A DNA stretch of 64,000 nucleotides from a virus (lineage: Duplodnaviria; Caudoviricetes). Positions within the stretch are counted from its first letter, which is position 1; the number at the start of each line of letters is the position of its first letter. This document shows, piece after piece, positions 1 to 64,000 of this stretch. The translations under genes were made by a program, and so were the position numbers. The notes under the pieces are model-generated. The model was not told the origin of the DNA. It saw only the letters and a program-made list of their open reading frames with translations, and made no database searches. The DNA is taken from the IMG/VR virus record IMGVR_UViG_3300020042_007950, positions 1 to 64,000 of that record; one strand, given 5' to 3'.

Positions 1-1
1 G

Positions 2-127
2 ATACTTGCAAATGCACACCTAATCATTAACATAAAAAAAGACAGAGATGAAGTCATTGGTCGTATTTCTAGTGCTGATAACAATGAACGTGATCAGCTA
101 TGGGCAACTTACTCCCCAAAGGATTAA
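2..127 (+). CDS. C-terminal fragment of an upstream ORF (possible i-spanin/Rz-like), overlapping the next gene by 80 nt
   Basis: Frame 2 is open from the window edge (ILANAHLIINIKKDRDEVIGRISSADNNERDQLWATYSPKD*) to TAA at 125-127. Not in the ORF track. The spanin call is inferred from the overlap and context only. Confidence 0.45.
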   Translation: MLANAHLIINIKKDRDEVIGRISSADNNERDQLWATYSPKD

Positions 128-494
128 TTACAACAGCCAAGCTGGAGTATTCTTTACAACTAAGCAAGAGGAGCTACTGCTTAAGGCATTAGTAAACCTA
201 GATGCTTGTAAGAAAAGTGAATTCCTACTAAATCAAAACATTAATTCTTATGAAATAAGATTAGCCGATAAAGACTTAGCAATCAAGACATTAACTAACT
301 CATATGTTAAATCGGTAGATTCAAATAAAATAAACCTTGAGAAGATTGGGACACTACAGCTAGATGTCGACAACTTAAATCTTAACCTTGATAATACCAA
401 AGAGAAATTACGTACTTATAAGATTTCAACAGGAGTATTTGTATTCACTACTTCTCTATTCATTGCCACTACTATAGTTGCAGTTTTTAAGTAA
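48..494 (+). CDS. Exported coiled-coil membrane protein, possibly spanin-like lysis accessory
   Basis: N-terminal signal peptide ending SYG-Q, heptad-rich middle, C-terminal hydrophobic helix ISTGVFVFTTSLFIATTIVAVF. Confidence 0.5.
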   Translation: MKSLVVFLVLITMNVISYGQLTPQRINYNSQAGVFFTTKQEELLLKALVNLDACKKSEFLLNQNINSYEIRLADKDLAIKTLTNSYVKSVDSNKINLEKIGTLQLDVDNLNLNLDNTKEKLRTYKISTGVFVFTTSLFIATTIVAVFK

Positions 495-498
495 AAGA

Positions 499-529
499 TT
501 TGGTTATATAAGATTCCTTGTTATATTTG
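499..529 (+). promoter_or_regulatory. Bacteroidota sigma70-type promoter (-33 TTTG, 19-nt spacer, -7 TATATTTG) upstream of groES
   Basis: TTTG at 499-502 and TATATTTG at 522-529 match the established TTTG-N19-21-TAnnTTTG consensus. Confidence 0.75.
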
Positions 530-550
530 CATCAAGCAAACTAATAACAA

Positions 551-823
551 ATGGAAAATTTTAATTTTAAACCAACCCGTGATTGGTTGGTAGTCCCAAA
601 GCCGGACAAAAAAGTAACTGATGCAGGTATCATCCTGTCAGAAAAATCAGCATCTGCACTTCGTTCTAACGTACTTCCTGTACTAGCTGCAGGACCAGAT
701 TGCAAATGCAAGCCTGGAGATGTTGTATACATCCACCCAGCAAGTGACGGAGTAATCATTGAAATTAATGGCAATGACTATGTTATGATTAACGAGTCAA
801 TGGCTGTATTAGGGGTAATGTAA
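551..823 (+). CDS. groES: GroES/Cpn10-like co-chaperonin
   Basis: KPTRDWLVV..K.TDAGIIL mobile loop, VLAAGP, KPGDVV and NGNDYVMINES follow the Cpn10 pattern; 90 aa. Confidence 0.85.
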   Translation: MENFNFKPTRDWLVVPKPDKKVTDAGIILSEKSASALRSNVLPVLAAGPDCKCKPGDVVYIHPASDGVIIEINGNDYVMINESMAVLGVM

Positions 824-1083
824 TGAACGGAACAGTCACTCTATCACTAGAGGACTATCATGCTCTTAGAGATGCTTCCCCAAATCTCCAATCATTAAAG
901 AAAGATATACTTCAAGCTACTAAAGAGATTGAAGTATTTCTTACTTTCTTGGTTACACGAGAAAATATTGACGAACATCTTGAGGAGTTTAATAGTTACT
1001 CTAAAACTTGCAAAGTGCACATCGTAGATGGTCGTGCAAAAATCCAACTAATCAAACTTAAAGAAGACGATGAGGAAGTTTAA
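823..1083 (+). CDS. Hypothetical protein (86 aa)
   Basis: TAATG stop/start coupling to groES; protein-like composition. Confidence 0.7.
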   Translation: MNGTVTLSLEDYHALRDASPNLQSLKKDILQATKEIEVFLTFLVTRENIDEHLEEFNSYSKTCKVHIVDGRAKIQLIKLKEDDEEV

Positions 1084-1381
1084 TATTAAAACAGACACTA
1101 CGTTAAAATTCTTACAAGTGTTTAATGGAATTCTAGAATTAACAGACACAGAGCTTAGAATTCTAGCTAGCTTCATTGACAACAGTGAGACTGTTAACCT
1201 ATGTTCTCCTGCTAACAAGAAAAAGATAGCAGAGCTTATGGAAATTAAAGACCACAATACTTTAAACAATTATGTTAAAAGATTGAAGGACAAAGGAGCT
1301 ATTGTACAAACTAAAAATGGGTATGAACTTTCCCCATTACTTAAAAAAGAGCAGGTACAAATCAACATACTGCCTGTATGA
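1070..1381 (+). CDS. Winged helix-turn-helix DNA-binding protein
   Basis: LTDTELRILA...KKKIAELMEIKDHNTLNNYVKRLKDKGAI..TKNGYEL has the wHTH helix-turn-helix-wing pattern. Confidence 0.7.
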   Translation: MRKFNIKTDTTLKFLQVFNGILELTDTELRILASFIDNSETVNLCSPANKKKIAELMEIKDHNTLNNYVKRLKDKGAIVQTKNGYELSPLLKKEQVQINILPV

Positions 1382-1518
1382 TCCCAACAATAGTAACCAG
1401 TAGCAAAGTAGTTACGTACTTCTACATGGATTCTATAAGATTAGGGGTTGTACAAAACGGAAAAGGGAAAGTAGAATTACTTGAAATAATTTTTGAAGAT
1501 GAGCAAACTACCGAGTAA
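1378..1518 (+). CDS. Small hypothetical protein (46 aa), below the ORF-track cutoff
   Basis: ATGA overlap with the wHTH stop; translates MIPTIVTSSKVVTYFYMDSIRLGVVQNGKGKVELLEIIFEDEQTTE*; fills the gap exactly. Confidence 0.55.
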   Translation: MIPTIVTSSKVVTYFYMDSIRLGVVQNGKGKVELLEIIFEDEQTTE

Positions 1519-1783
1519 ATTTCAAATGGCAAAAAACTTAATGTCTGCAGTTGCTACACACGTAGCCACAGGTGCCGAGCATGTTACAAGTCAAAAGTAT
1601 GAAAAAAGATTAGAAGCTTGTAACTCTTGCCCAAATTTAGTAGATAATAAACAATGTGGCTTATGTGGCTGCTTTGTAGAAACAAAAGCTAAATGGGCTT
1701 CAAGCACTTGTCCAGATAATCCTCAAAGATGGGATAGATATGTAGTTGGAAAAAATGGGAAGAAAATAAACTTGACTAAATGA
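1499..1783 (+). CDS. Cys-rich putative zinc-binding protein
   Basis: CNSC...CGLCGC...C motif; ATG at 1499 preferred over the TTG at 1493. Confidence 0.7.
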   Translation: MSKLPSKFQMAKNLMSAVATHVATGAEHVTSQKYEKRLEACNSCPNLVDNKQCGLCGCFVETKAKWASSTCPDNPQRWDRYVVGKNGKKINLTK

Positions 1784-2013
1784 AGGAGAAAATAATTATC
1801 CAAAAACTTGCAAACAAGTTTAACTTACCACTTGCCAAGATAGAGGAGATTATCTACCATCAGTTTAAGTATACAGCCAAAATCATGAAAGATGGCAACT
1901 TTCAATCTGTAAGGCTTCCATATTTTGGAAAATTTCATGCAAAAAAGACACGAATTGCTTACCTAAATGAGCTAACAAGAAAGAAAAATGAAAGACTTGC
2001 TAACGGTAAATAA
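1780..2013 (+). CDS. HU/IHF-like DNA-binding protein
   Basis: IIQKLANKFNLPLAKIEEII...SVRLPYFGKF resembles the HU/IHF N-terminal helices and the LxGFGxF strand. Confidence 0.7.
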   Translation: MKEKIIIQKLANKFNLPLAKIEEIIYHQFKYTAKIMKDGNFQSVRLPYFGKFHAKKTRIAYLNELTRKKNERLANGK

Positions 2014-2485
2014 TAACTTAGTCATACCATCAGTGTATGCTATGACAATCTCGGAATTTGAGAAACTATCTATCAAAGAGCTAAGCTTTGTCTTCTTTTA
2101 TGCTGACCACAGATCAAGTTACTCTGCATATGACGACGAAGAACGTCAAGCAAAACTAGAAGAAGACTTAAAAGTAAAAGTCAACCCAAAATTAGCAGGG
2201 GCCGTAAAAAAATACCAAGAGTTATCAGAAACCCACGGGATAAAACTATTAAAAGCAGCTAGATCTTCCGTAAACAAGCTTGAGAAATACTTTCAAAACA
2301 TTGACTTAACTGCTATGGATGCACATGGTAAGCTTCTTTACCAAGCAAAAGACTTAGTTGCTAATTTATCTAAGGTTGGGGAGGTTGTAGAAGGCTTAGA
2401 CAGGCTAGAAGAACTAGTTCAAAAACAACAAGCTAAAGATAACCCTAACAGAGCAGGGGTAAAAACAAACAAGTACAGTGAGTAA
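1988..2485 (+). CDS. Putative terminase small subunit
   Basis: 165-aa helical protein directly overlapping terL; assigned by position. Confidence 0.55.
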   Translation: MKDLLTVNNNLVIPSVYAMTISEFEKLSIKELSFVFFYADHRSSYSAYDDEERQAKLEEDLKVKVNPKLAGAVKKYQELSETHGIKLLKAARSSVNKLEKYFQNIDLTAMDAHGKLLYQAKDLVANLSKVGEVVEGLDRLEELVQKQQAKDNPNRAGVKTNKYSE

Positions 2486-4451
2486 GCTTAAAGACACCCA
2501 TTTATTTGCCCCGGCCGCTGCCCATTACATTGAGCATGACTTTTATACTGCTGCTTTACCTGGAACAAAGCAATACTATGAGTACTGGGATACCGAGCAG
2601 TTCAGGTGCATGCACGGGTACGAGGTTAATGGGGTAAAGATTTCTGGATTCCACTACTTTTACTTAAATTATTGCCCAATAGATAGAATTATAGATGAAG
2701 AACAACCTGATGGTGAGATTATATCACGACGTGACCGAAGCTTTCCAGCATTTTATGACGGGGACCACGAATACTTCAGCTCAGTCGACAAAGCACGTAG
2801 AGACAACAAGCATCTTGTCGTCCTTAAAGCCCGTCGAAAAGGATTCTCCTACAAAGCTGCAGCTATGCTCTGCCGTAATTACTTCCATATTCGTAATTCT
2901 AAGAATTTTGTATTCGCTTCTGACAAACAGTATTTAACTGGGGATGGAATGCTCTCAAAAGCTTGGGACATTGTATCATTTGTAGACGATAACACAGCTT
3001 GGACCCAACCACGTTTGATTGACCGAGAGATGCACAAGCAATCTGGGTACAAGAAGAATGTAAACGGGGCCGATGTAACTCTTGGATTTAAATCACAAAT
3101 AATTGGAGTCAGCTTAAAGGATGATCCAGACAAAATCCGTGGTAAAGCAGGTGAACTAATCTTTTTTGAAGAAGCAGGTTCATTCTCAGGACTTTTAAAA
3201 GCTTGGGAGATAGCCATGCCTACAATGAGACAAGGATCTAAAACACTTGGTACAATGGTTGCCTTTGGAACAGGTGGAGAAGAGGGGCCAGGCTTTGAAG
3301 GTATGGAAGAATTGTTCTATCACCCCGAAGCTTATGACTGTCTTTCATTTGATAACGACTGGGATGCTGGGGCCATGGGTACTCAGTGTGGATATTTTGT
3401 CCCAATCTACAAAAACTTAGATGGATTCATCGATAAAGATGGAAACAGTTTGATTGATGAGGCAATGGCCTATGAAGAAGCTCAAAGAGAAAAGAAAAAG
3501 AAAGGTAACGACCCAAAAGCTTTTGACCAGTACATTGCAGAGATGCCATTTACCCCACAAGAGGCTACACTTCAAGTTACTGCAAATACATTTGACACTG
3601 CTTCATTAAAAGAGCAATATAATCGTGTAATTGCAAACGGTTTAGAGAAGATCGGAGTAATTGGGGAAATGCTATACGATTCTGCAGGTAAAGTTAAGTT
3701 TAGACCTGATGCAAATCTTAAACCTATTGTCAAATTCCCACACAGGAAAGATGATAACTTAACTGGGGGAGTGGTAATCTACGAAGCCCCATACAGAACT
3801 GAAGTTGAAGAATACATTCCAAAAAATTTATACGTAGTATGCCATGACCCATATGCTCAAGGAAAATCTGCATCGGCTACATCTTTGGGTGCTGCTTATG
3901 TCATCAAAGTTCCGAACAATGTTTCTAAACCTGATGATATTATTGTGGCTTCGTATGTCGGAAGACCGCAGTCACAAGATGAATACAATAGAAATTTATT
4001 TATGCTGGCTGAATACTACAATGCAAAAATTGGTTTTGAAAATGACCGAGGAGAAGTTATTGCCTATGCTAAAAGGTTCAGAAAAATGCATATCTTACAA
4101 GAAGAGTTCGAAATGCTGGATAAAAGAGAGCTTAGAAGCAAAACGGTAAAACGACAGTACGGTATGCACATGACCGAGCAACGTAAAGCTCAAGGTGAAT
4201 TATACATCAGAGATTGGTTAGTTAGCGGTAGAGGTACCAACGAGGATGGAGAGATGACTCTCAATATGCACAAAATTTATGACCCAGCTCTCTTGCTAGA
4301 ATTGATTAAGTTTAACAGAACTGGTAACTTTGACCGAGCCATGGCACTTATGATTGGGATGTACCACACCAGGGAATTATACAACAAAGAGCTAAAGCTA
4401 GATGACAGAGATAACTCCACAAATGACTGGTTTGATAAAAACTACGAATAA
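2478..4451 (+). CDS. terL: Terminase large subunit
   Basis: Walker A-like LKARRKGFS, Walker B IFFEEAG, coupling motif FGTGG, nuclease-domain CHDPY and FDRAMAL. Confidence 0.95.
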   Translation: MSKLKDTHLFAPAAAHYIEHDFYTAALPGTKQYYEYWDTEQFRCMHGYEVNGVKISGFHYFYLNYCPIDRIIDEEQPDGEIISRRDRSFPAFYDGDHEYFSSVDKARRDNKHLVVLKARRKGFSYKAAAMLCRNYFHIRNSKNFVFASDKQYLTGDGMLSKAWDIVSFVDDNTAWTQPRLIDREMHKQSGYKKNVNGADVTLGFKSQIIGVSLKDDPDKIRGKAGELIFFEEAGSFSGLLKAWEIAMPTMRQGSKTLGTMVAFGTGGEEGPGFEGMEELFYHPEAYDCLSFDNDWDAGAMGTQCGYFVPIYKNLDGFIDKDGNSLIDEAMAYEEAQREKKKKGNDPKAFDQYIAEMPFTPQEATLQVTANTFDTASLKEQYNRVIANGLEKIGVIGEMLYDSAGKVKFRPDANLKPIVKFPHRKDDNLTGGVVIYEAPYRTEVEEYIPKNLYVVCHDPYAQGKSASATSLGAAYVIKVPNNVSKPDDIIVASYVGRPQSQDEYNRNLFMLAEYYNAKIGFENDRGEVIAYAKRFRKMHILQEEFEMLDKRELRSKTVKRQYGMHMTEQRKAQGELYIRDWLVSGRGTNEDGEMTLNMHKIYDPALLLELIKFNRTGNFDRAMALMIGMYHTRELYNKELKLDDRDNSTNDWFDKNYE

Positions 4452-4515
4452 AGTGGGATAAATATAACAACGAAGGAAAAAATAGATTAATTTAGCTTGT
4501 CTGATTTTTCGAACC

Positions 4516-4523
4516 TAATTTTG
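4516..4523 (+). promoter_or_regulatory. -7 box TAATTTTG, 5 nt before the portal ATG
   Basis: Exact TAnnTTTG match in the intergenic region. Confidence 0.6.
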
Positions 4524-4528
4524 TATTA

Positions 4529-6745
4529 ATGTACGGACAAGCCCATATACCTAAACAACGAATTCCACTCACCCAGAAGGATGACAAGTGGAGAAAGGAT
4601 TGTGTAGATGCATTCATCAACTTATCCAAATTTGGTATAAGTGAACGTCGCAGCTACCTTAAATCTCTGTACGATTATTACAATGGAGTAATCGACGAAG
4701 AGGATTACAACTATGTACTTAAGCCGTACGGAAAAACTCGAAAGAACTTTCCGTCTAAGATGAGAAACTACCCTATCATTAAGCCAATCATTGATTTATT
4801 GCTAGGAGAAAAATCTAAACGTCCTTTAGAATACACAGTTACAGTTCAAAATGCAGACTCTGTAAGTTTAAAAGAAGAAGCTCTTAAAAATCTTCTACTT
4901 CAAAATGTTAAATCACACTTTATTCAAGAACTTGCTAGACAAGGTGAAATGGAAATGCCAGAAGGGCAAGAAGAGCCACCACTTCCAAAGCAAATTCAAG
5001 AAGAGTTTAACAGAAGTTACGTAGACCAAAGAGCAATCAGTGGACAAGCTGCCCTTAACTACATTATGTATTTCAATGAAATATATGACAAGTTACAAAA
5101 GCAATGGTTCCACTTCTTGGTAACAGGAGAATGTTACTCACACAAGGGTGTACGTCGTAACGAACCTTTCTACGATGTAGTTAACCCATTGGATGTTGAC
5201 TACGATAAAGATCCAGACATTGACTTTGTAGAAGATGGAGATTGGTCAATTATCAGAAAATTTTCACATGCCTCTACAGTAGTAGATGTATATGGAGAGT
5301 TTTTATCAGATGATCAAATTTTAGAATTAGAAAATCCTACTCACACTTCTGCAGAAGCATACCTTTTGTATCGTTCAGAAGCATCAGGAGCAGATGACAA
5401 TATCTACCGTAACCGTCTTACAGAAGTAGTGCAAGTATATTGGAAATCTCGTAAAAGAATAGGCTTTGTTACTTACATGGATCCTGAAACAGGGAGTGAA
5501 GAAACATTTGACGTGGCAGAAGGATACAAGTTAACTCCAGAGTTAAAAGAATTAGGTGCAAAGATGGAGTGGGAGTGGGTAAACGAAGTTTGGGAGGGTA
5601 CTCGTATCGATAGAAGATTCTATCTTAATATTCGTCCATGCTTAAACCAAAGAAACAGCTTAGACAATCCGTCCATTTGCAAACTTCCAATTAACGGAAG
5701 AAAGTATTCTGATATTAATTCCCAAAACATATCTCTTGTAACTTTAGGTATTCCATACCAGCTAAATTACAACATTTATAAATACCGTCTCGAATTAGCT
5801 ATAGCTAGATCAAAAGATATTATAGCTCAGTTCGATATTAACATGATCCCAAAGAACTGGGACATGGACAAGTTTATGTACTATGTAGAAGGTACAGGTA
5901 TTGCTTGGGTTGACTACAACAAAGAAGGAATTCAATTATCTCCTCAGCACCAATCAGTACTTGACATGTCTATCAAGACAATCTCTCAATACCTTACCCT
6001 CTTAGAATCTATCATGGTTGAGTGGGAAAAAGTAAGTGGGGTAACAAGACAACGTCAGGGACAAATGGGAACTTACGAAGGTAAGTCTACATCTCAACAA
6101 TCTATCGTACAGTCTTCTCACATTACAGAAGACATCTTCCGTAAGTTTAGCTATTTTGAAGAAAGAGAGTTACGTGGATTACTTGATTACTCTAAAGAAG
6201 CTTGGGCCAAAGGAAAGAAAGCAATGTACGTTATGCCTGACAATACTCTAGCTAACGTAGACGTAGATCCTATGACTCACATGGAAACTGAATACGGAAT
6301 CTTTGTAACTGATGCAGGTAAAGATCTTGAGAAAAAGCAAAAGATAGAAGGACTAGCTCAGGCAGCAGTTCAAAATGGTCTTCCACTTTCTGCAGCTATA
6401 TCTATGTTTGAATCAGACAGTTTAAGTCAGATTAAAGACAAAATTGTGCAGGCTGAAAAAGCTCAAGAGCAATTACAACAAGCTCAGCAACAAGCAGAGC
6501 AAGAAGCTAAACAACAAGATATGCAACTTAGACAGCAAGCCATGGAAATGGAGCAGCTTAATAAAGAAAAAGACCGTCAAGTTGAAATTGAAGTTGCTCT
6601 TATTCAAGCAGAAACTGCAGAACAAAATGCATCAACTAATCTTCAAAAAATGATGCAAGACTTTCAACTTAAACAACAAGATCTAGCAATCAAAGAAAAA
6701 GCAATTGATGCTAAATCACAAACCATAAATAATACTCCACAATAA
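4529..6745 (+). CDS. Portal protein
   Basis: 738 aa directly after terL; NYPIIKPIIDLLLGE, YQLNYNIYKY, GVTRQRQGQ; Gln-rich coiled-coil C-terminus typical of crAss-like portals. Confidence 0.9.
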   Translation: MYGQAHIPKQRIPLTQKDDKWRKDCVDAFINLSKFGISERRSYLKSLYDYYNGVIDEEDYNYVLKPYGKTRKNFPSKMRNYPIIKPIIDLLLGEKSKRPLEYTVTVQNADSVSLKEEALKNLLLQNVKSHFIQELARQGEMEMPEGQEEPPLPKQIQEEFNRSYVDQRAISGQAALNYIMYFNEIYDKLQKQWFHFLVTGECYSHKGVRRNEPFYDVVNPLDVDYDKDPDIDFVEDGDWSIIRKFSHASTVVDVYGEFLSDDQILELENPTHTSAEAYLLYRSEASGADDNIYRNRLTEVVQVYWKSRKRIGFVTYMDPETGSEETFDVAEGYKLTPELKELGAKMEWEWVNEVWEGTRIDRRFYLNIRPCLNQRNSLDNPSICKLPINGRKYSDINSQNISLVTLGIPYQLNYNIYKYRLELAIARSKDIIAQFDINMIPKNWDMDKFMYYVEGTGIAWVDYNKEGIQLSPQHQSVLDMSIKTISQYLTLLESIMVEWEKVSGVTRQRQGQMGTYEGKSTSQQSIVQSSHITEDIFRKFSYFEERELRGLLDYSKEAWAKGKKAMYVMPDNTLANVDVDPMTHMETEYGIFVTDAGKDLEKKQKIEGLAQAAVQNGLPLSAAISMFESDSLSQIKDKIVQAEKAQEQLQQAQQQAEQEAKQQDMQLRQQAMEMEQLNKEKDRQVEIEVALIQAETAEQNASTNLQKMMQDFQLKQQDLAIKEKAIDAKSQTINNTPQ

Positions 6746-7170
6746 TGGGATACCTTGACAAACTAAAAGATTCAAAAAAGAAATCAAGCATTCCAGGCTT
6801 AGTTGTGGAGATGCTAGATGCAGCACTTAAGTTTCACATCCTTCATTTAACTGTAACAGGTCCTGGAAGTTATGCAGCACACAAAGCATTAAACGAATTA
6901 TATGATGCTCTTCCTGACCTGGCAGACGGAATTGCTGAAAGCTATCAAGGAGCAACTGGAGAAATTCCAAAGTATCCTGCAGATATGCCTTCATACGTAT
7001 GTGCACCTGCAATGTCAAGTGTTAAAGAGGCACTTGTGTATATTGATGAGCTTCACGGTAAAATTTCAGACATACAAGACGTTAACTCTTTTTCTGAAAT
7101 TGATAACGAATTAGACAATGTAAAAGCTACATTGAACTCTGCTAAATACAAGCTTAAGTTCTTGTCTTAA
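6745..7170 (+). CDS. Ferritin-like (Dps/DUF5856-type) four-helix bundle protein
   Basis: HILHLTVTGPGSYAAHKALNELYD...DGIAESYQG parallels the Dps HWxVxG..F..H..xEELYD...DxIAE pattern. Confidence 0.7.
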   Translation: MGYLDKLKDSKKKSSIPGLVVEMLDAALKFHILHLTVTGPGSYAAHKALNELYDALPDLADGIAESYQGATGEIPKYPADMPSYVCAPAMSSVKEALVYIDELHGKISDIQDVNSFSEIDNELDNVKATLNSAKYKLKFLS

Positions 7171-7181
7171 ACTTTTAAATT

Positions 7182-9152
7182 ATGTTAGATAACCAAACTC
7201 GTAGGGAGCTTTTATCTAAGGCTCGTCAATCAGGATTTCCAGGAAGTATCTTGGATGTGTTTACTGCTTACGAGCAAGGTAAAGATTTAATTGGGGAATT
7301 CCAACAACAACAGCAGCAACAACAAGGTCAGCAAATGTCTGACATGGCTGCACAGCAATCTGGAATGATGCCTCCTGGGCAACAACCTCTTCCACAAGAA
7401 ATGCCTCAAGCTCCTACAGGGCCACCTCCGGGACTTCAAGGTCAAAGCCTTCCAAGCCCACCACCACCATCTAATCCTAACTTAGTAGACTCAACTCAAC
7501 AACAACCTGTTGGAATGTCAACTAATGCAAAAGGATCTGCAGGTGGGCAAGTGCTAATGGCTACTGGAGGATTTGTAGAAAAGTTTACAGACGACCAATA
7601 CAACAAGTTTAGTTCTCACTTCCCATTTTCTAAGGAACAACGTGGTTCTATTGCTCATAGAGCAACAGTAGAACACCCTGACCTTACAATGGTAAACCCT
7701 AAAAAATATGTATTTGGGGGATTAAAGTATGCATTAGGGGGGAAAGAAGATCCACCAGAAATGCCGTTTGGATTACCTCTTAAAGAACAAAACATATATA
7801 CCCTGCCAGAATATAATCAACCAAAAAATCCTAAAACTGGTGAAATTCTTCCAGATCCACAAAGGCCTAGCTTAGGTATGGGAACTGGTGCTACAGAATA
7901 TAAAATGACAGCAGGGTTTGAAGACGGTGATGTTGATATACCAACTATAGTTGCTGGTCAATATATTGGACAACGTGGTGCAGAAGATAGATACAGACTT
8001 ACCGGAGAAAGGTTTAAAACAATGGCTGACCCTGGAGCTTATAGCAAATTTTATGAGCAAACAGGAAGATTAGGTTTAATGCAAGAAAAAAGAAAAGGAG
8101 GTTTTAAATTTGAAACAGGTGGATTAGAAGGTGACCCACTTAAAAAAGGAAACATAGCTACTGCAGCTGATTCTAGTTATGTGGCTGCAGGTGCTGATGC
8201 ACCACACAATTTTTATAAAAAAGCCGGTTACACAGTTGTGCCTGCAGACCTTTCTAAGGATATCCGACCTTCAGAAATGTTTCAAGCTCTTGCTAACGAA
8301 AGAGAATTCATGTATAACGATCGAAATTCTCGTTCAAGATCGGCAAACTACTCCGACTATACAAATTATAAACCTGGTCAACATAGATTTGAGCAGAGAG
8401 AATTAACTACAGGTAATATAAATCTAAAAGCCCCTAGATCAAAATATGACGATAGAATTTTACCACAAGGCATAGTAACATATGCAGGTACTGGCAAAAA
8501 TGGGGATGTTGCAGAAGTTCCTAAATACGATAAACTTGCTGTAACTCCGTGGAAAGATCTTTCAGATGCAGAAAAATTAAAAAGACTTCAAAAATATGGA
8601 GGTAGTGGAACTCCTTATAAAGATAAAGCAAGTATTAAACAAGGTATTGAAGATTTAAAAAATCCAATGCCTCAACCTAAAATGAAAGAGCCTGGATTAC
8701 TACCTGTTCCAAAAATAGATTTACAGCTACAATTACAAAATACACAATCTCCTTACCAACCAGTAGATAGAGGAGAGTATTTTATAAAACCAAGTGGTAA
8801 CCCTGGTGTAGGAGTAATACACTATAAAAAAGATAACGGAGACGGAACTTATACTACTAAAGTAATTGGCCCATCATTAGCTAGAGATTGGTATAACGAT
8901 GCAGACCAAAAAATATTTGACGATAAAGATCCTAATACACGTGTTGGAGGCAGAGTAGATTATGATCCACGTGACCCAGATCAGAAAATATATCGTGACA
9001 TGCATGATGCTGTAATGGGACTTGAAAAAAATACCTCATCTGTGCAAGACAGTGCACAGGAAAGACTAAGATTAAGAAAAGAAAACGAAGCAAAACAAGG
9101 AGCTATTAAATTTGCTACTGGTGGTAAAAAACTTCTTAAAAAAAGAAAATAA
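7182..9152 (+). CDS. Mosaic putative internal virion/cargo protein with [F/Y]xxGG-delimited modules
   Basis: Gln/Pro-rich N-terminus; YVFGG, YALGG, FETGG, FATGG; lies between portal and scaffold. Function inferred from position. Confidence 0.6.
   Translation: MLDNQTRRELLSKARQSGFPGSILDVFTAYEQGKDLIGEFQQQQQQQQGQQMSDMAAQQSGMMPPGQQPLPQEMPQAPTGPPPGLQGQSLPSPPPPSNPNLVDSTQQQPVGMSTNAKGSAGGQVLMATGGFVEKFTDDQYNKFSSHFPFSKEQRGSIAHRATVEHPDLTMVNPKKYVFGGLKYALGGKEDPPEMPFGLPLKEQNIYTLPEYNQPKNPKTGEILPDPQRPSLGMGTGATEYKMTAGFEDGDVDIPTIVAGQYIGQRGAEDRYRLTGERFKTMADPGAYSKFYEQTGRLGLMQEKRKGGFKFETGGLEGDPLKKGNIATAADSSYVAAGADAPHNFYKKAGYTVVPADLSKDIRPSEMFQALANEREFMYNDRNSRSRSANYSDYTNYKPGQHRFEQRELTTGNINLKAPRSKYDDRILPQGIVTYAGTGKNGDVAEVPKYDKLAVTPWKDLSDAEKLKRLQKYGGSGTPYKDKASIKQGIEDLKNPMPQPKMKEPGLLPVPKIDLQLQLQNTQSPYQPVDRGEYFIKPSGNPGVGVIHYKKDNGDGTYTTKVIGPSLARDWYNDADQKIFDDKDPNTRVGGRVDYDPRDPDQKIYRDMHDAVMGLEKNTSSVQDSAQERLRLRKENEAKQGAIKFATGGKKLLKKRK
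7302..7325 (+). repeat. (CAA/CAG)8 poly-Gln tract
   Basis: caa caa caa cag cag caa caa caa in frame. Confidence 0.8.
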
Positions 9153-9153
9153 C

Positions 9154-11244
9154 ATGGCTAAGAAATTACAAAAAAATACATCAATAGCTAAAGCAAAAAG
9201 TCTTAAAACAAACGTTACTCGTAAGTTTGCTGTCGGTGGGCCAGTAAATTTTGGTCTTGAAAATTTAATAGATCCTGAAAATCCAATTACAACTACAGGA
9301 GGCCCAGCAAAAGATCAATTTTTTCCAGAATATTATAAAGCTAATAAAGAAGTTTTTGACAAAGCTGACTCTGAAGCTAGATCTTGGGGAAATGATTGGT
9401 TTGAAAAAAGAAAACAACTTCCACAATTTACAGACACATCAGATGTATTTTTAAATACGTTTAGGAACTCTGCACCAGCTCAATATTTTACAGAAGAAGC
9501 TTATGATAAAACAAACTACCTTGGTGGAAAAGCACCTAGTTTAGCAACTGCTGCTACACCTGCTCTTTTTGATAATATTCAAACAGGTAATATCCAAGAT
9601 GCTGCAGACGAAGCTTTAAAAAACAATCCTTACTCTTCTCCTAAATTAGAAAAAGGGTACATGAAAACAATAAATGAAGCTGGAGAAAAAGATTATTTAA
9701 ATACAAATTCTGTGTATTATAGAGGGCTAGAAGGAGCAAGGCCTTATGTAGCTTATGAGGAACTTAACCATATTGGTTCAAACATAGCTGGACAAATTCC
9801 TAATAACACTCATGCTGCAGGTATGGAAATACTTGGAAACACTATTACTCCAGATTTAGTAAATAGCATGGGATACAAAGATGTCGATAAAAGCATGGGA
9901 GCTTATTATGCAGACCCAGAAGAATATTACACCAGTCTACAAACTGCTAGAAAAGCCCTTAATTTAGATGCTACAAAAAACTACACTGAAGATGAAATGT
10001 ATGATATTTTAGAATCAGGTAGAACTAAAGGTAAATCTGGGCTTTTTAATAAAGAAAGTGCAGAAGAAGGCCAAATGACAAGATTCTATCAAGCTATTGG
10101 TTATCCTACAGGATCTTCTAAATTTGTAAATGGAAAAAATATTGAAGATCTTACTGGTGACGAACTTGAACAATATAATCAAGCTAAAAGAGACGCAGTT
10201 AAAAGATTTCTAATTACTCACAATGCTGTAGCAGAAAACAAAACAAACACAGAAGATTACGGTCTTCCCAAAGCATCTCGTTATGGTGGATACAAATATA
10301 AGAATGGAGGCCCTAATAAAAAAAAAGAGCCTGAAACTACTCATTACACTGTAGCTAATGGAAAATATATATTTACTCTTCCTGACGGCACAGCTTGGGA
10401 TGCAGGAAGTAAAAAAAGAGCAGAAAACTTAAATAATTATTTTAATAATGGTTGGGGCTGGACAGGTGAAAAAACAGCAGATGGTTCCCCAGCATATAGC
10501 AGATTGCATGATCTAAGTAACAACAGAGAAGAAATACTACCAGAAGTGAATGAATTTATTGCTGAACCAGCACGTGTAGAAGGTGAGTATAAAACTGAAA
10601 TGCAGACTGCAAATGAAGGAGTAATAGTTAGAGTGCACGATAAAAATCAAAGATTTATTAGATGGGAAACTCCTGATGGAAAAATAATTCACATTACCAA
10701 TCCTACTGGAAGCCCAACCTCTGATTTTGATCCTGTCTATAAACCTAAAAGGGATAAAGATATTCAAACAGGTGGAAAAGAGCAAGAGGAAAAACTAAGA
10801 AAAAGAAGAGAAGCAGAGAAAAAGAATGTAGCAGCATTTGAAATGGGTGGAAAAGCAGATCCTGGAAAACGTACCAAAGAACTTAGCACTAGAACTAAAA
10901 CTACAGACCAGAACTATGTCATTAAACAAGACATGTATGATGAGGGAGACTATGACAGTGTTGAAACTAAAACTAGGAGAAGTTTAAAAGGCTTTATTAA
11001 AGGAGCCCCTAAGCCAGAAGCACCGTTTACAAGAAAAATTTCTGGTGAATTTGCAGAAGGAGGAATGAATAAAAACATGCTTAATGCAAACTCTACAACT
11101 GGTCCAAGATCAGAACAGTCTTGGCAAAACCCTGGAGTTAACAGATTCTCAGGTAATACTAATGGTGTAAACGCTGACTATTACTTCAAAAGAGGAGGAT
11201 TAAAGTCAAAAGTTTCTTCAAAATTTGCTAAGTTAAAATTATAG
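9154..11244 (+). CDS. Second mosaic putative internal virion protein (GG-delimited modules, degenerate zincin-like module)
   Basis: ATG at 9154 (TAA-C-ATG) preferred over the TTG at 9112; FAVGG, YKNGG, FEMGG, FAEGG, FKRGG; EELNH...YYADPEE. Confidence 0.6.
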   Translation: MAKKLQKNTSIAKAKSLKTNVTRKFAVGGPVNFGLENLIDPENPITTTGGPAKDQFFPEYYKANKEVFDKADSEARSWGNDWFEKRKQLPQFTDTSDVFLNTFRNSAPAQYFTEEAYDKTNYLGGKAPSLATAATPALFDNIQTGNIQDAADEALKNNPYSSPKLEKGYMKTINEAGEKDYLNTNSVYYRGLEGARPYVAYEELNHIGSNIAGQIPNNTHAAGMEILGNTITPDLVNSMGYKDVDKSMGAYYADPEEYYTSLQTARKALNLDATKNYTEDEMYDILESGRTKGKSGLFNKESAEEGQMTRFYQAIGYPTGSSKFVNGKNIEDLTGDELEQYNQAKRDAVKRFLITHNAVAENKTNTEDYGLPKASRYGGYKYKNGGPNKKKEPETTHYTVANGKYIFTLPDGTAWDAGSKKRAENLNNYFNNGWGWTGEKTADGSPAYSRLHDLSNNREEILPEVNEFIAEPARVEGEYKTEMQTANEGVIVRVHDKNQRFIRWETPDGKIIHITNPTGSPTSDFDPVYKPKRDKDIQTGGKEQEEKLRKRREAEKKNVAAFEMGGKADPGKRTKELSTRTKTTDQNYVIKQDMYDEGDYDSVETKTRRSLKGFIKGAPKPEAPFTRKISGEFAEGGMNKNMLNANSTTGPRSEQSWQNPGVNRFSGNTNGVNADYYFKRGGLKSKVSSKFAKLKL

Positions 11245-11291
11245 CAAGTGCTATACAATAAGTAAAAGTATAAAAGATAAATTTATACTTT
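11240..11291. promoter_or_regulatory. Two inverted repeats upstream of the scaffold-capsid operon
   Basis: TATAGC-AAGT-GCTATA (11240-11255) and the perfect 10-bp AAAGTATAAA-N7-TTTATACTTT (11265-11291). Confidence 0.55.
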
Positions 11292-11310
11292 AAGATTAAA
11301 AGTAAACCAA

Positions 11311-11318
11311 TACCTTTG
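11311..11318 (+). promoter_or_regulatory. -7 box TACCTTTG, 4 nt before the scaffold ATG
   Basis: Exact TAnnTTTG match. Confidence 0.65.
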
Positions 11319-11322
11319 TTAT

Positions 11323-12441
11323 ATGAGTAAACCAGAACAAAAACTTAACTTCTCAGACATCTCTTTCGACGACATGATAGGAGACGGACTGACACCCTCA
11401 GATCCTAAAGAGGATTCTGATAACAACATTGACAATTTAGAAGACGATCCTGAGGAAGACGAGGATGAAGATCCTAATCTTCCTGATGATAATGACTCTG
11501 ATGATGAACCTGGACAAAAGTATAAGTCAGTAAATGACGATAACGATGACGAAGGTGATTTTGATAATGAAGATGGAGACGACTCTATTGGGTCTGTAGC
11601 AGATACAATTGCAAAAGCTTTAGGCTATGAATTGGATGCTGAATATGCAGACACAGAAGAAGGCTTAATCGAATTTACAAAAGACATTGCTCAGAACATT
11701 GCTGAAGAACAACTACAAGAATTATTTGAGCAGTTCCCATTAGTACAAAAGCATCTTGATTTTGTAATGGCTGGTGGGGATCCTGAAAAATTCTTTGATG
11801 CTTACAATCCTACATTAGATTTCAACAGAATTGAAATTGATGCAAGTGATACAAGAACACAGAAAGGAATTGTAGCTGAGTTTTTCAAAAGCAAAGGTCA
11901 CGATAATGAGTTCATCAAAGAAATGCTTGAAGAATTTGAAGACTCTGGAAAACTTTACGATAAAGCTCAACATGCTAAAAAACAATTAGGAGCTATTCAA
12001 GAAAGAGAAAGAGGAATGATGGTTCAACAACAACGTCAACAACAACAATTAGAAGCACAACGTCAACAAGAATTTTGGGAGGATGTGGCTGGACGTATTG
12101 ATGAAGGCAACGAGTTTGCAGGCATCCGTATCCCAGACCGTGAAAAAGCAAAATTCTTTGACTACATCTCTGCACCGGCTAACAAAAATGGCCAAACAAA
12201 GAGAGATATAGATTATGCTCAATCTAATATAGATGTAAAATTAGCCTTGGACTACTTAATGTACAAGGGTTTGAAACTTGAAGATATCATTAATACTAAA
12301 GCTAAATCAGTTAGTACTAGAGGTCTAAGAGATAGAATCCAAGGACACCAAGAACGTGTGAAGAACATGGGTAAAGTAGAAAGAGGAGGAAATAAGAAAT
12401 TTGATCCAGATAGTCTGGACATGAAGAGGCTGTTTGAATAA
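11323..12441 (+). CDS. Putative capsid scaffolding/assembly protein
   Basis: Very acidic N-terminus, helical Gln-rich C-terminal half, immediately upstream of the MCP (conserved crAss-like position). Confidence 0.75.
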   Translation: MSKPEQKLNFSDISFDDMIGDGLTPSDPKEDSDNNIDNLEDDPEEDEDEDPNLPDDNDSDDEPGQKYKSVNDDNDDEGDFDNEDGDDSIGSVADTIAKALGYELDAEYADTEEGLIEFTKDIAQNIAEEQLQELFEQFPLVQKHLDFVMAGGDPEKFFDAYNPTLDFNRIEIDASDTRTQKGIVAEFFKSKGHDNEFIKEMLEEFEDSGKLYDKAQHAKKQLGAIQERERGMMVQQQRQQQQLEAQRQQEFWEDVAGRIDEGNEFAGIRIPDREKAKFFDYISAPANKNGQTKRDIDYAQSNIDVKLALDYLMYKGLKLEDIINTKAKSVSTRGLRDRIQGHQERVKNMGKVERGGNKKFDPDSLDMKRLFE

Positions 12442-12471
12442 AACGCAAATTAACTTTAAAAACTAAGAATC

Positions 12472-13899
12472 ATGTCAGTAATGCAAGTATTAAAAACGTA
12501 CTATAACGATGCACAAATGACCGACACTAACTCGTTGGTTAATGCACTTATGGAACGTCCAGAGGAGTTGTCTCCTATTATTACTCACTTAGCAGGTCGT
12601 GAAGAGAAAAAGTTCCCATTGTCTTTCTTAACAGAAGGTGTTGGAAACACTAAATCTATCGATCGTTTTGAGTATGAGTACCGTGTTAAAACACACGAAA
12701 TCAATGTTCGTCCAGTTATTGCTAATACTGGTACTGGAGCTGCAGGTGCACCGTTCACCTTGACTTTCCCGGACAAATGGTTCGTATTCCCTTACACTTT
12801 GGTTTCTCAATCAGGTGTGTTGGCACGTATCATGGATGAGCCTGTTGTAGATGGTGCTGGATGGAAGTACACTTTGAAGTGTGTTTCTCCTGACCAAACT
12901 GCTGCTTTATCTGCATCAGCTGGTGGAGATATTGCTGCTGGTGCTCTTTGGGGTCAATTGTATGCTAACGTAGGAATCGATTTCTCTCGTGGAAATGCTT
13001 CTAACTGGACTGCTCCAGGATTAGTTCGTTCTAAGATTGGAACAATTCGTAAGTCTTATCACTTCTCTGGAAATGCTAAAGATTACGTTGCACAATTCGA
13101 ACTTCCTTTGAAAGAAGGTAGCAAAACTAAGTTGTGGATGGATTACGAAGAGTACCGTCACATGTTGAAGTTCAAAGAAGAGTGTGAAATGTACTACTGG
13201 TACGGTGCTAAAACTCACGATGCAAATGGTGCTTCTACCATGTTGGATGAGAATGGTCAACCAGTTGTTTCAGGTCCTGGTCTTCTTGAGCAAATTATCA
13301 ACAAAGACACTTACTCTACGTTGACTCAAACTAAACTTGAAGAAACAATTGGAGATTTGTTCTATGGTATGACTGATGCTACAGACAAGCAAGTTACCCT
13401 TTACACTGGTATCGGTGGAGCTCGTGAATTTGACAAAGCACTTCGTACATACTACTCTGGTAGCCCATTCTTACAAACTACTCAACCTAAATTCATCACT
13501 GGATCAGGTCGTAATTTGGGAATCACTGGTTACTTCACTAGCTATGACCACGTTGATGGTTATTCTGTGAACGTAGTTAAATCTCACTTGTTTGATCACG
13601 GTCCAGTTGCTCAAGCTTCTAAGAAGCACCCAGTTTCTGGTCTTCCTATGGAGTCTTACCGTATGGTATTTGTTGACCAATCTACTTATGATGGTGAAAA
13701 CAACCTTCAGATGATCAACAAGAAAGGTCGTGAATTACTTCGTTGGTGTGTTGCAGGTTCAGTTGTTCCGAAAGGATTTACTGGAACTGATGCACGTGCA
13801 AGTGATATTGACGGTGCTTCTGTTCACATGTTGAAGACTGCAGGTATCTTACTTCGTCGTTTCGATACCAGCTTAGATCTACAATGTGTAGCATCGTAA
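12472..13899 (+). CDS. Major capsid protein (crAss-like HK97 fold)
   Basis: 475 aa; IRKSYHFSG, LKFKEECEMYYWYG, GPGLLEQI, LYTGIGGAREFD, FTSYDHVDG; strongly optimised codon usage; followed by a terminator. Confidence 0.92.
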   Translation: MSVMQVLKTYYNDAQMTDTNSLVNALMERPEELSPIITHLAGREEKKFPLSFLTEGVGNTKSIDRFEYEYRVKTHEINVRPVIANTGTGAAGAPFTLTFPDKWFVFPYTLVSQSGVLARIMDEPVVDGAGWKYTLKCVSPDQTAALSASAGGDIAAGALWGQLYANVGIDFSRGNASNWTAPGLVRSKIGTIRKSYHFSGNAKDYVAQFELPLKEGSKTKLWMDYEEYRHMLKFKEECEMYYWYGAKTHDANGASTMLDENGQPVVSGPGLLEQIINKDTYSTLTQTKLEETIGDLFYGMTDATDKQVTLYTGIGGAREFDKALRTYYSGSPFLQTTQPKFITGSGRNLGITGYFTSYDHVDGYSVNVVKSHLFDHGPVAQASKKHPVSGLPMESYRMVFVDQSTYDGENNLQMINKKGRELLRWCVAGSVVPKGFTGTDARASDIDGASVHMLKTAGILLRRFDTSLDLQCVAS

Positions 13900-13917
13900 T
13901 TTGTGTTGGTTTGCACT

Positions 13918-13949
13918 AAAAAAGGGGCAGGTTCTGCCTGCTCCTTTTT
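13918..13949 (+). terminator. Rho-independent terminator after the MCP
   Basis: AAAAAAGGGGCAGG-TTCTG-CCTGCTCCTTTTT stem-loop with U tract. Confidence 0.85.
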
Positions 13950-14012
13950 ATCTTATATAAAAACATGTTAGGTTATTCTTTCCCCTAACGATACAACAAA
14001 AAGAACTACATA

Positions 14013-14816
14013 ATGAGAAAAGTTATTTTGAGAAGAAAGGAAGTGTTAAATCACCTCCCAAAAGAGATCAGAGCAGGAGCAAAGATCAAATTAGGTTCAC
14101 TTTTTGTGGACCGTCAGCCACTCAGAGGATTGACTGACAAAGAAGAGGAAACTCTTTTAAAAGGAATTATTGATGTACCACCTGGACATGAGAAATGGCC
14201 AGAAAAAACCAAAGACTTTTGGGCTAGCCTTAGTGTTAAGGTTCCATTTGAAGGGGTTGAACTAAACATCACTGTAGACGATAGTGGAGAACCTGAAGAA
14301 AGGATGCAATACATTATCTACAAATGGGCTTTAAAACACCGACAAGTTGCAATCAACGAAGAGGAGATGAAAGAACAAACCGGTAAAAGGTTTTACATTT
14401 ACGATCCAGAAAAAGATTTGTTAAAACGTAACGAAAAGGTGCAAGTAAGAAAAGATGCTGATAGAGAGTTTATCAAAGTATCTAGTGAAATTGACAAAAT
14501 GAAAGTGTTAGCACGAGTGTTATTAAACACAGATCCTAACAGAATGGCAGAACTGGAATTAGAAAATAACTTGTATGATTACAAAAATTCTAACCCAGAA
14601 CGTTTCTTGAAATACTGCAAAGATCCAAACCTTGAAATCCAAGCAGAAATTGAAGAGATGGTTGAAGCTTCTGTTCTTCGTAAAATTGGTAACCAAGTTA
14701 TTTTTGGGGACGAAACAATCGGAGAAGATATGAAAGACACAATCACATACTTCAAAAACAAGAAAAACTCTGGACAAGTTAATGTAATGAAAGCAAGATT
14801 GAAAGAAGTATCTTAA
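14013..14816 (+). CDS. Conserved crAss-like post-capsid protein (function uncertain)
   Basis: 267-aa intact ORF right after the MCP terminator; synteny with the crAss capsid module. Confidence 0.6.
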   Translation: MRKVILRRKEVLNHLPKEIRAGAKIKLGSLFVDRQPLRGLTDKEEETLLKGIIDVPPGHEKWPEKTKDFWASLSVKVPFEGVELNITVDDSGEPEERMQYIIYKWALKHRQVAINEEEMKEQTGKRFYIYDPEKDLLKRNEKVQVRKDADREFIKVSSEIDKMKVLARVLLNTDPNRMAELELENNLYDYKNSNPERFLKYCKDPNLEIQAEIEEMVEASVLRKIGNQVIFGDETIGEDMKDTITYFKNKKNSGQVNVMKARLKEVS

Positions 14817-14834
14817 CCAAAACCTAACTAGTCG

Positions 14835-15971
14835 ATGACTGTTAACGAAATGCATATAGCTGTCAACCAAGGGGTGCAAAAAATTGCATCCTTCCAGGTT
14901 GACAACTTATTACCTCAGGAGATCGACCATGAGTTGAACCTTGCTATGATGAGATTTATCAAGCAAAGATTTAGCCCTACGTCTAACCGTGTTGGTAAAG
15001 GTTTCGAACAGTCTCAGAAAAGAATAGACGATCTTCGTACGTTGTTAGTAGAACATTCAAACTCTACTGATAGCCAAGGAGTAGTTTATACTTCAAATTA
15101 TTCAGATGTCTATGTGGATAGGTACACCCTTCCACTAGACTATCTGTTTCTTATATCAGTAAGAACTTTTGTTCAATACGGATGTGGAGGAGCTATTGCA
15201 GTTGTACCAGAAGAAACTGTTACAAAAGCAATAAAAATAGATTTAACTCCACCTGCACCTGGGTACGTGTTAACTTCTATTTCTAGAAAAAACTCAGTAG
15301 GGGGTTACGAAACTATAACTAATTTACCTATAGGCCAAGAAATTACCCCAGATTTATTAATCAATAGCAGTAACTATAATTTTGGAATTATACCAGCTAC
15401 ATCAGCTGAAGCTTCAACTTATGGGATTACTAGCCAAAACCCTTTGCAAAGTGATAGTAATCATTTATATTTAATTGATTATGCAGCATACACCGGAGAC
15501 CCTGTTTGGTACGGGCCAAACTATGTCAATACAACATGGGTACCTTCAAATGGAAACATGTCTCAAGCTTGGCCTTTGCCTAGGTATAGTAATGAAATTG
15601 AAGTAGCTGCTAAAACAACCCGAAAGTCTGACGGGTCTAAGCAAATGACTTCACTGGCTTCATTTGGTCAACATGATGATATTTTGTATATGATGGATGA
15701 TCCATTTAATAAAGCTTGGTACAAAGAGCCAACATATACAATAGAAGGAAATTATATCGATGTTTACACCGATAACGAATTTGTAGTTCCGAAAGTTACA
15801 ATTAAGTATATTCGGAAACCTTTAGAAATTTCAATTACAAAAGGAATTGGATGTGAGCTAGCTGTTCACACTCATCACGAAATAATTGAAATGACTATAA
15901 AAAGCATACTGGAAGGTATTCAAGACCCAAGGTATCAAACTCAGTCAATGGAAACATTGGAGAGTGAATAA
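14835..15971 (+). CDS. Head-tail connector/tail ring protein
   Basis: MTVNEMH...EIDHELNLA...GFEQSQKRIDDLRTL at the N-terminus and KYIRKP...CELAVHTHHEII at the C-terminus, typical of crAss ring proteins; central insertion. Confidence 0.7.
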   Translation: MTVNEMHIAVNQGVQKIASFQVDNLLPQEIDHELNLAMMRFIKQRFSPTSNRVGKGFEQSQKRIDDLRTLLVEHSNSTDSQGVVYTSNYSDVYVDRYTLPLDYLFLISVRTFVQYGCGGAIAVVPEETVTKAIKIDLTPPAPGYVLTSISRKNSVGGYETITNLPIGQEITPDLLINSSNYNFGIIPATSAEASTYGITSQNPLQSDSNHLYLIDYAAYTGDPVWYGPNYVNTTWVPSNGNMSQAWPLPRYSNEIEVAAKTTRKSDGSKQMTSLASFGQHDDILYMMDDPFNKAWYKEPTYTIEGNYIDVYTDNEFVVPKVTIKYIRKPLEISITKGIGCELAVHTHHEIIEMTIKSILEGIQDPRYQTQSMETLESE

Positions 15972-16008
15972 TTAAATAATGTGTGTTTAACTCCTAAAAA
16001 TTAAAAAA

Positions 16009-17034
16009 ATGGGACCGTCTAATTTATCTCAAGTGTTCGTAGTACATGACACAGCCCTATTGGCTGCTGGTGTTGCTTTCAACACTTCTGCTGCTACAGC
16101 AAATGCTACTAAAATGGGAATCTACAATGTAGATGCAGCTGATTACTTTGCAACAGACCTTGCTACTACTGCAGTAACAAGAGTTCAATTTACTCAGCAA
16201 ACATTGGGTAATATTATCTCTACCCCGATCATCGATGTTGCTAACATCGTTCGTATTAACTACAACGGTTTTGCACTTGATGCTCAATCAAATGCAGTTA
16301 TAACTTGGGATCCTGCAGGTACTCCAGCAATGGGTACAACTAAGAACGTAATGGTTCGTATTGCACTTCGTACTGCTCCTACCAATTATGAGTCTTTTGC
16401 AAACCCTTCTAATCCTAACTTGGATACTACCGGAGCTGCAAAAGTATTCCCAATGATTGGTAACTTTGCTGCAGGTCGCCAGATCTTCAACGTTGAGATT
16501 CCAGTAGTTTCTACTGCTACTCCTACTCTTGCTGTTACTTTTGTAAAAAATGCAATTGCTGCTAACCCTACTTTGAATGCAATCTTCTCTACAAGTGGTA
16601 CTACCACTTTGGTTATGACTGCTCGTCATGTAGGTGTTGAATTTGATGTAGTTGTTCAGAATTCTGATGCAAGTGGAGCAGCTGGAACTGTTACCCCTTC
16701 TCGTACTACTCCTGCTACTAACTACACTCAAGTAATTTCTGCAGAGAAATCACAACGTGCTCGTTATGGTAACTTCAACCGTATGTACTTCCCTGTAGCT
16801 CAAGTTGACTATGCTCAACCTGGATACAAGTACGATATGATTGAAATTCAGTACAAGCATGATTGGCCAAGTTCTACAGGTATTGCTCGTGCAGGTGAAA
16901 TTAACACATTGAAGATTTTCGTAGGAACTTCTTCTACTGCTTTAGCTACACTTGGAACTATTGGTACTGCACTTGGTATTGCAGCTGGAGTTGATGAGCA
17001 ACAAATTCAGGAGTTTGTATTACAGACTGTCTAA
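16009..17034 (+). CDS. Abundant structural protein (probable auxiliary capsid/decoration protein)
   Basis: Ala/Thr-rich beta-type sequence, MCP-like codon bias (CGT, AAC, TTC), own terminator; assigned by synteny. Confidence 0.6.
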   Translation: MGPSNLSQVFVVHDTALLAAGVAFNTSAATANATKMGIYNVDAADYFATDLATTAVTRVQFTQQTLGNIISTPIIDVANIVRINYNGFALDAQSNAVITWDPAGTPAMGTTKNVMVRIALRTAPTNYESFANPSNPNLDTTGAAKVFPMIGNFAAGRQIFNVEIPVVSTATPTLAVTFVKNAIAANPTLNAIFSTSGTTTLVMTARHVGVEFDVVVQNSDASGAAGTVTPSRTTPATNYTQVISAEKSQRARYGNFNRMYFPVAQVDYAQPGYKYDMIEIQYKHDWPSSTGIARAGEINTLKIFVGTSSTALATLGTIGTALGIAAGVDEQQIQEFVLQTV

Positions 17035-17049
17035 TCTTAAACTAAATCT

Positions 17050-17079
17050 AAAAAGTGGGGGAGCAATCCCCTACTTTTT
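17050..17079 (+). terminator. Rho-independent terminator
   Basis: AAAAAGTGGGGGA-GCAA-TCCCCTACTTTTT, GNRA tetraloop plus U tract. Confidence 0.85.
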
Positions 17080-17107
17080 ATTATCTTTACACTTAAATTA
17101 ATCTCCA

Positions 17108-17578
17108 ATGGCTACTTTAACCAGCTCCACATTGTCAGCAGATTGTAAAACACTAACATTGGTGTATTCATCAGCTCCTGGTGTCGCAGATCTTTTAACT
17201 AATGAAATATCTGGAGCAACTATCTATGCAAATATTGCAGGAGGAGTAGTAGGAAACACTTGGACTGTTACATCTAGCATGATTTCTTTAAGTGGTGTTT
17301 TAACAGTATTAGAAGATATAGGAGCTACAAATGCTCCTAGAGCATACTTAATTGGAACTTGTGAGCTTGATTGCTGTGTTGCAAATCTATTACAGACCTC
17401 AATAGATTGTGCATGCAATTGCAGTAAATGTGATGACGACTTGAGAAAAGCCGAAAAAATTCATTTGTTATCAGAATCAGCAAAATATGCTGTGATAAAT
17501 AGCAACATTACCGATGCAATTAATAAGTACAAAACTGCTAAAAGTTTCTGTGATGAAACTTGTGGCTGTGGCTGCTAA
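17108..17578 (+). CDS. Cys-rich tail protein (putative tail hub/fibre-docking)
   Basis: CELDCC...CACNCSKC...CDETCGCGC C-terminus; located before the fibre gene. Confidence 0.5.
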   Translation: MATLTSSTLSADCKTLTLVYSSAPGVADLLTNEISGATIYANIAGGVVGNTWTVTSSMISLSGVLTVLEDIGATNAPRAYLIGTCELDCCVANLLQTSIDCACNCSKCDDDLRKAEKIHLLSESAKYAVINSNITDAINKYKTAKSFCDETCGCGC

Positions 17579-17589
17579 AAATATATAAA

Positions 17590-18021
17590 ATGGGATACAT
17601 TCCTACCTCAATTAATACTGTAGCTTTTGGAACTTTGCTAGATTCTTACAAATCTTGTTTAGATACTAAAGGTACTATATATCATAATAGACTTGTTGGG
17701 GGAATGAAGCATAGTAATTCTGATTTACTAAAATTAGAGTTAATCACTTATCTTTTAAAGAATTCTTCTACTATAGGTCTTGACTGCATATTTGATGAGA
17801 CTGAATTCCCAGGAATGATTCAGTCAAATTTTTCTGCTACAGCTCTTAGCCCTGTAGGTCATTTACAAAGTTTTGTGGATTTTGCCTCAAGATTTTGCAA
17901 AGATTGTATTACTTCAACTCTTGTTGCTGCACCTGCTGCAGCAGCTACTACATATAGACTATTTGCTGAAGATGGTGTAACAGAAATTACACTAGAAAAC
18001 GGTGGAAACATAAACTTATAA
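17590..18021 (+). CDS. Second putative tail hub protein
   Basis: ATG at 17590 preferred over 17560; FASRFCKDC; ends in the LFAEDG.TEITLENG fibre-like motif. Confidence 0.5.
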   Translation: MGYIPTSINTVAFGTLLDSYKSCLDTKGTIYHNRLVGGMKHSNSDLLKLELITYLLKNSSTIGLDCIFDETEFPGMIQSNFSATALSPVGHLQSFVDFASRFCKDCITSTLVAAPAAAATTYRLFAEDGVTEITLENGGNINL

Positions 18022-18028
18022 TAAAGAA

Positions 18029-19303
18029 ATGGCAACTATTACTTCATTACCAGCATTAGCTAAAACAAGTGTCGGGGCAAACGACTACCTATTAATAGCT
18101 AACTCAGCTCTTGTAACTAACTACAAGTTTTTAACTCAAGATTTATTTCCTACGGTAACTACAGTAGGAACGGGTAGTGAGTCTTTGTTTATAAGTGTAA
18201 CAACTAAAAACAATCTAAACTTTAAAGGGATAAAGTCTTTAGATGCTTTGCTAACAGTTGCTACTGCAAGTGATAACATTACTCTTCAGGTTAACCCTGC
18301 AAACATTAACCTAGCTCTTTGTAATAACGCTACATCAGCATTTATATCTGGTACAATTGACTTAGTTTCTGAAGTAACAGGAACACTACCTGTTGCTAAC
18401 GGTGGTACCGGTCTAGCTACTTTAACAAGCAATAGCTTGTATGTAGGTAATGGAACTTCAGCTTTAACGGCATTAGGAGTTGCAACTGATGGTCAAATTC
18501 CAATCGGACGTACAGGCCTTAGCCCAGTATTAGCTACCTTAACTGCAGGAGCAAACGTTACAATTACCAATGGTATTGGAGCTATTACAATTGCTGCTAA
18601 CTTAAGCACATTGACTGCTAATTTAAATGCTTCGACTTATAACATTTACGGGACAGGTTGGATTAGTGGTGACGGAAATAACGAAGGTATTAAAGTAGAT
18701 TCATCAGGAAGAGTGTTTGTTGGTTCATCAACTCCAACAGCTTTTTACACTTACGATTTAAACATAAACAATAGTATTGCTTTAAACGGCAGCAATACTC
18801 AATATATATCAATGGGGTCTTCTGCCACTCCAGGATTTTTAATTATAGATGGAGCAGACGGATCAGGAGCCAACGTAATTGGAGGACCTATTATTCTTAC
18901 AGCAGGAGATAGCACTGGAACAGCTACTGCTGGTCTTGCAACACTTTCTGGAGGAGCAGCTGTTTCAACAGGAACTGGTGGAGCAGCAGGACTATATGGT
19001 GGAAATAGTGTAAATGGAAGTGCTGGAGCAGTGGTAATAACTGGGGGCCAAGCTACTGGTTCAGGAGCAGGAGGAGACATTGCAATTATTCCTGGACCAA
19101 GTGCTACAGGTACAGATGGAATAGTAATTCAAAGTGCCTCATCAACTACAAGAGCTTTCACTAACTTTGCAGGAACTAGTGGAGCAGCATCAGCTAACTC
19201 TTTGTCTAGTTCAACTGCGGCAGCTGGGGCTAAGACTGGAGCAATTAAAGTACAAATTAACGGTGTAGATGCATGGATCAGAGTGTATGCTACAGCAGAA
19301 TAA
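18029..19303 (+). CDS. Tail fibre/spike protein
   Basis: ITSLPAL N-terminus, GTLPVANGGTG fibre motif, Gly/Ala/Thr-rich beta repeats. Confidence 0.8.
   Translation: MATITSLPALAKTSVGANDYLLIANSALVTNYKFLTQDLFPTVTTVGTGSESLFISVTTKNNLNFKGIKSLDALLTVATASDNITLQVNPANINLALCNNATSAFISGTIDLVSEVTGTLPVANGGTGLATLTSNSLYVGNGTSALTALGVATDGQIPIGRTGLSPVLATLTAGANVTITNGIGAITIAANLSTLTANLNASTYNIYGTGWISGDGNNEGIKVDSSGRVFVGSSTPTAFYTYDLNINNSIALNGSNTQYISMGSSATPGFLIIDGADGSGANVIGGPIILTAGDSTGTATAGLATLSGGAAVSTGTGGAAGLYGGNSVNGSAGAVVITGGQATGSGAGGDIAIIPGPSATGTDGIVIQSASSTTRAFTNFAGTSGAASANSLSSSTAAAGAKTGAIKVQINGVDAWIRVYATAE
18881..19119 (+). repeat. Five degenerate ~16-aa Gly-rich repeats in the fibre
   Basis: GGPIILTAGDSTGTATA / GLATLSGGAAVSTGTG / GAAGLYGGNSVNGSA / GAVVITGGQATGSGAG / GDIAIIPGPSATGTDG. 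Confidence 0.6.
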
Positions 19304-19328
19304 ATAGTAAACCAATACAAATAGTTAT

Positions 19329-19754
19329 ATGTTACAAGTAAAAAGAAACGGTGTGAACATCACTGGGACAAAAAGAGAATTTTTAAACATGTTTCAGGTT
19401 TTTAACGAAACTAAAGATGTTAAAAATGTTAAGTATGCTACTATCAATCTAGTTAACTCTAAAGTTATTAGAGAGCAATTAGATGAGTTAGAAGCAATGG
19501 CTACTCCTTCACAAGAGTTTATTGACCTTTCATTAAAGGCTCAAGAACTTATAAAAGAAGAAAATGAAGAAGGGTTAAAGCAGTTAGAAGAAGAAAATGC
19601 CTCACTAGTTGAAGCTCGTAAAGAGCAATTAGCTGCAGTGCAAGCAAAACTTGACGAAGAAGTTACTCTTGAACTTAAAATGATCAATGAAAAAATTCTT
19701 CCAGAAGACCTTAATGCCGAGCAACTTGAAATGATTTCAAAACTAATAAATTAA
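19329..19754 (+). CDS. Acidic coiled-coil protein, possible fibre assembly chaperone
   Basis: Directly after the fibre gene; helical and Glu-rich. Function inferred from position. Confidence 0.45.
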   Translation: MLQVKRNGVNITGTKREFLNMFQVFNETKDVKNVKYATINLVNSKVIREQLDELEAMATPSQEFIDLSLKAQELIKEENEEGLKQLEEENASLVEARKEQLAAVQAKLDEEVTLELKMINEKILPEDLNAEQLEMISKLIN

Positions 19755-19758
19755 TATA

Positions 19759-20190
19759 ATGCCTTATCCTACTACAACTGACAACTTACTTGATAACACT
19801 TTAACAAAAGTAAGTCAAGGACTAGCTATAAACAGAGTTTGGGCTAATAATTCTGGAACTGTTTCAAGCAACTCTTTAAAGCTTGCAAACCAAAAACCAC
19901 CATCTTCACATCTTACTACTATTCCTGGTATATTTGATAATACGTTTATAGCAATTATGGAAGATGCTAGTTCAGTTTCTTATGATGCTGCAACTATTAT
20001 AAGAAATAGAATAGTTTCAATTGTAGGAGTTGCAATTACTAATATAAACGCAGCTTTTACGGCCGGAATAGCAACATGGTCTGTAGAAGTTGTAGACTAT
20101 AAACTAACTGGAATACCAATATCAGATGGGGCTGGAGGGTTTATCCCAATAGTGTCTATAACTTGCCAAATCAATTTATATGTAGCATAA
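19759..20190 (+). CDS. Hypothetical (likely structural) protein
   Basis: Intact 143-aa ORF filling the gap; TAATG coupling to the next gene. Confidence 0.6.
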   Translation: MPYPTTTDNLLDNTLTKVSQGLAINRVWANNSGTVSSNSLKLANQKPPSSHLTTIPGIFDNTFIAIMEDASSVSYDAATIIRNRIVSIVGVAITNINAAFTAGIATWSVEVVDYKLTGIPISDGAGGFIPIVSITCQINLYVA

Positions 20191-21347
20191 TGACTCTACT
20201 AGAACTAACCCAGACATTAACGGCCAGGCCATGGTTCTTAAAAAAAGGGCCTGCTTTAGTAGCTAGAAAATTTAAAGTTAGTTTACATGACGCCACTGCA
20301 GCATTAAAAATTGCAAGAGCAAAGAGTAGAGAAGTTAATAGAAAAGTTGTAACAGTTGAAGTATCTAACGATTCTGATAATGTTATTACAGAATTTGAAC
20401 AGTATTTAGATAAAAACGGGATTGATCACTCAATGGTCAATTCCGTTAAATACTGGCAGAATATGAAAGGAGAACAACGGTTCTCTGTAGTTACCAAAAA
20501 TGATAGGTCAGCAGAAGAAATTCAAAAAGACATTGAAGAATTTGCAGCCAGCTATAGCCCTAAAGCTAGAGTTATAACTAAAGGCAGAGGAGTTGACTAC
20601 AAAGTGAAGTCAACTTTAGAGATCTCTTTACCTGATATTCATTATGGAAAGTTAACAGATATTACCCTAGAAGAGATGGAGAAACAATTCCTTGATACAA
20701 TTGAGGATTTAGTTACTAAAGGTCGAGGGATAAATATCGAAAAGATTCTTCTCCCAATTGGAAACGATGGGATGAACACAGACGGAATGAGAATGGCTAC
20801 AACAAAAGGTACCCCTCAACACGATACTGTAGGATGGAAAGAATCATTTAAAGGATACTGGACTCTAATAGTTAGAGCAGTAGATTTCTTGAAAGATGTG
20901 GCTCCAGTCGATATCATTGTTGTATCGGGAAACCATGATTACGAGAGAATGTTTTATGCTGGGGATGTCCTAGCCGGGTGGTATAGAAACGACCCAAGTG
21001 TTACTGTAGATAACTCTACAATGCCAAGAAAATATTACAAGTACGGGAAAAACATGATAATGTTTACCCACGGAGATAACGAAAAACCTTCAGATATGCC
21101 ACTAATAATGGCTACTGAGCAACCGGAAATGTTTGCAGCAACTGAGTTTAGAGAAGCTCATTGTGGACATTACCATAAAGAACAGGTAAACGAATACCGA
21201 GGTGTTAAAGTAAGATTTCTTCCTTCAATATGTGCTCTAGATGAGTGGCATAAGAAGATGGGATATCAAGCATTAAGAGCAGCTCAGGCATTCATTTGGA
21301 ATCACGACGAAGGACTTGAAGGATATTTACAAAGCAATGTTAGATAA
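20190..21347 (+). CDS. Calcineurin-like metallophosphoesterase
   Basis: SLPDIHYG, GNDGMNTD, SGNHD, FTHGD and GHYH metal-binding motifs; ATG at 20190. Confidence 0.85.
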   Translation: MTLLELTQTLTARPWFLKKGPALVARKFKVSLHDATAALKIARAKSREVNRKVVTVEVSNDSDNVITEFEQYLDKNGIDHSMVNSVKYWQNMKGEQRFSVVTKNDRSAEEIQKDIEEFAASYSPKARVITKGRGVDYKVKSTLEISLPDIHYGKLTDITLEEMEKQFLDTIEDLVTKGRGINIEKILLPIGNDGMNTDGMRMATTKGTPQHDTVGWKESFKGYWTLIVRAVDFLKDVAPVDIIVVSGNHDYERMFYAGDVLAGWYRNDPSVTVDNSTMPRKYYKYGKNMIMFTHGDNEKPSDMPLIMATEQPEMFAATEFREAHCGHYHKEQVNEYRGVKVRFLPSICALDEWHKKMGYQALRAAQAFIWNHDEGLEGYLQSNVR

Positions 21348-21358
21348 AATACAGAAAG

Positions 21359-22066
21359 ATGACTTTAGATGAAATTTCGTTTAACCTTTTAAATCTATTT
21401 AGAGGTGGCCGTAGCTCACAGGATGAAATGATCTCCTTGGCTCAAATCAAATTTAACGTTAAGCACTATCGTGCTGTATTCATACGTAGAGACTATGCAA
21501 GAAATGGTCTAGTAACTCGTCACTTAGAACAAGACTTAAAATGTGTGCAACTTAAACAAGTTGATTTATCAAAATGTTGCAACATCGATTTAAAATGCCA
21601 AGCTTATAGAAGCATAAAAAAGATCCCAAGAACAGTAAGATTTAACTTTGAAGAAGCCATCACTTACATAGGAGATGTATCAGGATTAGGCCGTATTCAA
21701 ATGATTAAACCATTTGAGGCTAACTACATTTCAGCAGATAAATTTACTGGCAAAAATGCTAAAGCATTTATGATTGAGGACTACTTGTATGTCCTTAATC
21801 CTAACGGTATGTCTACTGTAAACATTCGTGGAATATTTGAAGACCCAGAAGAAGTTGCTGAATTCATTGATTGTGAAGGCCAAGTGTGCTATAGTGGTGC
21901 AAGCCAGTTCCCTATGCCTATGGATATGGTTCAGGGTATTACTCAGGGTATGATGAATGGAGAACTTAGATTGTTGGCTGGAACATTCTCTGACACTAGT
22001 CTTGATCGTGGTCAAGATTTAACTGGAGGAGCACCACAAACTGCACAACAACCTGCTCAAGAATAA
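21359..22066 (+). CDS. Tail ring/connector protein
   Basis: MTLDEI...IRGIFEDPEEV...FPMP.DM..GI pattern of crAss-like ring proteins. Confidence 0.7.
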   Translation: MTLDEISFNLLNLFRGGRSSQDEMISLAQIKFNVKHYRAVFIRRDYARNGLVTRHLEQDLKCVQLKQVDLSKCCNIDLKCQAYRSIKKIPRTVRFNFEEAITYIGDVSGLGRIQMIKPFEANYISADKFTGKNAKAFMIEDYLYVLNPNGMSTVNIRGIFEDPEEVAEFIDCEGQVCYSGASQFPMPMDMVQGITQGMMNGELRLLAGTFSDTSLDRGQDLTGGAPQTAQQPAQE

Positions 22067-22077
22067 AAAATTTTAAC

Positions 22078-22085
22078 TAACTTTG
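22078..22085 (+). promoter_or_regulatory. -7 box TAACTTTG, 5 nt before ATG 22091
   Basis: Exact TAnnTTTG match in the intergenic region. Confidence 0.6.
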
Positions 22086-22090
22086 TGACT

Positions 22091-22351
22091 ATGGCAGCTT
22101 GGCAAAATAAAGAAGGTAAAAATCCAAAAGGAGGTTTAAACGAAAAAGGCAGAAAGTCTTACGAAAAATCTAACCCTGGATCTAACTTAAAAGCTCCTCA
22201 ACCTAAAGGTGGTAGCAGGAGAAACTCATTCTGTTCTAGAATGTGTGGGATGAAAGCCAAACTTACTAGCTCTAAAACAGCAAATGACCCTAACTCAAGA
22301 ATTAACAAATCACTTAGAATCTGGAACTGTGGAAGTTGCAGTAACTGGTAA
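22091..22351 (+). CDS. Small basic phage protein (DUF6321-like)
   Basis: AAWQNKEGKNPKGGLNEKGRKSY...RRNSFCSRM.GMK.KLTS.KTANDPNSRINKSLR.WNC, recognised from memory as a conserved phage family. Confidence 0.7.
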   Translation: MAAWQNKEGKNPKGGLNEKGRKSYEKSNPGSNLKAPQPKGGSRRNSFCSRMCGMKAKLTSSKTANDPNSRINKSLRIWNCGSCSNW

Positions 22352-22362
22352 CAATTAATAAA

Positions 22363-22590
22363 ATGGCTTTTAACATTGACACAACCAAAATAACCGAATA
22401 CGGGGAATGGGCAGGATTAAACGTAGCATGGGCTACAATATCATATGCTATGTTTACAAATAGTATAACTTGGATTATAGGAATAGTCGGAGGTATTACT
22501 TTGATTTGGTTCAACATTGAAAGAGCATTAAAAGCACGACAAGAAAGACAATTACTTAATAAACCAGAAGAAGATGAGCAAAATGATTAA
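22363..22590 (+). CDS. Putative holin
   Basis: 75 aa, two hydrophobic segments, charged C-terminal tail. Confidence 0.55.
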   Translation: MAFNIDTTKITEYGEWAGLNVAWATISYAMFTNSITWIIGIVGGITLIWFNIERALKARQERQLLNKPEEDEQND

Positions 22591-23488
22591 AAGAAAAGAC
22601 GGGTCATACTCTAAAAGAGGGCTTTGGGATAATATAAGAGCTAACAAGGGTTCTGGCAAAGAGCCTACTAAAGAAATGTTAAAACAAGAATCTAAAATAA
22701 AAAAAGAAGAAAACATGAACTCAATGTATAAGAAAGGAGGCAAAGCCCCTAAGAAAAAAATGATGAATAAAGAGTCTTTTCTAGAAGAGTCTAAAGAAAT
22801 GGAGTTTGGAGCTCCAGGAACTAAACCTCCTATGAAGAAAAAAATGATGGGAGGAATGTACAAAAAAGGTGGATTCCCAGATCTTAACGGAGATGGTAAA
22901 ACAACTTTTGCCGATGTTCTTAAAGGAAGAGGTGTAGGAAAAAAGATGATGGGAGGAAAGTATGAAATGGGTGGTCCTGGTGATGGTACTACTACTAGAA
23001 AAAATCTTCTTGGGCAAACTGTAACAGAAAACAGATCAGGTTTAGATTACGATAAAACCGTTACAAGAAAAAACGGTACTGTAGCTAGACAAAGTGGAGT
23101 AAAAACAGATGCTTTTAATCCAGAAACAGGTACTTCAGATACAAACAACTTTTACAGCAAAAAATTTGATAGAGCTGGAAACTTAAAAAGCTCTTCAGCT
23201 AGCAGAGAAAAATACATCCAAGAAGATAAAAATTCAAAAGGTGAATATGACGGTAATTCCGTACCATATGTTTCATCAGCCAAAGCTAATAGAAATGGAA
23301 AAGTTACTCGTGAAAATGGGTATAAAACAGTAGATAATCCTAGCAGATTAACTATTAATGAGTCAAGCTCTTCTTCAAAAAGAGATTTAAAAGAAAAAGC
23401 TAAACAAAGCAGAGCAAGTTTTAAAACTGGAGGAAGCATGTTTGAGACAATGCTTGATAAACTAAAAGTTAAAGGTAAAAAGAAATAA
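22574..23488 (+). CDS. Lys/Met-rich basic protein with repeated YKKGG/KKMMGG motifs and an EF-hand-like loop
   Basis: YKKGG x2, KKMMGG x2, YEMGG, FKTGG; DLNGDGKTTFAD loop. Confidence 0.65.
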   Translation: MSKMIKRKDGSYSKRGLWDNIRANKGSGKEPTKEMLKQESKIKKEENMNSMYKKGGKAPKKKMMNKESFLEESKEMEFGAPGTKPPMKKKMMGGMYKKGGFPDLNGDGKTTFADVLKGRGVGKKMMGGKYEMGGPGDGTTTRKNLLGQTVTENRSGLDYDKTVTRKNGTVARQSGVKTDAFNPETGTSDTNNFYSKKFDRAGNLKSSSASREKYIQEDKNSKGEYDGNSVPYVSSAKANRNGKVTRENGYKTVDNPSRLTINESSSSSKRDLKEKAKQSRASFKTGGSMFETMLDKLKVKGKKK

Positions 23489-23490
23489 AC

Positions 23491-23997
23491 GTGCAGCAAA
23501 CCAAATCACACACGTTAAAAACTATTTATAAAGACTACCTAGAAACTGCAGAAGATAAAATTGATTTTGAAACCTTTTCTGATATATGTTCCGAGTTTAA
23601 CATTGCCATATTCGAATCTCTCCTTGACGGGCATGAGTTCAATATGCAAAACAACCTCGGAACATTATCAGTAAGAAGGGTAGAAAGAGATCCAAGAGCA
23701 ATGTCAATTGATTGGCTTGAGACGAACAAGTACAAAAAAGAACTAGAAGAAGAAGGTGTAGAGTTATACGATAGTGCAACAGGAAAAGGACAAAAATGGC
23801 ACATATATTATACTGACAAGTATTACTGTAAGTTCCATTGGACCAAGCATAAAGCAAAGGTGGCTAACAAAACTGCTTACAGATTTGACGCCTCTAGAGG
23901 ATTGAAAGGTAATAAAGAGAAGTTAACAGCTCTTTTAAAACAAGATGACATTGCTTATTTAAGGTTCAAGAAATATACACCGACAAAAAATAATTAG
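23491..23997 (+). CDS. IHF/HU-like protein (crAss-type)
   Basis: GTG start; FNMQNNLGTLSVRR strand, KFHWTK, YRFDASR; conserved position before the ring and muzzle genes. Confidence 0.65.
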   Translation: MQQTKSHTLKTIYKDYLETAEDKIDFETFSDICSEFNIAIFESLLDGHEFNMQNNLGTLSVRRVERDPRAMSIDWLETNKYKKELEEEGVELYDSATGKGQKWHIYYTDKYYCKFHWTKHKAKVANKTAYRFDASRGLKGNKEKLTALLKQDDIAYLRFKKYTPTKNN

Positions 23998-23999
23998 TC

Positions 24000-24893
24000 A
24001 TGATTTATAAAAACGTATCTAGCAAAGTAATCATTCGTAAAGTTATGAGGGACTTAAAACCCCCTGGAGATAACTGGATTGATGATGCTGTTGAATGGAC
24101 TGGAGAGGCTCTAGAGCATATTGGCTCTGCCCCACAGCTTGTTCAAAAAGGATGTGTTTTACATATTAAAGACTTTAAAACTGTTATGCCAGCTGACTTG
24201 TACTATATCAATCAAGTGGCTATCAACAACACAATCAGTCCGTCAATGACGACTGAATTGACTGAGTTATTGGCTCAGGTAAAAGAATTAAACGAACTTA
24301 TTTTAGCTAATCCAAACGATGCTGTAGCATTTAATTATCAGCTACGGCAGTTAAACTCAAGGATTTCAGTAATTGAAAATCTTTACCTTTCATCGGGACA
24401 GCCGCTATCACCATTGCAGTACGGGACAAACAATTTCCCTATTGGACTTCACTGTGAACAATGTGAAAACAAGTTTGCTAAATCAAAGGATACCTATACA
24501 ATTAATGGAGATTATCTTAATACTTCATTTGAAACAGGAGCAGTTTGTTTTAGCTACACAGCATTTCCAGTAGATGAGGATTGTTACCCAATGGTACCAG
24601 ACGACATCAGTTTTAAAGAGGCTATGTTTTGGTATATTTACAAGCAAATGTTATTAGGAGGATATACCCCAGCTATGAATGGAATTGATTACAATTTTGC
24701 AGATACTAAGTGGAAATACTACTGTACTCAGGCACGTAATCAAGCTAACTTCCCAAGTATCGATAAGTACGAATCGTTCATGAACCAGTGGGTTAGACTT
24801 ATCCCAAACTTGAACAGACATGCAAACTTCTTCGAGAACTTAGGAACAAGAGAAGAATTGAACAGAGGAGCTTACGGAAGAGGATACTTCTAA
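24000..24893 (+). CDS. Tail ring protein (tubular protein A-like)
   Basis: IDDAVEWTGEALEHIG...DEDCYPMVPDD..FKEAMFWYI...WKYYCTQA; immediately upstream of the muzzle gene. Confidence 0.75.
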   Translation: MIYKNVSSKVIIRKVMRDLKPPGDNWIDDAVEWTGEALEHIGSAPQLVQKGCVLHIKDFKTVMPADLYYINQVAINNTISPSMTTELTELLAQVKELNELILANPNDAVAFNYQLRQLNSRISVIENLYLSSGQPLSPLQYGTNNFPIGLHCEQCENKFAKSKDTYTINGDYLNTSFETGAVCFSYTAFPVDEDCYPMVPDDISFKEAMFWYIYKQMLLGGYTPAMNGIDYNFADTKWKYYCTQARNQANFPSIDKYESFMNQWVRLIPNLNRHANFFENLGTREELNRGAYGRGYF

Positions 24894-24903
24894 TACTAAA
24901 ACT

Positions 24904-27900
24904 ATGGCATCAGAATTAAAGTTTTTAAAGGGAATGAACAAAGATACTGGTCTTTCAGATCAGGTCGACGGTACATATAGAGATGCACTTAATGCTGTAG
25001 TAGACATTAATAAAGGAGCTATTAGCAATGAATTTGGAAACAAACTTGTAGCAAGTCTTCCAACTGGATATTTACCTGTTGGCCAGATTGCTCTTCCTGA
25101 TGATAACTTTATAATCTTTGCCAACAAAGCTGGTACTCCAACATCTACTTCAAGTATTTTCCTTGTAAATACCTCCACAAATGTTTTATCTGCTTTACTT
25201 ACAACAAATACTGGAGAACTAACTGGGCATCTAAACTTTGATATAGACAACCCTATTACAGGGGAATTCAGAGTTTCTCCTACAGGAGAAATCATTGTGT
25301 ACTTTACTGATAACAAATACAAGTTCACAGTAGAACCTGTAACTAAGATTGAATACCCAGAGTACTATAATCCTCCACGAGTGTTTAATGTTACAAGACA
25401 ACAGATTTTTTTAAGTACTGGAGGTACCCCAAACAAATTATATACATTTACAGGACAAAACATAACCATGCTTAACATGTTTATGGACTCTGGTAGAATT
25501 CCTGAATTTAATGCAGCTTCTATAATAGAGGGTGGTGGAGTTGTAACAGGGGCTTACTATTTAGCAGTTGCATATGCAGACAAAGACTTCACTGAAACTA
25601 ACGTTTTAGGGATGGCTAATCCAGTGTACGTTCACCCATCTTCAGAAAGTTACATCCCATTTGAAATGATTGGAGGAGCTCCAGGTGGAGTTGAAACAAA
25701 CAAATCTATCAAATGGGATTTAACAAGTTTAAACATTGACTATAAATATATTGTACCATACGTACTTCAAAAAATAGGAGAAGTTCAATTTGTATACAAA
25801 CTTGAATTTGTAGAAATTAAAACTACAACTATAAGCATTACATATAGTGGTTTAGAGCAAGTAGATAAAGCCACAGTAGAAGATTCAGTATTAGATAAAG
25901 TTAACTACCTCAGTGCAAAATCTATTGCACAGTTAGATAACAGAATGTATGCCGCAAACTTAACTGGAAGAAAAGACCTAGGTTTTCAAAGATTTGCTAA
26001 CGGAATACGGTTGCAAGCCGTTACAAAAAATATTCTAGAATTCGATCCGAGAGCTTATGATATATATAACATTAATGTAGGATATGCTGCCGTTTCAAAA
26101 AATGTAGACTACCCTTTTCCAACGGATTATAACTATATTTCTGCAGTAACTTACCTAGTTCAAAATGGAAAAGACAGAGGGTATAGAAATATAAATAGAT
26201 TGTTTAAAGAAAAAAGTTATAGAAGAGGAGAAGTATACTCATTCTATATATCTTTTATATTTAAAGATGGTACAGAAAGTTATGCATACCACATTCCTGG
26301 ACGTAATGTAGTTAAATCTTGGGAAAACGGCCCTTTAAATAATGTTGATGTTTCAGGATTTAATCCTGTAGAATTTATAGAAACAAACCCAAATGGGTTA
26401 ATGTATCAATATTTAGATACAAGTTTATACGTTTCTCAGAGTACAGGATATTGGGAAAATAGAAATGAAACTTACCCAGACTCTCCAGACTTTGATATTT
26501 ATAGTGTAGATGGAGCAGGATCTCCAGTGCTTTCAGGATCTATAAGAAATCTAAATGTTAGGCATCACAAAATGCCTTCTAATCATAATCTTTCATTTTC
26601 TACATTAGTAACTAGTATAGATTTTTCTTTTCCCACACTTGCCAATTCATCTGTTTCAACAAGTGCACAAACTAAATTTAACGAAAATGTTAGAATATTA
26701 GGATTCAAACTTGAAAATTTAAAAATTCCTAAATTTATTCTTCAGCAAGTGCAAGGTTATAAAGTGTATTATGCAAAAAGAAATCAAGGAGACAAAACAA
26801 TTATAGGACAAAGTGGGTTGCATCCATCCGAATGGATTAAATCTGGAAATTTATATAATAAAAGGCAAACAGCTATGTTTGGACCATATTACCATATGTG
26901 GCAAATGGGTGCTCTTCCATATTCAGGTTCGTTTGCTTATACAAATTATCCTTGGGCAAGTACCTACAATGATAATGTAGCAGCTCAATCAGTATTTAAA
27001 TTCCATGATTTTAATTTACTTAGAACTCAAAAAAGTTTAGGGCAAGCAACTCACATAGATTTGCAATACGTTGCAACAATGCATCAATGGAGGGGAAGGC
27101 ATAAGGGTATACAACCTGGAAATATAGATGGTGAAGGAAACTTTGATTCTAGTACTTATTATACACAATTTAGAAGTGGAGAATCAGAATATCAATGGAT
27201 AAACTCTACTCTAGCAAACACAGACAATTACGATAATACATCGGATGATACGTCAGTTTACAGTACTCCAAGTGCATATGGTTTATTAATGGTAGCTGCA
27301 AAATATAGCCCACCTGGAGCCAGTGGTGCAAATGATTATGGAGTAAGTGTTGCTGGAGTAACTGGAAACCAAAGTTATTTAGGAGTAAATCAAACTATAT
27401 TCCCACTAGATCCTGATAGTGCAAGTTACTTGGCAGGAATGTCAATTCTTAAAAACAGTTCTTCTACGGCATTTAAAGGGGCTACATATTTGTTAAATTT
27501 AAGTGGAGAAAGTTCAATTGTACTTGGTTTAAAATCAGGCATACCTCCTTTACGTGGTACAAACATAAACTTACTTGGAGAAGATTTTGCATTTTTAAGA
27601 AAAGTAAATGTAGAGAATGCTCAAAACGGGCCTGTAACAACTGGCAGACCTAATGTTTATATAGCTAATTTATGTTCAACTAAAACAGATGTATTTGAAC
27701 CGTTTGATGCTCAAAGGTTAGTGTGGACTGGATTTTATAAATCTACATTACTAGTTAACATAATTACAGGTGGGGATGTAGACGGAACTAATTACTACAC
27801 AGGAGTAAGAACTTCTGACATTTTTGGTGGAGATACTTACATTTGTAGGTATGGTTACAGAATGACATCTCAAAGATATGGTTTTAAATATTTTAGAGGA

Positions 27901-29760
27901 GAAGCTGCATACGGAGAAGAGATAGGATTTGCAGGTGGAGATATTGATGACGACGATCCTTCTGAAAACACAGGGTCTACTACTGCATATAACTTTAATA
28001 CTGGGGAAAATTTTGTTACAAGCTCAGAAGACATTATAAATATTGACAATTGGAGAGGTGATGGGGAAAACACTGATTGGAATCCACATGCAACTTTACA
28101 TCAAATAATAATAGAATCTGATGACAATATCAACTTCCGGTATTGTGGAGATTCAAAAAAAGGAGTAAGCACAGCTGATAGTATGTACTTTGATAAATAT
28201 ACTGCTACAGATGTATTGTGGAGATCTCCTACACACGACCTTACTAAAAAAGAAAACATACTTTACGAAGATCACTATTCTGCTTTACAGGATATTAGAG
28301 TAGCAATACCTTACCCAAAGAAAGACAAATCTACTAACTTGTTCCCTAATCGTGTAATTAGGTCAATAATACAAGATGGAAACTTTATAGATACTTACCG
28401 TTATTTCTTAGCAATTGATCTTAAAGACTTTGGTCAAAACAAAGGGTCTATTACAAACATCTTTAACTTGAATGCATTGATTTACATTCATACTGAAAAG
28501 AGTTTGTTCAAAACAAAAGGTAAACAAAACCTTGAGTTAGCTGATGCATCTCAGGCATACATCGGTTCAGGTGATTTGTTTGCACAAGAGCCTGATGAGT
28601 TTGTGCAATCTACAGACGGATACATGGGATTAACCAATAAAATGGGAGCCTTAGTAACCAAAGATGGGTACGTGTTTATCTCTAGAAACTCTAGAAAAAT
28701 CTTCTTAATTACAGACAAAGTACAAGATTTAACTGACCTTGGATTATCAACTTGGGCTAGAGAGAATGTACCATTTGCTTTACAAAACTATGGTGCATCT
28801 CTTGCTGGGATAAACCTAGATGCCCCAACAAATAACTTTGGATACCTTGTTACTTATGACCCACTGTTAAAAAGACTTATCATAACTAAACGTGATCTTG
28901 TTCCTACAGCTACATTTGAATCACAACTTGCTGCAGGAAACATCTTAGTCTCTACAGGAGTAGTTGTTGATAAAAATAAAAGACCAATATCTCTTATAGA
29001 AGGGGTTAATTTTAACAAAGGAGGTTGGACAATTTCATTATCTTTAGATACAGGGGCTTGGGCTAGCAGACACTCTTACATACCACCACTTTATGCATTC
29101 AATACTAAAAATCTGTACAGCTTTAATTCAATACCTGCATCAAAGTTTTATGTACATAATGATTATGTTAATCCTGGTAATTTTTATGGTATTGTATTTA
29201 ACTTTGAGTTTGAATTTATATCTACTGGGGATGTATCTACGTCTAAAACGGGGGCTGTTTCAACTACTAAGAGTGATAATAAACTATATTCAGCTGTCAC
29301 TTACTTCTTAGAAACGTATAAAGCAGATGCTAATAACATCTCTAAAGTAACTACAACTCTAAATCCTGGATTCACTAGTTTCTATGTTTACACTACAGAA
29401 CAAATCTCGGGAGTTAGGGATCTAACGTATCTTAAAAACATTAGAAAAGTTGATCACAACTGGATATTTAATGACTTTAGAGATTTGTCAAAAATAAATT
29501 TCAACACAACTTTGGCTCAAAACCAAATCAATGTTAATGGTGACTTTTATACAGGAACGTATGCTCCAGGGGGATCAACTCCTATGTTTACGTCAGAAGG
29601 AATTGTAAATTCTCTTTACTTAGACACAGCCAAACCTTGGTACGAGCAAAGAAAGTTCATAGATAAATTCTTAGGAATACGATTAATTTCTAACAACCGA
29701 GCTCAAAATTTAATAAATTTGTATACAGCTAAAGCTAACTACCGTACTACGAGTAGATAA
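24904..29760 (+). CDS. Muzzle/tail stabilisation (tubular B-like) protein
   Basis: 1618 aa; FLKGMNKD...YRDALN start, YFTDN...NPPR, GGDTYICRY, FAQEP beta-propeller-type motifs. Confidence 0.85.
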   Translation: MASELKFLKGMNKDTGLSDQVDGTYRDALNAVVDINKGAISNEFGNKLVASLPTGYLPVGQIALPDDNFIIFANKAGTPTSTSSIFLVNTSTNVLSALLTTNTGELTGHLNFDIDNPITGEFRVSPTGEIIVYFTDNKYKFTVEPVTKIEYPEYYNPPRVFNVTRQQIFLSTGGTPNKLYTFTGQNITMLNMFMDSGRIPEFNAASIIEGGGVVTGAYYLAVAYADKDFTETNVLGMANPVYVHPSSESYIPFEMIGGAPGGVETNKSIKWDLTSLNIDYKYIVPYVLQKIGEVQFVYKLEFVEIKTTTISITYSGLEQVDKATVEDSVLDKVNYLSAKSIAQLDNRMYAANLTGRKDLGFQRFANGIRLQAVTKNILEFDPRAYDIYNINVGYAAVSKNVDYPFPTDYNYISAVTYLVQNGKDRGYRNINRLFKEKSYRRGEVYSFYISFIFKDGTESYAYHIPGRNVVKSWENGPLNNVDVSGFNPVEFIETNPNGLMYQYLDTSLYVSQSTGYWENRNETYPDSPDFDIYSVDGAGSPVLSGSIRNLNVRHHKMPSNHNLSFSTLVTSIDFSFPTLANSSVSTSAQTKFNENVRILGFKLENLKIPKFILQQVQGYKVYYAKRNQGDKTIIGQSGLHPSEWIKSGNLYNKRQTAMFGPYYHMWQMGALPYSGSFAYTNYPWASTYNDNVAAQSVFKFHDFNLLRTQKSLGQATHIDLQYVATMHQWRGRHKGIQPGNIDGEGNFDSSTYYTQFRSGESEYQWINSTLANTDNYDNTSDDTSVYSTPSAYGLLMVAAKYSPPGASGANDYGVSVAGVTGNQSYLGVNQTIFPLDPDSASYLAGMSILKNSSSTAFKGATYLLNLSGESSIVLGLKSGIPPLRGTNINLLGEDFAFLRKVNVENAQNGPVTTGRPNVYIANLCSTKTDVFEPFDAQRLVWTGFYKSTLLVNIITGGDVDGTNYYTGVRTSDIFGGDTYICRYGYRMTSQRYGFKYFRGEAAYGEEIGFAGGDIDDDDPSENTGSTTAYNFNTGENFVTSSEDIINIDNWRGDGENTDWNPHATLHQIIIESDDNINFRYCGDSKKGVSTADSMYFDKYTATDVLWRSPTHDLTKKENILYEDHYSALQDIRVAIPYPKKDKSTNLFPNRVIRSIIQDGNFIDTYRYFLAIDLKDFGQNKGSITNIFNLNALIYIHTEKSLFKTKGKQNLELADASQAYIGSGDLFAQEPDEFVQSTDGYMGLTNKMGALVTKDGYVFISRNSRKIFLITDKVQDLTDLGLSTWARENVPFALQNYGASLAGINLDAPTNNFGYLVTYDPLLKRLIITKRDLVPTATFESQLAAGNILVSTGVVVDKNKRPISLIEGVNFNKGGWTISLSLDTGAWASRHSYIPPLYAFNTKNLYSFNSIPASKFYVHNDYVNPGNFYGIVFNFEFEFISTGDVSTSKTGAVSTTKSDNKLYSAVTYFLETYKADANNISKVTTTLNPGFTSFYVYTTEQISGVRDLTYLKNIRKVDHNWIFNDFRDLSKINFNTTLAQNQINVNGDFYTGTYAPGGSTPMFTSEGIVNSLYLDTAKPWYEQRKFIDKFLGIRLISNNRAQNLINLYTAKANYRTTSR

Positions 29761-29771
29761 ACCTTACCATT

Positions 29772-32700
29772 ATGGCCAAAAAACTAATTAGTAGACAACA
29801 ACAAAAACCTGCACTAAAGAAAGTTAAGAAGTATTCTTTAGCTGGATATAACTTAAGTGGAGTCTCTCAGGCTCCACAAGCTTCATATTACCTAGGGCAA
29901 TCTGCAGCAGATGAGGCAGGTAAAACTCAAAACGTTGCTTTGCAATCTTTGAAAGAAACTCAAGACGAATTAAAAAAACTTAACGAAGGGCAAAAAGAAC
30001 AGCAAGAAGCTGCTATCAAACAATCTAGTATGGAGCTAAGTAAGCTTGCACTTAATACTGGTAAAGACATTTTTCAAGAAAGAGCAGCAAAGAAAGCTGC
30101 TGAGTTAGCCGCTAGTCAAATTGCTAAGAATACAGCAACTACTGCAACTAAAGAGTTTGGTACAAATGCAATGATAGCTGGAGACGCAGGAGTAGATCTT
30201 GCATCTACTGGAGCTGCTGTAGGAACAACTGCAGCTAAAACAGCTGGATCTTTCATGTCAGGAGTAGCTTCTTACGGCCAGCCTGTATCAGCAGCCTTAG
30301 CTATTGGTGGAGAAATAATTAAGAATACTGGTAGTGATAACAATGCTGCTACTTACACTCAGAAAGAAAGAAACAGATATGGTGTAGGTAACATAATGGC
30401 TAAAACTGGACAGTTTGCTGGATACGGTTCAATGCTTGGACCTGTAGGTACTTTAGTAGGAGCAACTGCTGGACTTGGATATGGTATTTATGATACTGTA
30501 AAAGATAATAAAAAAACAGCAGAAGAAGCAGGCAACCTTGCTATGGCTAATACAGATCCAATGGCTGCAGCTAACAATGCTTTTATTGACAGCAAAATGA
30601 TGGATGCCTACAGAGGTGGGAGTCAAATGGCTCGTTACGGTGGTATGAGTAAGTATGCAATGGGTGGATCAGAATGTCCTCCAGGTACTACTTACAATCC
30701 TGCAACAGGAGCATGTGATCCAGTAGCCCAAGCCACTTCACAATTTAACTACTTTACTACTCCCGCTGCTGCACCTGAAGGAGACAAAGCTTCTGGAGAA
30801 ATGTACAATTCGTTTGACGAGCAAAGTGCTAAAAGACAAGCTAAACAAGAGTACCAGCAAAAGAAACAACAGTACAATATGGATTGGGCAAAAGCCCGTA
30901 GAGTAGATATTGATTCTGCTGATCCTCATACACTTCAAGATAGAATTCCTTATCCACAAATGCCTCTTTCTCCAGCAGAGCAACGTCGTGTAGATGCAGG
31001 AAGAGACCCTGGAACTTTCTTCGATCATTATCAGTCAGATCCTAAACGTCCAGGAACTCGAATGTTAAATAAATTTAACAACGATTTAATGGAAGGAGAT
31101 CAAGACTTAGGCTTTAGACAAGAAAGGCCTGTTGAGGAAGAACAAAGTTCTGGTGGAGGTGGTGTAAGTCTTCGTGGTTTATTTACTAAAAAAAGTAAAG
31201 CCAACCGTGGAGGTGACCACAGCAAAAGACAAACAGGTACAGATTGGTTTCAAAGGCAAATAAATAAACATTGTGAGGAAGTAAGTAAATATGCTGCTGG
31301 TGGAGCAATAGACCCTAACTGCTATGAATTTGGAGGAAGTTATGAAGACCTTGGGGGAACTCGTTATGCACAAGGTGGAAAGATTAAACCTATCCCAAAC
31401 TCTAACGATGTTGAATATGTGGGGAACACCCATGAAGAAGGAGGAATTAAGCTTGATAAATATACTGAAGTAGAAGATAAAGAAACTGGAACTAAGATTA
31501 ACGGAAACCAATACTTCTTCTCTCGTGTATTAAAAACACCAAAAGGAGAGCCGTATTCTCAAGCACATAAAGCTATTGCTTCCAATCCGTCTTTAGACCC
31601 TATTTCAAAAAAAAACATTATAAAAGACTTAGCTCGTCAACAAGAAGAGCAGGCAGGTCGTGATCCTAAACAGATTGCTAGAACTGGTGGTATGCAAGAA
31701 TATGCTGGAGGTGGTAAAAAGAAAGATCCTGTAAAAAAGAAAAAAAGCAAAGATTTTACATATGCAGATATGCAAAATTACGATCTTCCAATAGGCCCTA
31801 CAAATGAGCCTAGCACCGGATTTATGTTAAATGGCCAACTTGTTGAATATAGAATGGATGCTGAGACTGGAGATTATATTAGAGATCCTAAAACAAATCA
31901 ACCTGTACCATTCCCCCTTTCTACAAAAACAGATTTTAAAGTTCAAGATGGTTTAAGACAAGAACTTTTAGATTACAACTTTAGACCTCAAGATAATGGA
32001 GAGCCAGGAAGCCTTCCTAAAGATCCAGAAAGAAAGTTAGATCTAAGTAAAACTTGGTTAGAAGAACATCCTGGGTTCCTTGGAGGATTAGCACAGTTAG
32101 CAGGTCCAGCTTATGCAATGCTTAAACCGTATAAGAAAACAAATGCTATGGCTGCAGCTCAATCTGTAACTGCCCCAAGTCTTGCAAGAGTAGATAAGTC
32201 AGGAGAAATTGAAGATGCACGTCGTCAGCAAAATGCCATGAATACCTACCTAAAGAATACAAACTTAGGTCCTGGTAAAATCATTGCTATGCAAAGTGTA
32301 GCAACTAAAACTGCTGATGAGATTTCTAAAATCTCTTTAAGACAAGATGCTGAAAACAGAGCAATTAAAAACTCAGAAGCACAGATAGCTGCTGAAGTTG
32401 CTGGAAGAAACCAAGCTGCACAACTTGAAACAAGTAAAGCAAACATGATGGCTGATATTAATCAGAACCAATACATGGATGAAAGAAACTTGGGAGTTGC
32501 AGAAGCTCTTGGTAAAGACATTGCTGGGATGTCAATGGATCAACGTAAGCTTGATATGCAATACAGAATTGCAAGAGGTCTAGATAAAACTGGGTCACTT
32601 AACCGTTACGAGATAATGGAGCAATTAAGAAAGCAAGCTAAGAATCCAGAAAGCCCTGTGTACCAAAAATCAGAAGCAGAACTTCAACAAATTGCTTCTG

Positions 32701-32837
32701 ACTTAGGATATAAAGTAGTACAAGTTTTAGCAGATGACAAAGAGGAGAAAAGATTTGGTGGAATGGGTAGAAAATACACATCTCGTCTAGGTGATTTGTC
32801 TACTAAAAGAAATACTACAGCTAAACAATCGATATAA
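29772..32837 (+). CDS. Cargo/ejection protein with glycine-zipper segment and [F/Y]xxGG motifs
   Basis: Follows the muzzle gene; GSMLGPVGTLVGATAGLGYG; YAMGG, YAAGG, YEFGG, YAQGG, YAGGG; GNTHEEGGI...EVE domain. Confidence 0.7.
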   Translation: MAKKLISRQQQKPALKKVKKYSLAGYNLSGVSQAPQASYYLGQSAADEAGKTQNVALQSLKETQDELKKLNEGQKEQQEAAIKQSSMELSKLALNTGKDIFQERAAKKAAELAASQIAKNTATTATKEFGTNAMIAGDAGVDLASTGAAVGTTAAKTAGSFMSGVASYGQPVSAALAIGGEIIKNTGSDNNAATYTQKERNRYGVGNIMAKTGQFAGYGSMLGPVGTLVGATAGLGYGIYDTVKDNKKTAEEAGNLAMANTDPMAAANNAFIDSKMMDAYRGGSQMARYGGMSKYAMGGSECPPGTTYNPATGACDPVAQATSQFNYFTTPAAAPEGDKASGEMYNSFDEQSAKRQAKQEYQQKKQQYNMDWAKARRVDIDSADPHTLQDRIPYPQMPLSPAEQRRVDAGRDPGTFFDHYQSDPKRPGTRMLNKFNNDLMEGDQDLGFRQERPVEEEQSSGGGGVSLRGLFTKKSKANRGGDHSKRQTGTDWFQRQINKHCEEVSKYAAGGAIDPNCYEFGGSYEDLGGTRYAQGGKIKPIPNSNDVEYVGNTHEEGGIKLDKYTEVEDKETGTKINGNQYFFSRVLKTPKGEPYSQAHKAIASNPSLDPISKKNIIKDLARQQEEQAGRDPKQIARTGGMQEYAGGGKKKDPVKKKKSKDFTYADMQNYDLPIGPTNEPSTGFMLNGQLVEYRMDAETGDYIRDPKTNQPVPFPLSTKTDFKVQDGLRQELLDYNFRPQDNGEPGSLPKDPERKLDLSKTWLEEHPGFLGGLAQLAGPAYAMLKPYKKTNAMAAAQSVTAPSLARVDKSGEIEDARRQQNAMNTYLKNTNLGPGKIIAMQSVATKTADEISKISLRQDAENRAIKNSEAQIAAEVAGRNQAAQLETSKANMMADINQNQYMDERNLGVAEALGKDIAGMSMDQRKLDMQYRIARGLDKTGSLNRYEIMEQLRKQAKNPESPVYQKSEAELQQIASDLGYKVVQVLADDKEEKRFGGMGRKYTSRLGDLSTKRNTTAKQSI

Positions 32838-32846
32838 TAAAATACC

Positions 32847-35129
32847 ATGCCGTATAAATTTGGTGAATATGTAAGTCAGTATGTAGACCCAAAGTCTATA
32901 GAGATAGGGGAAACTCTCCATAATCGTTATATGGAGGCCTTTAAAACAAATGATCAACTGGCTATGGCCGTAGATCAAATGCAGGCTGCTTTACCTTTTG
33001 AAAACGATATGATGAAGAAGAAAGAATTGCAAGCTCAGTTAGATGAGAAGCTTGCACAGATTGCTAATCGTGGAGACTTTGAAAATTTAGGATTTGTAAT
33101 TCATAAAGAAGCCAAAGACTTTTCTCGTAAATATGCTCCTATCAAAGAGAACTATACTCGTTATGCAACAGCTATGACTGAGTTGCAAGAAAGTGTTAAG
33201 AAAGGAGATGTTAACGAAGAGTATGCAAACCTATTCCCTTCTTACATGGTAAAGGGATATAAAGGGTTTGAAATGGACGAGGCTACAGGAAGAGTAAAGC
33301 AAGGATCAATGTTCTCTGCTCCGACTGCTGTAAAAGATCCTAAAATCATGGAGAAGCTTCAAGCTAGATTAGCTATTCTTGAACCTGAGAAATTTAAAAG
33401 TAGAATTACTGGCTACACCGGAGAAGGTAACATGTATAAGTTTACCACAGAAAACGAAGTAGTTGAAATTAGAAAAGAAGATGTTCAAGATATAATTGAT
33501 GCTGTACTTTCTGAACCAGATGTAAAAGCATACGTAGATCAATTTTCAGATATGAAAGCTTATGCTGCTACTAAAGCTGAAGGAGCTTCTGCAACTGTGA
33601 CATCTATGGCTGATAACTATTCAAACGTAGTTGGACAACTTACTGCAAAGCTTGATGACCCTAGTCTTAAAAGTGGAGAAAGAGTTCAGATTAAAACTCA
33701 AATTGAAGCATTAACTGCTGAGATTGCAAAAGTTACAAAAGTTGCAGCAGATGAAAAACTGGCTTACGAGTACGTTAAAAATAAGTATGAAGACGAAATT
33801 ATAGCTCCTTATCAATCATACGGAGAGAAGAAAATTAGAAGAAGTGAAAGTACTGAAAGAAGTAAAGAGTTTTCTGAAACATATCTTAAAGACAGAGAGT
33901 GGGAACTTGCTAATCAAAGTCTTCAAGTTATGGGTAAAGTTAGTCTTGCTGATAGAAATGGGGCTACGTTAGATGAAAAATCTACTAACATGAAAAATGC
34001 ATTTGCATCAGCATATGCACTTGAACAAAAATTAAATAACCCAGACTACGTAGCTACTTTATCTCCAAAATCTTTGGAACTAGAGAGAGCTACTTTAAAA
34101 GGATATAAAGACCAAGCTCTTCTTATTCAACAACAAATGTTTACTGCAGCTAACGGAGCTATTAGTGAAAGAGACATTATAGAAGCTGCTCCAGATGCTT
34201 GGAAAACTTACACTGCATTTAAAGAATTGTATCCTTGGGCAAAACCTGGAGAGATATATATTCGTATGCAATCAACGTTTGGTGATCAAGGTGGGCAGGA
34301 TTACTCAAACTTCTTGAACAAATACAAAGAAAAATACGGAGATTACGTTGCACCTGGTGTTAAATACGATAGTAAAAAAGTAGGATTTATAGGGTCTACT
34401 GGAGCTGGAGCTGGAAATATTGATTACTCAGCTACTGCAGTTCCACAAGATCTTGCAAGCATATTAACTGGTAAATTTAACGATAAAATAAACAGTCAAT
34501 TTAGAGAAATTAAAACTGCTACTACATTTAACTACGGACGTATTGATGCCCCTACTTTAGAAGCATCTAAAAATTTAACAGCTGCTATACAAAACTTCTT
34601 TGTAAATAAACCTATTACTGCAGATTTCACTCTTACAGATATTACTAAAGAAGGTGCTACAACTATTAGTGGGTCTGAACTTGCAGGATTTACAGTAGCA
34701 GATGTTGGATGGAATATGACTAACAACATATATGAATTAAAACTTGTTGGAGGAACAAAAGACGCTCCTATAAGCAAAACAGTTCACTTAGATGGTGAGT
34801 ACATTCGTAACTCGACCTTAGACAAAATGTTAAATACTCCTGAAAACAGAGTAGCTGGGATAGTTGCACAATTAGATATGCATAAAAAAGGAGAAGTTTC
34901 TACTAGAGAAGTTACAATTTTAGGGGAAAATGGACGTATGCCTGCATACATGGTTGTAGAATCAGATGGGGCAGGGCACCCTTACATTAGGTATGTAGAT
35001 AAAAACTGGCAAAACTTTGGAGGAAACTCAGCAATACTTAGTCAAAAGCATAGACTAGACTCTCAAGACTTAAAAGATATTGTCAATTATTATGATAATA
35101 ATACTGGGAGTTATGCAATAGAATTTTAA
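32847..35129 (+). CDS. Putative ejection/internal virion protein
   Basis: 760-aa helical ORF between the cargo gene and the giant proteins; synteny. Confidence 0.6.
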   Translation: MPYKFGEYVSQYVDPKSIEIGETLHNRYMEAFKTNDQLAMAVDQMQAALPFENDMMKKKELQAQLDEKLAQIANRGDFENLGFVIHKEAKDFSRKYAPIKENYTRYATAMTELQESVKKGDVNEEYANLFPSYMVKGYKGFEMDEATGRVKQGSMFSAPTAVKDPKIMEKLQARLAILEPEKFKSRITGYTGEGNMYKFTTENEVVEIRKEDVQDIIDAVLSEPDVKAYVDQFSDMKAYAATKAEGASATVTSMADNYSNVVGQLTAKLDDPSLKSGERVQIKTQIEALTAEIAKVTKVAADEKLAYEYVKNKYEDEIIAPYQSYGEKKIRRSESTERSKEFSETYLKDREWELANQSLQVMGKVSLADRNGATLDEKSTNMKNAFASAYALEQKLNNPDYVATLSPKSLELERATLKGYKDQALLIQQQMFTAANGAISERDIIEAAPDAWKTYTAFKELYPWAKPGEIYIRMQSTFGDQGGQDYSNFLNKYKEKYGDYVAPGVKYDSKKVGFIGSTGAGAGNIDYSATAVPQDLASILTGKFNDKINSQFREIKTATTFNYGRIDAPTLEASKNLTAAIQNFFVNKPITADFTLTDITKEGATTISGSELAGFTVADVGWNMTNNIYELKLVGGTKDAPISKTVHLDGEYIRNSTLDKMLNTPENRVAGIVAQLDMHKKGEVSTREVTILGENGRMPAYMVVESDGAGHPYIRYVDKNWQNFGGNSAILSQKHRLDSQDLKDIVNYYDNNTGSYAIEF

Positions 35130-35137
35130 TATCTTTG
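35130..35137 (+). promoter_or_regulatory. -7 box TATCTTTG, 6 nt before ATG 35144
   Basis: Exact TAnnTTTG match in a 14-nt intergenic gap. Confidence 0.6.
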
Positions 35138-35143
35138 TAGAAT

Positions 35144-38100
35144 ATGGCTGAATCAGATGCAATCCTCAATGCTTTTACTAACCTGTCAGGAAAACCAAAA
35201 GAATCTTTTGTAAATAAAAGTAAACCTGATGGTGACCCTATAAAAGGTGCTTTTGAATCATTGTCTGGAGGAACTGCTAAACTTGAAAATAGAGCCCCTA
35301 AATATAGTAACTATAGTCCTTTAGATATTGCTGGTCAAGCTGTAGACTTAACTAATGTTTACACTGACCCTATTGGAAAATATGCAGCATACAATGTTGC
35401 ATTAAATCCATTCAACGACTGGAATGAAGAACGTGCTCAAAACCAAAGCACTACTCAAAAGTGGATGAATGGTTTAAGCAAAGCCGGTCTTACTACATTA
35501 GGTTCTGTGTATGAAAATACAGTAGGAGTATTAGCAGGTGTTGGTTCTATGATGTCTGGTGGTTCATACTACGACAACTTTGTTGGAAGACAAGTTGATG
35601 AAATGAACCAATGGGCTCAATCAGCTCTCCCAAACTACTACACCAAGGCAGAGGTAAACGGAAGTCTAGTTTCCAATCTTGCTACAGCTAACTTCTGGGC
35701 AGATAAATTTGCTGGAGGTTTAGGGTACACTCTTGGATCTATTGCTACAATGTGGCTTGGTACAGGAGAATTAGGGCTATCTGCTAAGTTAGGTTCACTT
35801 GTTGCAAAAGGTGCACAAGGTGCTAAAATTGCAGATGCTGCAGGTGACATACTTAATGTAACAGACGACTTAGCAAAAGTTGCAGGTAATGCAGCTAAAG
35901 CAGGAAGTAAAGAAAAGATTTTATATCAAACTATCAAAGGAGTAGAAGATGCTAAATCAGCTGGTAAAGGGTTAGAAGCTTTAGATAGATATGCTAAAAT
36001 TAAAACTGCTACAAAACATCTAGCAGTTGGTACTCAGATGTCATTAGCTGAATCTTCTGTTGAAGCTCGTGAAGCTAAAAACTCATTCATTGAAGAACGT
36101 AAGGCAGAATGGGAGGCATCAAATCCTGGTCAACCTCTTCCAGCAGATGTAGAAGAAGCTATCATGCAAAGTGCTAATGCTGTAGGTAATACTACGTTTG
36201 CTATTAACCTTCCTCTTCTAACTGCTACAAACTTATTGATGTTTGGTAAAGCAATGCAAGGAGCTCGTGTTGGGGAAAAAACAATGTATGACATTGAGAA
36301 AAAAGGATTAACTGCAGGTGAAGAATGGGTTGAAAAAGCTGCAAGCTCTAAGTTTGGGAAAGCATACGGCAGAGCTCAAAAAACATTTGGCCCCGTACTT
36401 AAAACTTCTGCTGAAGAAGGTTTTCAAGAAGCCGGCCAGTTTGCTGGATCTCAATTTGCACGTAACTACTACGGAGAAAAGTTTAATGATGGTACAGGAG
36501 ACATGGCTTCTGCAATGAGCAAAGCATTGTCATCGACTATAGGGACTAAAGAAGGTTTAGAGAACATATTGATTGGAGCATTAGTCGGAGGTGGTACCGG
36601 AGCAGTAAGCCGTCTTATGGGAGCTGAGAAAAAACTTCTTGCTCAAAAAGGACTTAATACTACTGAAGCTATTAAGATGCTTAACTCAGGAGCTATTAAA
36701 AAAATTATTGAGAATGCAGAGCAAAGTGCTGAAAACCTAGCATTCATCAAAGACATTAATGATGCTAATCTTGATAATGAAAGAGAAGGCATTACAAAAG
36801 CTGAAAGACGTCAAAACGATTTAAAGGCTGAAACTGCTCGTATGAGATTGATCCACGGAGTCTTTGCTAAGATGAATGGATTAGGGGCAATCGATTATGC
36901 AATGGAGCAGTTTGATGACGCTGCTTCAATGGACGAAAAAGAATTCAAGCAAGCTTTTGGTTATGACATGAACCGTACTCTTGAACAGCAAACTGGTAAA
37001 ACCCAGATGCAGATCATTGAGGACACGAAAAATAAAATGCAATCTGCTATCAAACGTTCAGAGCAGGTGCATAATATCCTTTCACAGTTTAACCCTGGTA
37101 CATCACTAGTAGCTAAGCTTAGAGATAGTTTCCAAACAGAAGAAACTAAAAAGAATAAATTGATTCAAGATACTGTACGTAGAACATACGGACAAATCTT
37201 AACTCACAATCTTCTTGATATAGATACTATCGACAGTAGAATTGACGAGCAATACGATAAACTTGTACAGCTTGCTCCGGCTCTAGCAAAATTAGATCCA
37301 GAAGAAATTAAATACCAAATTAAAGTTGGAAATGTTGAACTTGACTCAAACGGTAACCCAATGTTCAAGGCAGCAGCTTCTGTTAACTTTAAAGACAATA
37401 TTTTAAAACAATTTAATGAGATCTATGCTGCTAAAGTAGAGCTTGATGCAGCAACAGCTGATGAATTCAAAGCTGAATTGCTACATCTTAGAGATCTTGG
37501 AATTAAACGTGCAGGTATTTCAGAGTCATTTAAGAACTTGTCTCGTAATCCAGAGCAAATGGATTTGTATGTAGAAGCTCAAATGGCTATGCAAGAGCAA
37601 GAACAGAAGAGAGCTGCAGAAGATAGAGCTAGACAAGCAATTGAAGGAGCAGAAACTGCAGATGATCTTACAGATGCTGTAGACCCAGATGCTTCCCCAG
37701 AAGTTAAAGCTGCTGCATTAGAAAGACGTGCTCAGCTTGAGCAAGAAGAGAAAGCTAAGATTGCTCAGTACATGTCAATGGACTTAGAGGACATGAAAGC
37801 TATCGATATGGATAGCTTGGATGCTATGTCTCAATCAGCATTGATGAAGGCAATGGAGGCCAAGACTAAAGAAGCTCAAAGTAAAGGTCTTACTCCCGAT
37901 CAACTTAAATCTGAAAAAGAATTTAAAACTGTTGGAGGAGAAAGTGCAGGACTTGTCGATCTGTCTGAAATGGAGCAGACTCTGTTGGATGAGATAATGG
38001 TTTCTCCAAACGGAACTCAGTTCAATATTGATGGTAGACAGTACTACATGGAGAGTGCTGACCCAGTAGAAGCTTTAATTTTAGATGATGCTGGAGAAGT

Positions 38101-41100
38101 AGTAGGAGTAAAACTTACTGACTGGCAAACTGGGAATGAAGTTACTTGGAAAATACAAGAAGCAACTGTTCCTGTAGCACCTGTTAATCCACAAGACTAC
38201 GAAGAAACTCAGCTATCGACTGGAGCAGTATTAAAACCTGCAGAAGCTGCTCAAATTGCAGCTCAATCTCAAGCTGATGCAACTAATGCTGCTATAGAAA
38301 GAGAAACAGCTATTGCTACATTACTTGCATACAATCTTTTATTGCAGGCTTCTAAGATTCGTCCTACAGCAGAAACTGATACAACTACTCTAGAAGAATC
38401 TAAAGAAAAAATAGCTGTAATAGCTGAAAACTTAATTACTGATACTGAAGAGATCTTAGCTAACGAAGATGCTCTGCAAAAAGAAATGAAAGACATGTCA
38501 AAGACGGCAGGTCTGAGCATGGATGAACTTCGATATCAAGTAGAGTTAATCAAACAAGACCTTCAAGAGCTTGATGAGGTTCTTGCAATGGAAAGAGCTG
38601 TTGCAATCGAAGCTGGCTTTAGCATGAAAGAGTTCAAAGCTGATGCACAAGTTGCACAGTTATTAGAACTTAGAAAAAGGATGAACGAACTTCTTAAAAA
38701 GAAGATCAAAGCTCTTGGAAAAATGAAAGCTGCTGAAAAAGCAGGTCTAAATGCTAAAGAAGAAATTGAGTTAGCTCCTACAGAGCAAGAACAGAATACT
38801 ATTATTGCTGCAGCCAGTGCTAAGATTGATGAGCTACATACCGAAAGGAATAGGCTTATGCAATTATCAAATGAGTATCAGAAAATTATTGACGGTGTTT
38901 ACGAAAATCAAGACGTAGATGCTGCAAAAAATTCTAAATTAGCTACTGATAGAAGAATTGCCGCTAAGAAAGGCCAAATAACAAGACAACGAAATATAAT
39001 AAAAGAAGTCAATGAGCAAAGAGAACTTGAGGAACGTAATAAAAACGGTGACAGTACCGCAGGAACTAGCCCTACTCCTGAAGGGCAAGAGCCTCAAGCA
39101 GCGGATATCGACCCTACAGCAGGACTTACGTCGGAAGGGGTGGATGGCTCCATCACCGATGAAGAAGCCGAAGCTATAAGAAAAGCAAAAGAAGAAGCTT
39201 TACTTGCTGAAGATGTGCTAAGAATGGGTACAGGTGGTCCTGTATTTGAAGCTCCTACTGAAGATCCAGCTGCCCCAAAAGCAATTGTGTCTGGAGAAGC
39301 TAATGATATTCAATTAGCAAAAGGAACCGTTGTTAAAAAGGATGGAAAAGTTTTAGTAGACCTTAATGGCCAGACTAGAACTGAAGCCCCTAAAAAAGAT
39401 ATGCCAGGCTATGACCCAGCTCTACGTGGGCAAATGAGTCAGGAAATTGAAGGATCTACTGTAATAATGTTCCCACATCATTTGACTAGTTCAGAAATAG
39501 TTCCAGTTGGAACTACGTTAGATTTAATTGTACAACCAGATACTACTTGGTTTAAAACCCAGATACCTGCAGATGTAGCCAACGACCCAGAAAAGTTTAA
39601 AGAATGGATGATGACTACTGGTTGGAAAAATGTTCCAATCTATGCAGCTCTTCCTGATGGTACACGTCTTCAACTATTGACTAAACATAACGATAGTAGC
39701 CCAGAAGGATTTAAAGGAAGCAAACGTCGTGAAATTGTACAGCACTTCTTAGATGGATTTACTCCTACTGCAGAAGTTCTAGCTAAGTTCAATGATAGTT
39801 CTGAGATAAGTAACGCTAGAACTAACACAGGAAAAGTGTTCTTCTACCCTGTGACTAAAATCACAAAGCAACCTACTCCAACATTATTCTATGTAGGTAG
39901 TGAGAATGGAGATCTAGTTTGGAAAGTGATGTACGATTCTGAAGAAGGTAATGCAGAAGTTATTGCAACTGGATCTCGTCCATTCCCTCGTGACCCTAAT
40001 GACCCAGAATCTAAAGGAGTTACTCCAGGACAAATTGCTGTATTAGTTGAGTCTCCAGACGGTACTCCTGTAATGGTTATGGCCAGTACAAAGGATATAG
40101 ATACAAGAGGTGCAACAGCTGCTCTTAACCATATCACCAAGGAAATTCCTGAAGCATATAAGTATGCTCAAATAGTAGGTTGCAACTTACTTGAGGTAGA
40201 AGCTCAATCAGAGTCAGATGAAGTGGCAGTAACAGACAAGTCTATTGCAGAAGAACTTAAACGTACTGAAAGCTTATCTAAGTTTATCTCTACATACCAA
40301 TTAGAAGATGGGCAATCAATCTTTATATTCTATTCTAAATCTGCAAACAGCCTTGTAAAAATAAATGCTAGTGAGATGAAGGCAGCATTGAATGGAGGCA
40401 GACCTAGATTTAGTTTTATAGAGTCTGAAGTTAACGACCAAGGCTTTATTAAATTCACTGCTGTTAAAAAAGAAGGTGCAGACTATGCAGCTGCAGAGAA
40501 TAATATTGGCAATGAGTTTAAGGAAGCTACGATGTCTAAAAAATATCAAGTAGATAAATTTAAATTTGGAGTTAACGAAGATTTTACTAGTCCAATTGAT
40601 GGGGTTACTTATAAATACGAAGAGGGAAAGACTCATCCTTACATGCAGTATCTCTCTGACTCTGGTCAATTTGCAGGAGAAGCTAGAACAGAAGGAGTAG
40701 GACATAACTCAATCTTAGCAGTAGATACAGTTCCAAATGCAAACGGATCTGTATTCCATGATGTTAATATGAAGTTCGGCCCAGTAGGAGTTAAGAATGC
40801 TACAGCTGAAAAAGCTGCTGACGTTGCTGCAAACTCTGTAGTAACTACTGCACTCCCTAAAACTTCTTCTACTCCAGCCGCAGCTACAGTTCCAGTAGCT
40901 CCTAGTAATGCAGTTGACATTGAGGCTTTGTTAGCAGAATCTCAAAAGCTTGTAGAAGGTAAAACAGCAGACGAACAATTCTACATCATTGGTGGAGAGT
41001 TGTACAAACGTATGACTAACGTTCTTCCTGATGGGTTTGATGGAGATTCTAGTTTATATGAAAATAGTAGAATTGCTGGTAACACTGTAGATGAGATTGT

Positions 41101-42244
41101 TAAAAAATTCTTTGACGAAGGTGACACTACAAAACCTGAAGGAATCTCTCAAGGAGCATTTAATATGCTTATGACTAAACTGCAAACAATTAAAGCAGAG
41201 TTAGACGCTAAAGGTGGAAGATACATAACTAGAAATCTTGTAGTATATGATAAAGAAAGTAAAGTAGCAGGAGAAATTGACATCTTAGCTGTTGATAAAG
41301 ATGGTAACTACATGATCTATGATGTTAAGACTGGGAAGTTAAAAAGTTGGGAAAGTTATTCTCGATCTTTCGGTCCAGGACAGCTTACTAAAAAAGAAAA
41401 ACATCAATTTCAAGTTTCTGGGTATGCTTATTTATTTAATAAAATGCTTGGACTTAGTGTTAAAAAATTAGGCATTATGCCGTTTGAAATAAATTACGAT
41501 GCAGATGGAAACATTACATCTCTATTTAATAGACCTGGAATTCCTGTATCGTATGCACCAAGAATTGAAAAGATGATTAAAGATGCTGGCCCAGAAGGTC
41601 CGGCACCAGTAGCTCCATCAACTCCAGCACCTACTCCAACTACACCTGCAGCTCCTGCTTCTATTGCACCAGCTCCACCTTCTACTTGGAAAGTAGGGGA
41701 TACTGTAATAATTACAGCAAGTAGTAGCAAAAGAACATCTGAGGCAACTACAAAAATTGTAGGTATAAGATATGATGGAGCTTCTACAAGTTTGGACTAC
41801 AAAAATCCAGCTGGGGGTGTACAAACTATTGATGCTATAGATGAAAATGGAGTTTTTACAGAAGGTAATGATATGAAATATGGCATATTTAGAACTGTTA
41901 GACTTGCTGATAATGCAATACCTGCAACTACAGCACCAGCTCCTGCATCTCCTGTTACACCAACTGTACCTGGGCCACCTGCAGCTACACCAGTAGTAGC
42001 AAGCACTGATGGACTTGTGGCTCCTAAAACAAACTCTGCATTTTTTGGAAGTAAGAAAAATGTTGTAACTTCACAACCTACAACCGGGGGGATGAAAGTA
42101 GTTTCAATGGGAGGGGGAGCAGTAGATATGAGTGCTTTACCAGATGACATGCTAGCTGCAATGGGAAATCAATCCTTAGAGAGCATGATAGCTAATTTAG
42201 ATACCTCTGGAGAGAACATACAAGAAATTTGTAAACCAAAATAA
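35144..42244 (+). CDS. Giant ejected virion protein with N-terminal membrane-type helices and a C-terminal PD-(D/E)XK nuclease domain
   Basis: 2366 aa; Gly-rich hydrophobic segments; GEIDILAVDKDGNYMIYDVKTG...FQVSGY; Pro/Ala/Thr linkers. Confidence 0.75.
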   Translation: MAESDAILNAFTNLSGKPKESFVNKSKPDGDPIKGAFESLSGGTAKLENRAPKYSNYSPLDIAGQAVDLTNVYTDPIGKYAAYNVALNPFNDWNEERAQNQSTTQKWMNGLSKAGLTTLGSVYENTVGVLAGVGSMMSGGSYYDNFVGRQVDEMNQWAQSALPNYYTKAEVNGSLVSNLATANFWADKFAGGLGYTLGSIATMWLGTGELGLSAKLGSLVAKGAQGAKIADAAGDILNVTDDLAKVAGNAAKAGSKEKILYQTIKGVEDAKSAGKGLEALDRYAKIKTATKHLAVGTQMSLAESSVEAREAKNSFIEERKAEWEASNPGQPLPADVEEAIMQSANAVGNTTFAINLPLLTATNLLMFGKAMQGARVGEKTMYDIEKKGLTAGEEWVEKAASSKFGKAYGRAQKTFGPVLKTSAEEGFQEAGQFAGSQFARNYYGEKFNDGTGDMASAMSKALSSTIGTKEGLENILIGALVGGGTGAVSRLMGAEKKLLAQKGLNTTEAIKMLNSGAIKKIIENAEQSAENLAFIKDINDANLDNEREGITKAERRQNDLKAETARMRLIHGVFAKMNGLGAIDYAMEQFDDAASMDEKEFKQAFGYDMNRTLEQQTGKTQMQIIEDTKNKMQSAIKRSEQVHNILSQFNPGTSLVAKLRDSFQTEETKKNKLIQDTVRRTYGQILTHNLLDIDTIDSRIDEQYDKLVQLAPALAKLDPEEIKYQIKVGNVELDSNGNPMFKAAASVNFKDNILKQFNEIYAAKVELDAATADEFKAELLHLRDLGIKRAGISESFKNLSRNPEQMDLYVEAQMAMQEQEQKRAAEDRARQAIEGAETADDLTDAVDPDASPEVKAAALERRAQLEQEEKAKIAQYMSMDLEDMKAIDMDSLDAMSQSALMKAMEAKTKEAQSKGLTPDQLKSEKEFKTVGGESAGLVDLSEMEQTLLDEIMVSPNGTQFNIDGRQYYMESADPVEALILDDAGEVVGVKLTDWQTGNEVTWKIQEATVPVAPVNPQDYEETQLSTGAVLKPAEAAQIAAQSQADATNAAIERETAIATLLAYNLLLQASKIRPTAETDTTTLEESKEKIAVIAENLITDTEEILANEDALQKEMKDMSKTAGLSMDELRYQVELIKQDLQELDEVLAMERAVAIEAGFSMKEFKADAQVAQLLELRKRMNELLKKKIKALGKMKAAEKAGLNAKEEIELAPTEQEQNTIIAAASAKIDELHTERNRLMQLSNEYQKIIDGVYENQDVDAAKNSKLATDRRIAAKKGQITRQRNIIKEVNEQRELEERNKNGDSTAGTSPTPEGQEPQAADIDPTAGLTSEGVDGSITDEEAEAIRKAKEEALLAEDVLRMGTGGPVFEAPTEDPAAPKAIVSGEANDIQLAKGTVVKKDGKVLVDLNGQTRTEAPKKDMPGYDPALRGQMSQEIEGSTVIMFPHHLTSSEIVPVGTTLDLIVQPDTTWFKTQIPADVANDPEKFKEWMMTTGWKNVPIYAALPDGTRLQLLTKHNDSSPEGFKGSKRREIVQHFLDGFTPTAEVLAKFNDSSEISNARTNTGKVFFYPVTKITKQPTPTLFYVGSENGDLVWKVMYDSEEGNAEVIATGSRPFPRDPNDPESKGVTPGQIAVLVESPDGTPVMVMASTKDIDTRGATAALNHITKEIPEAYKYAQIVGCNLLEVEAQSESDEVAVTDKSIAEELKRTESLSKFISTYQLEDGQSIFIFYSKSANSLVKINASEMKAALNGGRPRFSFIESEVNDQGFIKFTAVKKEGADYAAAENNIGNEFKEATMSKKYQVDKFKFGVNEDFTSPIDGVTYKYEEGKTHPYMQYLSDSGQFAGEARTEGVGHNSILAVDTVPNANGSVFHDVNMKFGPVGVKNATAEKAADVAANSVVTTALPKTSSTPAAATVPVAPSNAVDIEALLAESQKLVEGKTADEQFYIIGGELYKRMTNVLPDGFDGDSSLYENSRIAGNTVDEIVKKFFDEGDTTKPEGISQGAFNMLMTKLQTIKAELDAKGGRYITRNLVVYDKESKVAGEIDILAVDKDGNYMIYDVKTGKLKSWESYSRSFGPGQLTKKEKHQFQVSGYAYLFNKMLGLSVKKLGIMPFEINYDADGNITSLFNRPGIPVSYAPRIEKMIKDAGPEGPAPVAPSTPAPTPTTPAAPASIAPAPPSTWKVGDTVIITASSSKRTSEATTKIVGIRYDGASTSLDYKNPAGGVQTIDAIDENGVFTEGNDMKYGIFRTVRLADNAIPATTAPAPASPVTPTVPGPPAATPVVASTDGLVAPKTNSAFFGSKKNVVTSQPTTGGMKVVSMGGGAVDMSALPDDMLAAMGNQSLESMIANLDTSGENIQEICKPK

Positions 42245-42254
42245 ATAATCAACT

Positions 42255-45200
42255 ATGGCTTTTTGCCCCAATATTAATTCAAAAGAATACAAAGATCTTG
42301 CAGCTGTTCAAGGTGATGCTATTGCTCACAAACTATGGGATAAATTCCGTGGTACAGTACCAGGATTTTACTATGGGAATAAAATTAAAGGTTCTGCAAT
42401 AGATACTTTGTTAAGCCCAGACCAAAAGAAAGCTTGGCTTACTTCAAGAGGGATAGAAGCAAATCTTTTTGAAACTATTGAGAAGATTGGGTCAGAAGAA
42501 GTGCATGGGTATGTAGAAAATGCAGTTGTTAATATGTGGACTAACTCTGATATTGGTACAGAATTCCACGAAGCTTACCACTTGACATTTAGAACTATGT
42601 TGTCTGAAAGTCAAAGAGAGCAGCTATATGCAGAAGCTGTTGCAAGATTTGGAGAACCGACTGCAGGAGAGATTCGATACATCAAAAGAACATTCCCAGA
42701 AATCTCTGATGAAGAAGCACGTAAAGCTGCTTTGGAAGAGAAAATGGCTGATGACTTTAAAGACTATGTGCTAACTGAAGGATACACTGAAAAAAGTTTA
42801 CCTGCTAAAATTGCAAAGTTCTTTAGAGATTTGTGGAACTTCTTCAAAGGATTAGTTACAAACAACCTTAGTCTTCGTCAAGCATACTCTTTAATTGAGA
42901 GTGGTAAGATGAATTCTTCTATTCTTGGTAGAGGAGTATTCAGAAACCCAGAGAAATTTAAAGGCCCTAAGAAAGCTTATATGTACCGTCCAGAAATGGG
43001 GGATGCAATGTTTAAAGCATCGTTAGACACTATCTACACAATCTTCATGGATACTAAAAAAGATCTAGGAAGAAAATTTAGTGCACAAGTACAATTAGGT
43101 GTAAATGGAAAGAACGGTGCTATTGTAGATCAGTTTCAAATGCAGATGTACAAAAAGGTTGATGGAACTCAGATAACTGCCGGAGAAGCTAATAGACTCT
43201 TTGAAGCTGAGATGGCAATGGATGCTGCTACCCCGGAAACTCTTGACGATGCAGAAGCAAACATGTGGAATGTACTCGAAGAAGTTGGGGCAGAGTTTAC
43301 AATGGAAGAGAACATCACTCTTCGAAATGTATTTAAAAATGTAGCATCTACATGGAATGATGTATATGATCCTGCTACAGGAAATTCAATCCAGACAGGT
43401 TGGAGAACATTCTTAGAGATTAAACTTCGTGAGGCTGGAATCAAAATTACTAACAAAACTACAGAAACTCCTGAAGGAGAGATAGTAGAGGAAGAAGATA
43501 GAGATGACAGCTTTGATATAGATGCTAACAACGAATTAGACCCAGCAGATTTAGATGCTCTTCAAGAAGAGATGAAGTTGATTGATGAGGGGACAATGAA
43601 AATATACAGTATGACTACTCTACAGGAGTCTCCTTCAAAAAGATTAACGGGAAAGGTTAAGGAATTGCTGAGTACTATCAGAAATATAGAACCAAATCTT
43701 TTAGGGGTACGTTCTTATATGAATAGAGAGGATGTGTACCAAGAGATGTTACGTGTATTTACTGGAAAACAAACTTTTGAGTCTATGCATGCAGCAATAA
43801 AAAAAGCTGCAGAATTAAAACCAGTGTTACAGCCTATAGCAAAATTCATGTCAGAATTGGATGACCGTGACTGTGCTATGCTATACACTGCATTTGCTCT
43901 TGTGAATACTGAATTCATTATGATCAAAGATCGTATTGAAGGTAATAAAAAATTTGCAGATGTAATTAACCCTAATAGAAAGGACGTAGTAGCTGGAACA
44001 ATTGACCGTTGGAAAATTCAACTTATCAGAGACGATAATGAAAATCCTAGAGCCTTATACCAAAGAAAACCGGTAATCGGTCCAGATGGTAAGCCAACCA
44101 TAAATTCTGATGGAAGCCCAGTAACATACTTAGAAGCTGATAAAACAAAAATATTAGCAGCAGCTGCCATTGTCAAAGACTTAGAAAAAGGATTGAATAA
44201 AGCTGATGCAAGAACATTTATTGTTCAAACATCTGATGGCTCTATTAACGAAACTGTAGAAAAAGTAGCAGAGTTGATGTGGGCCTTAGGGATGCACATT
44301 GGGACTGACTCTTCAAATATAGCTGAGACTAAATGGGCATTACAGTCTTTAATAAATATTGGTGTAGGAGTTAAATCCCCTAATGGATTAGTTAGAAACT
44401 ACAATGGAACTGGATTACTTAAATTACTTGCAACAGATTTAACCAAAGTATTAAAACTGTCTGCAAAGTTTACACCTTCTAGACAAAGTACTGTAGAGCA
44501 GCTTGAGACAATTACTCCAACAGCAGACTACATCAGTTTAAACAAAGCATTGATTACGGGTATTGTTAAATATTTTACCCCAATGCTTAATACAATTGGA
44601 GAAAGCTTTGTGAACAGTAAGGGTAAAGCTATGTACCCATCCAACCTTGCATCTAACATGAACGATATTGTTAACACCCTTAGTGACGGAAGTGCTGAGA
44701 GTGTTGAACTGTATAAAGAATACATGTCAGATCCATTCATTAATGGTGGAAACAATACCAAGTTTGCAAGTGTATTATTCAGATATTTAAAGACTCCAGG
44801 ATTCTTAAAAGATTTTAAGGTAGTTGACTTTGATGCTGCTAAGAGTGGTGAAAAGGTTGACGATGCAATGTCTTACGAGGATTTCTCAAAACTTGATAAC
44901 TTAGTTGTAAGGATCAATGCCTTTATCAACAATGACCCAAGATCTGAAACCTGCTTTATTGCTGTACCAGTTCAATCTGACCGTAACAAATATTCTTTTA
45001 TTGAGGTACCAAGAGTCTTAGTAAACCCATATGGTATTGATAACTCTGAGGCAGACTTAATTAAAGCACAGATTGTACAAGATTTACTTCGTGTAGCAGC
45101 TGCTAAGGAGGTTGTACATACTGCAATTACAACAGGAAACTACAGTACACTGTTAGAAGGGGTACACACTGCACCAGGCAATCCTACAAAAGATGGAATT

Positions 45201-48200
45201 GTAAAAGACAGAAAATATTTAGGGACTGCTTTTAATTCAGACTTCTTTCAGTTTACTGCAAAAGACCAAGATGGAGCTGCCATAGTAACCGATGAAGTGC
45301 TTAAAGATGATAACCCTCGTTACAATGGTGTAGAACAACTTAGTGATAAAATCAATGACTACGTAAAAGGAGAATTAACTCCTGCAGAAACTGCTGATAT
45401 AGATGCTCGTCTTACCAAAATGGTTAATAAAATGAGTGACTATTTTACAAGACAGGCCCAGGCAGCGACTACTGCTTTGAAAGATGGAGGTAAAATAGGA
45501 AGCATAGGAGCAGGTTCTTTAAATTTCTCTCAAGAGAAAGGAGCACTTGAAACTACAATGAGAGGTTTTATTATTACAGAAGCTTTAATGAGAAATGAGA
45601 TTGTGAAAATGTTCCGTGGAAGCAGAGCAAATCACAAGAACTTAGAGAACTTCTACAAACGTATGGGGCACTTAACTACTCCTGGTACTCGTTTGGCTTT
45701 GCAAGGAGAGCTGTCAAATAAAAGAACTTTTATTCAAGGAGAACCTTATGGAATGATCAGAGAGTTTAATGAAGTTACAATGAGAGATTTGCATCTTGAC
45801 TTGACTCCTGCACTTACTGCTCAAGGCCACGTAGCTTGTGATAACATTGCTAGAGGACTTATTAACAATGAGCTATCTAAACTAGATCCAAGTGTTAGTA
45901 ACTACAAAGTTACATTTGAATATAATGCAAAAGCTGAAGAAAAAGCCCCAGCTGTAAAAGTATCAGGTAACAATATTACAATTAATGTAGCTAACTCTAA
46001 AGGTAGAGTTTCTTCTGCAAAAATTAATGAAGAAATAGCTGTATTATTACCAACAGCTAAGAGAGTTTTTGAAAAATCATTAGCCATTGCAGATGCATAC
46101 CGTCCTGGAAAATTTGAGTCTACAGATGCGCAAGCTTTTATTAGCATGGAAATGCATAGATACATTTCTATGGGGGAAGGCAAATGGGGGCCAGAAGAAG
46201 AAGAAGCTTACAAAGCATATAAGAAAACTGGTAAGTTTGTATACCAACCAGGATTTGTCCCTAAAGGATATAAAGAAGGAGAAGCTGTCCCTGTTACACC
46301 ACATAAACCATACTATGAGGATGTACACTACGACAAAGAAAATAATATGATAAGTACTACTTCTGAAAAGAATTCGTACACTGTATTATTAAAAGAATAC
46401 ACAAAAGACTTTCCACACCTTGAAGATATACGTCAACGTATGGAACTTGAAGGGCAGTATGCAGGACAAGGTTTACAACCTTTACACGTATTAAATCACG
46501 TATCAGGCAAAAAGGTAGCAAAACGTGGGGTATACCAGCATACTGGAAACATTGGGGAACTCAGCAATATGGTGTTAAATAAAAACAACTCCAAGAAACT
46601 ACGTTTCCCTCAGAACATCGGGGAAATGAAACCGGACCCAAAAGTTATCATCAGCCGCCAGTTGAAAAAGAACATGATTGCTAATGTAAAAGATGAAACT
46701 ATCTACGACTTAAATGCAGGACTAGGGTCTCAAGTCAGCTTGACTGGCTCTGTAATGAAGAGGTTGTACCATGCTGCTATTGAAGAAAAGCTTAGAAGAG
46801 ATACAAATGCAGTAGAAGAAGAATTAGGAATTGACAAACTTAGAGAAGCAACTGCATTAGGGGATATTGACAATCTTAAAAAAGTAAAACTAGAAGTTTT
46901 GCAAAAGGTAAGAGATATTCTATTAAAGCAAATTGATGAAAGTGATCTTCCTTCCAACTACTCTGATGCTATCAAGATTAGCTTTGATGAGACTGGAATG
47001 CCAAGATTCTCTATTCCATTGGACTTACCTATCTACAATAAAAAGTATGAGTCTATTATCATGTCTTTGGTTAACAATAAAGTATTTAACCAAAAGGCCA
47101 AGGGATATGATGCAGTACAGATTGCACAGATAGGTGGACATCGTGTAGACAATGCATTAAACTTTACACAAATCTCTGAAGACGGCCGTCGAGTTATTCA
47201 TGCTGAGATTATGATTCGTGAAGATATTGCTCGTGAGTTTGGAATTGAGCCTGGACAATCACTAGACGATGTACCAGAAGAGCTTCGTAGAATCATAGGT
47301 TACCGTACACCTAACTCAGATAAGTCTGCAACAATCATATTAAAGATTGCCAAGTTTCTACCTGCTAACTATCAAAAGGGAATTGTGGTGCCAGGACAGC
47401 TTATCAAGTTGATGGGATCTGACCATGACGTCGATAAATTAACTTTACTTTTTCCTGAAGTAAAAAAGGTTGAACCGACTGAAGAGTACCCATATAAAAT
47501 TCAAAAGGTACTCCCAAACTACAACATGCTTGCAAACAACGTAGGAGCTTTATCAAACGAAGCTCTTGTAACACCAGAGATGTTAAACAACATCATCTTT
47601 GATACAGTTGAAGCAGTATACTCTAATCCTGCTCACTTCAACGAAGTGTTTGCTCCACTTGATGACACGACTCTCCCTAACCAAGCAGCTGAAATTAGAA
47701 AAGTAAAGCCTGAACTTGGAATGGCAAGTGACTGGAATGCTTGGGATACAGAATCCAATACTATTGTTCGTAGTATCAAGGGTAATAAGCTTCGTGGTAT
47801 TTATGCAAACATGCTATCTGGACGTAACGTAGCTTCTCATGGAAATGTGTCAATAAATAAAAGCCATGCTATTAAAATAATTGATGATGCAGGAAACTTA
47901 ACTGAATACATTAATTATGTAAAAGAAGCACAAGGAATTCCTACAGATAGATCGGCATCTTTATTCTTATCAGCTGCTGTGGATGCATCGAACGTTCCAA
48001 TTCATACTGAGTTAAATGACAATATGCTTACATCTAGAGTACGTGCATTGTTCATGGCATTCTACCCTGAGTACTCTTCTAAGACATGTAGCTACTTCTT
48101 AAACCAGCCTATCATTAGAGAGTTAATAGATGTATTTGAAACAAAGCATGGAGGAGATTTAAGAAAGTTAACTAAGTCTATTGATTTTATTAAAACAAAG

Positions 48201-49760
48201 TATAATTTAAATACTCTTATCCCTAAAGGAGCGGGCATAAACTTAGCTGCAACTCTTCCAATGAAAGCTTCTGAGATCTTAAACATCACAGGAAACAAAG
48301 CTGCTACTCAACAAGCTGGATTTAATTTCATCGAAGGAAGAGATATGGCTGAACAAGCAATCTTCCTACACAACTTTGAATTCTTTTCAAAAGCAGGTAA
48401 AAGTTTGATGACCATGTACAAACGTATCACTCCAGACTCTATGGACGGTATGAATCGTATTGGTTCTATCCAAGGATATCAAGACAAGCAATCTGAGTTT
48501 GATGAAGAGTACGATACAGAGGATGGAAAAGTAAACAAAGAAGTTTTATTCTTTGACACTATGCACCCTGGTCGTAATGTAGTAGACCAATATATTGGAG
48601 AAAATTCTATATACGGATTTGAAAGAGGTTATGAAAAGTTATTAAGAGATGGATTAGAACTTGCAGGTATGTATTTCCCAATTCGTACTTCAAATGCTTT
48701 CAATAACTTCAAAGAAAATTTAAAGAGAGCTAGTGGTAGAAATGATGTTAATGCAGAGATGCATCAGTTGATTGACTACAACTTAATGTTTATGATGTTG
48801 ATGAGACCTGGATCCCCATTCTTTGCAAACACTACTTATGGAGATTTGTACGACAGTCCTTCTAACAACATTGGGGAAAGAATGTTAAAACTTAGAGCAA
48901 AGCACCCAGCTTTAGCTAGTGCACCATTCATTGCTAATTTAGAGTTGGATGTTAATGCACAAGCTGGATACTACGGTGTTAAGTTTGATAACTCTGTAAC
49001 TCCTACACGTTCAGCAAAAGAAGCTTACACAAACAATCTTCGTACAATGTTGTACAATCCTGTTGCATATGTGTCTGCTCCTCTTGAACAAAAGTTTTTA
49101 GGGCCTGATGGAAAATATAGCCCAGAGATTCAATCTCAAGTTAATGCAATCAAACGTTTAGGGAGAGACTTAGTTATGCACACGTTTATTACTAATGGTT
49201 TTAGACAAAGTGCTAACTCATATTCTGATCTTGTTCCAGCTGAATTCTTTACTACTCCAATGGAAGTAGAGGGTTCTGATAAAAAAGTTACAATCTCAGA
49301 ATTCATGTACAACGAAAGAGAAAAACTTGCAGATGGTAATTACTTTGATGCAAAAGATCTAGTTAGATACATGACTATGTTTGGTAAGATGAGAGCTGCA
49401 GGGCAAGGTATGCTATCAACTGTTCCTAGTGATGAACTCAAACCAGATATGGCAACAGTAATTACTAGCAAAGAAATCCACAAACCATTTGTTATAGTTC
49501 GTAATCAAGATGCTAAAACATCTGCAGTATACCAAAGAGTTCCAAATGATTCTAGAGAAGTATCTATGTACACAGCTCTAGCAGGATCGTTTGCAGCTAG
49601 AGGGGCCACAAAATTATATGGTACTGGTATTTCATACGTACTTAAAAATGATGTCCCTACTAATTTAGTTACTTACTTAACTTCTGGAAGAAGTGCTGTA
49701 TGGGAGGCTGGAGTGAATAACATAGGAAATGAAGATGGAACTATGTCGTGCTTTATATAA
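42255..49760 (+). CDS. Virion-packaged single-chain two-barrel RNA polymerase with N-terminal zincin domain
   Basis: 2501 aa; catalytic-type GSDHDVDK (47415-47438), GYRTP, TDAQ, GNKLRGIYAN; HEAYH at 42567-42581. Matches the established crAss-like/phi14:2 gp66 architecture. Confidence 0.85.
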   Translation: MAFCPNINSKEYKDLAAVQGDAIAHKLWDKFRGTVPGFYYGNKIKGSAIDTLLSPDQKKAWLTSRGIEANLFETIEKIGSEEVHGYVENAVVNMWTNSDIGTEFHEAYHLTFRTMLSESQREQLYAEAVARFGEPTAGEIRYIKRTFPEISDEEARKAALEEKMADDFKDYVLTEGYTEKSLPAKIAKFFRDLWNFFKGLVTNNLSLRQAYSLIESGKMNSSILGRGVFRNPEKFKGPKKAYMYRPEMGDAMFKASLDTIYTIFMDTKKDLGRKFSAQVQLGVNGKNGAIVDQFQMQMYKKVDGTQITAGEANRLFEAEMAMDAATPETLDDAEANMWNVLEEVGAEFTMEENITLRNVFKNVASTWNDVYDPATGNSIQTGWRTFLEIKLREAGIKITNKTTETPEGEIVEEEDRDDSFDIDANNELDPADLDALQEEMKLIDEGTMKIYSMTTLQESPSKRLTGKVKELLSTIRNIEPNLLGVRSYMNREDVYQEMLRVFTGKQTFESMHAAIKKAAELKPVLQPIAKFMSELDDRDCAMLYTAFALVNTEFIMIKDRIEGNKKFADVINPNRKDVVAGTIDRWKIQLIRDDNENPRALYQRKPVIGPDGKPTINSDGSPVTYLEADKTKILAAAAIVKDLEKGLNKADARTFIVQTSDGSINETVEKVAELMWALGMHIGTDSSNIAETKWALQSLINIGVGVKSPNGLVRNYNGTGLLKLLATDLTKVLKLSAKFTPSRQSTVEQLETITPTADYISLNKALITGIVKYFTPMLNTIGESFVNSKGKAMYPSNLASNMNDIVNTLSDGSAESVELYKEYMSDPFINGGNNTKFASVLFRYLKTPGFLKDFKVVDFDAAKSGEKVDDAMSYEDFSKLDNLVVRINAFINNDPRSETCFIAVPVQSDRNKYSFIEVPRVLVNPYGIDNSEADLIKAQIVQDLLRVAAAKEVVHTAITTGNYSTLLEGVHTAPGNPTKDGIVKDRKYLGTAFNSDFFQFTAKDQDGAAIVTDEVLKDDNPRYNGVEQLSDKINDYVKGELTPAETADIDARLTKMVNKMSDYFTRQAQAATTALKDGGKIGSIGAGSLNFSQEKGALETTMRGFIITEALMRNEIVKMFRGSRANHKNLENFYKRMGHLTTPGTRLALQGELSNKRTFIQGEPYGMIREFNEVTMRDLHLDLTPALTAQGHVACDNIARGLINNELSKLDPSVSNYKVTFEYNAKAEEKAPAVKVSGNNITINVANSKGRVSSAKINEEIAVLLPTAKRVFEKSLAIADAYRPGKFESTDAQAFISMEMHRYISMGEGKWGPEEEEAYKAYKKTGKFVYQPGFVPKGYKEGEAVPVTPHKPYYEDVHYDKENNMISTTSEKNSYTVLLKEYTKDFPHLEDIRQRMELEGQYAGQGLQPLHVLNHVSGKKVAKRGVYQHTGNIGELSNMVLNKNNSKKLRFPQNIGEMKPDPKVIISRQLKKNMIANVKDETIYDLNAGLGSQVSLTGSVMKRLYHAAIEEKLRRDTNAVEEELGIDKLREATALGDIDNLKKVKLEVLQKVRDILLKQIDESDLPSNYSDAIKISFDETGMPRFSIPLDLPIYNKKYESIIMSLVNNKVFNQKAKGYDAVQIAQIGGHRVDNALNFTQISEDGRRVIHAEIMIREDIAREFGIEPGQSLDDVPEELRRIIGYRTPNSDKSATIILKIAKFLPANYQKGIVVPGQLIKLMGSDHDVDKLTLLFPEVKKVEPTEEYPYKIQKVLPNYNMLANNVGALSNEALVTPEMLNNIIFDTVEAVYSNPAHFNEVFAPLDDTTLPNQAAEIRKVKPELGMASDWNAWDTESNTIVRSIKGNKLRGIYANMLSGRNVASHGNVSINKSHAIKIIDDAGNLTEYINYVKEAQGIPTDRSASLFLSAAVDASNVPIHTELNDNMLTSRVRALFMAFYPEYSSKTCSYFLNQPIIRELIDVFETKHGGDLRKLTKSIDFIKTKYNLNTLIPKGAGINLAATLPMKASEILNITGNKAATQQAGFNFIEGRDMAEQAIFLHNFEFFSKAGKSLMTMYKRITPDSMDGMNRIGSIQGYQDKQSEFDEEYDTEDGKVNKEVLFFDTMHPGRNVVDQYIGENSIYGFERGYEKLLRDGLELAGMYFPIRTSNAFNNFKENLKRASGRNDVNAEMHQLIDYNLMFMMLMRPGSPFFANTTYGDLYDSPSNNIGERMLKLRAKHPALASAPFIANLELDVNAQAGYYGVKFDNSVTPTRSAKEAYTNNLRTMLYNPVAYVSAPLEQKFLGPDGKYSPEIQSQVNAIKRLGRDLVMHTFITNGFRQSANSYSDLVPAEFFTTPMEVEGSDKKVTISEFMYNEREKLADGNYFDAKDLVRYMTMFGKMRAAGQGMLSTVPSDELKPDMATVITSKEIHKPFVIVRNQDAKTSAVYQRVPNDSREVSMYTALAGSFAARGATKLYGTGISYVLKNDVPTNLVTYLTSGRSAVWEAGVNNIGNEDGTMSCFI

Positions 49761-49766
49761 TCTGAT

Positions 49767-49774
49767 TATCTTTG
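49767..49774 (+). promoter_or_regulatory. -7 box TATCTTTG, 4 nt before ATG 49779
   Basis: Exact TAnnTTTG match in an 18-nt intergenic gap. Confidence 0.6.
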
Positions 49775-49778
49775 TATT

Positions 49779-52700
49779 ATGCCTTGTACATATTTAAGAA
49801 TAGACGAAAACGGACAGATCAGACAATCTCCTGTCCACACTAGAGTAATCAACATGATTGACAACAAGCTTGCTTCGGTAGGTTTTGTTACTGCTTCAGA
49901 CTTATTACGAGAATTAGCAGATGCTGATGTAATGGGATTATTCAACCCTATTCTTAAAACTGGATTTGACTTATCACCTATTGAAGATGTTATGCAATTA
50001 AATGCAATTCTTCAATTCAACTACGGAGCTCCGGCCCCAGTGATATCTCTTACCCCAGTACACCGTGAAGGTAGAAATAACAATGTAGAAATAGTTGTAA
50101 GATTTAACGAAGATCATCTTAGTGCTATCCAGCCGAACATTGCCCCAGTATTTGAAAATGAGCAGATATCTTATGAGTATGCTTTAGAGCAACCTATAAG
50201 AAGTAACGGTTATATCAATCCTATCATTCCACTTACAGGTGACCCACGTCCTGCTAGAATTGCTAATCCTAGAGCAGCTATGCCGGTACCATCTCAGGTA
50301 ACTTCACAATTTAAACATCAGTTTAATCCTAATCTTCTTGATGCAGCTATCTCTGAATCAAAAGTTACTCGTGAAAGTGTACAGAGTATCATGGCCAGAT
50401 TTGAGCAAGACTCTAAAGATAGCAGAATTGATATTGGGGGAATGCAAAATGTTGAGATTGAAACTATATCTCAAGGTATTAACAGAATGAGAATTGCTTT
50501 TGAAAGAGCTGGCATTCCTGTTGAAATTATCATTGATCCTGAATTGGATGCAAAAGGTAGAGTAGACTCTGTACCTGGTAAAAAACCAATAATCCGTCTT
50601 AACCCTGCAAGAGTAACAGAGGATACAGCTATTCACGAATTTGGTCACATATTATTAGACTTGCTTGGGGAAGACAATCCTACTGTAAAAAGAGCAATTG
50701 AAGAACTTCGTAATACAAACCTGTACAAAGAAGTACAGAAAGCCTATCCAGAATTAAGTGGAAAGCAATTAGATAATGAGGTATTGACTACAGCTATTGG
50801 TATATCTGGAGCCAAGATTCAACGAAAGAACCCTAACAAATTCCAAACAATTGTAAATAGAATCTTTCGTGCATTATCAAAACTATTTGGTGTAGAGGCA
50901 AATCCATCTGCAGTCGAAGAGCTTGCTCAAATCCTTATGAAAGATAAGATTGATAGCAGACTATTTAAAAACATGTCAGTAGGATTTCTTGCAGCAGACA
51001 GTAAAGCTTTGGATAATGAAAAGAAAAAAAGATTTGATGAAGTATTAACACAATCTAAAATAGCTTTAGAAGAAGCTATGATTAATCTTCAACGTCAGGG
51101 AGAGAATGCAAGTGAGAAAGAAATTGAAAAAATAAAAAATATTCAAGCCAAACTAGAATTAGCTAAAGAGCTTGAGGATTTAGGAGAATTTATTGAATAT
51201 GCAGTTTCTCTTGTAGACAACACTAAGACATTAATAGAGCAAGTTAATCAAGAATATAGTACTAGTTTATCAACAGACCAACGTTTAAAACTTATCCACC
51301 AACTGCACTCTGCAGGTCAAAACCTATCTGATTTCTTTGGGGCCAAAGAGGCTAAAGATAGTATGATGGGAAGTATTCGTGAGCTTGTACGTTATAAGAT
51401 TGAAAGAAAAGGTCTTACTAAAGAACAGTTATTAAACGACCCGGCTTATAAAAACTTATCATCTTTAGAGCAAAGTATTGTAAGTGCTGTCGATGTGATG
51501 AAAGGGATGTCAGAAAAGTATTTAGAAACAGGTATCCCTATGATGGTTGACTTGTTGTTAGAATACAATACTCCTGAAATTAATGATCAAATTGATTCTG
51601 CTGTTGCTAACATTGAAAAAAATAACCGTTTAGTTGCTATTGAACGTACTGAAGAATACTACAATATTCTTAAGCAACAAAAAGAAGGTACAATTACTAA
51701 AGAAGAAACTCATGAAATGCTAAAAGCATTAAATATTGAGCAGCTTAAAAATAAAAAAATTACTCGTGCAACTTTAATTAGAGAATTCAGAGAGGGGCAG
51801 GCAGATAAATCTGCATTCAGTTACTTGATGGATCCTATCATCTACTCATCTAAAGTTGGTTTGCAGATGTTTGCAACGATGTTAAAGGATAAGATGTATC
51901 AAGCTAATGATGACACACAAGCAGACATTTACAGAGTAGCAGCTCTTTACAAGGCCTATGAAGAATCTGTAGGGGGAAGTGTAAATCCTAACACATTTAA
52001 CGAAGCCTTATTAGAAACACAGGAATATAGAATCTATAATCCTGAGACTGGTAAAAGAGAGACAATGAAGTTGCTATCTTTTGTACAGCCTTATGACGTA
52101 AAAAGATTTAAGAAAGATGAGTCTGATATGTACGACATGCTTGCTGCAAAGTATGCTAAGCCAGAAAAATCAGACGAGGATGCATTAAAAGCTTGGAAAA
52201 AATCTCCAGCTAAAGCAGCATATTATACAGAGGTAGCAGCATGGTATGCAGCTAACACAACACCAAGTCCAGATTCTCAAGCACGTCTTGAAAAATTGTT
52301 GCTTGACAAAGATGCATACTACAATCTTATGCTTCAAGAGTCAAGTGGAATTGATGCTGACGGTAATCCAAAGACACCGGACCCAGAGTTGATGGCTAAG
52401 TACAAGTATGACTTTGATACTGTAGAGTCTATGATTAATAAAATCTACGACACTAACAGAAATGTATTTAAATATAATGCTGTGCAACCAAATGCTAAAT
52501 ATGCAAACCCAAAGTATGCACAACTTCAATCAAACCCTGCAGCATTTGCTTATTACAATGGCTTGCTTGACCTTTACAAAGAAAAACAAAAGATCTTAGG
52601 ACAGGCTAGTCAACAACCAAAAAACTCTTGGGATAACTTTAGTTACATTGCCCCAAGTATTCGTGCAGAAGGTTTAGAAAAAGTACAAAGAGAAGGAGCA

Positions 52701-54515
52701 TGGTCAGCAACTAAAGATGCTACTAAAGAAGCATTCCAATTTCTATCTACAGATACAAGCTACGGAGATGCAATCAATGCAAACAGAGAGTCTACTAAAA
52801 AAGTGGTACCTGTTTACTACGTAAATCCTCTTGAAGAAAAATTAGTTAGCCGTGACTTGGCTAGTACAATCATACAGTTCTCTGGTATGACTAACATCTT
52901 CAAAAGAAAAGCACAGATTAATGGAGCTGTTGTATTGATGAGAGATGCAATAGAAAATCGTAAGACTTACGAAACAACTTCTGCTGGTCACCCTATCTAC
53001 CATGCATTTGGTAAGAAGCTTAAATTTACTAAACACGTTCTTAAAGAAGGTCCTAGTAATGACTTCAAACATTTGACTGAGTGGATTGATACTATATTCT
53101 ATGGGGAGAAAGACCTCAAGACCAATCTCGATATCTTTGGAAGGGAATTTTCAGCTAACAAAATAGCTAATAAACTTGCAAGCTTTACAGCTTTGAACAA
53201 CCTTTCATTCAATGCTCTTCAAGCTACGAACCAGTTCTTAATTGATAACGTTCGTATGATAGAAGAAGGGGTTGCAAATCAATTCTTCACTAAAACAAAT
53301 TTAGCTTGGGCTAAGAAGACATACTACTCTATTGCTAATGGAGGACTATCATCACTTAAAGACTTTGATGCATTTGCCCCACAGTCTAAACTTGTACAAG
53401 CTATTCAACAGTTTGATGCTCTTGGGGAAGCCTTAGATGTTGCTAACAAAAAGAAATCAGGGCCGTTTGCACTAAAAGCTGTTAACGATGTACCAATGAT
53501 TCTTCAAAAAGTAGCTGAACATGAGACAGGTGTTACTCGTATGTTTGCTTTGATGGATTCATACAGAGGTAAACTCCTTGATGAAAATGGACAAGTGCTT
53601 AAGAATGCAGAAGGTCAAGATGCAAATCTTTGGGATGTATTTGTCTTAGATGAGAAGACCGGCCGATATTCTGTGGACCCTAAGGTTCGTGTGATGAAAA
53701 AAGTAAATGAGATTGATGAAGATGGTAATGATATCACAGTAGAAGTACTTGGAGAATTCAATAGAATGCAGTTCATGGGAAAGATCTCTGGATTGACTAA
53801 GAAAACTAACCAGGTTAAAACTAAGTTTGATGATGCTATGCTTCAACGTAGATCATTTGGTAAATTGATCATGCTATTCCGTCGTTACTTTGTACCATCT
53901 CTTCGTAGAAACTTTGGACACAACGGACTTCGTGGGGGTATCCACCGTGACTTAGAACTTGGAACTATTTCAGAAGGTATGCTTACTACTATGAAACGTT
54001 TCATTGGAGACACATACAGAAAAGGAGGAAACTTTGTAAGTGTGTACAAAATGATGGAGGACTTTGAGAAAGAAAACGTAAAACGTGTAAGTGTTCAAAT
54101 GGCCTTCTTTACATTATGTTTGTTAATCTTATCAGCTTTAGGGGGAGATGACGAGGATGAAAGTTACGGAGAACAATTCTTAATGTATCAAGCTCTTCGT
54201 ATGAATTCTGAGTTAACTCAGTTTATAAACCCAGAAGAATTCTTAAAGCTTGCAGTAAGTCCTACAGCAACTGTTCGACCACTACAAAGATTCTTAGATG
54301 TTGTTCACCAAACATTCTCTACAGCTGTAGGAACTGTAACTGGAAACGATGAAGATTCTTATTACCAACGTCGTTCAGGAATACACGAAAAAGGAGACAG
54401 CAAGTTACAAGCAAAAATTGCAAAGCTTATCCCAATATGGGGAGGAATTGAAAAGTCTTCTGACCCAGGAGCCGCAGCTAAGTGGTTCGATCTTGGAGCA
54501 GGAAGCAATAAATAA
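49779..54515 (+). CDS. Large ejected virion protein with zincin (HExxH) domain and helical C-terminus
   Basis: 1578 aa; HEFGH at 50634-50648; hydrophobic MAFFTLCLLILSALG near the C-terminus; third giant gene of the RNAP block. Confidence 0.7.
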   Translation: MPCTYLRIDENGQIRQSPVHTRVINMIDNKLASVGFVTASDLLRELADADVMGLFNPILKTGFDLSPIEDVMQLNAILQFNYGAPAPVISLTPVHREGRNNNVEIVVRFNEDHLSAIQPNIAPVFENEQISYEYALEQPIRSNGYINPIIPLTGDPRPARIANPRAAMPVPSQVTSQFKHQFNPNLLDAAISESKVTRESVQSIMARFEQDSKDSRIDIGGMQNVEIETISQGINRMRIAFERAGIPVEIIIDPELDAKGRVDSVPGKKPIIRLNPARVTEDTAIHEFGHILLDLLGEDNPTVKRAIEELRNTNLYKEVQKAYPELSGKQLDNEVLTTAIGISGAKIQRKNPNKFQTIVNRIFRALSKLFGVEANPSAVEELAQILMKDKIDSRLFKNMSVGFLAADSKALDNEKKKRFDEVLTQSKIALEEAMINLQRQGENASEKEIEKIKNIQAKLELAKELEDLGEFIEYAVSLVDNTKTLIEQVNQEYSTSLSTDQRLKLIHQLHSAGQNLSDFFGAKEAKDSMMGSIRELVRYKIERKGLTKEQLLNDPAYKNLSSLEQSIVSAVDVMKGMSEKYLETGIPMMVDLLLEYNTPEINDQIDSAVANIEKNNRLVAIERTEEYYNILKQQKEGTITKEETHEMLKALNIEQLKNKKITRATLIREFREGQADKSAFSYLMDPIIYSSKVGLQMFATMLKDKMYQANDDTQADIYRVAALYKAYEESVGGSVNPNTFNEALLETQEYRIYNPETGKRETMKLLSFVQPYDVKRFKKDESDMYDMLAAKYAKPEKSDEDALKAWKKSPAKAAYYTEVAAWYAANTTPSPDSQARLEKLLLDKDAYYNLMLQESSGIDADGNPKTPDPELMAKYKYDFDTVESMINKIYDTNRNVFKYNAVQPNAKYANPKYAQLQSNPAAFAYYNGLLDLYKEKQKILGQASQQPKNSWDNFSYIAPSIRAEGLEKVQREGAWSATKDATKEAFQFLSTDTSYGDAINANRESTKKVVPVYYVNPLEEKLVSRDLASTIIQFSGMTNIFKRKAQINGAVVLMRDAIENRKTYETTSAGHPIYHAFGKKLKFTKHVLKEGPSNDFKHLTEWIDTIFYGEKDLKTNLDIFGREFSANKIANKLASFTALNNLSFNALQATNQFLIDNVRMIEEGVANQFFTKTNLAWAKKTYYSIANGGLSSLKDFDAFAPQSKLVQAIQQFDALGEALDVANKKKSGPFALKAVNDVPMILQKVAEHETGVTRMFALMDSYRGKLLDENGQVLKNAEGQDANLWDVFVLDEKTGRYSVDPKVRVMKKVNEIDEDGNDITVEVLGEFNRMQFMGKISGLTKKTNQVKTKFDDAMLQRRSFGKLIMLFRRYFVPSLRRNFGHNGLRGGIHRDLELGTISEGMLTTMKRFIGDTYRKGGNFVSVYKMMEDFEKENVKRVSVQMAFFTLCLLILSALGGDDEDESYGEQFLMYQALRMNSELTQFINPEEFLKLAVSPTATVRPLQRFLDVVHQTFSTAVGTVTGNDEDSYYQRRSGIHEKGDSKLQAKIAKLIPIWGGIEKSSDPGAAAKWFDLGAGSNK

Positions 54516-54522
54516 TGGCATT

Positions 54523-54550
54523 AAAAAAGGGGCTACTGCCCCTTTTCTTT
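54523..54550. terminator. Bidirectional terminator between the convergent structural and replication blocks
   Basis: AAAAAAGGGGC-TACT-GCCCCTTTTCTTT with A/T tracts on both sides. Confidence 0.85.
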
Positions 54551-54551
54551 T

Positions 54552-54938
54552 TTAATACCCTGTCATAGTACCGTTAGTGTATCGAACCTTGTCGGTACCA
54601 TTTGGTTTCATCAATGGTAACCCTAACTGATCTACTCCGTCAAACTTTTCATATACTGTTTTATAAGCAGCATTTTTCTTATTCAATTGAACTTTCAAAA
54701 GAACTAAGTACCCAATCAGATCCATAAGAGTATCTTCAGTATCATTAGATGAAACTCCTATATTCTTAATACGAGATAACTTGTCATCAATACGTACAAG
54801 TAATCCATCTAAAGAATCATTCTTTGAAAAGATTCTTACAGGCTCAAGTGCTGAGTCCCCGTAAGCTTTGTTCTTTAAAAGTAAAAGTGATTTAATTTGA
54901 TTGCAGACATTGGCAATCTGCTGTTCAGTATCGTTCAT
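54552..54938 (-). CDS. Nmad1/DUF1599-like all-alpha protein (NTP pyrophosphohydrolase-like)
   Basis: KNKAYGDS...RIDDKLSRI...EDTLMDLIGY motif. Confidence 0.7.
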   Translation of the reverse strand: MNDTEQQIANVCNQIKSLLLLKNKAYGDSALEPVRIFSKNDSLDGLLVRIDDKLSRIKNIGVSSNDTEDTLMDLIGYLVLLKVQLNKKNAAYKTVYEKFDGVDQLGLPLMKPNGTDKVRYTNGTMTGY

Positions 54939-55690
54939 AATAAATTAAATTGAGATTCTAATTCATCCTCTTTCTTTTGTGGTAATGTAAACCAGTTAAT
55001 TGGCTCTGCAATTACTTCATTAACTTTAATGAAATGGTTACAGCCAATAAATCTAGCATTACCTCCGTATACCTCAGCAGCCGGATGTGACGCTGCAAAG
55101 ATGATATGTGATTTATCCTTTAAGTTATTCACCTCTTTAACTATTCCTCCAAAGGCATGTTGTGCAAACTTACCCCAAAGTAGAAAGATAACTCCGTCTA
55201 GATTCTCACATATTGCTTTAACCATTTCCTTGGTGTACCAGCCCCACACTTGTTCGTGTGAATTTGGTTTACCCTTAGTAACAGTTAGAGTAGTGTTTAG
55301 TAGCAATGTCCCTTGCTTGGCCAGGTGCGACAATGAATAATCGAACTCAGTTGTTTTTGCATCTGATTCATCTATGCCATGGGATCTACAGATTTCTTTC
55401 TGTATCACTCGTAGACTAGGATTAATTTTCATTCCCTCTTTGACTCCAAAGCAAAGGCCGGTAGCAGCTCCATTGTGATATGGATCCTGCCCTATGATGA
55501 CAACTCGTAGGTCTTTCATTTGACATAACTCGAATGCTCTAAATACTTCTGGTGCAGAAGGATAAACAGTATAGTTAGTTCTATGATATTGAACAAAATC
55601 TACGAGCTGCCTGTAAAGACCGGGGTGGCTTTCTACTATCGATTGATGAATAGGTCCCCAATCCCCGATCTGTTCAAGCAGTTTACTCAT
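54935..55690 (-). CDS. ung: Uracil-DNA glycosylase, family 1
   Basis: VVIIGQDPYH, GLCFG, LLLNTTLTV, FLLWGKFAQ, SHPAA. Confidence 0.92.
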   Translation of the reverse strand: MSKLLEQIGDWGPIHQSIVESHPGLYRQLVDFVQYHRTNYTVYPSAPEVFRAFELCQMKDLRVVIIGQDPYHNGAATGLCFGVKEGMKINPSLRVIQKEICRSHGIDESDAKTTEFDYSLSHLAKQGTLLLNTTLTVTKGKPNSHEQVWGWYTKEMVKAICENLDGVIFLLWGKFAQHAFGGIVKEVNNLKDKSHIIFAASHPAAEVYGGNARFIGCNHFIKVNEVIAEPINWFTLPQKKEDELESQFNLL

Positions 55691-56496
55691 TTTAAGAATT
55701 TAGTGTTTTCGTATTTTAATTTACCTGTATAGTATAGTTCTGGATCAAATGTTTCTTCGTTTAATTTTGGTGGGGAATGTAATTCATTCCCTTCTGGTAT
55801 CGTTACGTCTAATTGTTCCTCAAGCTCTGCCTTTAACGACGGAGACTTGAATAGGATTTTAGCTGTTGACCCATCCATATTAAATCCATGATAATCCAAA
55901 ATCTTAAGTTTGATAATATCATCTATCTCTGAATACCGACCGTTAATAAAATGTTCATAAGCTCCTTGAGCATGCTCAGGGACACCAAATACAAACAAAA
56001 CATGGTACGGGTCAGTATCAATCTTATACTTAAAAGTCCCAAACTTTTCAAGAGCATGTTCAAATTTTGTGAACGTAGCATCTCCTGAAAATCTATAAAG
56101 TAATGCAATCACATTTCCCTCGTTCGGTATAGCAAAGAATGCATTTACTAATAGATTATTCCAGTAGAATAACTCTCTCTTTCCTCCAAGCATTGGGCAT
56201 AAAAAGATTGTAGACTTTGTTGCTTTTGCAACTGATAGATCATATCCAGCTAAAAGATTTACAGCATTATAAAGTGGAGTGATGATGTTTACTTTGTAGG
56301 GATTCTTTGTACGGCCTCTAACAATAGAGCCGATATCATGTTTTAATTTCCCACTTACCAAAGCAGTTACCGTCTTTCCATCTTCATCATAAACTCTAGA
56401 ATAGTCTGCAACACTCCCTGTCATACGAATGGTTCGTCCATTCACGGGGGCAAAGATTATCTTACCATCCGTCACTATCTGTTGGCTCATAAGCAA
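55687..56496 (-). CDS. Hypothetical protein of the replication block
   Basis: Intact 269-aa ORF overlapping both neighbours; no catalytic motif recognised. Confidence 0.65.
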   Translation of the reverse strand: MLMSQQIVTDGKIIFAPVNGRTIRMTGSVADYSRVYDEDGKTVTALVSGKLKHDIGSIVRGRTKNPYKVNIITPLYNAVNLLAGYDLSVAKATKSTIFLCPMLGGKRELFYWNNLLVNAFFAIPNEGNVIALLYRFSGDATFTKFEHALEKFGTFKYKIDTDPYHVLFVFGVPEHAQGAYEHFINGRYSEIDDIIKLKILDYHGFNMDGSTAKILFKSPSLKAELEEQLDVTIPEGNELHSPPKLNEETFDPELYYTGKLKYENTKFLK

Positions 56497-57241
56497 TATA
56501 AGTAAAAGGTTTTAAGGGTTCTAAGTTATTTTGAAGCTCTCTGAGAATATCCTCAGGGCTTTGAAGTAAATATACAAGTTTAAAGTTAGTATAGAACTGC
56601 ATGATGCCTTCTGTACTCCCAAATTTCTCAATATACTTCTTCAAAACAAATGCTTCAACATCGTTAGTTCTCCCCATCAACCAATTCTCAGCTGTCTTAA
56701 TCCCAACTCCTGGTATGCCTGCAATATTATCTGTACTGTCTCCCATCAACACTTGCTTCCACAAGAATTCTTCTGCATCATCTGGTGATGTGTGCAGGAA
56801 TTCAGAAGTACGATAATTAAAATGCATACCTGGGCACTGATAAAGAACATCCTTATCAGGTGAACAGATAATAGTTTTACGTGGCTCGTTCTTAGCATAA
56901 TAACTGACCAAGTCATCTGCTTCTAGTCCTTCAACTCCGTAGAATCCCCATTTTTGTTTAAGGTATTCTCTGAGTGAAGGAAAGATAACAGGTTTAAGTC
57001 TATGTTTCCGATTAGCTTTATAGTCTGCACTAACTTTGTAACGAAAACAGTTATGATCTGTAAGAAATCCAACATATGTAGGGGTTTTGCATTGTTCAAG
57101 AATAGACAAGATCCTGGAGTCTAGCCCTTGTAAGGCTTCCTCCAGGGTTGGTTTGTCCATCTCATAATAAATTAAGCTATCTCCATCAATTAGACATATC
57201 GGTTCCACTGGTCCTACACTCTGGTCTAACATCTCTTCCAT
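56462..57241 (-). CDS. 5'-3' exonuclease/flap endonuclease (T5/T7 type)
   Basis: LIDGDS, FRYKVSADYKANR, LEADD, SPDKD, GDSTDNIAGIPGVG.KTA. Confidence 0.92.
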   Translation of the reverse strand: MEEMLDQSVGPVEPICLIDGDSLIYYEMDKPTLEEALQGLDSRILSILEQCKTPTYVGFLTDHNCFRYKVSADYKANRKHRLKPVIFPSLREYLKQKWGFYGVEGLEADDLVSYYAKNEPRKTIICSPDKDVLYQCPGMHFNYRTSEFLHTSPDDAEEFLWKQVLMGDSTDNIAGIPGVGIKTAENWLMGRTNDVEAFVLKKYIEKFGSTEGIMQFYTNFKLVYLLQSPEDILRELQNNLEPLKPFTYIAYEPTDSDGW

Positions 57242-57251
57242 CTAACTTAAT

Positions 57252-58421
57252 TTATATGTTATTTATTCTAGCAACGGCTGCTTTTATTTCTTCAATACGA
57301 GAATAAGATTTCTCTACTGCCTCTTTACGAGCTATAGCCCATTCATCATCAGTCTTAGATGCATAAGTTGAAGAGTGATAAATGGAACCATTTACACCAG
57401 CCAAACTTGAATGCACGAAATACTGAAGACAACGGATAGCACCCGTATTATCGTCTGGAACGGCTCCGATGTGCATCGGGTCTACAAAAATGTTGTGAAT
57501 CTCACCTGAGATACGGTTGATATACTCAAGACCTCCGAAGTGTAAACCAGGTACACATGCCTGACGGTCATTAGTATTAACTTGATCCCAAGATCCAAGA
57601 CGATGAGTACATCCTACTTTAATGAAGTGGCCAGGGTTAGCATACCCGTTAGGGCCCTCACAATAGAATGCATCTCCACCTTCTCCCATGATAGCAGGTT
57701 GGAACACACGATCCTCAACAAACTCTGGTAAGCCTTCTGACTCAATTTCTCCAGTGTCTACATTGAATGTACGTGCATAACGATCTACTACTTCTCCAGT
57801 TTCAGCATCGAACTTGTGCAAAACTTCAGAAGAAACTTTGTAACCGTTCAATAAACCTTCCTTGGTAATTTTCATCTGATACATTGTAGCTTTCTTTTCA
57901 GCTACTTCATCACTCAATCCTTTCTCTTCAACAAGTTCCTTGAATAGAACAGGGTGAACATACTTAAGATTGATAAAGTTGAAGAATCTCTCAGAGAATT
58001 CTACCCCTGTACCATTGTGCATCTTCTTCCAAAGAATTGGGTTACGTAGCCAACGAGTCCACATCTTGATAAGTGGCATGAAATCTAATCCCATATCCAT
58101 AGACTCATAGATTCTCTCTACTAAAGCCTTAGGCATTGGAATGTTAGATACCACTTCACCAGTCTTTAAGAAGAACTCTCCAGTAGTACTGTTAACGTAA
58201 ATGTGCTCACACTTATCTTCAATAAGTGCAGTGTAGTCCTCAACAGCCAAGCTATCGAAGGTATCTAAGATAGCCTTCAACTCGTCCATTGTTTCTACTT
58301 TGTCAGCCTTGTTGGCTAACTCTTGCATTTGCTTGTACAACTCTTCAGTGTACTTTACAGAGAATGATTTCTCCCCGTAAGATCCGACGATGTTACCGTC
58401 AATTACATTTAAACTAATCAT
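57252..58421 (-). CDS. rIIB: rIIB-like protein
   Basis: ITKEGLLNGYK, DRQACVPGLH, VDPMHIGAVPDD...IRCLQY; downstream of rIIA. Confidence 0.8.
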   Translation of the reverse strand: MISLNVIDGNIVGSYGEKSFSVKYTEELYKQMQELANKADKVETMDELKAILDTFDSLAVEDYTALIEDKCEHIYVNSTTGEFFLKTGEVVSNIPMPKALVERIYESMDMGLDFMPLIKMWTRWLRNPILWKKMHNGTGVEFSERFFNFINLKYVHPVLFKELVEEKGLSDEVAEKKATMYQMKITKEGLLNGYKVSSEVLHKFDAETGEVVDRYARTFNVDTGEIESEGLPEFVEDRVFQPAIMGEGGDAFYCEGPNGYANPGHFIKVGCTHRLGSWDQVNTNDRQACVPGLHFGGLEYINRISGEIHNIFVDPMHIGAVPDDNTGAIRCLQYFVHSSLAGVNGSIYHSSTYASKTDDEWAIARKEAVEKSYSRIEEIKAAVARINNI

Positions 58422-58444
58422 ATAAGATTTTGTTATTATTTGTA

Positions 58445-61273
58445 TTACAAATTTAGTGAAATAAATGACTCGAACTCATTAATTTCATCAACAGGAATGG
58501 TCATTTCGAGTAACCCTTTTGCTTTAAGATACAGCTGAATCTCACGTTTAGTGTTCTCATCCTCATACTTGTAGTTAGAGATTTGAGAAAGTACGTGTTG
58601 AGAAGTTTCTGTGAAATCTTTGTAGAAAGATATCATGCCTTCTAACCCTGGAATACGGATCTTGGCCCCTGGAATATCAGATGCTATGAACAACTTACTT
58701 GATGTATCAGCAATTGCTTCTTTATCATCAGGGGAAGTCATACATACATACTCTAGAGCAGCCATCTTATTCAATCTTGTGAACACCTCATTAATTACTT
58801 CATGAGATTTACCCTTTAACTTGTAAGATAGCTTGTCTTTTACATAGTCAAGCTTCTCATAGATTTGAGCAAACAAAGGATTGATAGATTGTAAGTTCTC
58901 AAAGAAAGGTTGAACTCTCTCAATATCCATAGTATGTGCAGCATAATACATTCTAAGGTAGAAACTACAAGTAAGATTGTCTTCTTCATCTACAGCATAA
59001 AAGAACTCGTCAATATGCTTGATGTTTTCTACATTCTGTACTTGCTTTACATTAGTCTCACTAAGCTTAATTAACTGTGGGCATTGAGACTCTCTCTTAA
59101 TAAGACTTTCTAATCCCATAGAATATTCGTTAAGCTCTCCCTTACCATTCATAAATCTAGTAGGATTACACATGTAAAAATGCATAGGATCATTTCTACC
59201 ATTAGAATAAGGAGGAGTGTAAGTAGCTCCAGGGTAGATGTCACAAATCCTAGGGGCAAAATGATGCAAGATCTCAGCAGCTAACTTAAGTTTATCAGCA
59301 TCTGCATCTGTACCGTAATAAATCACAGTCTTAGTTGCTCTAAGTTCTGATAACTTTGGCTCTACCTTATCCCACACAGAATCATCCCAGTCATTAGCAT
59401 GTCTTGCAGTAGCAGCACGAACAGTGTAACCTACAATCTGCTTGTTCAACTCACGAAGTTCAGCAGGAGTAAGTTTAAGTGTACCTCCACCTGTAGCAGC
59501 CAGGGTATCTTCCTCCTCTTTAAGACTAGCCTCAAAGTCATCAGGAACTATCACATCATCATAAACTCTATAGCTTTCTGACTCTGATAAATATTTCTCA
59601 ACTTCTAATTGATTCTTCTTAATTTTCCCTAACTGAGCTTCAAGCAGTACCAAGTCCTCTGGTCGTGTAGAAGGATCATCACACTTGTCTTCTAAATCTT
59701 GAGTGGATTTTTTCTTGATAGATATAAAAGAACCACCATTCTCCTTCATAAGATATGCATCTTTAAGTCTGGTAAATCCTTCTTTTCTGAAATACACCTT
59801 AGCAATGTCAAACTTTTCCCAAGTATCAACATCAGTAGTATTAGAAACTATCTTAAACTCTCCGTTCTCAAGCTTATTAGTTAAAGTGTGAAGTTTGACA
59901 TTAAACCCTTCGAATACCTTCCCCATATGCTCAAACTTGATTCGTTTGTTCACTGGATATACCGGCTTCAAAGATTTAGTATCAATGATTCTACTCATAG
60001 ACTGCAGCACTTTACCATTGGTAGAATAATCTTCTGCAATTCTTCCTGAGAATACTACATTCTTACATGCATCTACCCATTTCAAGAAATCTGTCTCGTT
60101 CAGCTTCTCTTGCACAAGCTCTGTTGCCTCGTCACCTGCTTTAATAATCAAGTTCTGAACAAACTGTTTAGTGTGGTCAGACCAGATTACTTTCTCACGG
60201 CTCGGAGTAACATCGACTCCATCTTGAATAACTACTTCTTCCCCCTGTTCATTCTTGTACACTTGTCGTATAGGACACTTCAGACCAACTGCCCCATATA
60301 ACTGCTCCATCTCCAACTCTCGGAAATCCACGTGACCATAGTTAATACCAGTGGTTGCACCCTCTGCTTTAACAATGACAATGTGTGGACGTGCATAGTA
60401 GTTACTCTCAGTGATAATCAAATACTTTGAGTTGTAGATAACACTAGGCTTGAAGTCGATCTCACGTTTGTAGTCGTTCTCTTCAATCACATGAAATCTA
60501 ACATTGCTCAAATAAGTTAATTGCTCACTGACTGCATCTAAGAAACGATCTGCATTGTGCTTCTTTACTTTGAATGAAATCTCAGTTCTGTTTAACTCGT
60601 TAGCTGGCTCATAATAGACTTTAGTCCCATCAGTAAATGTGATGTATGGATTCTCTTGGCCTGTACTAAGATTAAATCGTGGAATTAAGAAATCAGTCTT
60701 GTAATTAAAGCAATTTGCTTTGAATCGTTTCCCATTATAAACGGTTTCAATAGTGTAGAAGTCTACACCGGTAGATAATGCAACCTTAGCACCTAAACCG
60801 AAGGCACCAAAATTCTCTGAGGTATTACGTTTAGTTGAGTAACCTAGTTCTAGGATACCCTCTAATCTTCTACCCCCGATACCAACACCATAGTCTTTAA
60901 TTGTGAACTCGTCACAATATCCAACTCCAGCATTGTGCTTGTAATAAACGTCAACGTGGTTATTAACTAGATCAAGGTTAGTTATGTTATAATAACTAGC
61001 ATCGAAGTTACTGTCTTCGTATTGCTCACCTTCTCGGCTAATGTAATAATCCTCCACGGTTTTCTGGCCAGTCAATATCTCTATGGCAATCTCCTTCTCT
61101 CGTTGAGAATCGCAGGCATTTGTTACCAGCTCTCTGACAGTTGAAGGGATTGGGGTAGAATACTGAGTGGCTTGTAATATGTCAAACACTAGTTTCTCTG
61201 CACCACGATTAATTCGTTTAGCAACACCAGTGTCTGAACCGACAAATTCATTGTCAATTTGTTTGATACTCAT
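58445..61273 (-). CDS. rIIA: rIIA-like protein with N-terminal GHKL ATPase domain
   Basis: YSTPIPSTVRELVTNACDS, DYGVGI, YSTKR...GAFGLGAK; paired with rIIB. Confidence 0.8.
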   Translation of the reverse strand: MSIKQIDNEFVGSDTGVAKRINRGAEKLVFDILQATQYSTPIPSTVRELVTNACDSQREKEIAIEILTGQKTVEDYYISREGEQYEDSNFDASYYNITNLDLVNNHVDVYYKHNAGVGYCDEFTIKDYGVGIGGRRLEGILELGYSTKRNTSENFGAFGLGAKVALSTGVDFYTIETVYNGKRFKANCFNYKTDFLIPRFNLSTGQENPYITFTDGTKVYYEPANELNRTEISFKVKKHNADRFLDAVSEQLTYLSNVRFHVIEENDYKREIDFKPSVIYNSKYLIITESNYYARPHIVIVKAEGATTGINYGHVDFRELEMEQLYGAVGLKCPIRQVYKNEQGEEVVIQDGVDVTPSREKVIWSDHTKQFVQNLIIKAGDEATELVQEKLNETDFLKWVDACKNVVFSGRIAEDYSTNGKVLQSMSRIIDTKSLKPVYPVNKRIKFEHMGKVFEGFNVKLHTLTNKLENGEFKIVSNTTDVDTWEKFDIAKVYFRKEGFTRLKDAYLMKENGGSFISIKKKSTQDLEDKCDDPSTRPEDLVLLEAQLGKIKKNQLEVEKYLSESESYRVYDDVIVPDDFEASLKEEEDTLAATGGGTLKLTPAELRELNKQIVGYTVRAATARHANDWDDSVWDKVEPKLSELRATKTVIYYGTDADADKLKLAAEILHHFAPRICDIYPGATYTPPYSNGRNDPMHFYMCNPTRFMNGKGELNEYSMGLESLIKRESQCPQLIKLSETNVKQVQNVENIKHIDEFFYAVDEEDNLTCSFYLRMYYAAHTMDIERVQPFFENLQSINPLFAQIYEKLDYVKDKLSYKLKGKSHEVINEVFTRLNKMAALEYVCMTSPDDKEAIADTSSKLFIASDIPGAKIRIPGLEGMISFYKDFTETSQHVLSQISNYKYEDENTKREIQLYLKAKGLLEMTIPVDEINEFESFISLNL
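58448..58455 (-). promoter_or_regulatory. -7 box TAAATTTG upstream of rIIB (within the 3' end of rIIA)
   Basis: Exact TAnnTTTG match on the - strand, 26 nt before the rIIB ATG; no clear -33 box. Confidence 0.4.
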
Positions 61274-61632
61274 AATAAGTTTCTAGCTTTTTTGTAATCG
61301 TGTTGAATCTCTAATAATTTCTTAGTACACATCTCTTGTGGGATAGGGAAAATTCTTTTAATTGCATGGGTATTAGTAAAATCAACAGACCCTTGTTTAG
61401 GGTCATTAATTTTCTTGTACAACCATGAAGAATCTCCATTTGCAGTATTTTTTTCATAAAGATGCTCATGCCAAGCACCTCCTAGAAAATAATAGTAGAT
61501 CTTGCCTGCAGACTTCATGCTATCATAAATAGCATAATGCAACCCATTGCCAATAGAAATAAGAATTAAATCCCCTCTTTGAAAAGTATGTGGCTTAAGA
61601 TAATCAGAGTCTTCATTAATAGTGAGACTCAT
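61270..61632 (-). CDS. Hypothetical protein (120 aa)
   Basis: Intact ORF with ATGA-type overlap to rIIA. Confidence 0.65.
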   Translation of the reverse strand: MSLTINEDSDYLKPHTFQRGDLILISIGNGLHYAIYDSMKSAGKIYYYFLGGAWHEHLYEKNTANGDSSWLYKKINDPKQGSVDFTNTHAIKRIFPIPQEMCTKKLLEIQHDYKKARNLL

Positions 61633-61643
61633 AACTTCTTAAT

Positions 61644-62153
61644 TTATAGCTCAGAAATGAGCTGAATTACTTGTAAAATTTGTTTTTGATCTTTTGGTAA
61701 GAATAATGGGCAGACAGAATCATTGTCCATTAAATGCTTTTTGAAGTTTTTCCAAGTGTTTGGGAACCTATCATTAGCAAAACCTTTACATTCTATTACC
61801 CATAGCAGCTTACCATCTGCATCGTGACTCACAAAGTCTGGTGTGTATGAAATACCTCTAATCTTATCCTTACTCTTGTCTGCAAATTCTTTAGTCGTAG
61901 CTTTGGTTTCAAAGATTGGACAAGGATAGTAGAAAGCCTCAGTCAATTGATAAGAATGTTCCTCATACGTAAAAGCAACTCCAAGTTCTTTTAACTTTCT
62001 GTAACAAAATACCTCAAGCATAGATTTAAACTTAATTCCATCTACTTCTTTTGGTTTAGCTTGAATCTTCCCTTTACCTTTTACTCTTGCTCCTGGTTTA
62101 GGTCTAGCTTTTTGAACAGTGTTAGATCGAATTCTTTGAGTCTTTTTTGCCAT
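61644..62153 (-). CDS. PD-(D/E)XK endonuclease (T7 endonuclease I/DUF1064-like resolvase)
   Basis: DGIKFKSMLE...FTYE...YTPDF...IECKG. Confidence 0.8.
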   Translation of the reverse strand: MAKKTQRIRSNTVQKARPKPGARVKGKGKIQAKPKEVDGIKFKSMLEVFCYRKLKELGVAFTYEEHSYQLTEAFYYPCPIFETKATTKEFADKSKDKIRGISYTPDFVSHDADGKLLWVIECKGFANDRFPNTWKNFKKHLMDNDSVCPLFLPKDQKQILQVIQLISEL

Positions 62154-62156
62154 TGC

Positions 62157-63140
62157 TTACGGTAGTTGTATTTGTACAATCCTTTTACCTATTTCTATTC
62201 CATGATCTTTCATCAGGTCAGAAATGTCTTTGGATTTGTAATGTGCTGGTAAAATTACATTAATTAGATTGAATTCTGCACAAATTTTATTAGCCATTGT
62301 CTGGCCTGGATTTGTCTCCTTCTCAAAATCATTATCGTAAAGTACAGCTACAACTTGGAATCTTTCTTGCAGCTCATTAATTAGCTTTCGATCAGGCATT
62401 TGCATCTCACTCTGTAGAGCAATAGCTTCATATCCCAATACATTAAGGCACATGACATCCTTGAGAGAAGAGGCTAGAAATACAATGTCTCCACTGTCTT
62501 TTAGTTGCTCCCACCCTTGAATGTCATCTTTAGAAGTGTTGCTATACCACTTACCCTCTGTTTCAAATGGTCTATAGACTTTGTAACGACCATTAATGTT
62601 ATATACATAACTAGGAGTGTGGCAACGGTAACGGGCTTCATTAATCCAAAAGTAATCAATTGGTTCGACACCAAATTTAATCAATAAACTCTTACTAATA
62701 TGGAATTTTTCCCAGAAATCTTTATCTTCTAATGACCAACTTCTTGACCTCTTTGCAAGTTTAGTTGGACGTCTTTCAATAACTTCTTGAGTACCATATG
62801 TAATAGCTATTTGAGTTTTAATAACAGTTCCAGCTTGTAAACCAAGCCCGAAATCTGTGTCAATAACTCTCATTGCTTCAGAGAATGTTAAACCAAATTT
62901 AGCTTGTATGTAAGAAAAACAATCATGGCTTTCTCCACTACCGAAATCTTTGTAAATAACTTTACCTTTCCAAGGTACAATCGAGCATGTAGGGGATCTA
63001 TCCTCTCTTAACTCACTGCAAAACTTGTCACCAAAATTCTTAAAATTGTGACAATAATACCTGAATATATCGTACTCAGATATCTTACACAAAATAGAAT
63101 CCTTATGCAAGTATGCATCACTGCTTCTTGATTCAATCAT
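62157..63140 (-). CDS. DNA primase (Zn-finger-like N-terminus plus Toprim)
   Basis: SELREDRSPTC, KDFGSGESHDCF, SSLKDVM, YDND..PG; no fused helicase. Confidence 0.85.
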   Translation of the reverse strand: MIESRSSDAYLHKDSILCKISEYDIFRYYCHNFKNFGDKFCSELREDRSPTCSIVPWKGKVIYKDFGSGESHDCFSYIQAKFGLTFSEAMRVIDTDFGLGLQAGTVIKTQIAITYGTQEVIERRPTKLAKRSRSWSLEDKDFWEKFHISKSLLIKFGVEPIDYFWINEARYRCHTPSYVYNINGRYKVYRPFETEGKWYSNTSKDDIQGWEQLKDSGDIVFLASSLKDVMCLNVLGYEAIALQSEMQMPDRKLINELQERFQVVAVLYDNDFEKETNPGQTMANKICAEFNLINVILPAHYKSKDISDLMKDHGIEIGKRIVQIQLP

Positions 63141-63156
63141 AAGGAGGCTAAATTAA

Positions 63157-63189
63157 AAACAAAAGGGGTCATAATCGACCCCTATTGTT
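63157..63189 (-). terminator. Rho-independent terminator downstream of the SSB-like gene
   Basis: AACAAAAGGGGTC-ATAATC-GACCCCTATTGTT stem; T-rich tail on the - strand. Confidence 0.7.
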
Positions 63190-63206
63190 CTTTTGTTAGA
63201 AACTAA

Positions 63207-63974
63207 TTACATCCAAGCATCGTTGCTATCGTCGTCAGCCTTGAATGGGCTTTCGTCTTTAGCATCAGCTACGATCATAGTTGGAGAATAAACCCCGAAC
63301 TTAAGATCCTTTGTGTACTCAGCATTGAATGAACCGTAATCCTCGTTAAGAGCCTTAACAAACAAGCTGTCGTTAGCCGGCTTAAGACGGCCGAAGTGAC
63401 GGTTATAAACTGTCTGATACTTCTCGTCCTTAACACCAATCAACACACGAAGTTTGTTAGCAGCTAATGCCTTGATTAACTGCTTCAACTCTTTAACATC
63501 TCCCTTCATGATAGCATCGATAGTATCGAAGCTAATCTTACCACCATTGGCTACGTTAGCCCATGCCTTAGTGAAGTTAACAAGTGTGTCCTCTCCAACA
63601 TAAGCTTTACGGCTTGTATCAGAGTTCTTCCACCACTCATATGCAGGAGCTTCTTCACTCCATGTCATCTGACCTACGTTGTTAATCCACATTGCCTTAC
63701 CGTTCTTTGACATACGGTGCTCAGGCTTGGTTAAGATGTCGAATCTTACAGTGATATTTGGCTCCTCGTTACGAAGATAAAATACAATCTTGTTGTACTC
63801 TTCTCCATTGATTTCCACACTGTACTTCGGCTCTTCCTTAGCATTAATTCCAATCTCTTGGAGTTCTGCTTGAGTAGGGTTAACCGCTACTACACTCACA
63901 GCTGCAATACCAGTGTATAACTGATACCCACCACCTGCTACTACTTCTTCTGAATTGTTTGACTCAATTGCCAT
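63207..63974 (-). CDS. Putative single-stranded DNA-binding protein (crAss type)
   Basis: YTG...VVAVNPT start, acidic aromatic C-terminal tail ADDDSNDAWM, next to the primase. Confidence 0.6.
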   Translation of the reverse strand: MAIESNNSEEVVAGGGYQLYTGIAAVSVVAVNPTQAELQEIGINAKEEPKYSVEINGEEYNKIVFYLRNEEPNITVRFDILTKPEHRMSKNGKAMWINNVGQMTWSEEAPAYEWWKNSDTSRKAYVGEDTLVNFTKAWANVANGGKISFDTIDAIMKGDVKELKQLIKALAANKLRVLIGVKDEKYQTVYNRHFGRLKPANDSLFVKALNEDYGSFNAEYTKDLKFGVYSPTMIVADAKDESPFKADDDSNDAWM

Positions 63975-64000
63975 TTTATTTTGAATTTAAATTAACGAAA

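What the first reader, a model, noticed from the sequence alone, without database searches (positions are those of the whole stretch)
7557..32760. A recurrent [F/Y]xxGG signal shared by four unrelated-looking proteins: candidate polyprotein-processing or capsid-loading system
Seen: 18 exact [F/Y]xxGG motifs, usually preceded by K/R or followed by K/M. ORF 7182 has four (7707, 7728, 8109, 9111); ORF 9154 has five (9226, 10297, 10837, 11050, 11185); ORF 22574 has four (22727, 22859, 22961, 23420); ORF 29772 has five (30654, 31290, 31323, 31365, 31701). Variants include MATGG, KKMMGG x2, SRYGG, ARYGG, ARTGG and KRFGG. That is ~2,700 aa, against only about seven scattered matches I saw in the far larger remainder of the proteome. 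The motifs occur near termini and at boundaries between blocks of different character. Known: di-glycine sites are maturation cleavage signals in adenovirus ((M/L/I)xGG-X) and ASFV polyproteins (GG-X), and T4 internal proteins use a short capsid-targeting peptide. No classical prohead protease is recognisable in this head module. Inference: these genes encode cassette-like core polyproteins whose modules are cut apart, or docked into the capsid, via the GG motif. This would let the phage swap in arbitrary payload domains for delivery.
Basis: partly seen in the sequence, partly recalled or inferred. Interest (0 to 1): 0.8.

Follow-up and report, generated by a model that had tools for sequence, protein, structure and literature searches.

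The report
Aromatic-Gly-Gly tag on crassvirus cargo proteins
A short, conserved signal (basic residues, Tyr/Phe, two residues, Gly-Gly) marks the ends and internal junctions of the swappable internal "cargo" proteins of a freshwater crAss-like phage and its relatives. It probably helps build these proteins into the virus particle, but nothing here shows that it is a protease cutting site.

Summary
All 18 [F/Y]xxGG motifs sit at the stated coordinates in four ORFs (2,691 aa, about 1.9 expected). The other 23,558 aa of the 82-kb phage genome hold nine. An aromatic residue lies exactly 3 residues before GG at 17 of 39 GG runs (p=8e-10). Shuffles that keep local composition never reach 18 (0/5000).

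The motif is conserved across relatives:
- 358 copies against 27 expected in 120 homologues of ORF 22574.
- 50 against 8 in the hypervariable proteins of the portal-to-capsid-gene slot.
- 113 against 34 in the slot of cargo protein C1.
- Also present in crAss001 gp45 and p-crAssphage gp47/gp48.

It ends basic N-terminal leaders, precedes short basic C-terminal tails, and marks junctions where genes are split or fused in relatives. ORF 29772 is a C1 homologue.

Cutting is unproven:
- No GG-type protease was found.
- Pro follows GG at 10-17% of sites.
- The one copy that maps onto a solved structure (7QOG) is an ordered, uncut hairpin at the edge of the portal-bound domain.

My best reading is an assembly or docking tag (0.38). 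A proteolytic processing site is the main rival (0.28). No paper found describes the motif.

The parts
7182..9152 (+). ORF 7182 (656 aa), a hypervariable protein of the portal-to-MCP slot. It has a conserved N-terminal ~45-aa domain (7182-7316), a Q/P-rich linker, four motifs (7707-7721, 7728-7742, 8109-8123, 9111-9125) and a basic tail KKLLKKRK (9126-9149).
   Evidence: No Pfam or PHROG hit. In alignment A4, N4, R7, L11, G18 and G179/G180 are nearly invariant.
9154..11244 (+). ORF 9154 (696 aa from the ATG). It has a basic N-terminal leader ending RKFAVGG (9154-9240), further motifs at 10297-10311, 10837-10851, 11050-11064 and 11185-11199, and a basic tail LKSKVSSKFAKLKL (11200-11241).
   Evidence: Homology to L001/L002 is 96.7% over aa 1-393 and then breaks at the YKYKNGG motif. 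The Atlas model has low confidence, pLDDT 0.49.
22574..23488 (+). ORF 22574 (304 aa; 17.8% Lys, 11.8% Gly), lying between the ring-protein genes R2 and R1. Motifs at 22727-22741, 22859-22873, 22961-22975 and 23420-23434, plus two KKMMGG variants. The C-terminal tail is 23435-23485.
   Evidence: Among 120 listed homologues (650 at E<=0.001) there are 358 motifs against 26.6 expected; many end ...KKKMMGGKKC.
29772..32837 (+). ORF 29772 (1021 aa), a homologue of crassvirus cargo protein C1 (crAss001 gp45). It has a degenerate leader motif KKYSLAG (29832-29846) and motifs at 30654-30668, 31290-31304, 31323-31337, 31365-31379 and 31701-31715.
   Evidence: Synteny R1 - muzzle-sized ORF - this ORF. 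hhalign to gp45 gives 91.6% (central domain) and 96.5% (C-terminal part). Alignment A1 has G528, G529, G535 and G536 invariant.
31359..31676 (+). [quoted passage not shown] Its first beta-hairpin is RYAQGG-KIKP, with GG at the turn. The C-side motif (RTGGMQEYAGGG) is predicted to be disordered.
   Evidence: AF2 model mf266e996cdbe has pLDDT 78, and about 90 across the domain. The VIA-align top hit is 7qog_M: Z 8.7, rmsd 3.4, 92 residues aligned, model 30..134 = chain 425..548, next hit Z 5.0.
11323..12441 (+). Gene directly upstream of the MCP gene (372 aa): an acidic, disordered N-terminus followed by an all-helical body. It is a likely scaffolding protein and a candidate partner for the basic leaders and tails. 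It does not look like a protease.
   Evidence: Alignment A2 of 35 sequences. AF2 model: all helices, residues 22-89 disordered. Only an unnamed PHROG matches.
4529..6745 (+). Portal protein, a candidate docking partner. In crAss001 the C1 domain binds the portal wing.
   Evidence: PHROG portal hit, E 5e-119; Bayfield et al. 2023, PMC10172136.
42567..42581 (+). HEAYH (HExxH) signature near the N-terminus of the 2501-aa packaged giant protein. This and the site below are the only protease-like signatures in the genome.
   Evidence: Regex scan. No Pfam support was obtained, and this 2501-aa ORF was not itself submitted to Pfam.
50634..50648 (+). HEFGH (HExxH) signature in the 1578-aa packaged protein. 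The phi14:2 gp65 counterparts are described as carrying a zincin-like domain.
   Evidence: Regex scan; Drobysheva et al. preprint 10.1101/2020.03.07.982082. No Pfam hit.

Best explanation
The motif, with consensus [KR]-[KR]-[YF]-x-x-G-G-[LFKP]-K, is a conserved short linear signal that belongs to the internal (cargo or ejection) proteins of crassviruses. It is ancestral to cargo protein C1. In this freshwater lineage it has spread to three further internal proteins.

Each cargo module carries it at its ends:
- a K/R-rich N-terminal leader that ends in YxxGG;
- a C-terminal [YFM](xx)GG followed by a few basic residues.
When modules are fused into one gene, the two end signals lie back to back, as in xYGG-x-x-KYxxGG.

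I think it most likely works uncut, as an assembly tag. The GG pair nucleates a small beta-hairpin that presents an aromatic and basic face. This hairpin would tether each module to the portal, core or scaffold complex, or to neighbouring cargo and DNA. The module would then be built into the procapsid and held in order for ejection. Because the tag is self-contained, payload domains such as peptidoglycan hydrolases can be exchanged freely.

Shown: the enrichment, the conservation, the positions at ends and junctions, the C1 homology, and the hairpin with its ordered, uncut state at one site.
Inferred: the binding function and the partner.
For: 1. The signal is real and specific.
2. It is conserved in otherwise non-alignable proteins in the same genomic slots. 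Counts are 50 vs 7.9 (portal-MCP slot), 358 vs 26.6 (ORF 22574 family), 113 vs 34 (C1 slot) and 72 vs 12.6 (pre-R1 slot). Neighbouring genes are at expectation, 57 vs 55.7.
3. It also occurs in crAss001 gp45 and p-crAssphage gp47/gp48.
4. Stand-alone ORFs start with basic leaders ending KYxxGG. C1 halves in relatives end ...KYGGLKKYI*, and p-crAssphage gp48 ends ...YRCGGHRR*. The motif is therefore kept 3-9 residues from a natural C-terminus, where cutting would achieve little.
5. Fission points align to residue ~295 of ORF 29772, exactly at ARYGGMSKYAMGG.
6. Homology breakpoints lie within 15 aa of a motif in 21.6% of cases, against 6.8% at random and a maximum of 12.3% in 2000 trials.
7. RYAQGG is predicted to be a beta-hairpin turn at the start of the portal-bound domain. 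That domain matches 7qog_M from residue 425, and the gp45 sequence there reads A425-F-G-G-W.
8. Pro is over-represented directly after GG, at 10-17% of sites.
9. The likely scaffold has a long acidic disordered region that could bind the basic flanks.
Against: - No binding was tested, because multimer modelling was not available.
- Only one of the many copies maps onto an experimental structure. The other gp45 copies (around residues 17, 205-210, 259-264 and 558-563) lie just outside the resolved segments, which fits disorder as well as cleavage.
- The giant polymerase-associated proteins are certainly packaged yet lack any enrichment, so the tag cannot be the general loading signal.
- End-of-leader and junction positions are also what a protease site would show.
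Confidence: 0.38

Rival explanations
1. The motifs are proteolytic maturation sites. Leaders, tails and modules are cut at or next to them during assembly or after ejection. The enzyme would be a packaged zincin domain of the giant cargo proteins or a host peptidase. The products would be separate cargo pieces and small basic peptides.
For: - The positions (leader ends, module junctions, just before terminal tails) mirror known viral propeptide layouts.
- A C2 homologue in one relative carries an extra 13-aa leader ending KYQYGG in front of what is the N-terminus in other phages.
- HExxH signatures occur in two packaged giant proteins, and the literature speculates that such zincins process crassvirus cargo (PMC5512222).
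- P22 ejection protein gp7 loses a 20-aa leader to the host zincin OpdA, cut at ...SYPE|KGGKGG.
- In crAss001 both resolved gp45 segments (214-245 in the tail, 425-552 at the portal) are bracketed by motifs.
- My peptide-mass matching of the 2018 MALDI peak lists found no gp45 in the 70-100 kDa bands, although the portal, which has a similar copy number, is seen. This is weak evidence.
Against: - Pfam found no peptidase family in any ORF searched across the 82-kb genome, and PHROGs found none in the nine head-module proteins it was run on. The 2501-aa ORF 42255 was not searched.
- The HExxH sites have no family support.
- Pro directly follows GG at 10-17% of sites, including several leaders.
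- The gp45 sequence reads A425-F-G-G-W at the first residue matched in 7qog_M, and the paper describes 425-552 as one resolved domain, so that GG is not cut.
- Natural C-termini only 3 residues after GG (HRR*, KKC*) leave little reason for a cut.
Confidence: 0.28
2. The motif is an intrinsic physical element with no specific partner. It would be a hairpin or hinge 'sticker' (aromatic, Lys and Gly) in disordered basic proteins. Such stickers would let them bind and condense DNA, or self-associate into the dense cargo mass, and pass through the tail unfolded.
For: - The four proteins are largely low-complexity and K/G/Q/P-rich, and they model poorly.
- ORF 22574 has no recognisable modules to separate, yet carries 3-5 copies in most homologues.
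- GG turns flanked by K and an aromatic recall the nucleic-acid-binding RGG/YGG regions of other proteins (my own knowledge, not tested).
Against: - The spacing is strict: the aromatic sits exactly at -3.
- The positions at leaders, tails and junctions are stereotyped.
- The motif is conserved over very distant C1 proteins.
All three point to a specific recognition event rather than generic stickiness.
Confidence: 0.2
3. The motif is mainly a by-product of module shuffling. Conserved junction peptides would persist because recombination between them swaps cassettes, as proposed for conserved boxes in T-even tail-fibre genes (my own knowledge).
For: Homology breaks cluster at motifs, and the slot is extremely mosaic.
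Against: - Codons differ freely between copies.
- A 15-nt patch is too short for homologous exchange.
- The motif also sits at true N- and C-termini and inside the conserved C1 protein, where no shuffling is needed.
Confidence: 0.08
4. Chance, or composition alone.
For: The four proteins are Gly- and Lys-rich.
Against: Local-composition shuffles reach 18 in 0 of 5000 trials. The -3 position is specific at p=8e-10. The enrichment is replicated in hundreds of homologues.
Confidence: 0.01

Closest known systems
Cargo protein C1 of crassviruses (PhicrAss001 gp45; Bayfield et al. 2023, PMC10172136; PDB 7QOG chain M)
   Same: ORF 29772 occupies the same slot, after ring protein R1 and the muzzle-sized ORF. 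Its central domain matches the portal-bound fragment of gp45, and its C-terminal part is homologous. gp45 itself has the basic leader ending FDTGG, and motifs bracket both of its resolved segments.
   Different: The paper does not describe the motif: 'glycine', 'cleav' and 'proteol' do not occur in its text. In this phage the motif also occurs in three further proteins that have no crAss001 counterpart.
Di-glycine maturation sites of adenovirus ((M/I/L)xGG-X, adenain) and ASFV polyproteins (GG-X, pS273R). Stated from established knowledge.
   Same: A GG pair lies at the ends of basic core-protein precursors, with short basic N- and C-terminal peptides beyond it.
   Different: No clan CE protease was detected. 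The hydrophobic position is aromatic and one residue further from GG. Pro often follows GG. Cleavage is not shown, and one site is uncut in a solved homologue.
Capsid-targeting sequence of T4 internal proteins, and prohead-protease propeptides of phiKZ/SPN3US-type phages (PMC9026906, PMC10052503 listed; otherwise established knowledge)
   Same: Short N-terminal signals that direct otherwise unrelated payload proteins into the head and allow foreign payloads.
   Different: Those signals are cut after Glu by an identifiable prohead protease, and they occur once per protein at the N-terminus. Here no such protease is found, and the signal also lies internally and at C-termini.
P22 ejection protein gp7 leader, removed by host oligopeptidase OpdA (annotation of NC_002371.2)
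   Same: An ejection protein of a podovirus has a ~20-aa basic leader next to ...Y-P-E-K-G-G, and processing is by a zincin not encoded in the head module.
   Different: The cut is before KGG, not after GG. It is a single site, there is no sequence homology, and the host is unrelated.
Polyvalent proteins with zincin-like metallopeptidase domains (Iyer et al. 2017, PMC5512222)
   Same: Virion-delivered, mosaic multi-domain proteins with rapidly exchanged effector domains, including cell-wall hydrolases, and proposed self-processing.
   Different: The four proteins carry no metallopeptidase domain themselves. That paper defines no junction motif ('glycine' and 'linker' do not occur in it).
Encapsulin cargo-loading peptides (established knowledge; reviews PMC7355545 and PMC8346489 listed)
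   Same: Short Gly-containing peptides at the termini, or in disordered regions, of unrelated cargo proteins dock them inside an HK97-fold shell without cleavage.
   Different: The consensus is different, no homology is known, and binding to the crassvirus shell is untested.

Membership tests
Crassvirus cargo protein C1 (crAss001 gp45 family), for ORF 29772 | Gene lies directly after ring protein R1 and the muzzle gene, and before C2 and the giant polymerase-associated genes | tested here: met
   ORF 24000 matches Pfam CrAss_Ring_1 (E 3e-58) and ORF 21359 matches CrAss_Ring_2. They are followed by the 1618-aa ORF, then ORF 29772, then the 760-aa, 2366-aa and 2501-aa ORFs.
Crassvirus cargo protein C1 (crAss001 gp45 family), for ORF 29772 | Central domain homologous to the portal-bound domain (gp45 residues 425-552) | tested here: met
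   hhalign of A3 against gp45 gives probability 91.6% and E 8e-7 over residues 439-547. The AF2 model against 7qog_M gives Z 8.7, with the next hit at 5.0.
Crassvirus cargo protein C1 (crAss001 gp45 family), for ORF 29772 | Present in virions, bound to the portal and the tail barrel | not testable with these tools
   Needs virion proteomics or cryo-EM of this uncultured phage.
Viral di-glycine protease maturation (adenain / ASFV pS273R type) | A clan CE (or other GG-specific) cysteine protease is encoded | tested here: inconclusive
   Pfam (E<=0.01) gave no peptidase family in any ORF searched across the genome, and PHROGs gave none in the nine head-module proteins it was run on. ORF 42255 and ORFs under ~90-100 aa were not searched. 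A very divergent or host-encoded enzyme cannot be excluded.
Viral di-glycine protease maturation (adenain / ASFV pS273R type) | Site consensus with M/I/L two residues before GG, and a cleavable residue after GG | tested here: not met
   The enriched position is F/Y three residues before GG, and no other offset is enriched. Pro follows GG at 10-17% of sites.
Viral di-glycine protease maturation (adenain / ASFV pS273R type) | Precursors are cut at the sites in mature particles | tested here: inconclusive
   One homologous site is continuous in 7QOG. gp45 was not seen at its full-length size in the 2018 MALDI bands, but this is weak and bands 11-13 are not held. The other sites are untested.
T4-type capsid-targeting sequence | Single N-terminal signal removed by a prohead protease (gp21 family) | tested here: not met
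   No prohead protease was detected, and the gene before the MCP is helical and scaffold-like. The motif is also internal and C-terminal, and occurs in multiple copies.
Double-glycine leader peptides (C39 peptidase/ABC exporter substrates) | N-terminal 15-30-aa leader ending in GG | tested here: met
   Leaders such as MAKKLQKNTSIAKAKSLKTNVTRKFAVGG and MFRKKFIDRLRDKYQTGG.
Double-glycine leader peptides (C39 peptidase/ABC exporter substrates) | Acidic/hydrophobic LSxxELxxIxGG-type leader and an associated C39 exporter | tested here: not met
   The leaders are strongly basic, with an aromatic at -3. No C39 or ABC gene was found in the phage. The consensus is stated from established knowledge.
Polyvalent proteins (Iyer et al. 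2017) | Several effector domains plus, typically, a zincin metallopeptidase in one polypeptide | tested here: not met
   The four proteins have no Pfam domain. Relatives of the slot proteins carry single cell-wall enzyme domains. HExxH occurs only in separate giant proteins.

The most novel reading that the evidence does not exclude
A crassvirus-wide 'plug-and-play' cargo system. In this reading the basic-leader/[YF]xxGG tag is the universal address label read by one virion component: the portal wing, the scaffold, or the packaged zincin that then trims it. Any protein flanked by the tag would be loaded into the capsid or tail cargo zones and delivered into the host. That would explain how these phages exchange payload enzymes so fast, and it would give a handle for loading foreign proteins into crassvirus particles.
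Probability: 0.22. Interest if true: 0.8.

Novelty: new variant of a known kind. Interest (0 to 1): 0.55.

Why it matters
How crassviruses select, store and order about 5 MDa of cargo protein is an open question raised by the crAss001 structure. That includes how one protein, C1, comes to lie both in the tail and in the capsid.

A conserved tag that brackets both resolved C1 segments and marks every module end turns this question into specific experiments in a culturable phage. One can look for new termini at five named gp45 sites, and one can mutate the tag or transplant it.

The motif also gives a simple sequence handle for recognising internal or ejected proteins in the many unannotated environmental crAss-like genomes. 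It further shows that a hypervariable gene slot beside the portal gene carries exchangeable cell-wall enzymes.

Tried and rejected
- Pfam and PHROG scans of the four proteins gave nothing.
- tblastn of ORF 29772, of the N-terminal part of ORF 7182 and of ORF 22574 against GenBank phages found no match.
- phmmer of ORF 29772 and a profile of A3 against PDB sequences found nothing useful.
- Foldseek against PDB missed the crAss001 chain. VIA-align found it.
- The protein Atlas search with ORF 9154 gave only weak, unnamed viral clusters and a poor model.
- I tested whether the gene before the MCP is a hidden prohead protease. It is all-helical with an acidic disordered N-terminus, so I rejected that idea.
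- A DNA-level element (recombination or regulatory site) was rejected because the codons vary.
- Literature searches for a description of the motif, or of proteolysis of crassvirus cargo, found none. The Bayfield supplement held as text has no peptide data.
- For the 2018 MALDI peak lists, peptide-mass matching reproduced sensible band identities but could not settle the state of gp45. Bands 11-13 are not stored, and minor components of mixed bands are easily missed.
- A Ubl-like idea (a short extension after GG removed so the protein can be conjugated) was considered and dropped. No E1-, E2- or JAB-like genes and no beta-grasp domain were seen.


Full report
**What the window is.** The window is the first 64 kb of an 82,323-bp phage genome with direct terminal repeats. 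It is a very divergent crAss-like phage.
- The MCP (12472-13899) matches Pfam Crass_capsid but is only about 29% identical to any GenBank crassvirus.
- Large terminase and portal are at 2478 and 4529.
- Ring proteins R2 and R1 are at 21359 and 24000.
- They are followed by a muzzle-sized 1618-aa ORF, then ORF 29772, a 760-aa ORF and three giant ORFs.

- The four ORFs (2,691 aa) hold 18, against about 1.9 expected. The other 23,558 aa of the genome hold 9.
- The enrichment is not a composition effect. Shuffling within 15-40-residue blocks never reaches 18 (0/5000, mean about 2.4).
- Of 39 GG runs, 17 have F/Y exactly three residues upstream (p=8e-10). No other offset is enriched, and K/R is enriched at -4.
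- Codons vary between copies, so the signal is in the protein.

**It is conserved where nothing else is.** I fetched 158 related loci from IMG/VR around the MCP and R1 genes.
- The stretch between the DUF5856 gene and the gene before the MCP is hypervariable, even among phages whose MCPs are 84-99% identical. BLAST finds only the first 40-130 residues of ORF 7182 in most relatives.
- The 31 distinct proteins of that slot still carry 50 motifs against 7.9 expected. The logo is [KR][KR][YF][AK][TKN]GG[LFP]K.
- Fifteen of those 50 lie 7-22 residues from the C-terminus, ahead of a conserved basic tail such as GGKKCYTCNSSKLKVLYNKANYKK or GGLKNRVLYNKAKYKR.
- The ORF 22574 family (650 proteins at E<=0.001, all unnamed) has 358 motifs against 26.6 expected in the 120 listed members. 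Many end KKKMMGGKKC.
- Across loci with R1 identity down to 45%, the C1 slot has 113 against 34 and the slot before R1 has 72 against 12.6. The muzzle (104 vs 74.6), R1 (4 vs 3.3) and upstream genes (57 vs 55.7) are near expectation.

**What the four proteins are.** ORF 29772 is a homologue of crAss001 cargo protein C1 (gp45).
- The synteny matches.
- Profile comparison gives 91.6% for the central domain and 96.5% for a C-terminal block.
- An AF2 model of residues 500-652 (pLDDT 78) has as its clear top structural match chain M of 7QOG, the portal-bound gp45 fragment (Z 8.7; model 30-134 = chain 425-548; next hit Z 5.0).

ORFs 7182 and 9154 are slot proteins. They have a conserved ~45-aa N-terminal domain, a Q/P-rich linker and exchangeable bodies. 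In relatives the bodies include DUF192 (6 members), glucosaminidase, phage lysozyme and YkuD domains. That suggests virion-delivered cell-wall enzymes. ORF 22574 is a Lys/Gly-rich protein between R2 and R1 with no crAss001 counterpart.

**The motif marks module ends.**
- Many stand-alone ORFs in relatives begin with a K/R-rich leader of 10-30 residues ending KYxxGG. Examples are MAKKLKKLTKKYAAGG, MFRKKFIDRLRDKYQTGG and MKKKLKTKYLAGG. crAss001 gp45 starts MAKKKIKRRGKMPPNIFDTGG and ORF 9154 starts MAKKLQKNTSIAKAKSLKTNVTRKFAVGG.
- In distant relatives C1 is split into two genes. The first ends ...AKYGGLKKYI* or ...MLGGLRMGIPRYGN*, and the second starts with a leader plus KYQ[ST]GG.
- The first halves align up to residue 295 of ORF 29772, exactly at ARYGGMSKYAMGG. 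The tandem form seen at several junctions is therefore a C-terminal signal abutting an N-terminal one.
- p-crAssphage shows the same pattern. gp48 ends NVYRCGGHRR*, and gp47 has three motifs and ends KLGGKQSCR*.
- In the slot proteins, homology breakpoints lie within 15 aa of a motif in 21.6% of cases. Random placement gives 6.8%, with a maximum of 12.3% in 2000 trials. A conserved island will tend to end BLAST alignments, so this figure is supportive rather than independent.

**Evidence bearing on cleavage.**

For:
- The layout resembles viral propeptides.
- Two packaged giant proteins carry HExxH, and crassvirus gp65-type proteins are said to have a zincin domain that might process cargo (PMC5512222).
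- P22 gp7 loses a 20-aa leader to the host zincin OpdA next to a KGGKGG stretch.
- In crAss001 both resolved gp45 segments are bracketed by motifs: FSAYGG 205-210 and AFAEGG 259-264 around helix 214-245, and NAFGG 424-428 and MFAYGG 558-563 around 425-552.
- My peptide-mass matching of the 2018 MALDI peak lists assigns bands 3-9 to gp47, gp49+gp44, gp20, gp26+gp22, gp22+gp25, gp25 and gp23. It finds no gp45 at 70-100 kDa.

Against:
- Pfam found no peptidase family in any ORF searched, and PHROGs found none in the head-module proteins it was run on.
- The gene before the MCP is a helical, acidic, scaffold-like protein.
- Pro directly follows GG at 10-17% of sites, including leaders.
- Natural C-termini lie only three residues after GG.
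- The copy at the start of the portal-bound domain is predicted to be a beta-hairpin with GG at the turn. The homologous crAss001 segment is described as one resolved domain, and its sequence reads A425-F-G-G-W.

**Conclusion.**
- The cassette idea is supported.
- The cutting idea is neither shown nor excluded, and it is contradicted at one site.
- I favour an uncut assembly or docking tag (0.38) over a processing site (0.28), a generic sticker or hinge (0.20) and a recombination by-product (0.08).
- Virion N-terminomics on crAss001 would decide between the first two.

Noticed in passing
window 7182-11244, and the same slot in L001-L080: The stretch between the DUF5856 gene and the scaffold-like gene is a hypervariable cassette slot with one or two ORFs of 114-1048 aa. 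Relatives carry peptidoglycan-active domains there (Phage_lysozyme, Glucosaminidase, YkuD) or DUF192. crAss001 has its tail-fibre and lysis genes, including an L,D-carboxypeptidase, in the equivalent place.
   Followed up: partly
window 11323-12441: The gene before the MCP gene encodes an all-helical protein with a ~90-residue acidic, disordered N-terminus and a 50-residue helix. It is probably the crassvirus scaffolding protein, occupying the position of crAss001 gp31 and p-crAssphage gp75.
   Followed up: partly
window 22880-22915: ORF 22574 contains DLNGDGKTTFAD, a DxNxDG loop like an EF-hand or dockerin calcium-binding loop, directly after a motif.
   Followed up: no
window ~22091-22354 and ~22365-22570: Two small ORFs lie between R2 and ORF 22574. 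One is a conserved ~87-aa basic, Cys-rich protein (ends ...WNCGSCSNW). The other is a small protein with one hydrophobic helix. Homologues of the first (~88 aa) recur in relatives.
   Followed up: no
window 42567-42581 and 50634-50648: HEAYH and HEFGH (HExxH) signatures occur in two packaged giant proteins. The second was scanned against Pfam without a hit; the 2501-aa protein was not scanned.
   Followed up: partly
window 6745-7170: A DUF5856 protein (PHROG name: starvation-inducible regulator, DNA-binding-protein-like) is encoded directly after the portal gene and is conserved in nearly all relatives.
   Followed up: no
C-termini of slot proteins in L012, L034, L038, L039, L049, L061 and others: The conserved tail after GG contains CYTC, a Cys-x-x-Cys pair, followed by basic residues. 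ORF 22574 homologues often end in a single Cys (GGKKC). This hints at disulfide or metal links inside the particle.
   Followed up: no
window 9112 vs 9154: The ORF list starts this gene at TTG 9112, overlapping ORF 7182. The ATG at 9154, one base after the stop codon of ORF 7182, gives the MAKKL leader shared with C1 proteins and is the likelier start.
   Followed up: partly
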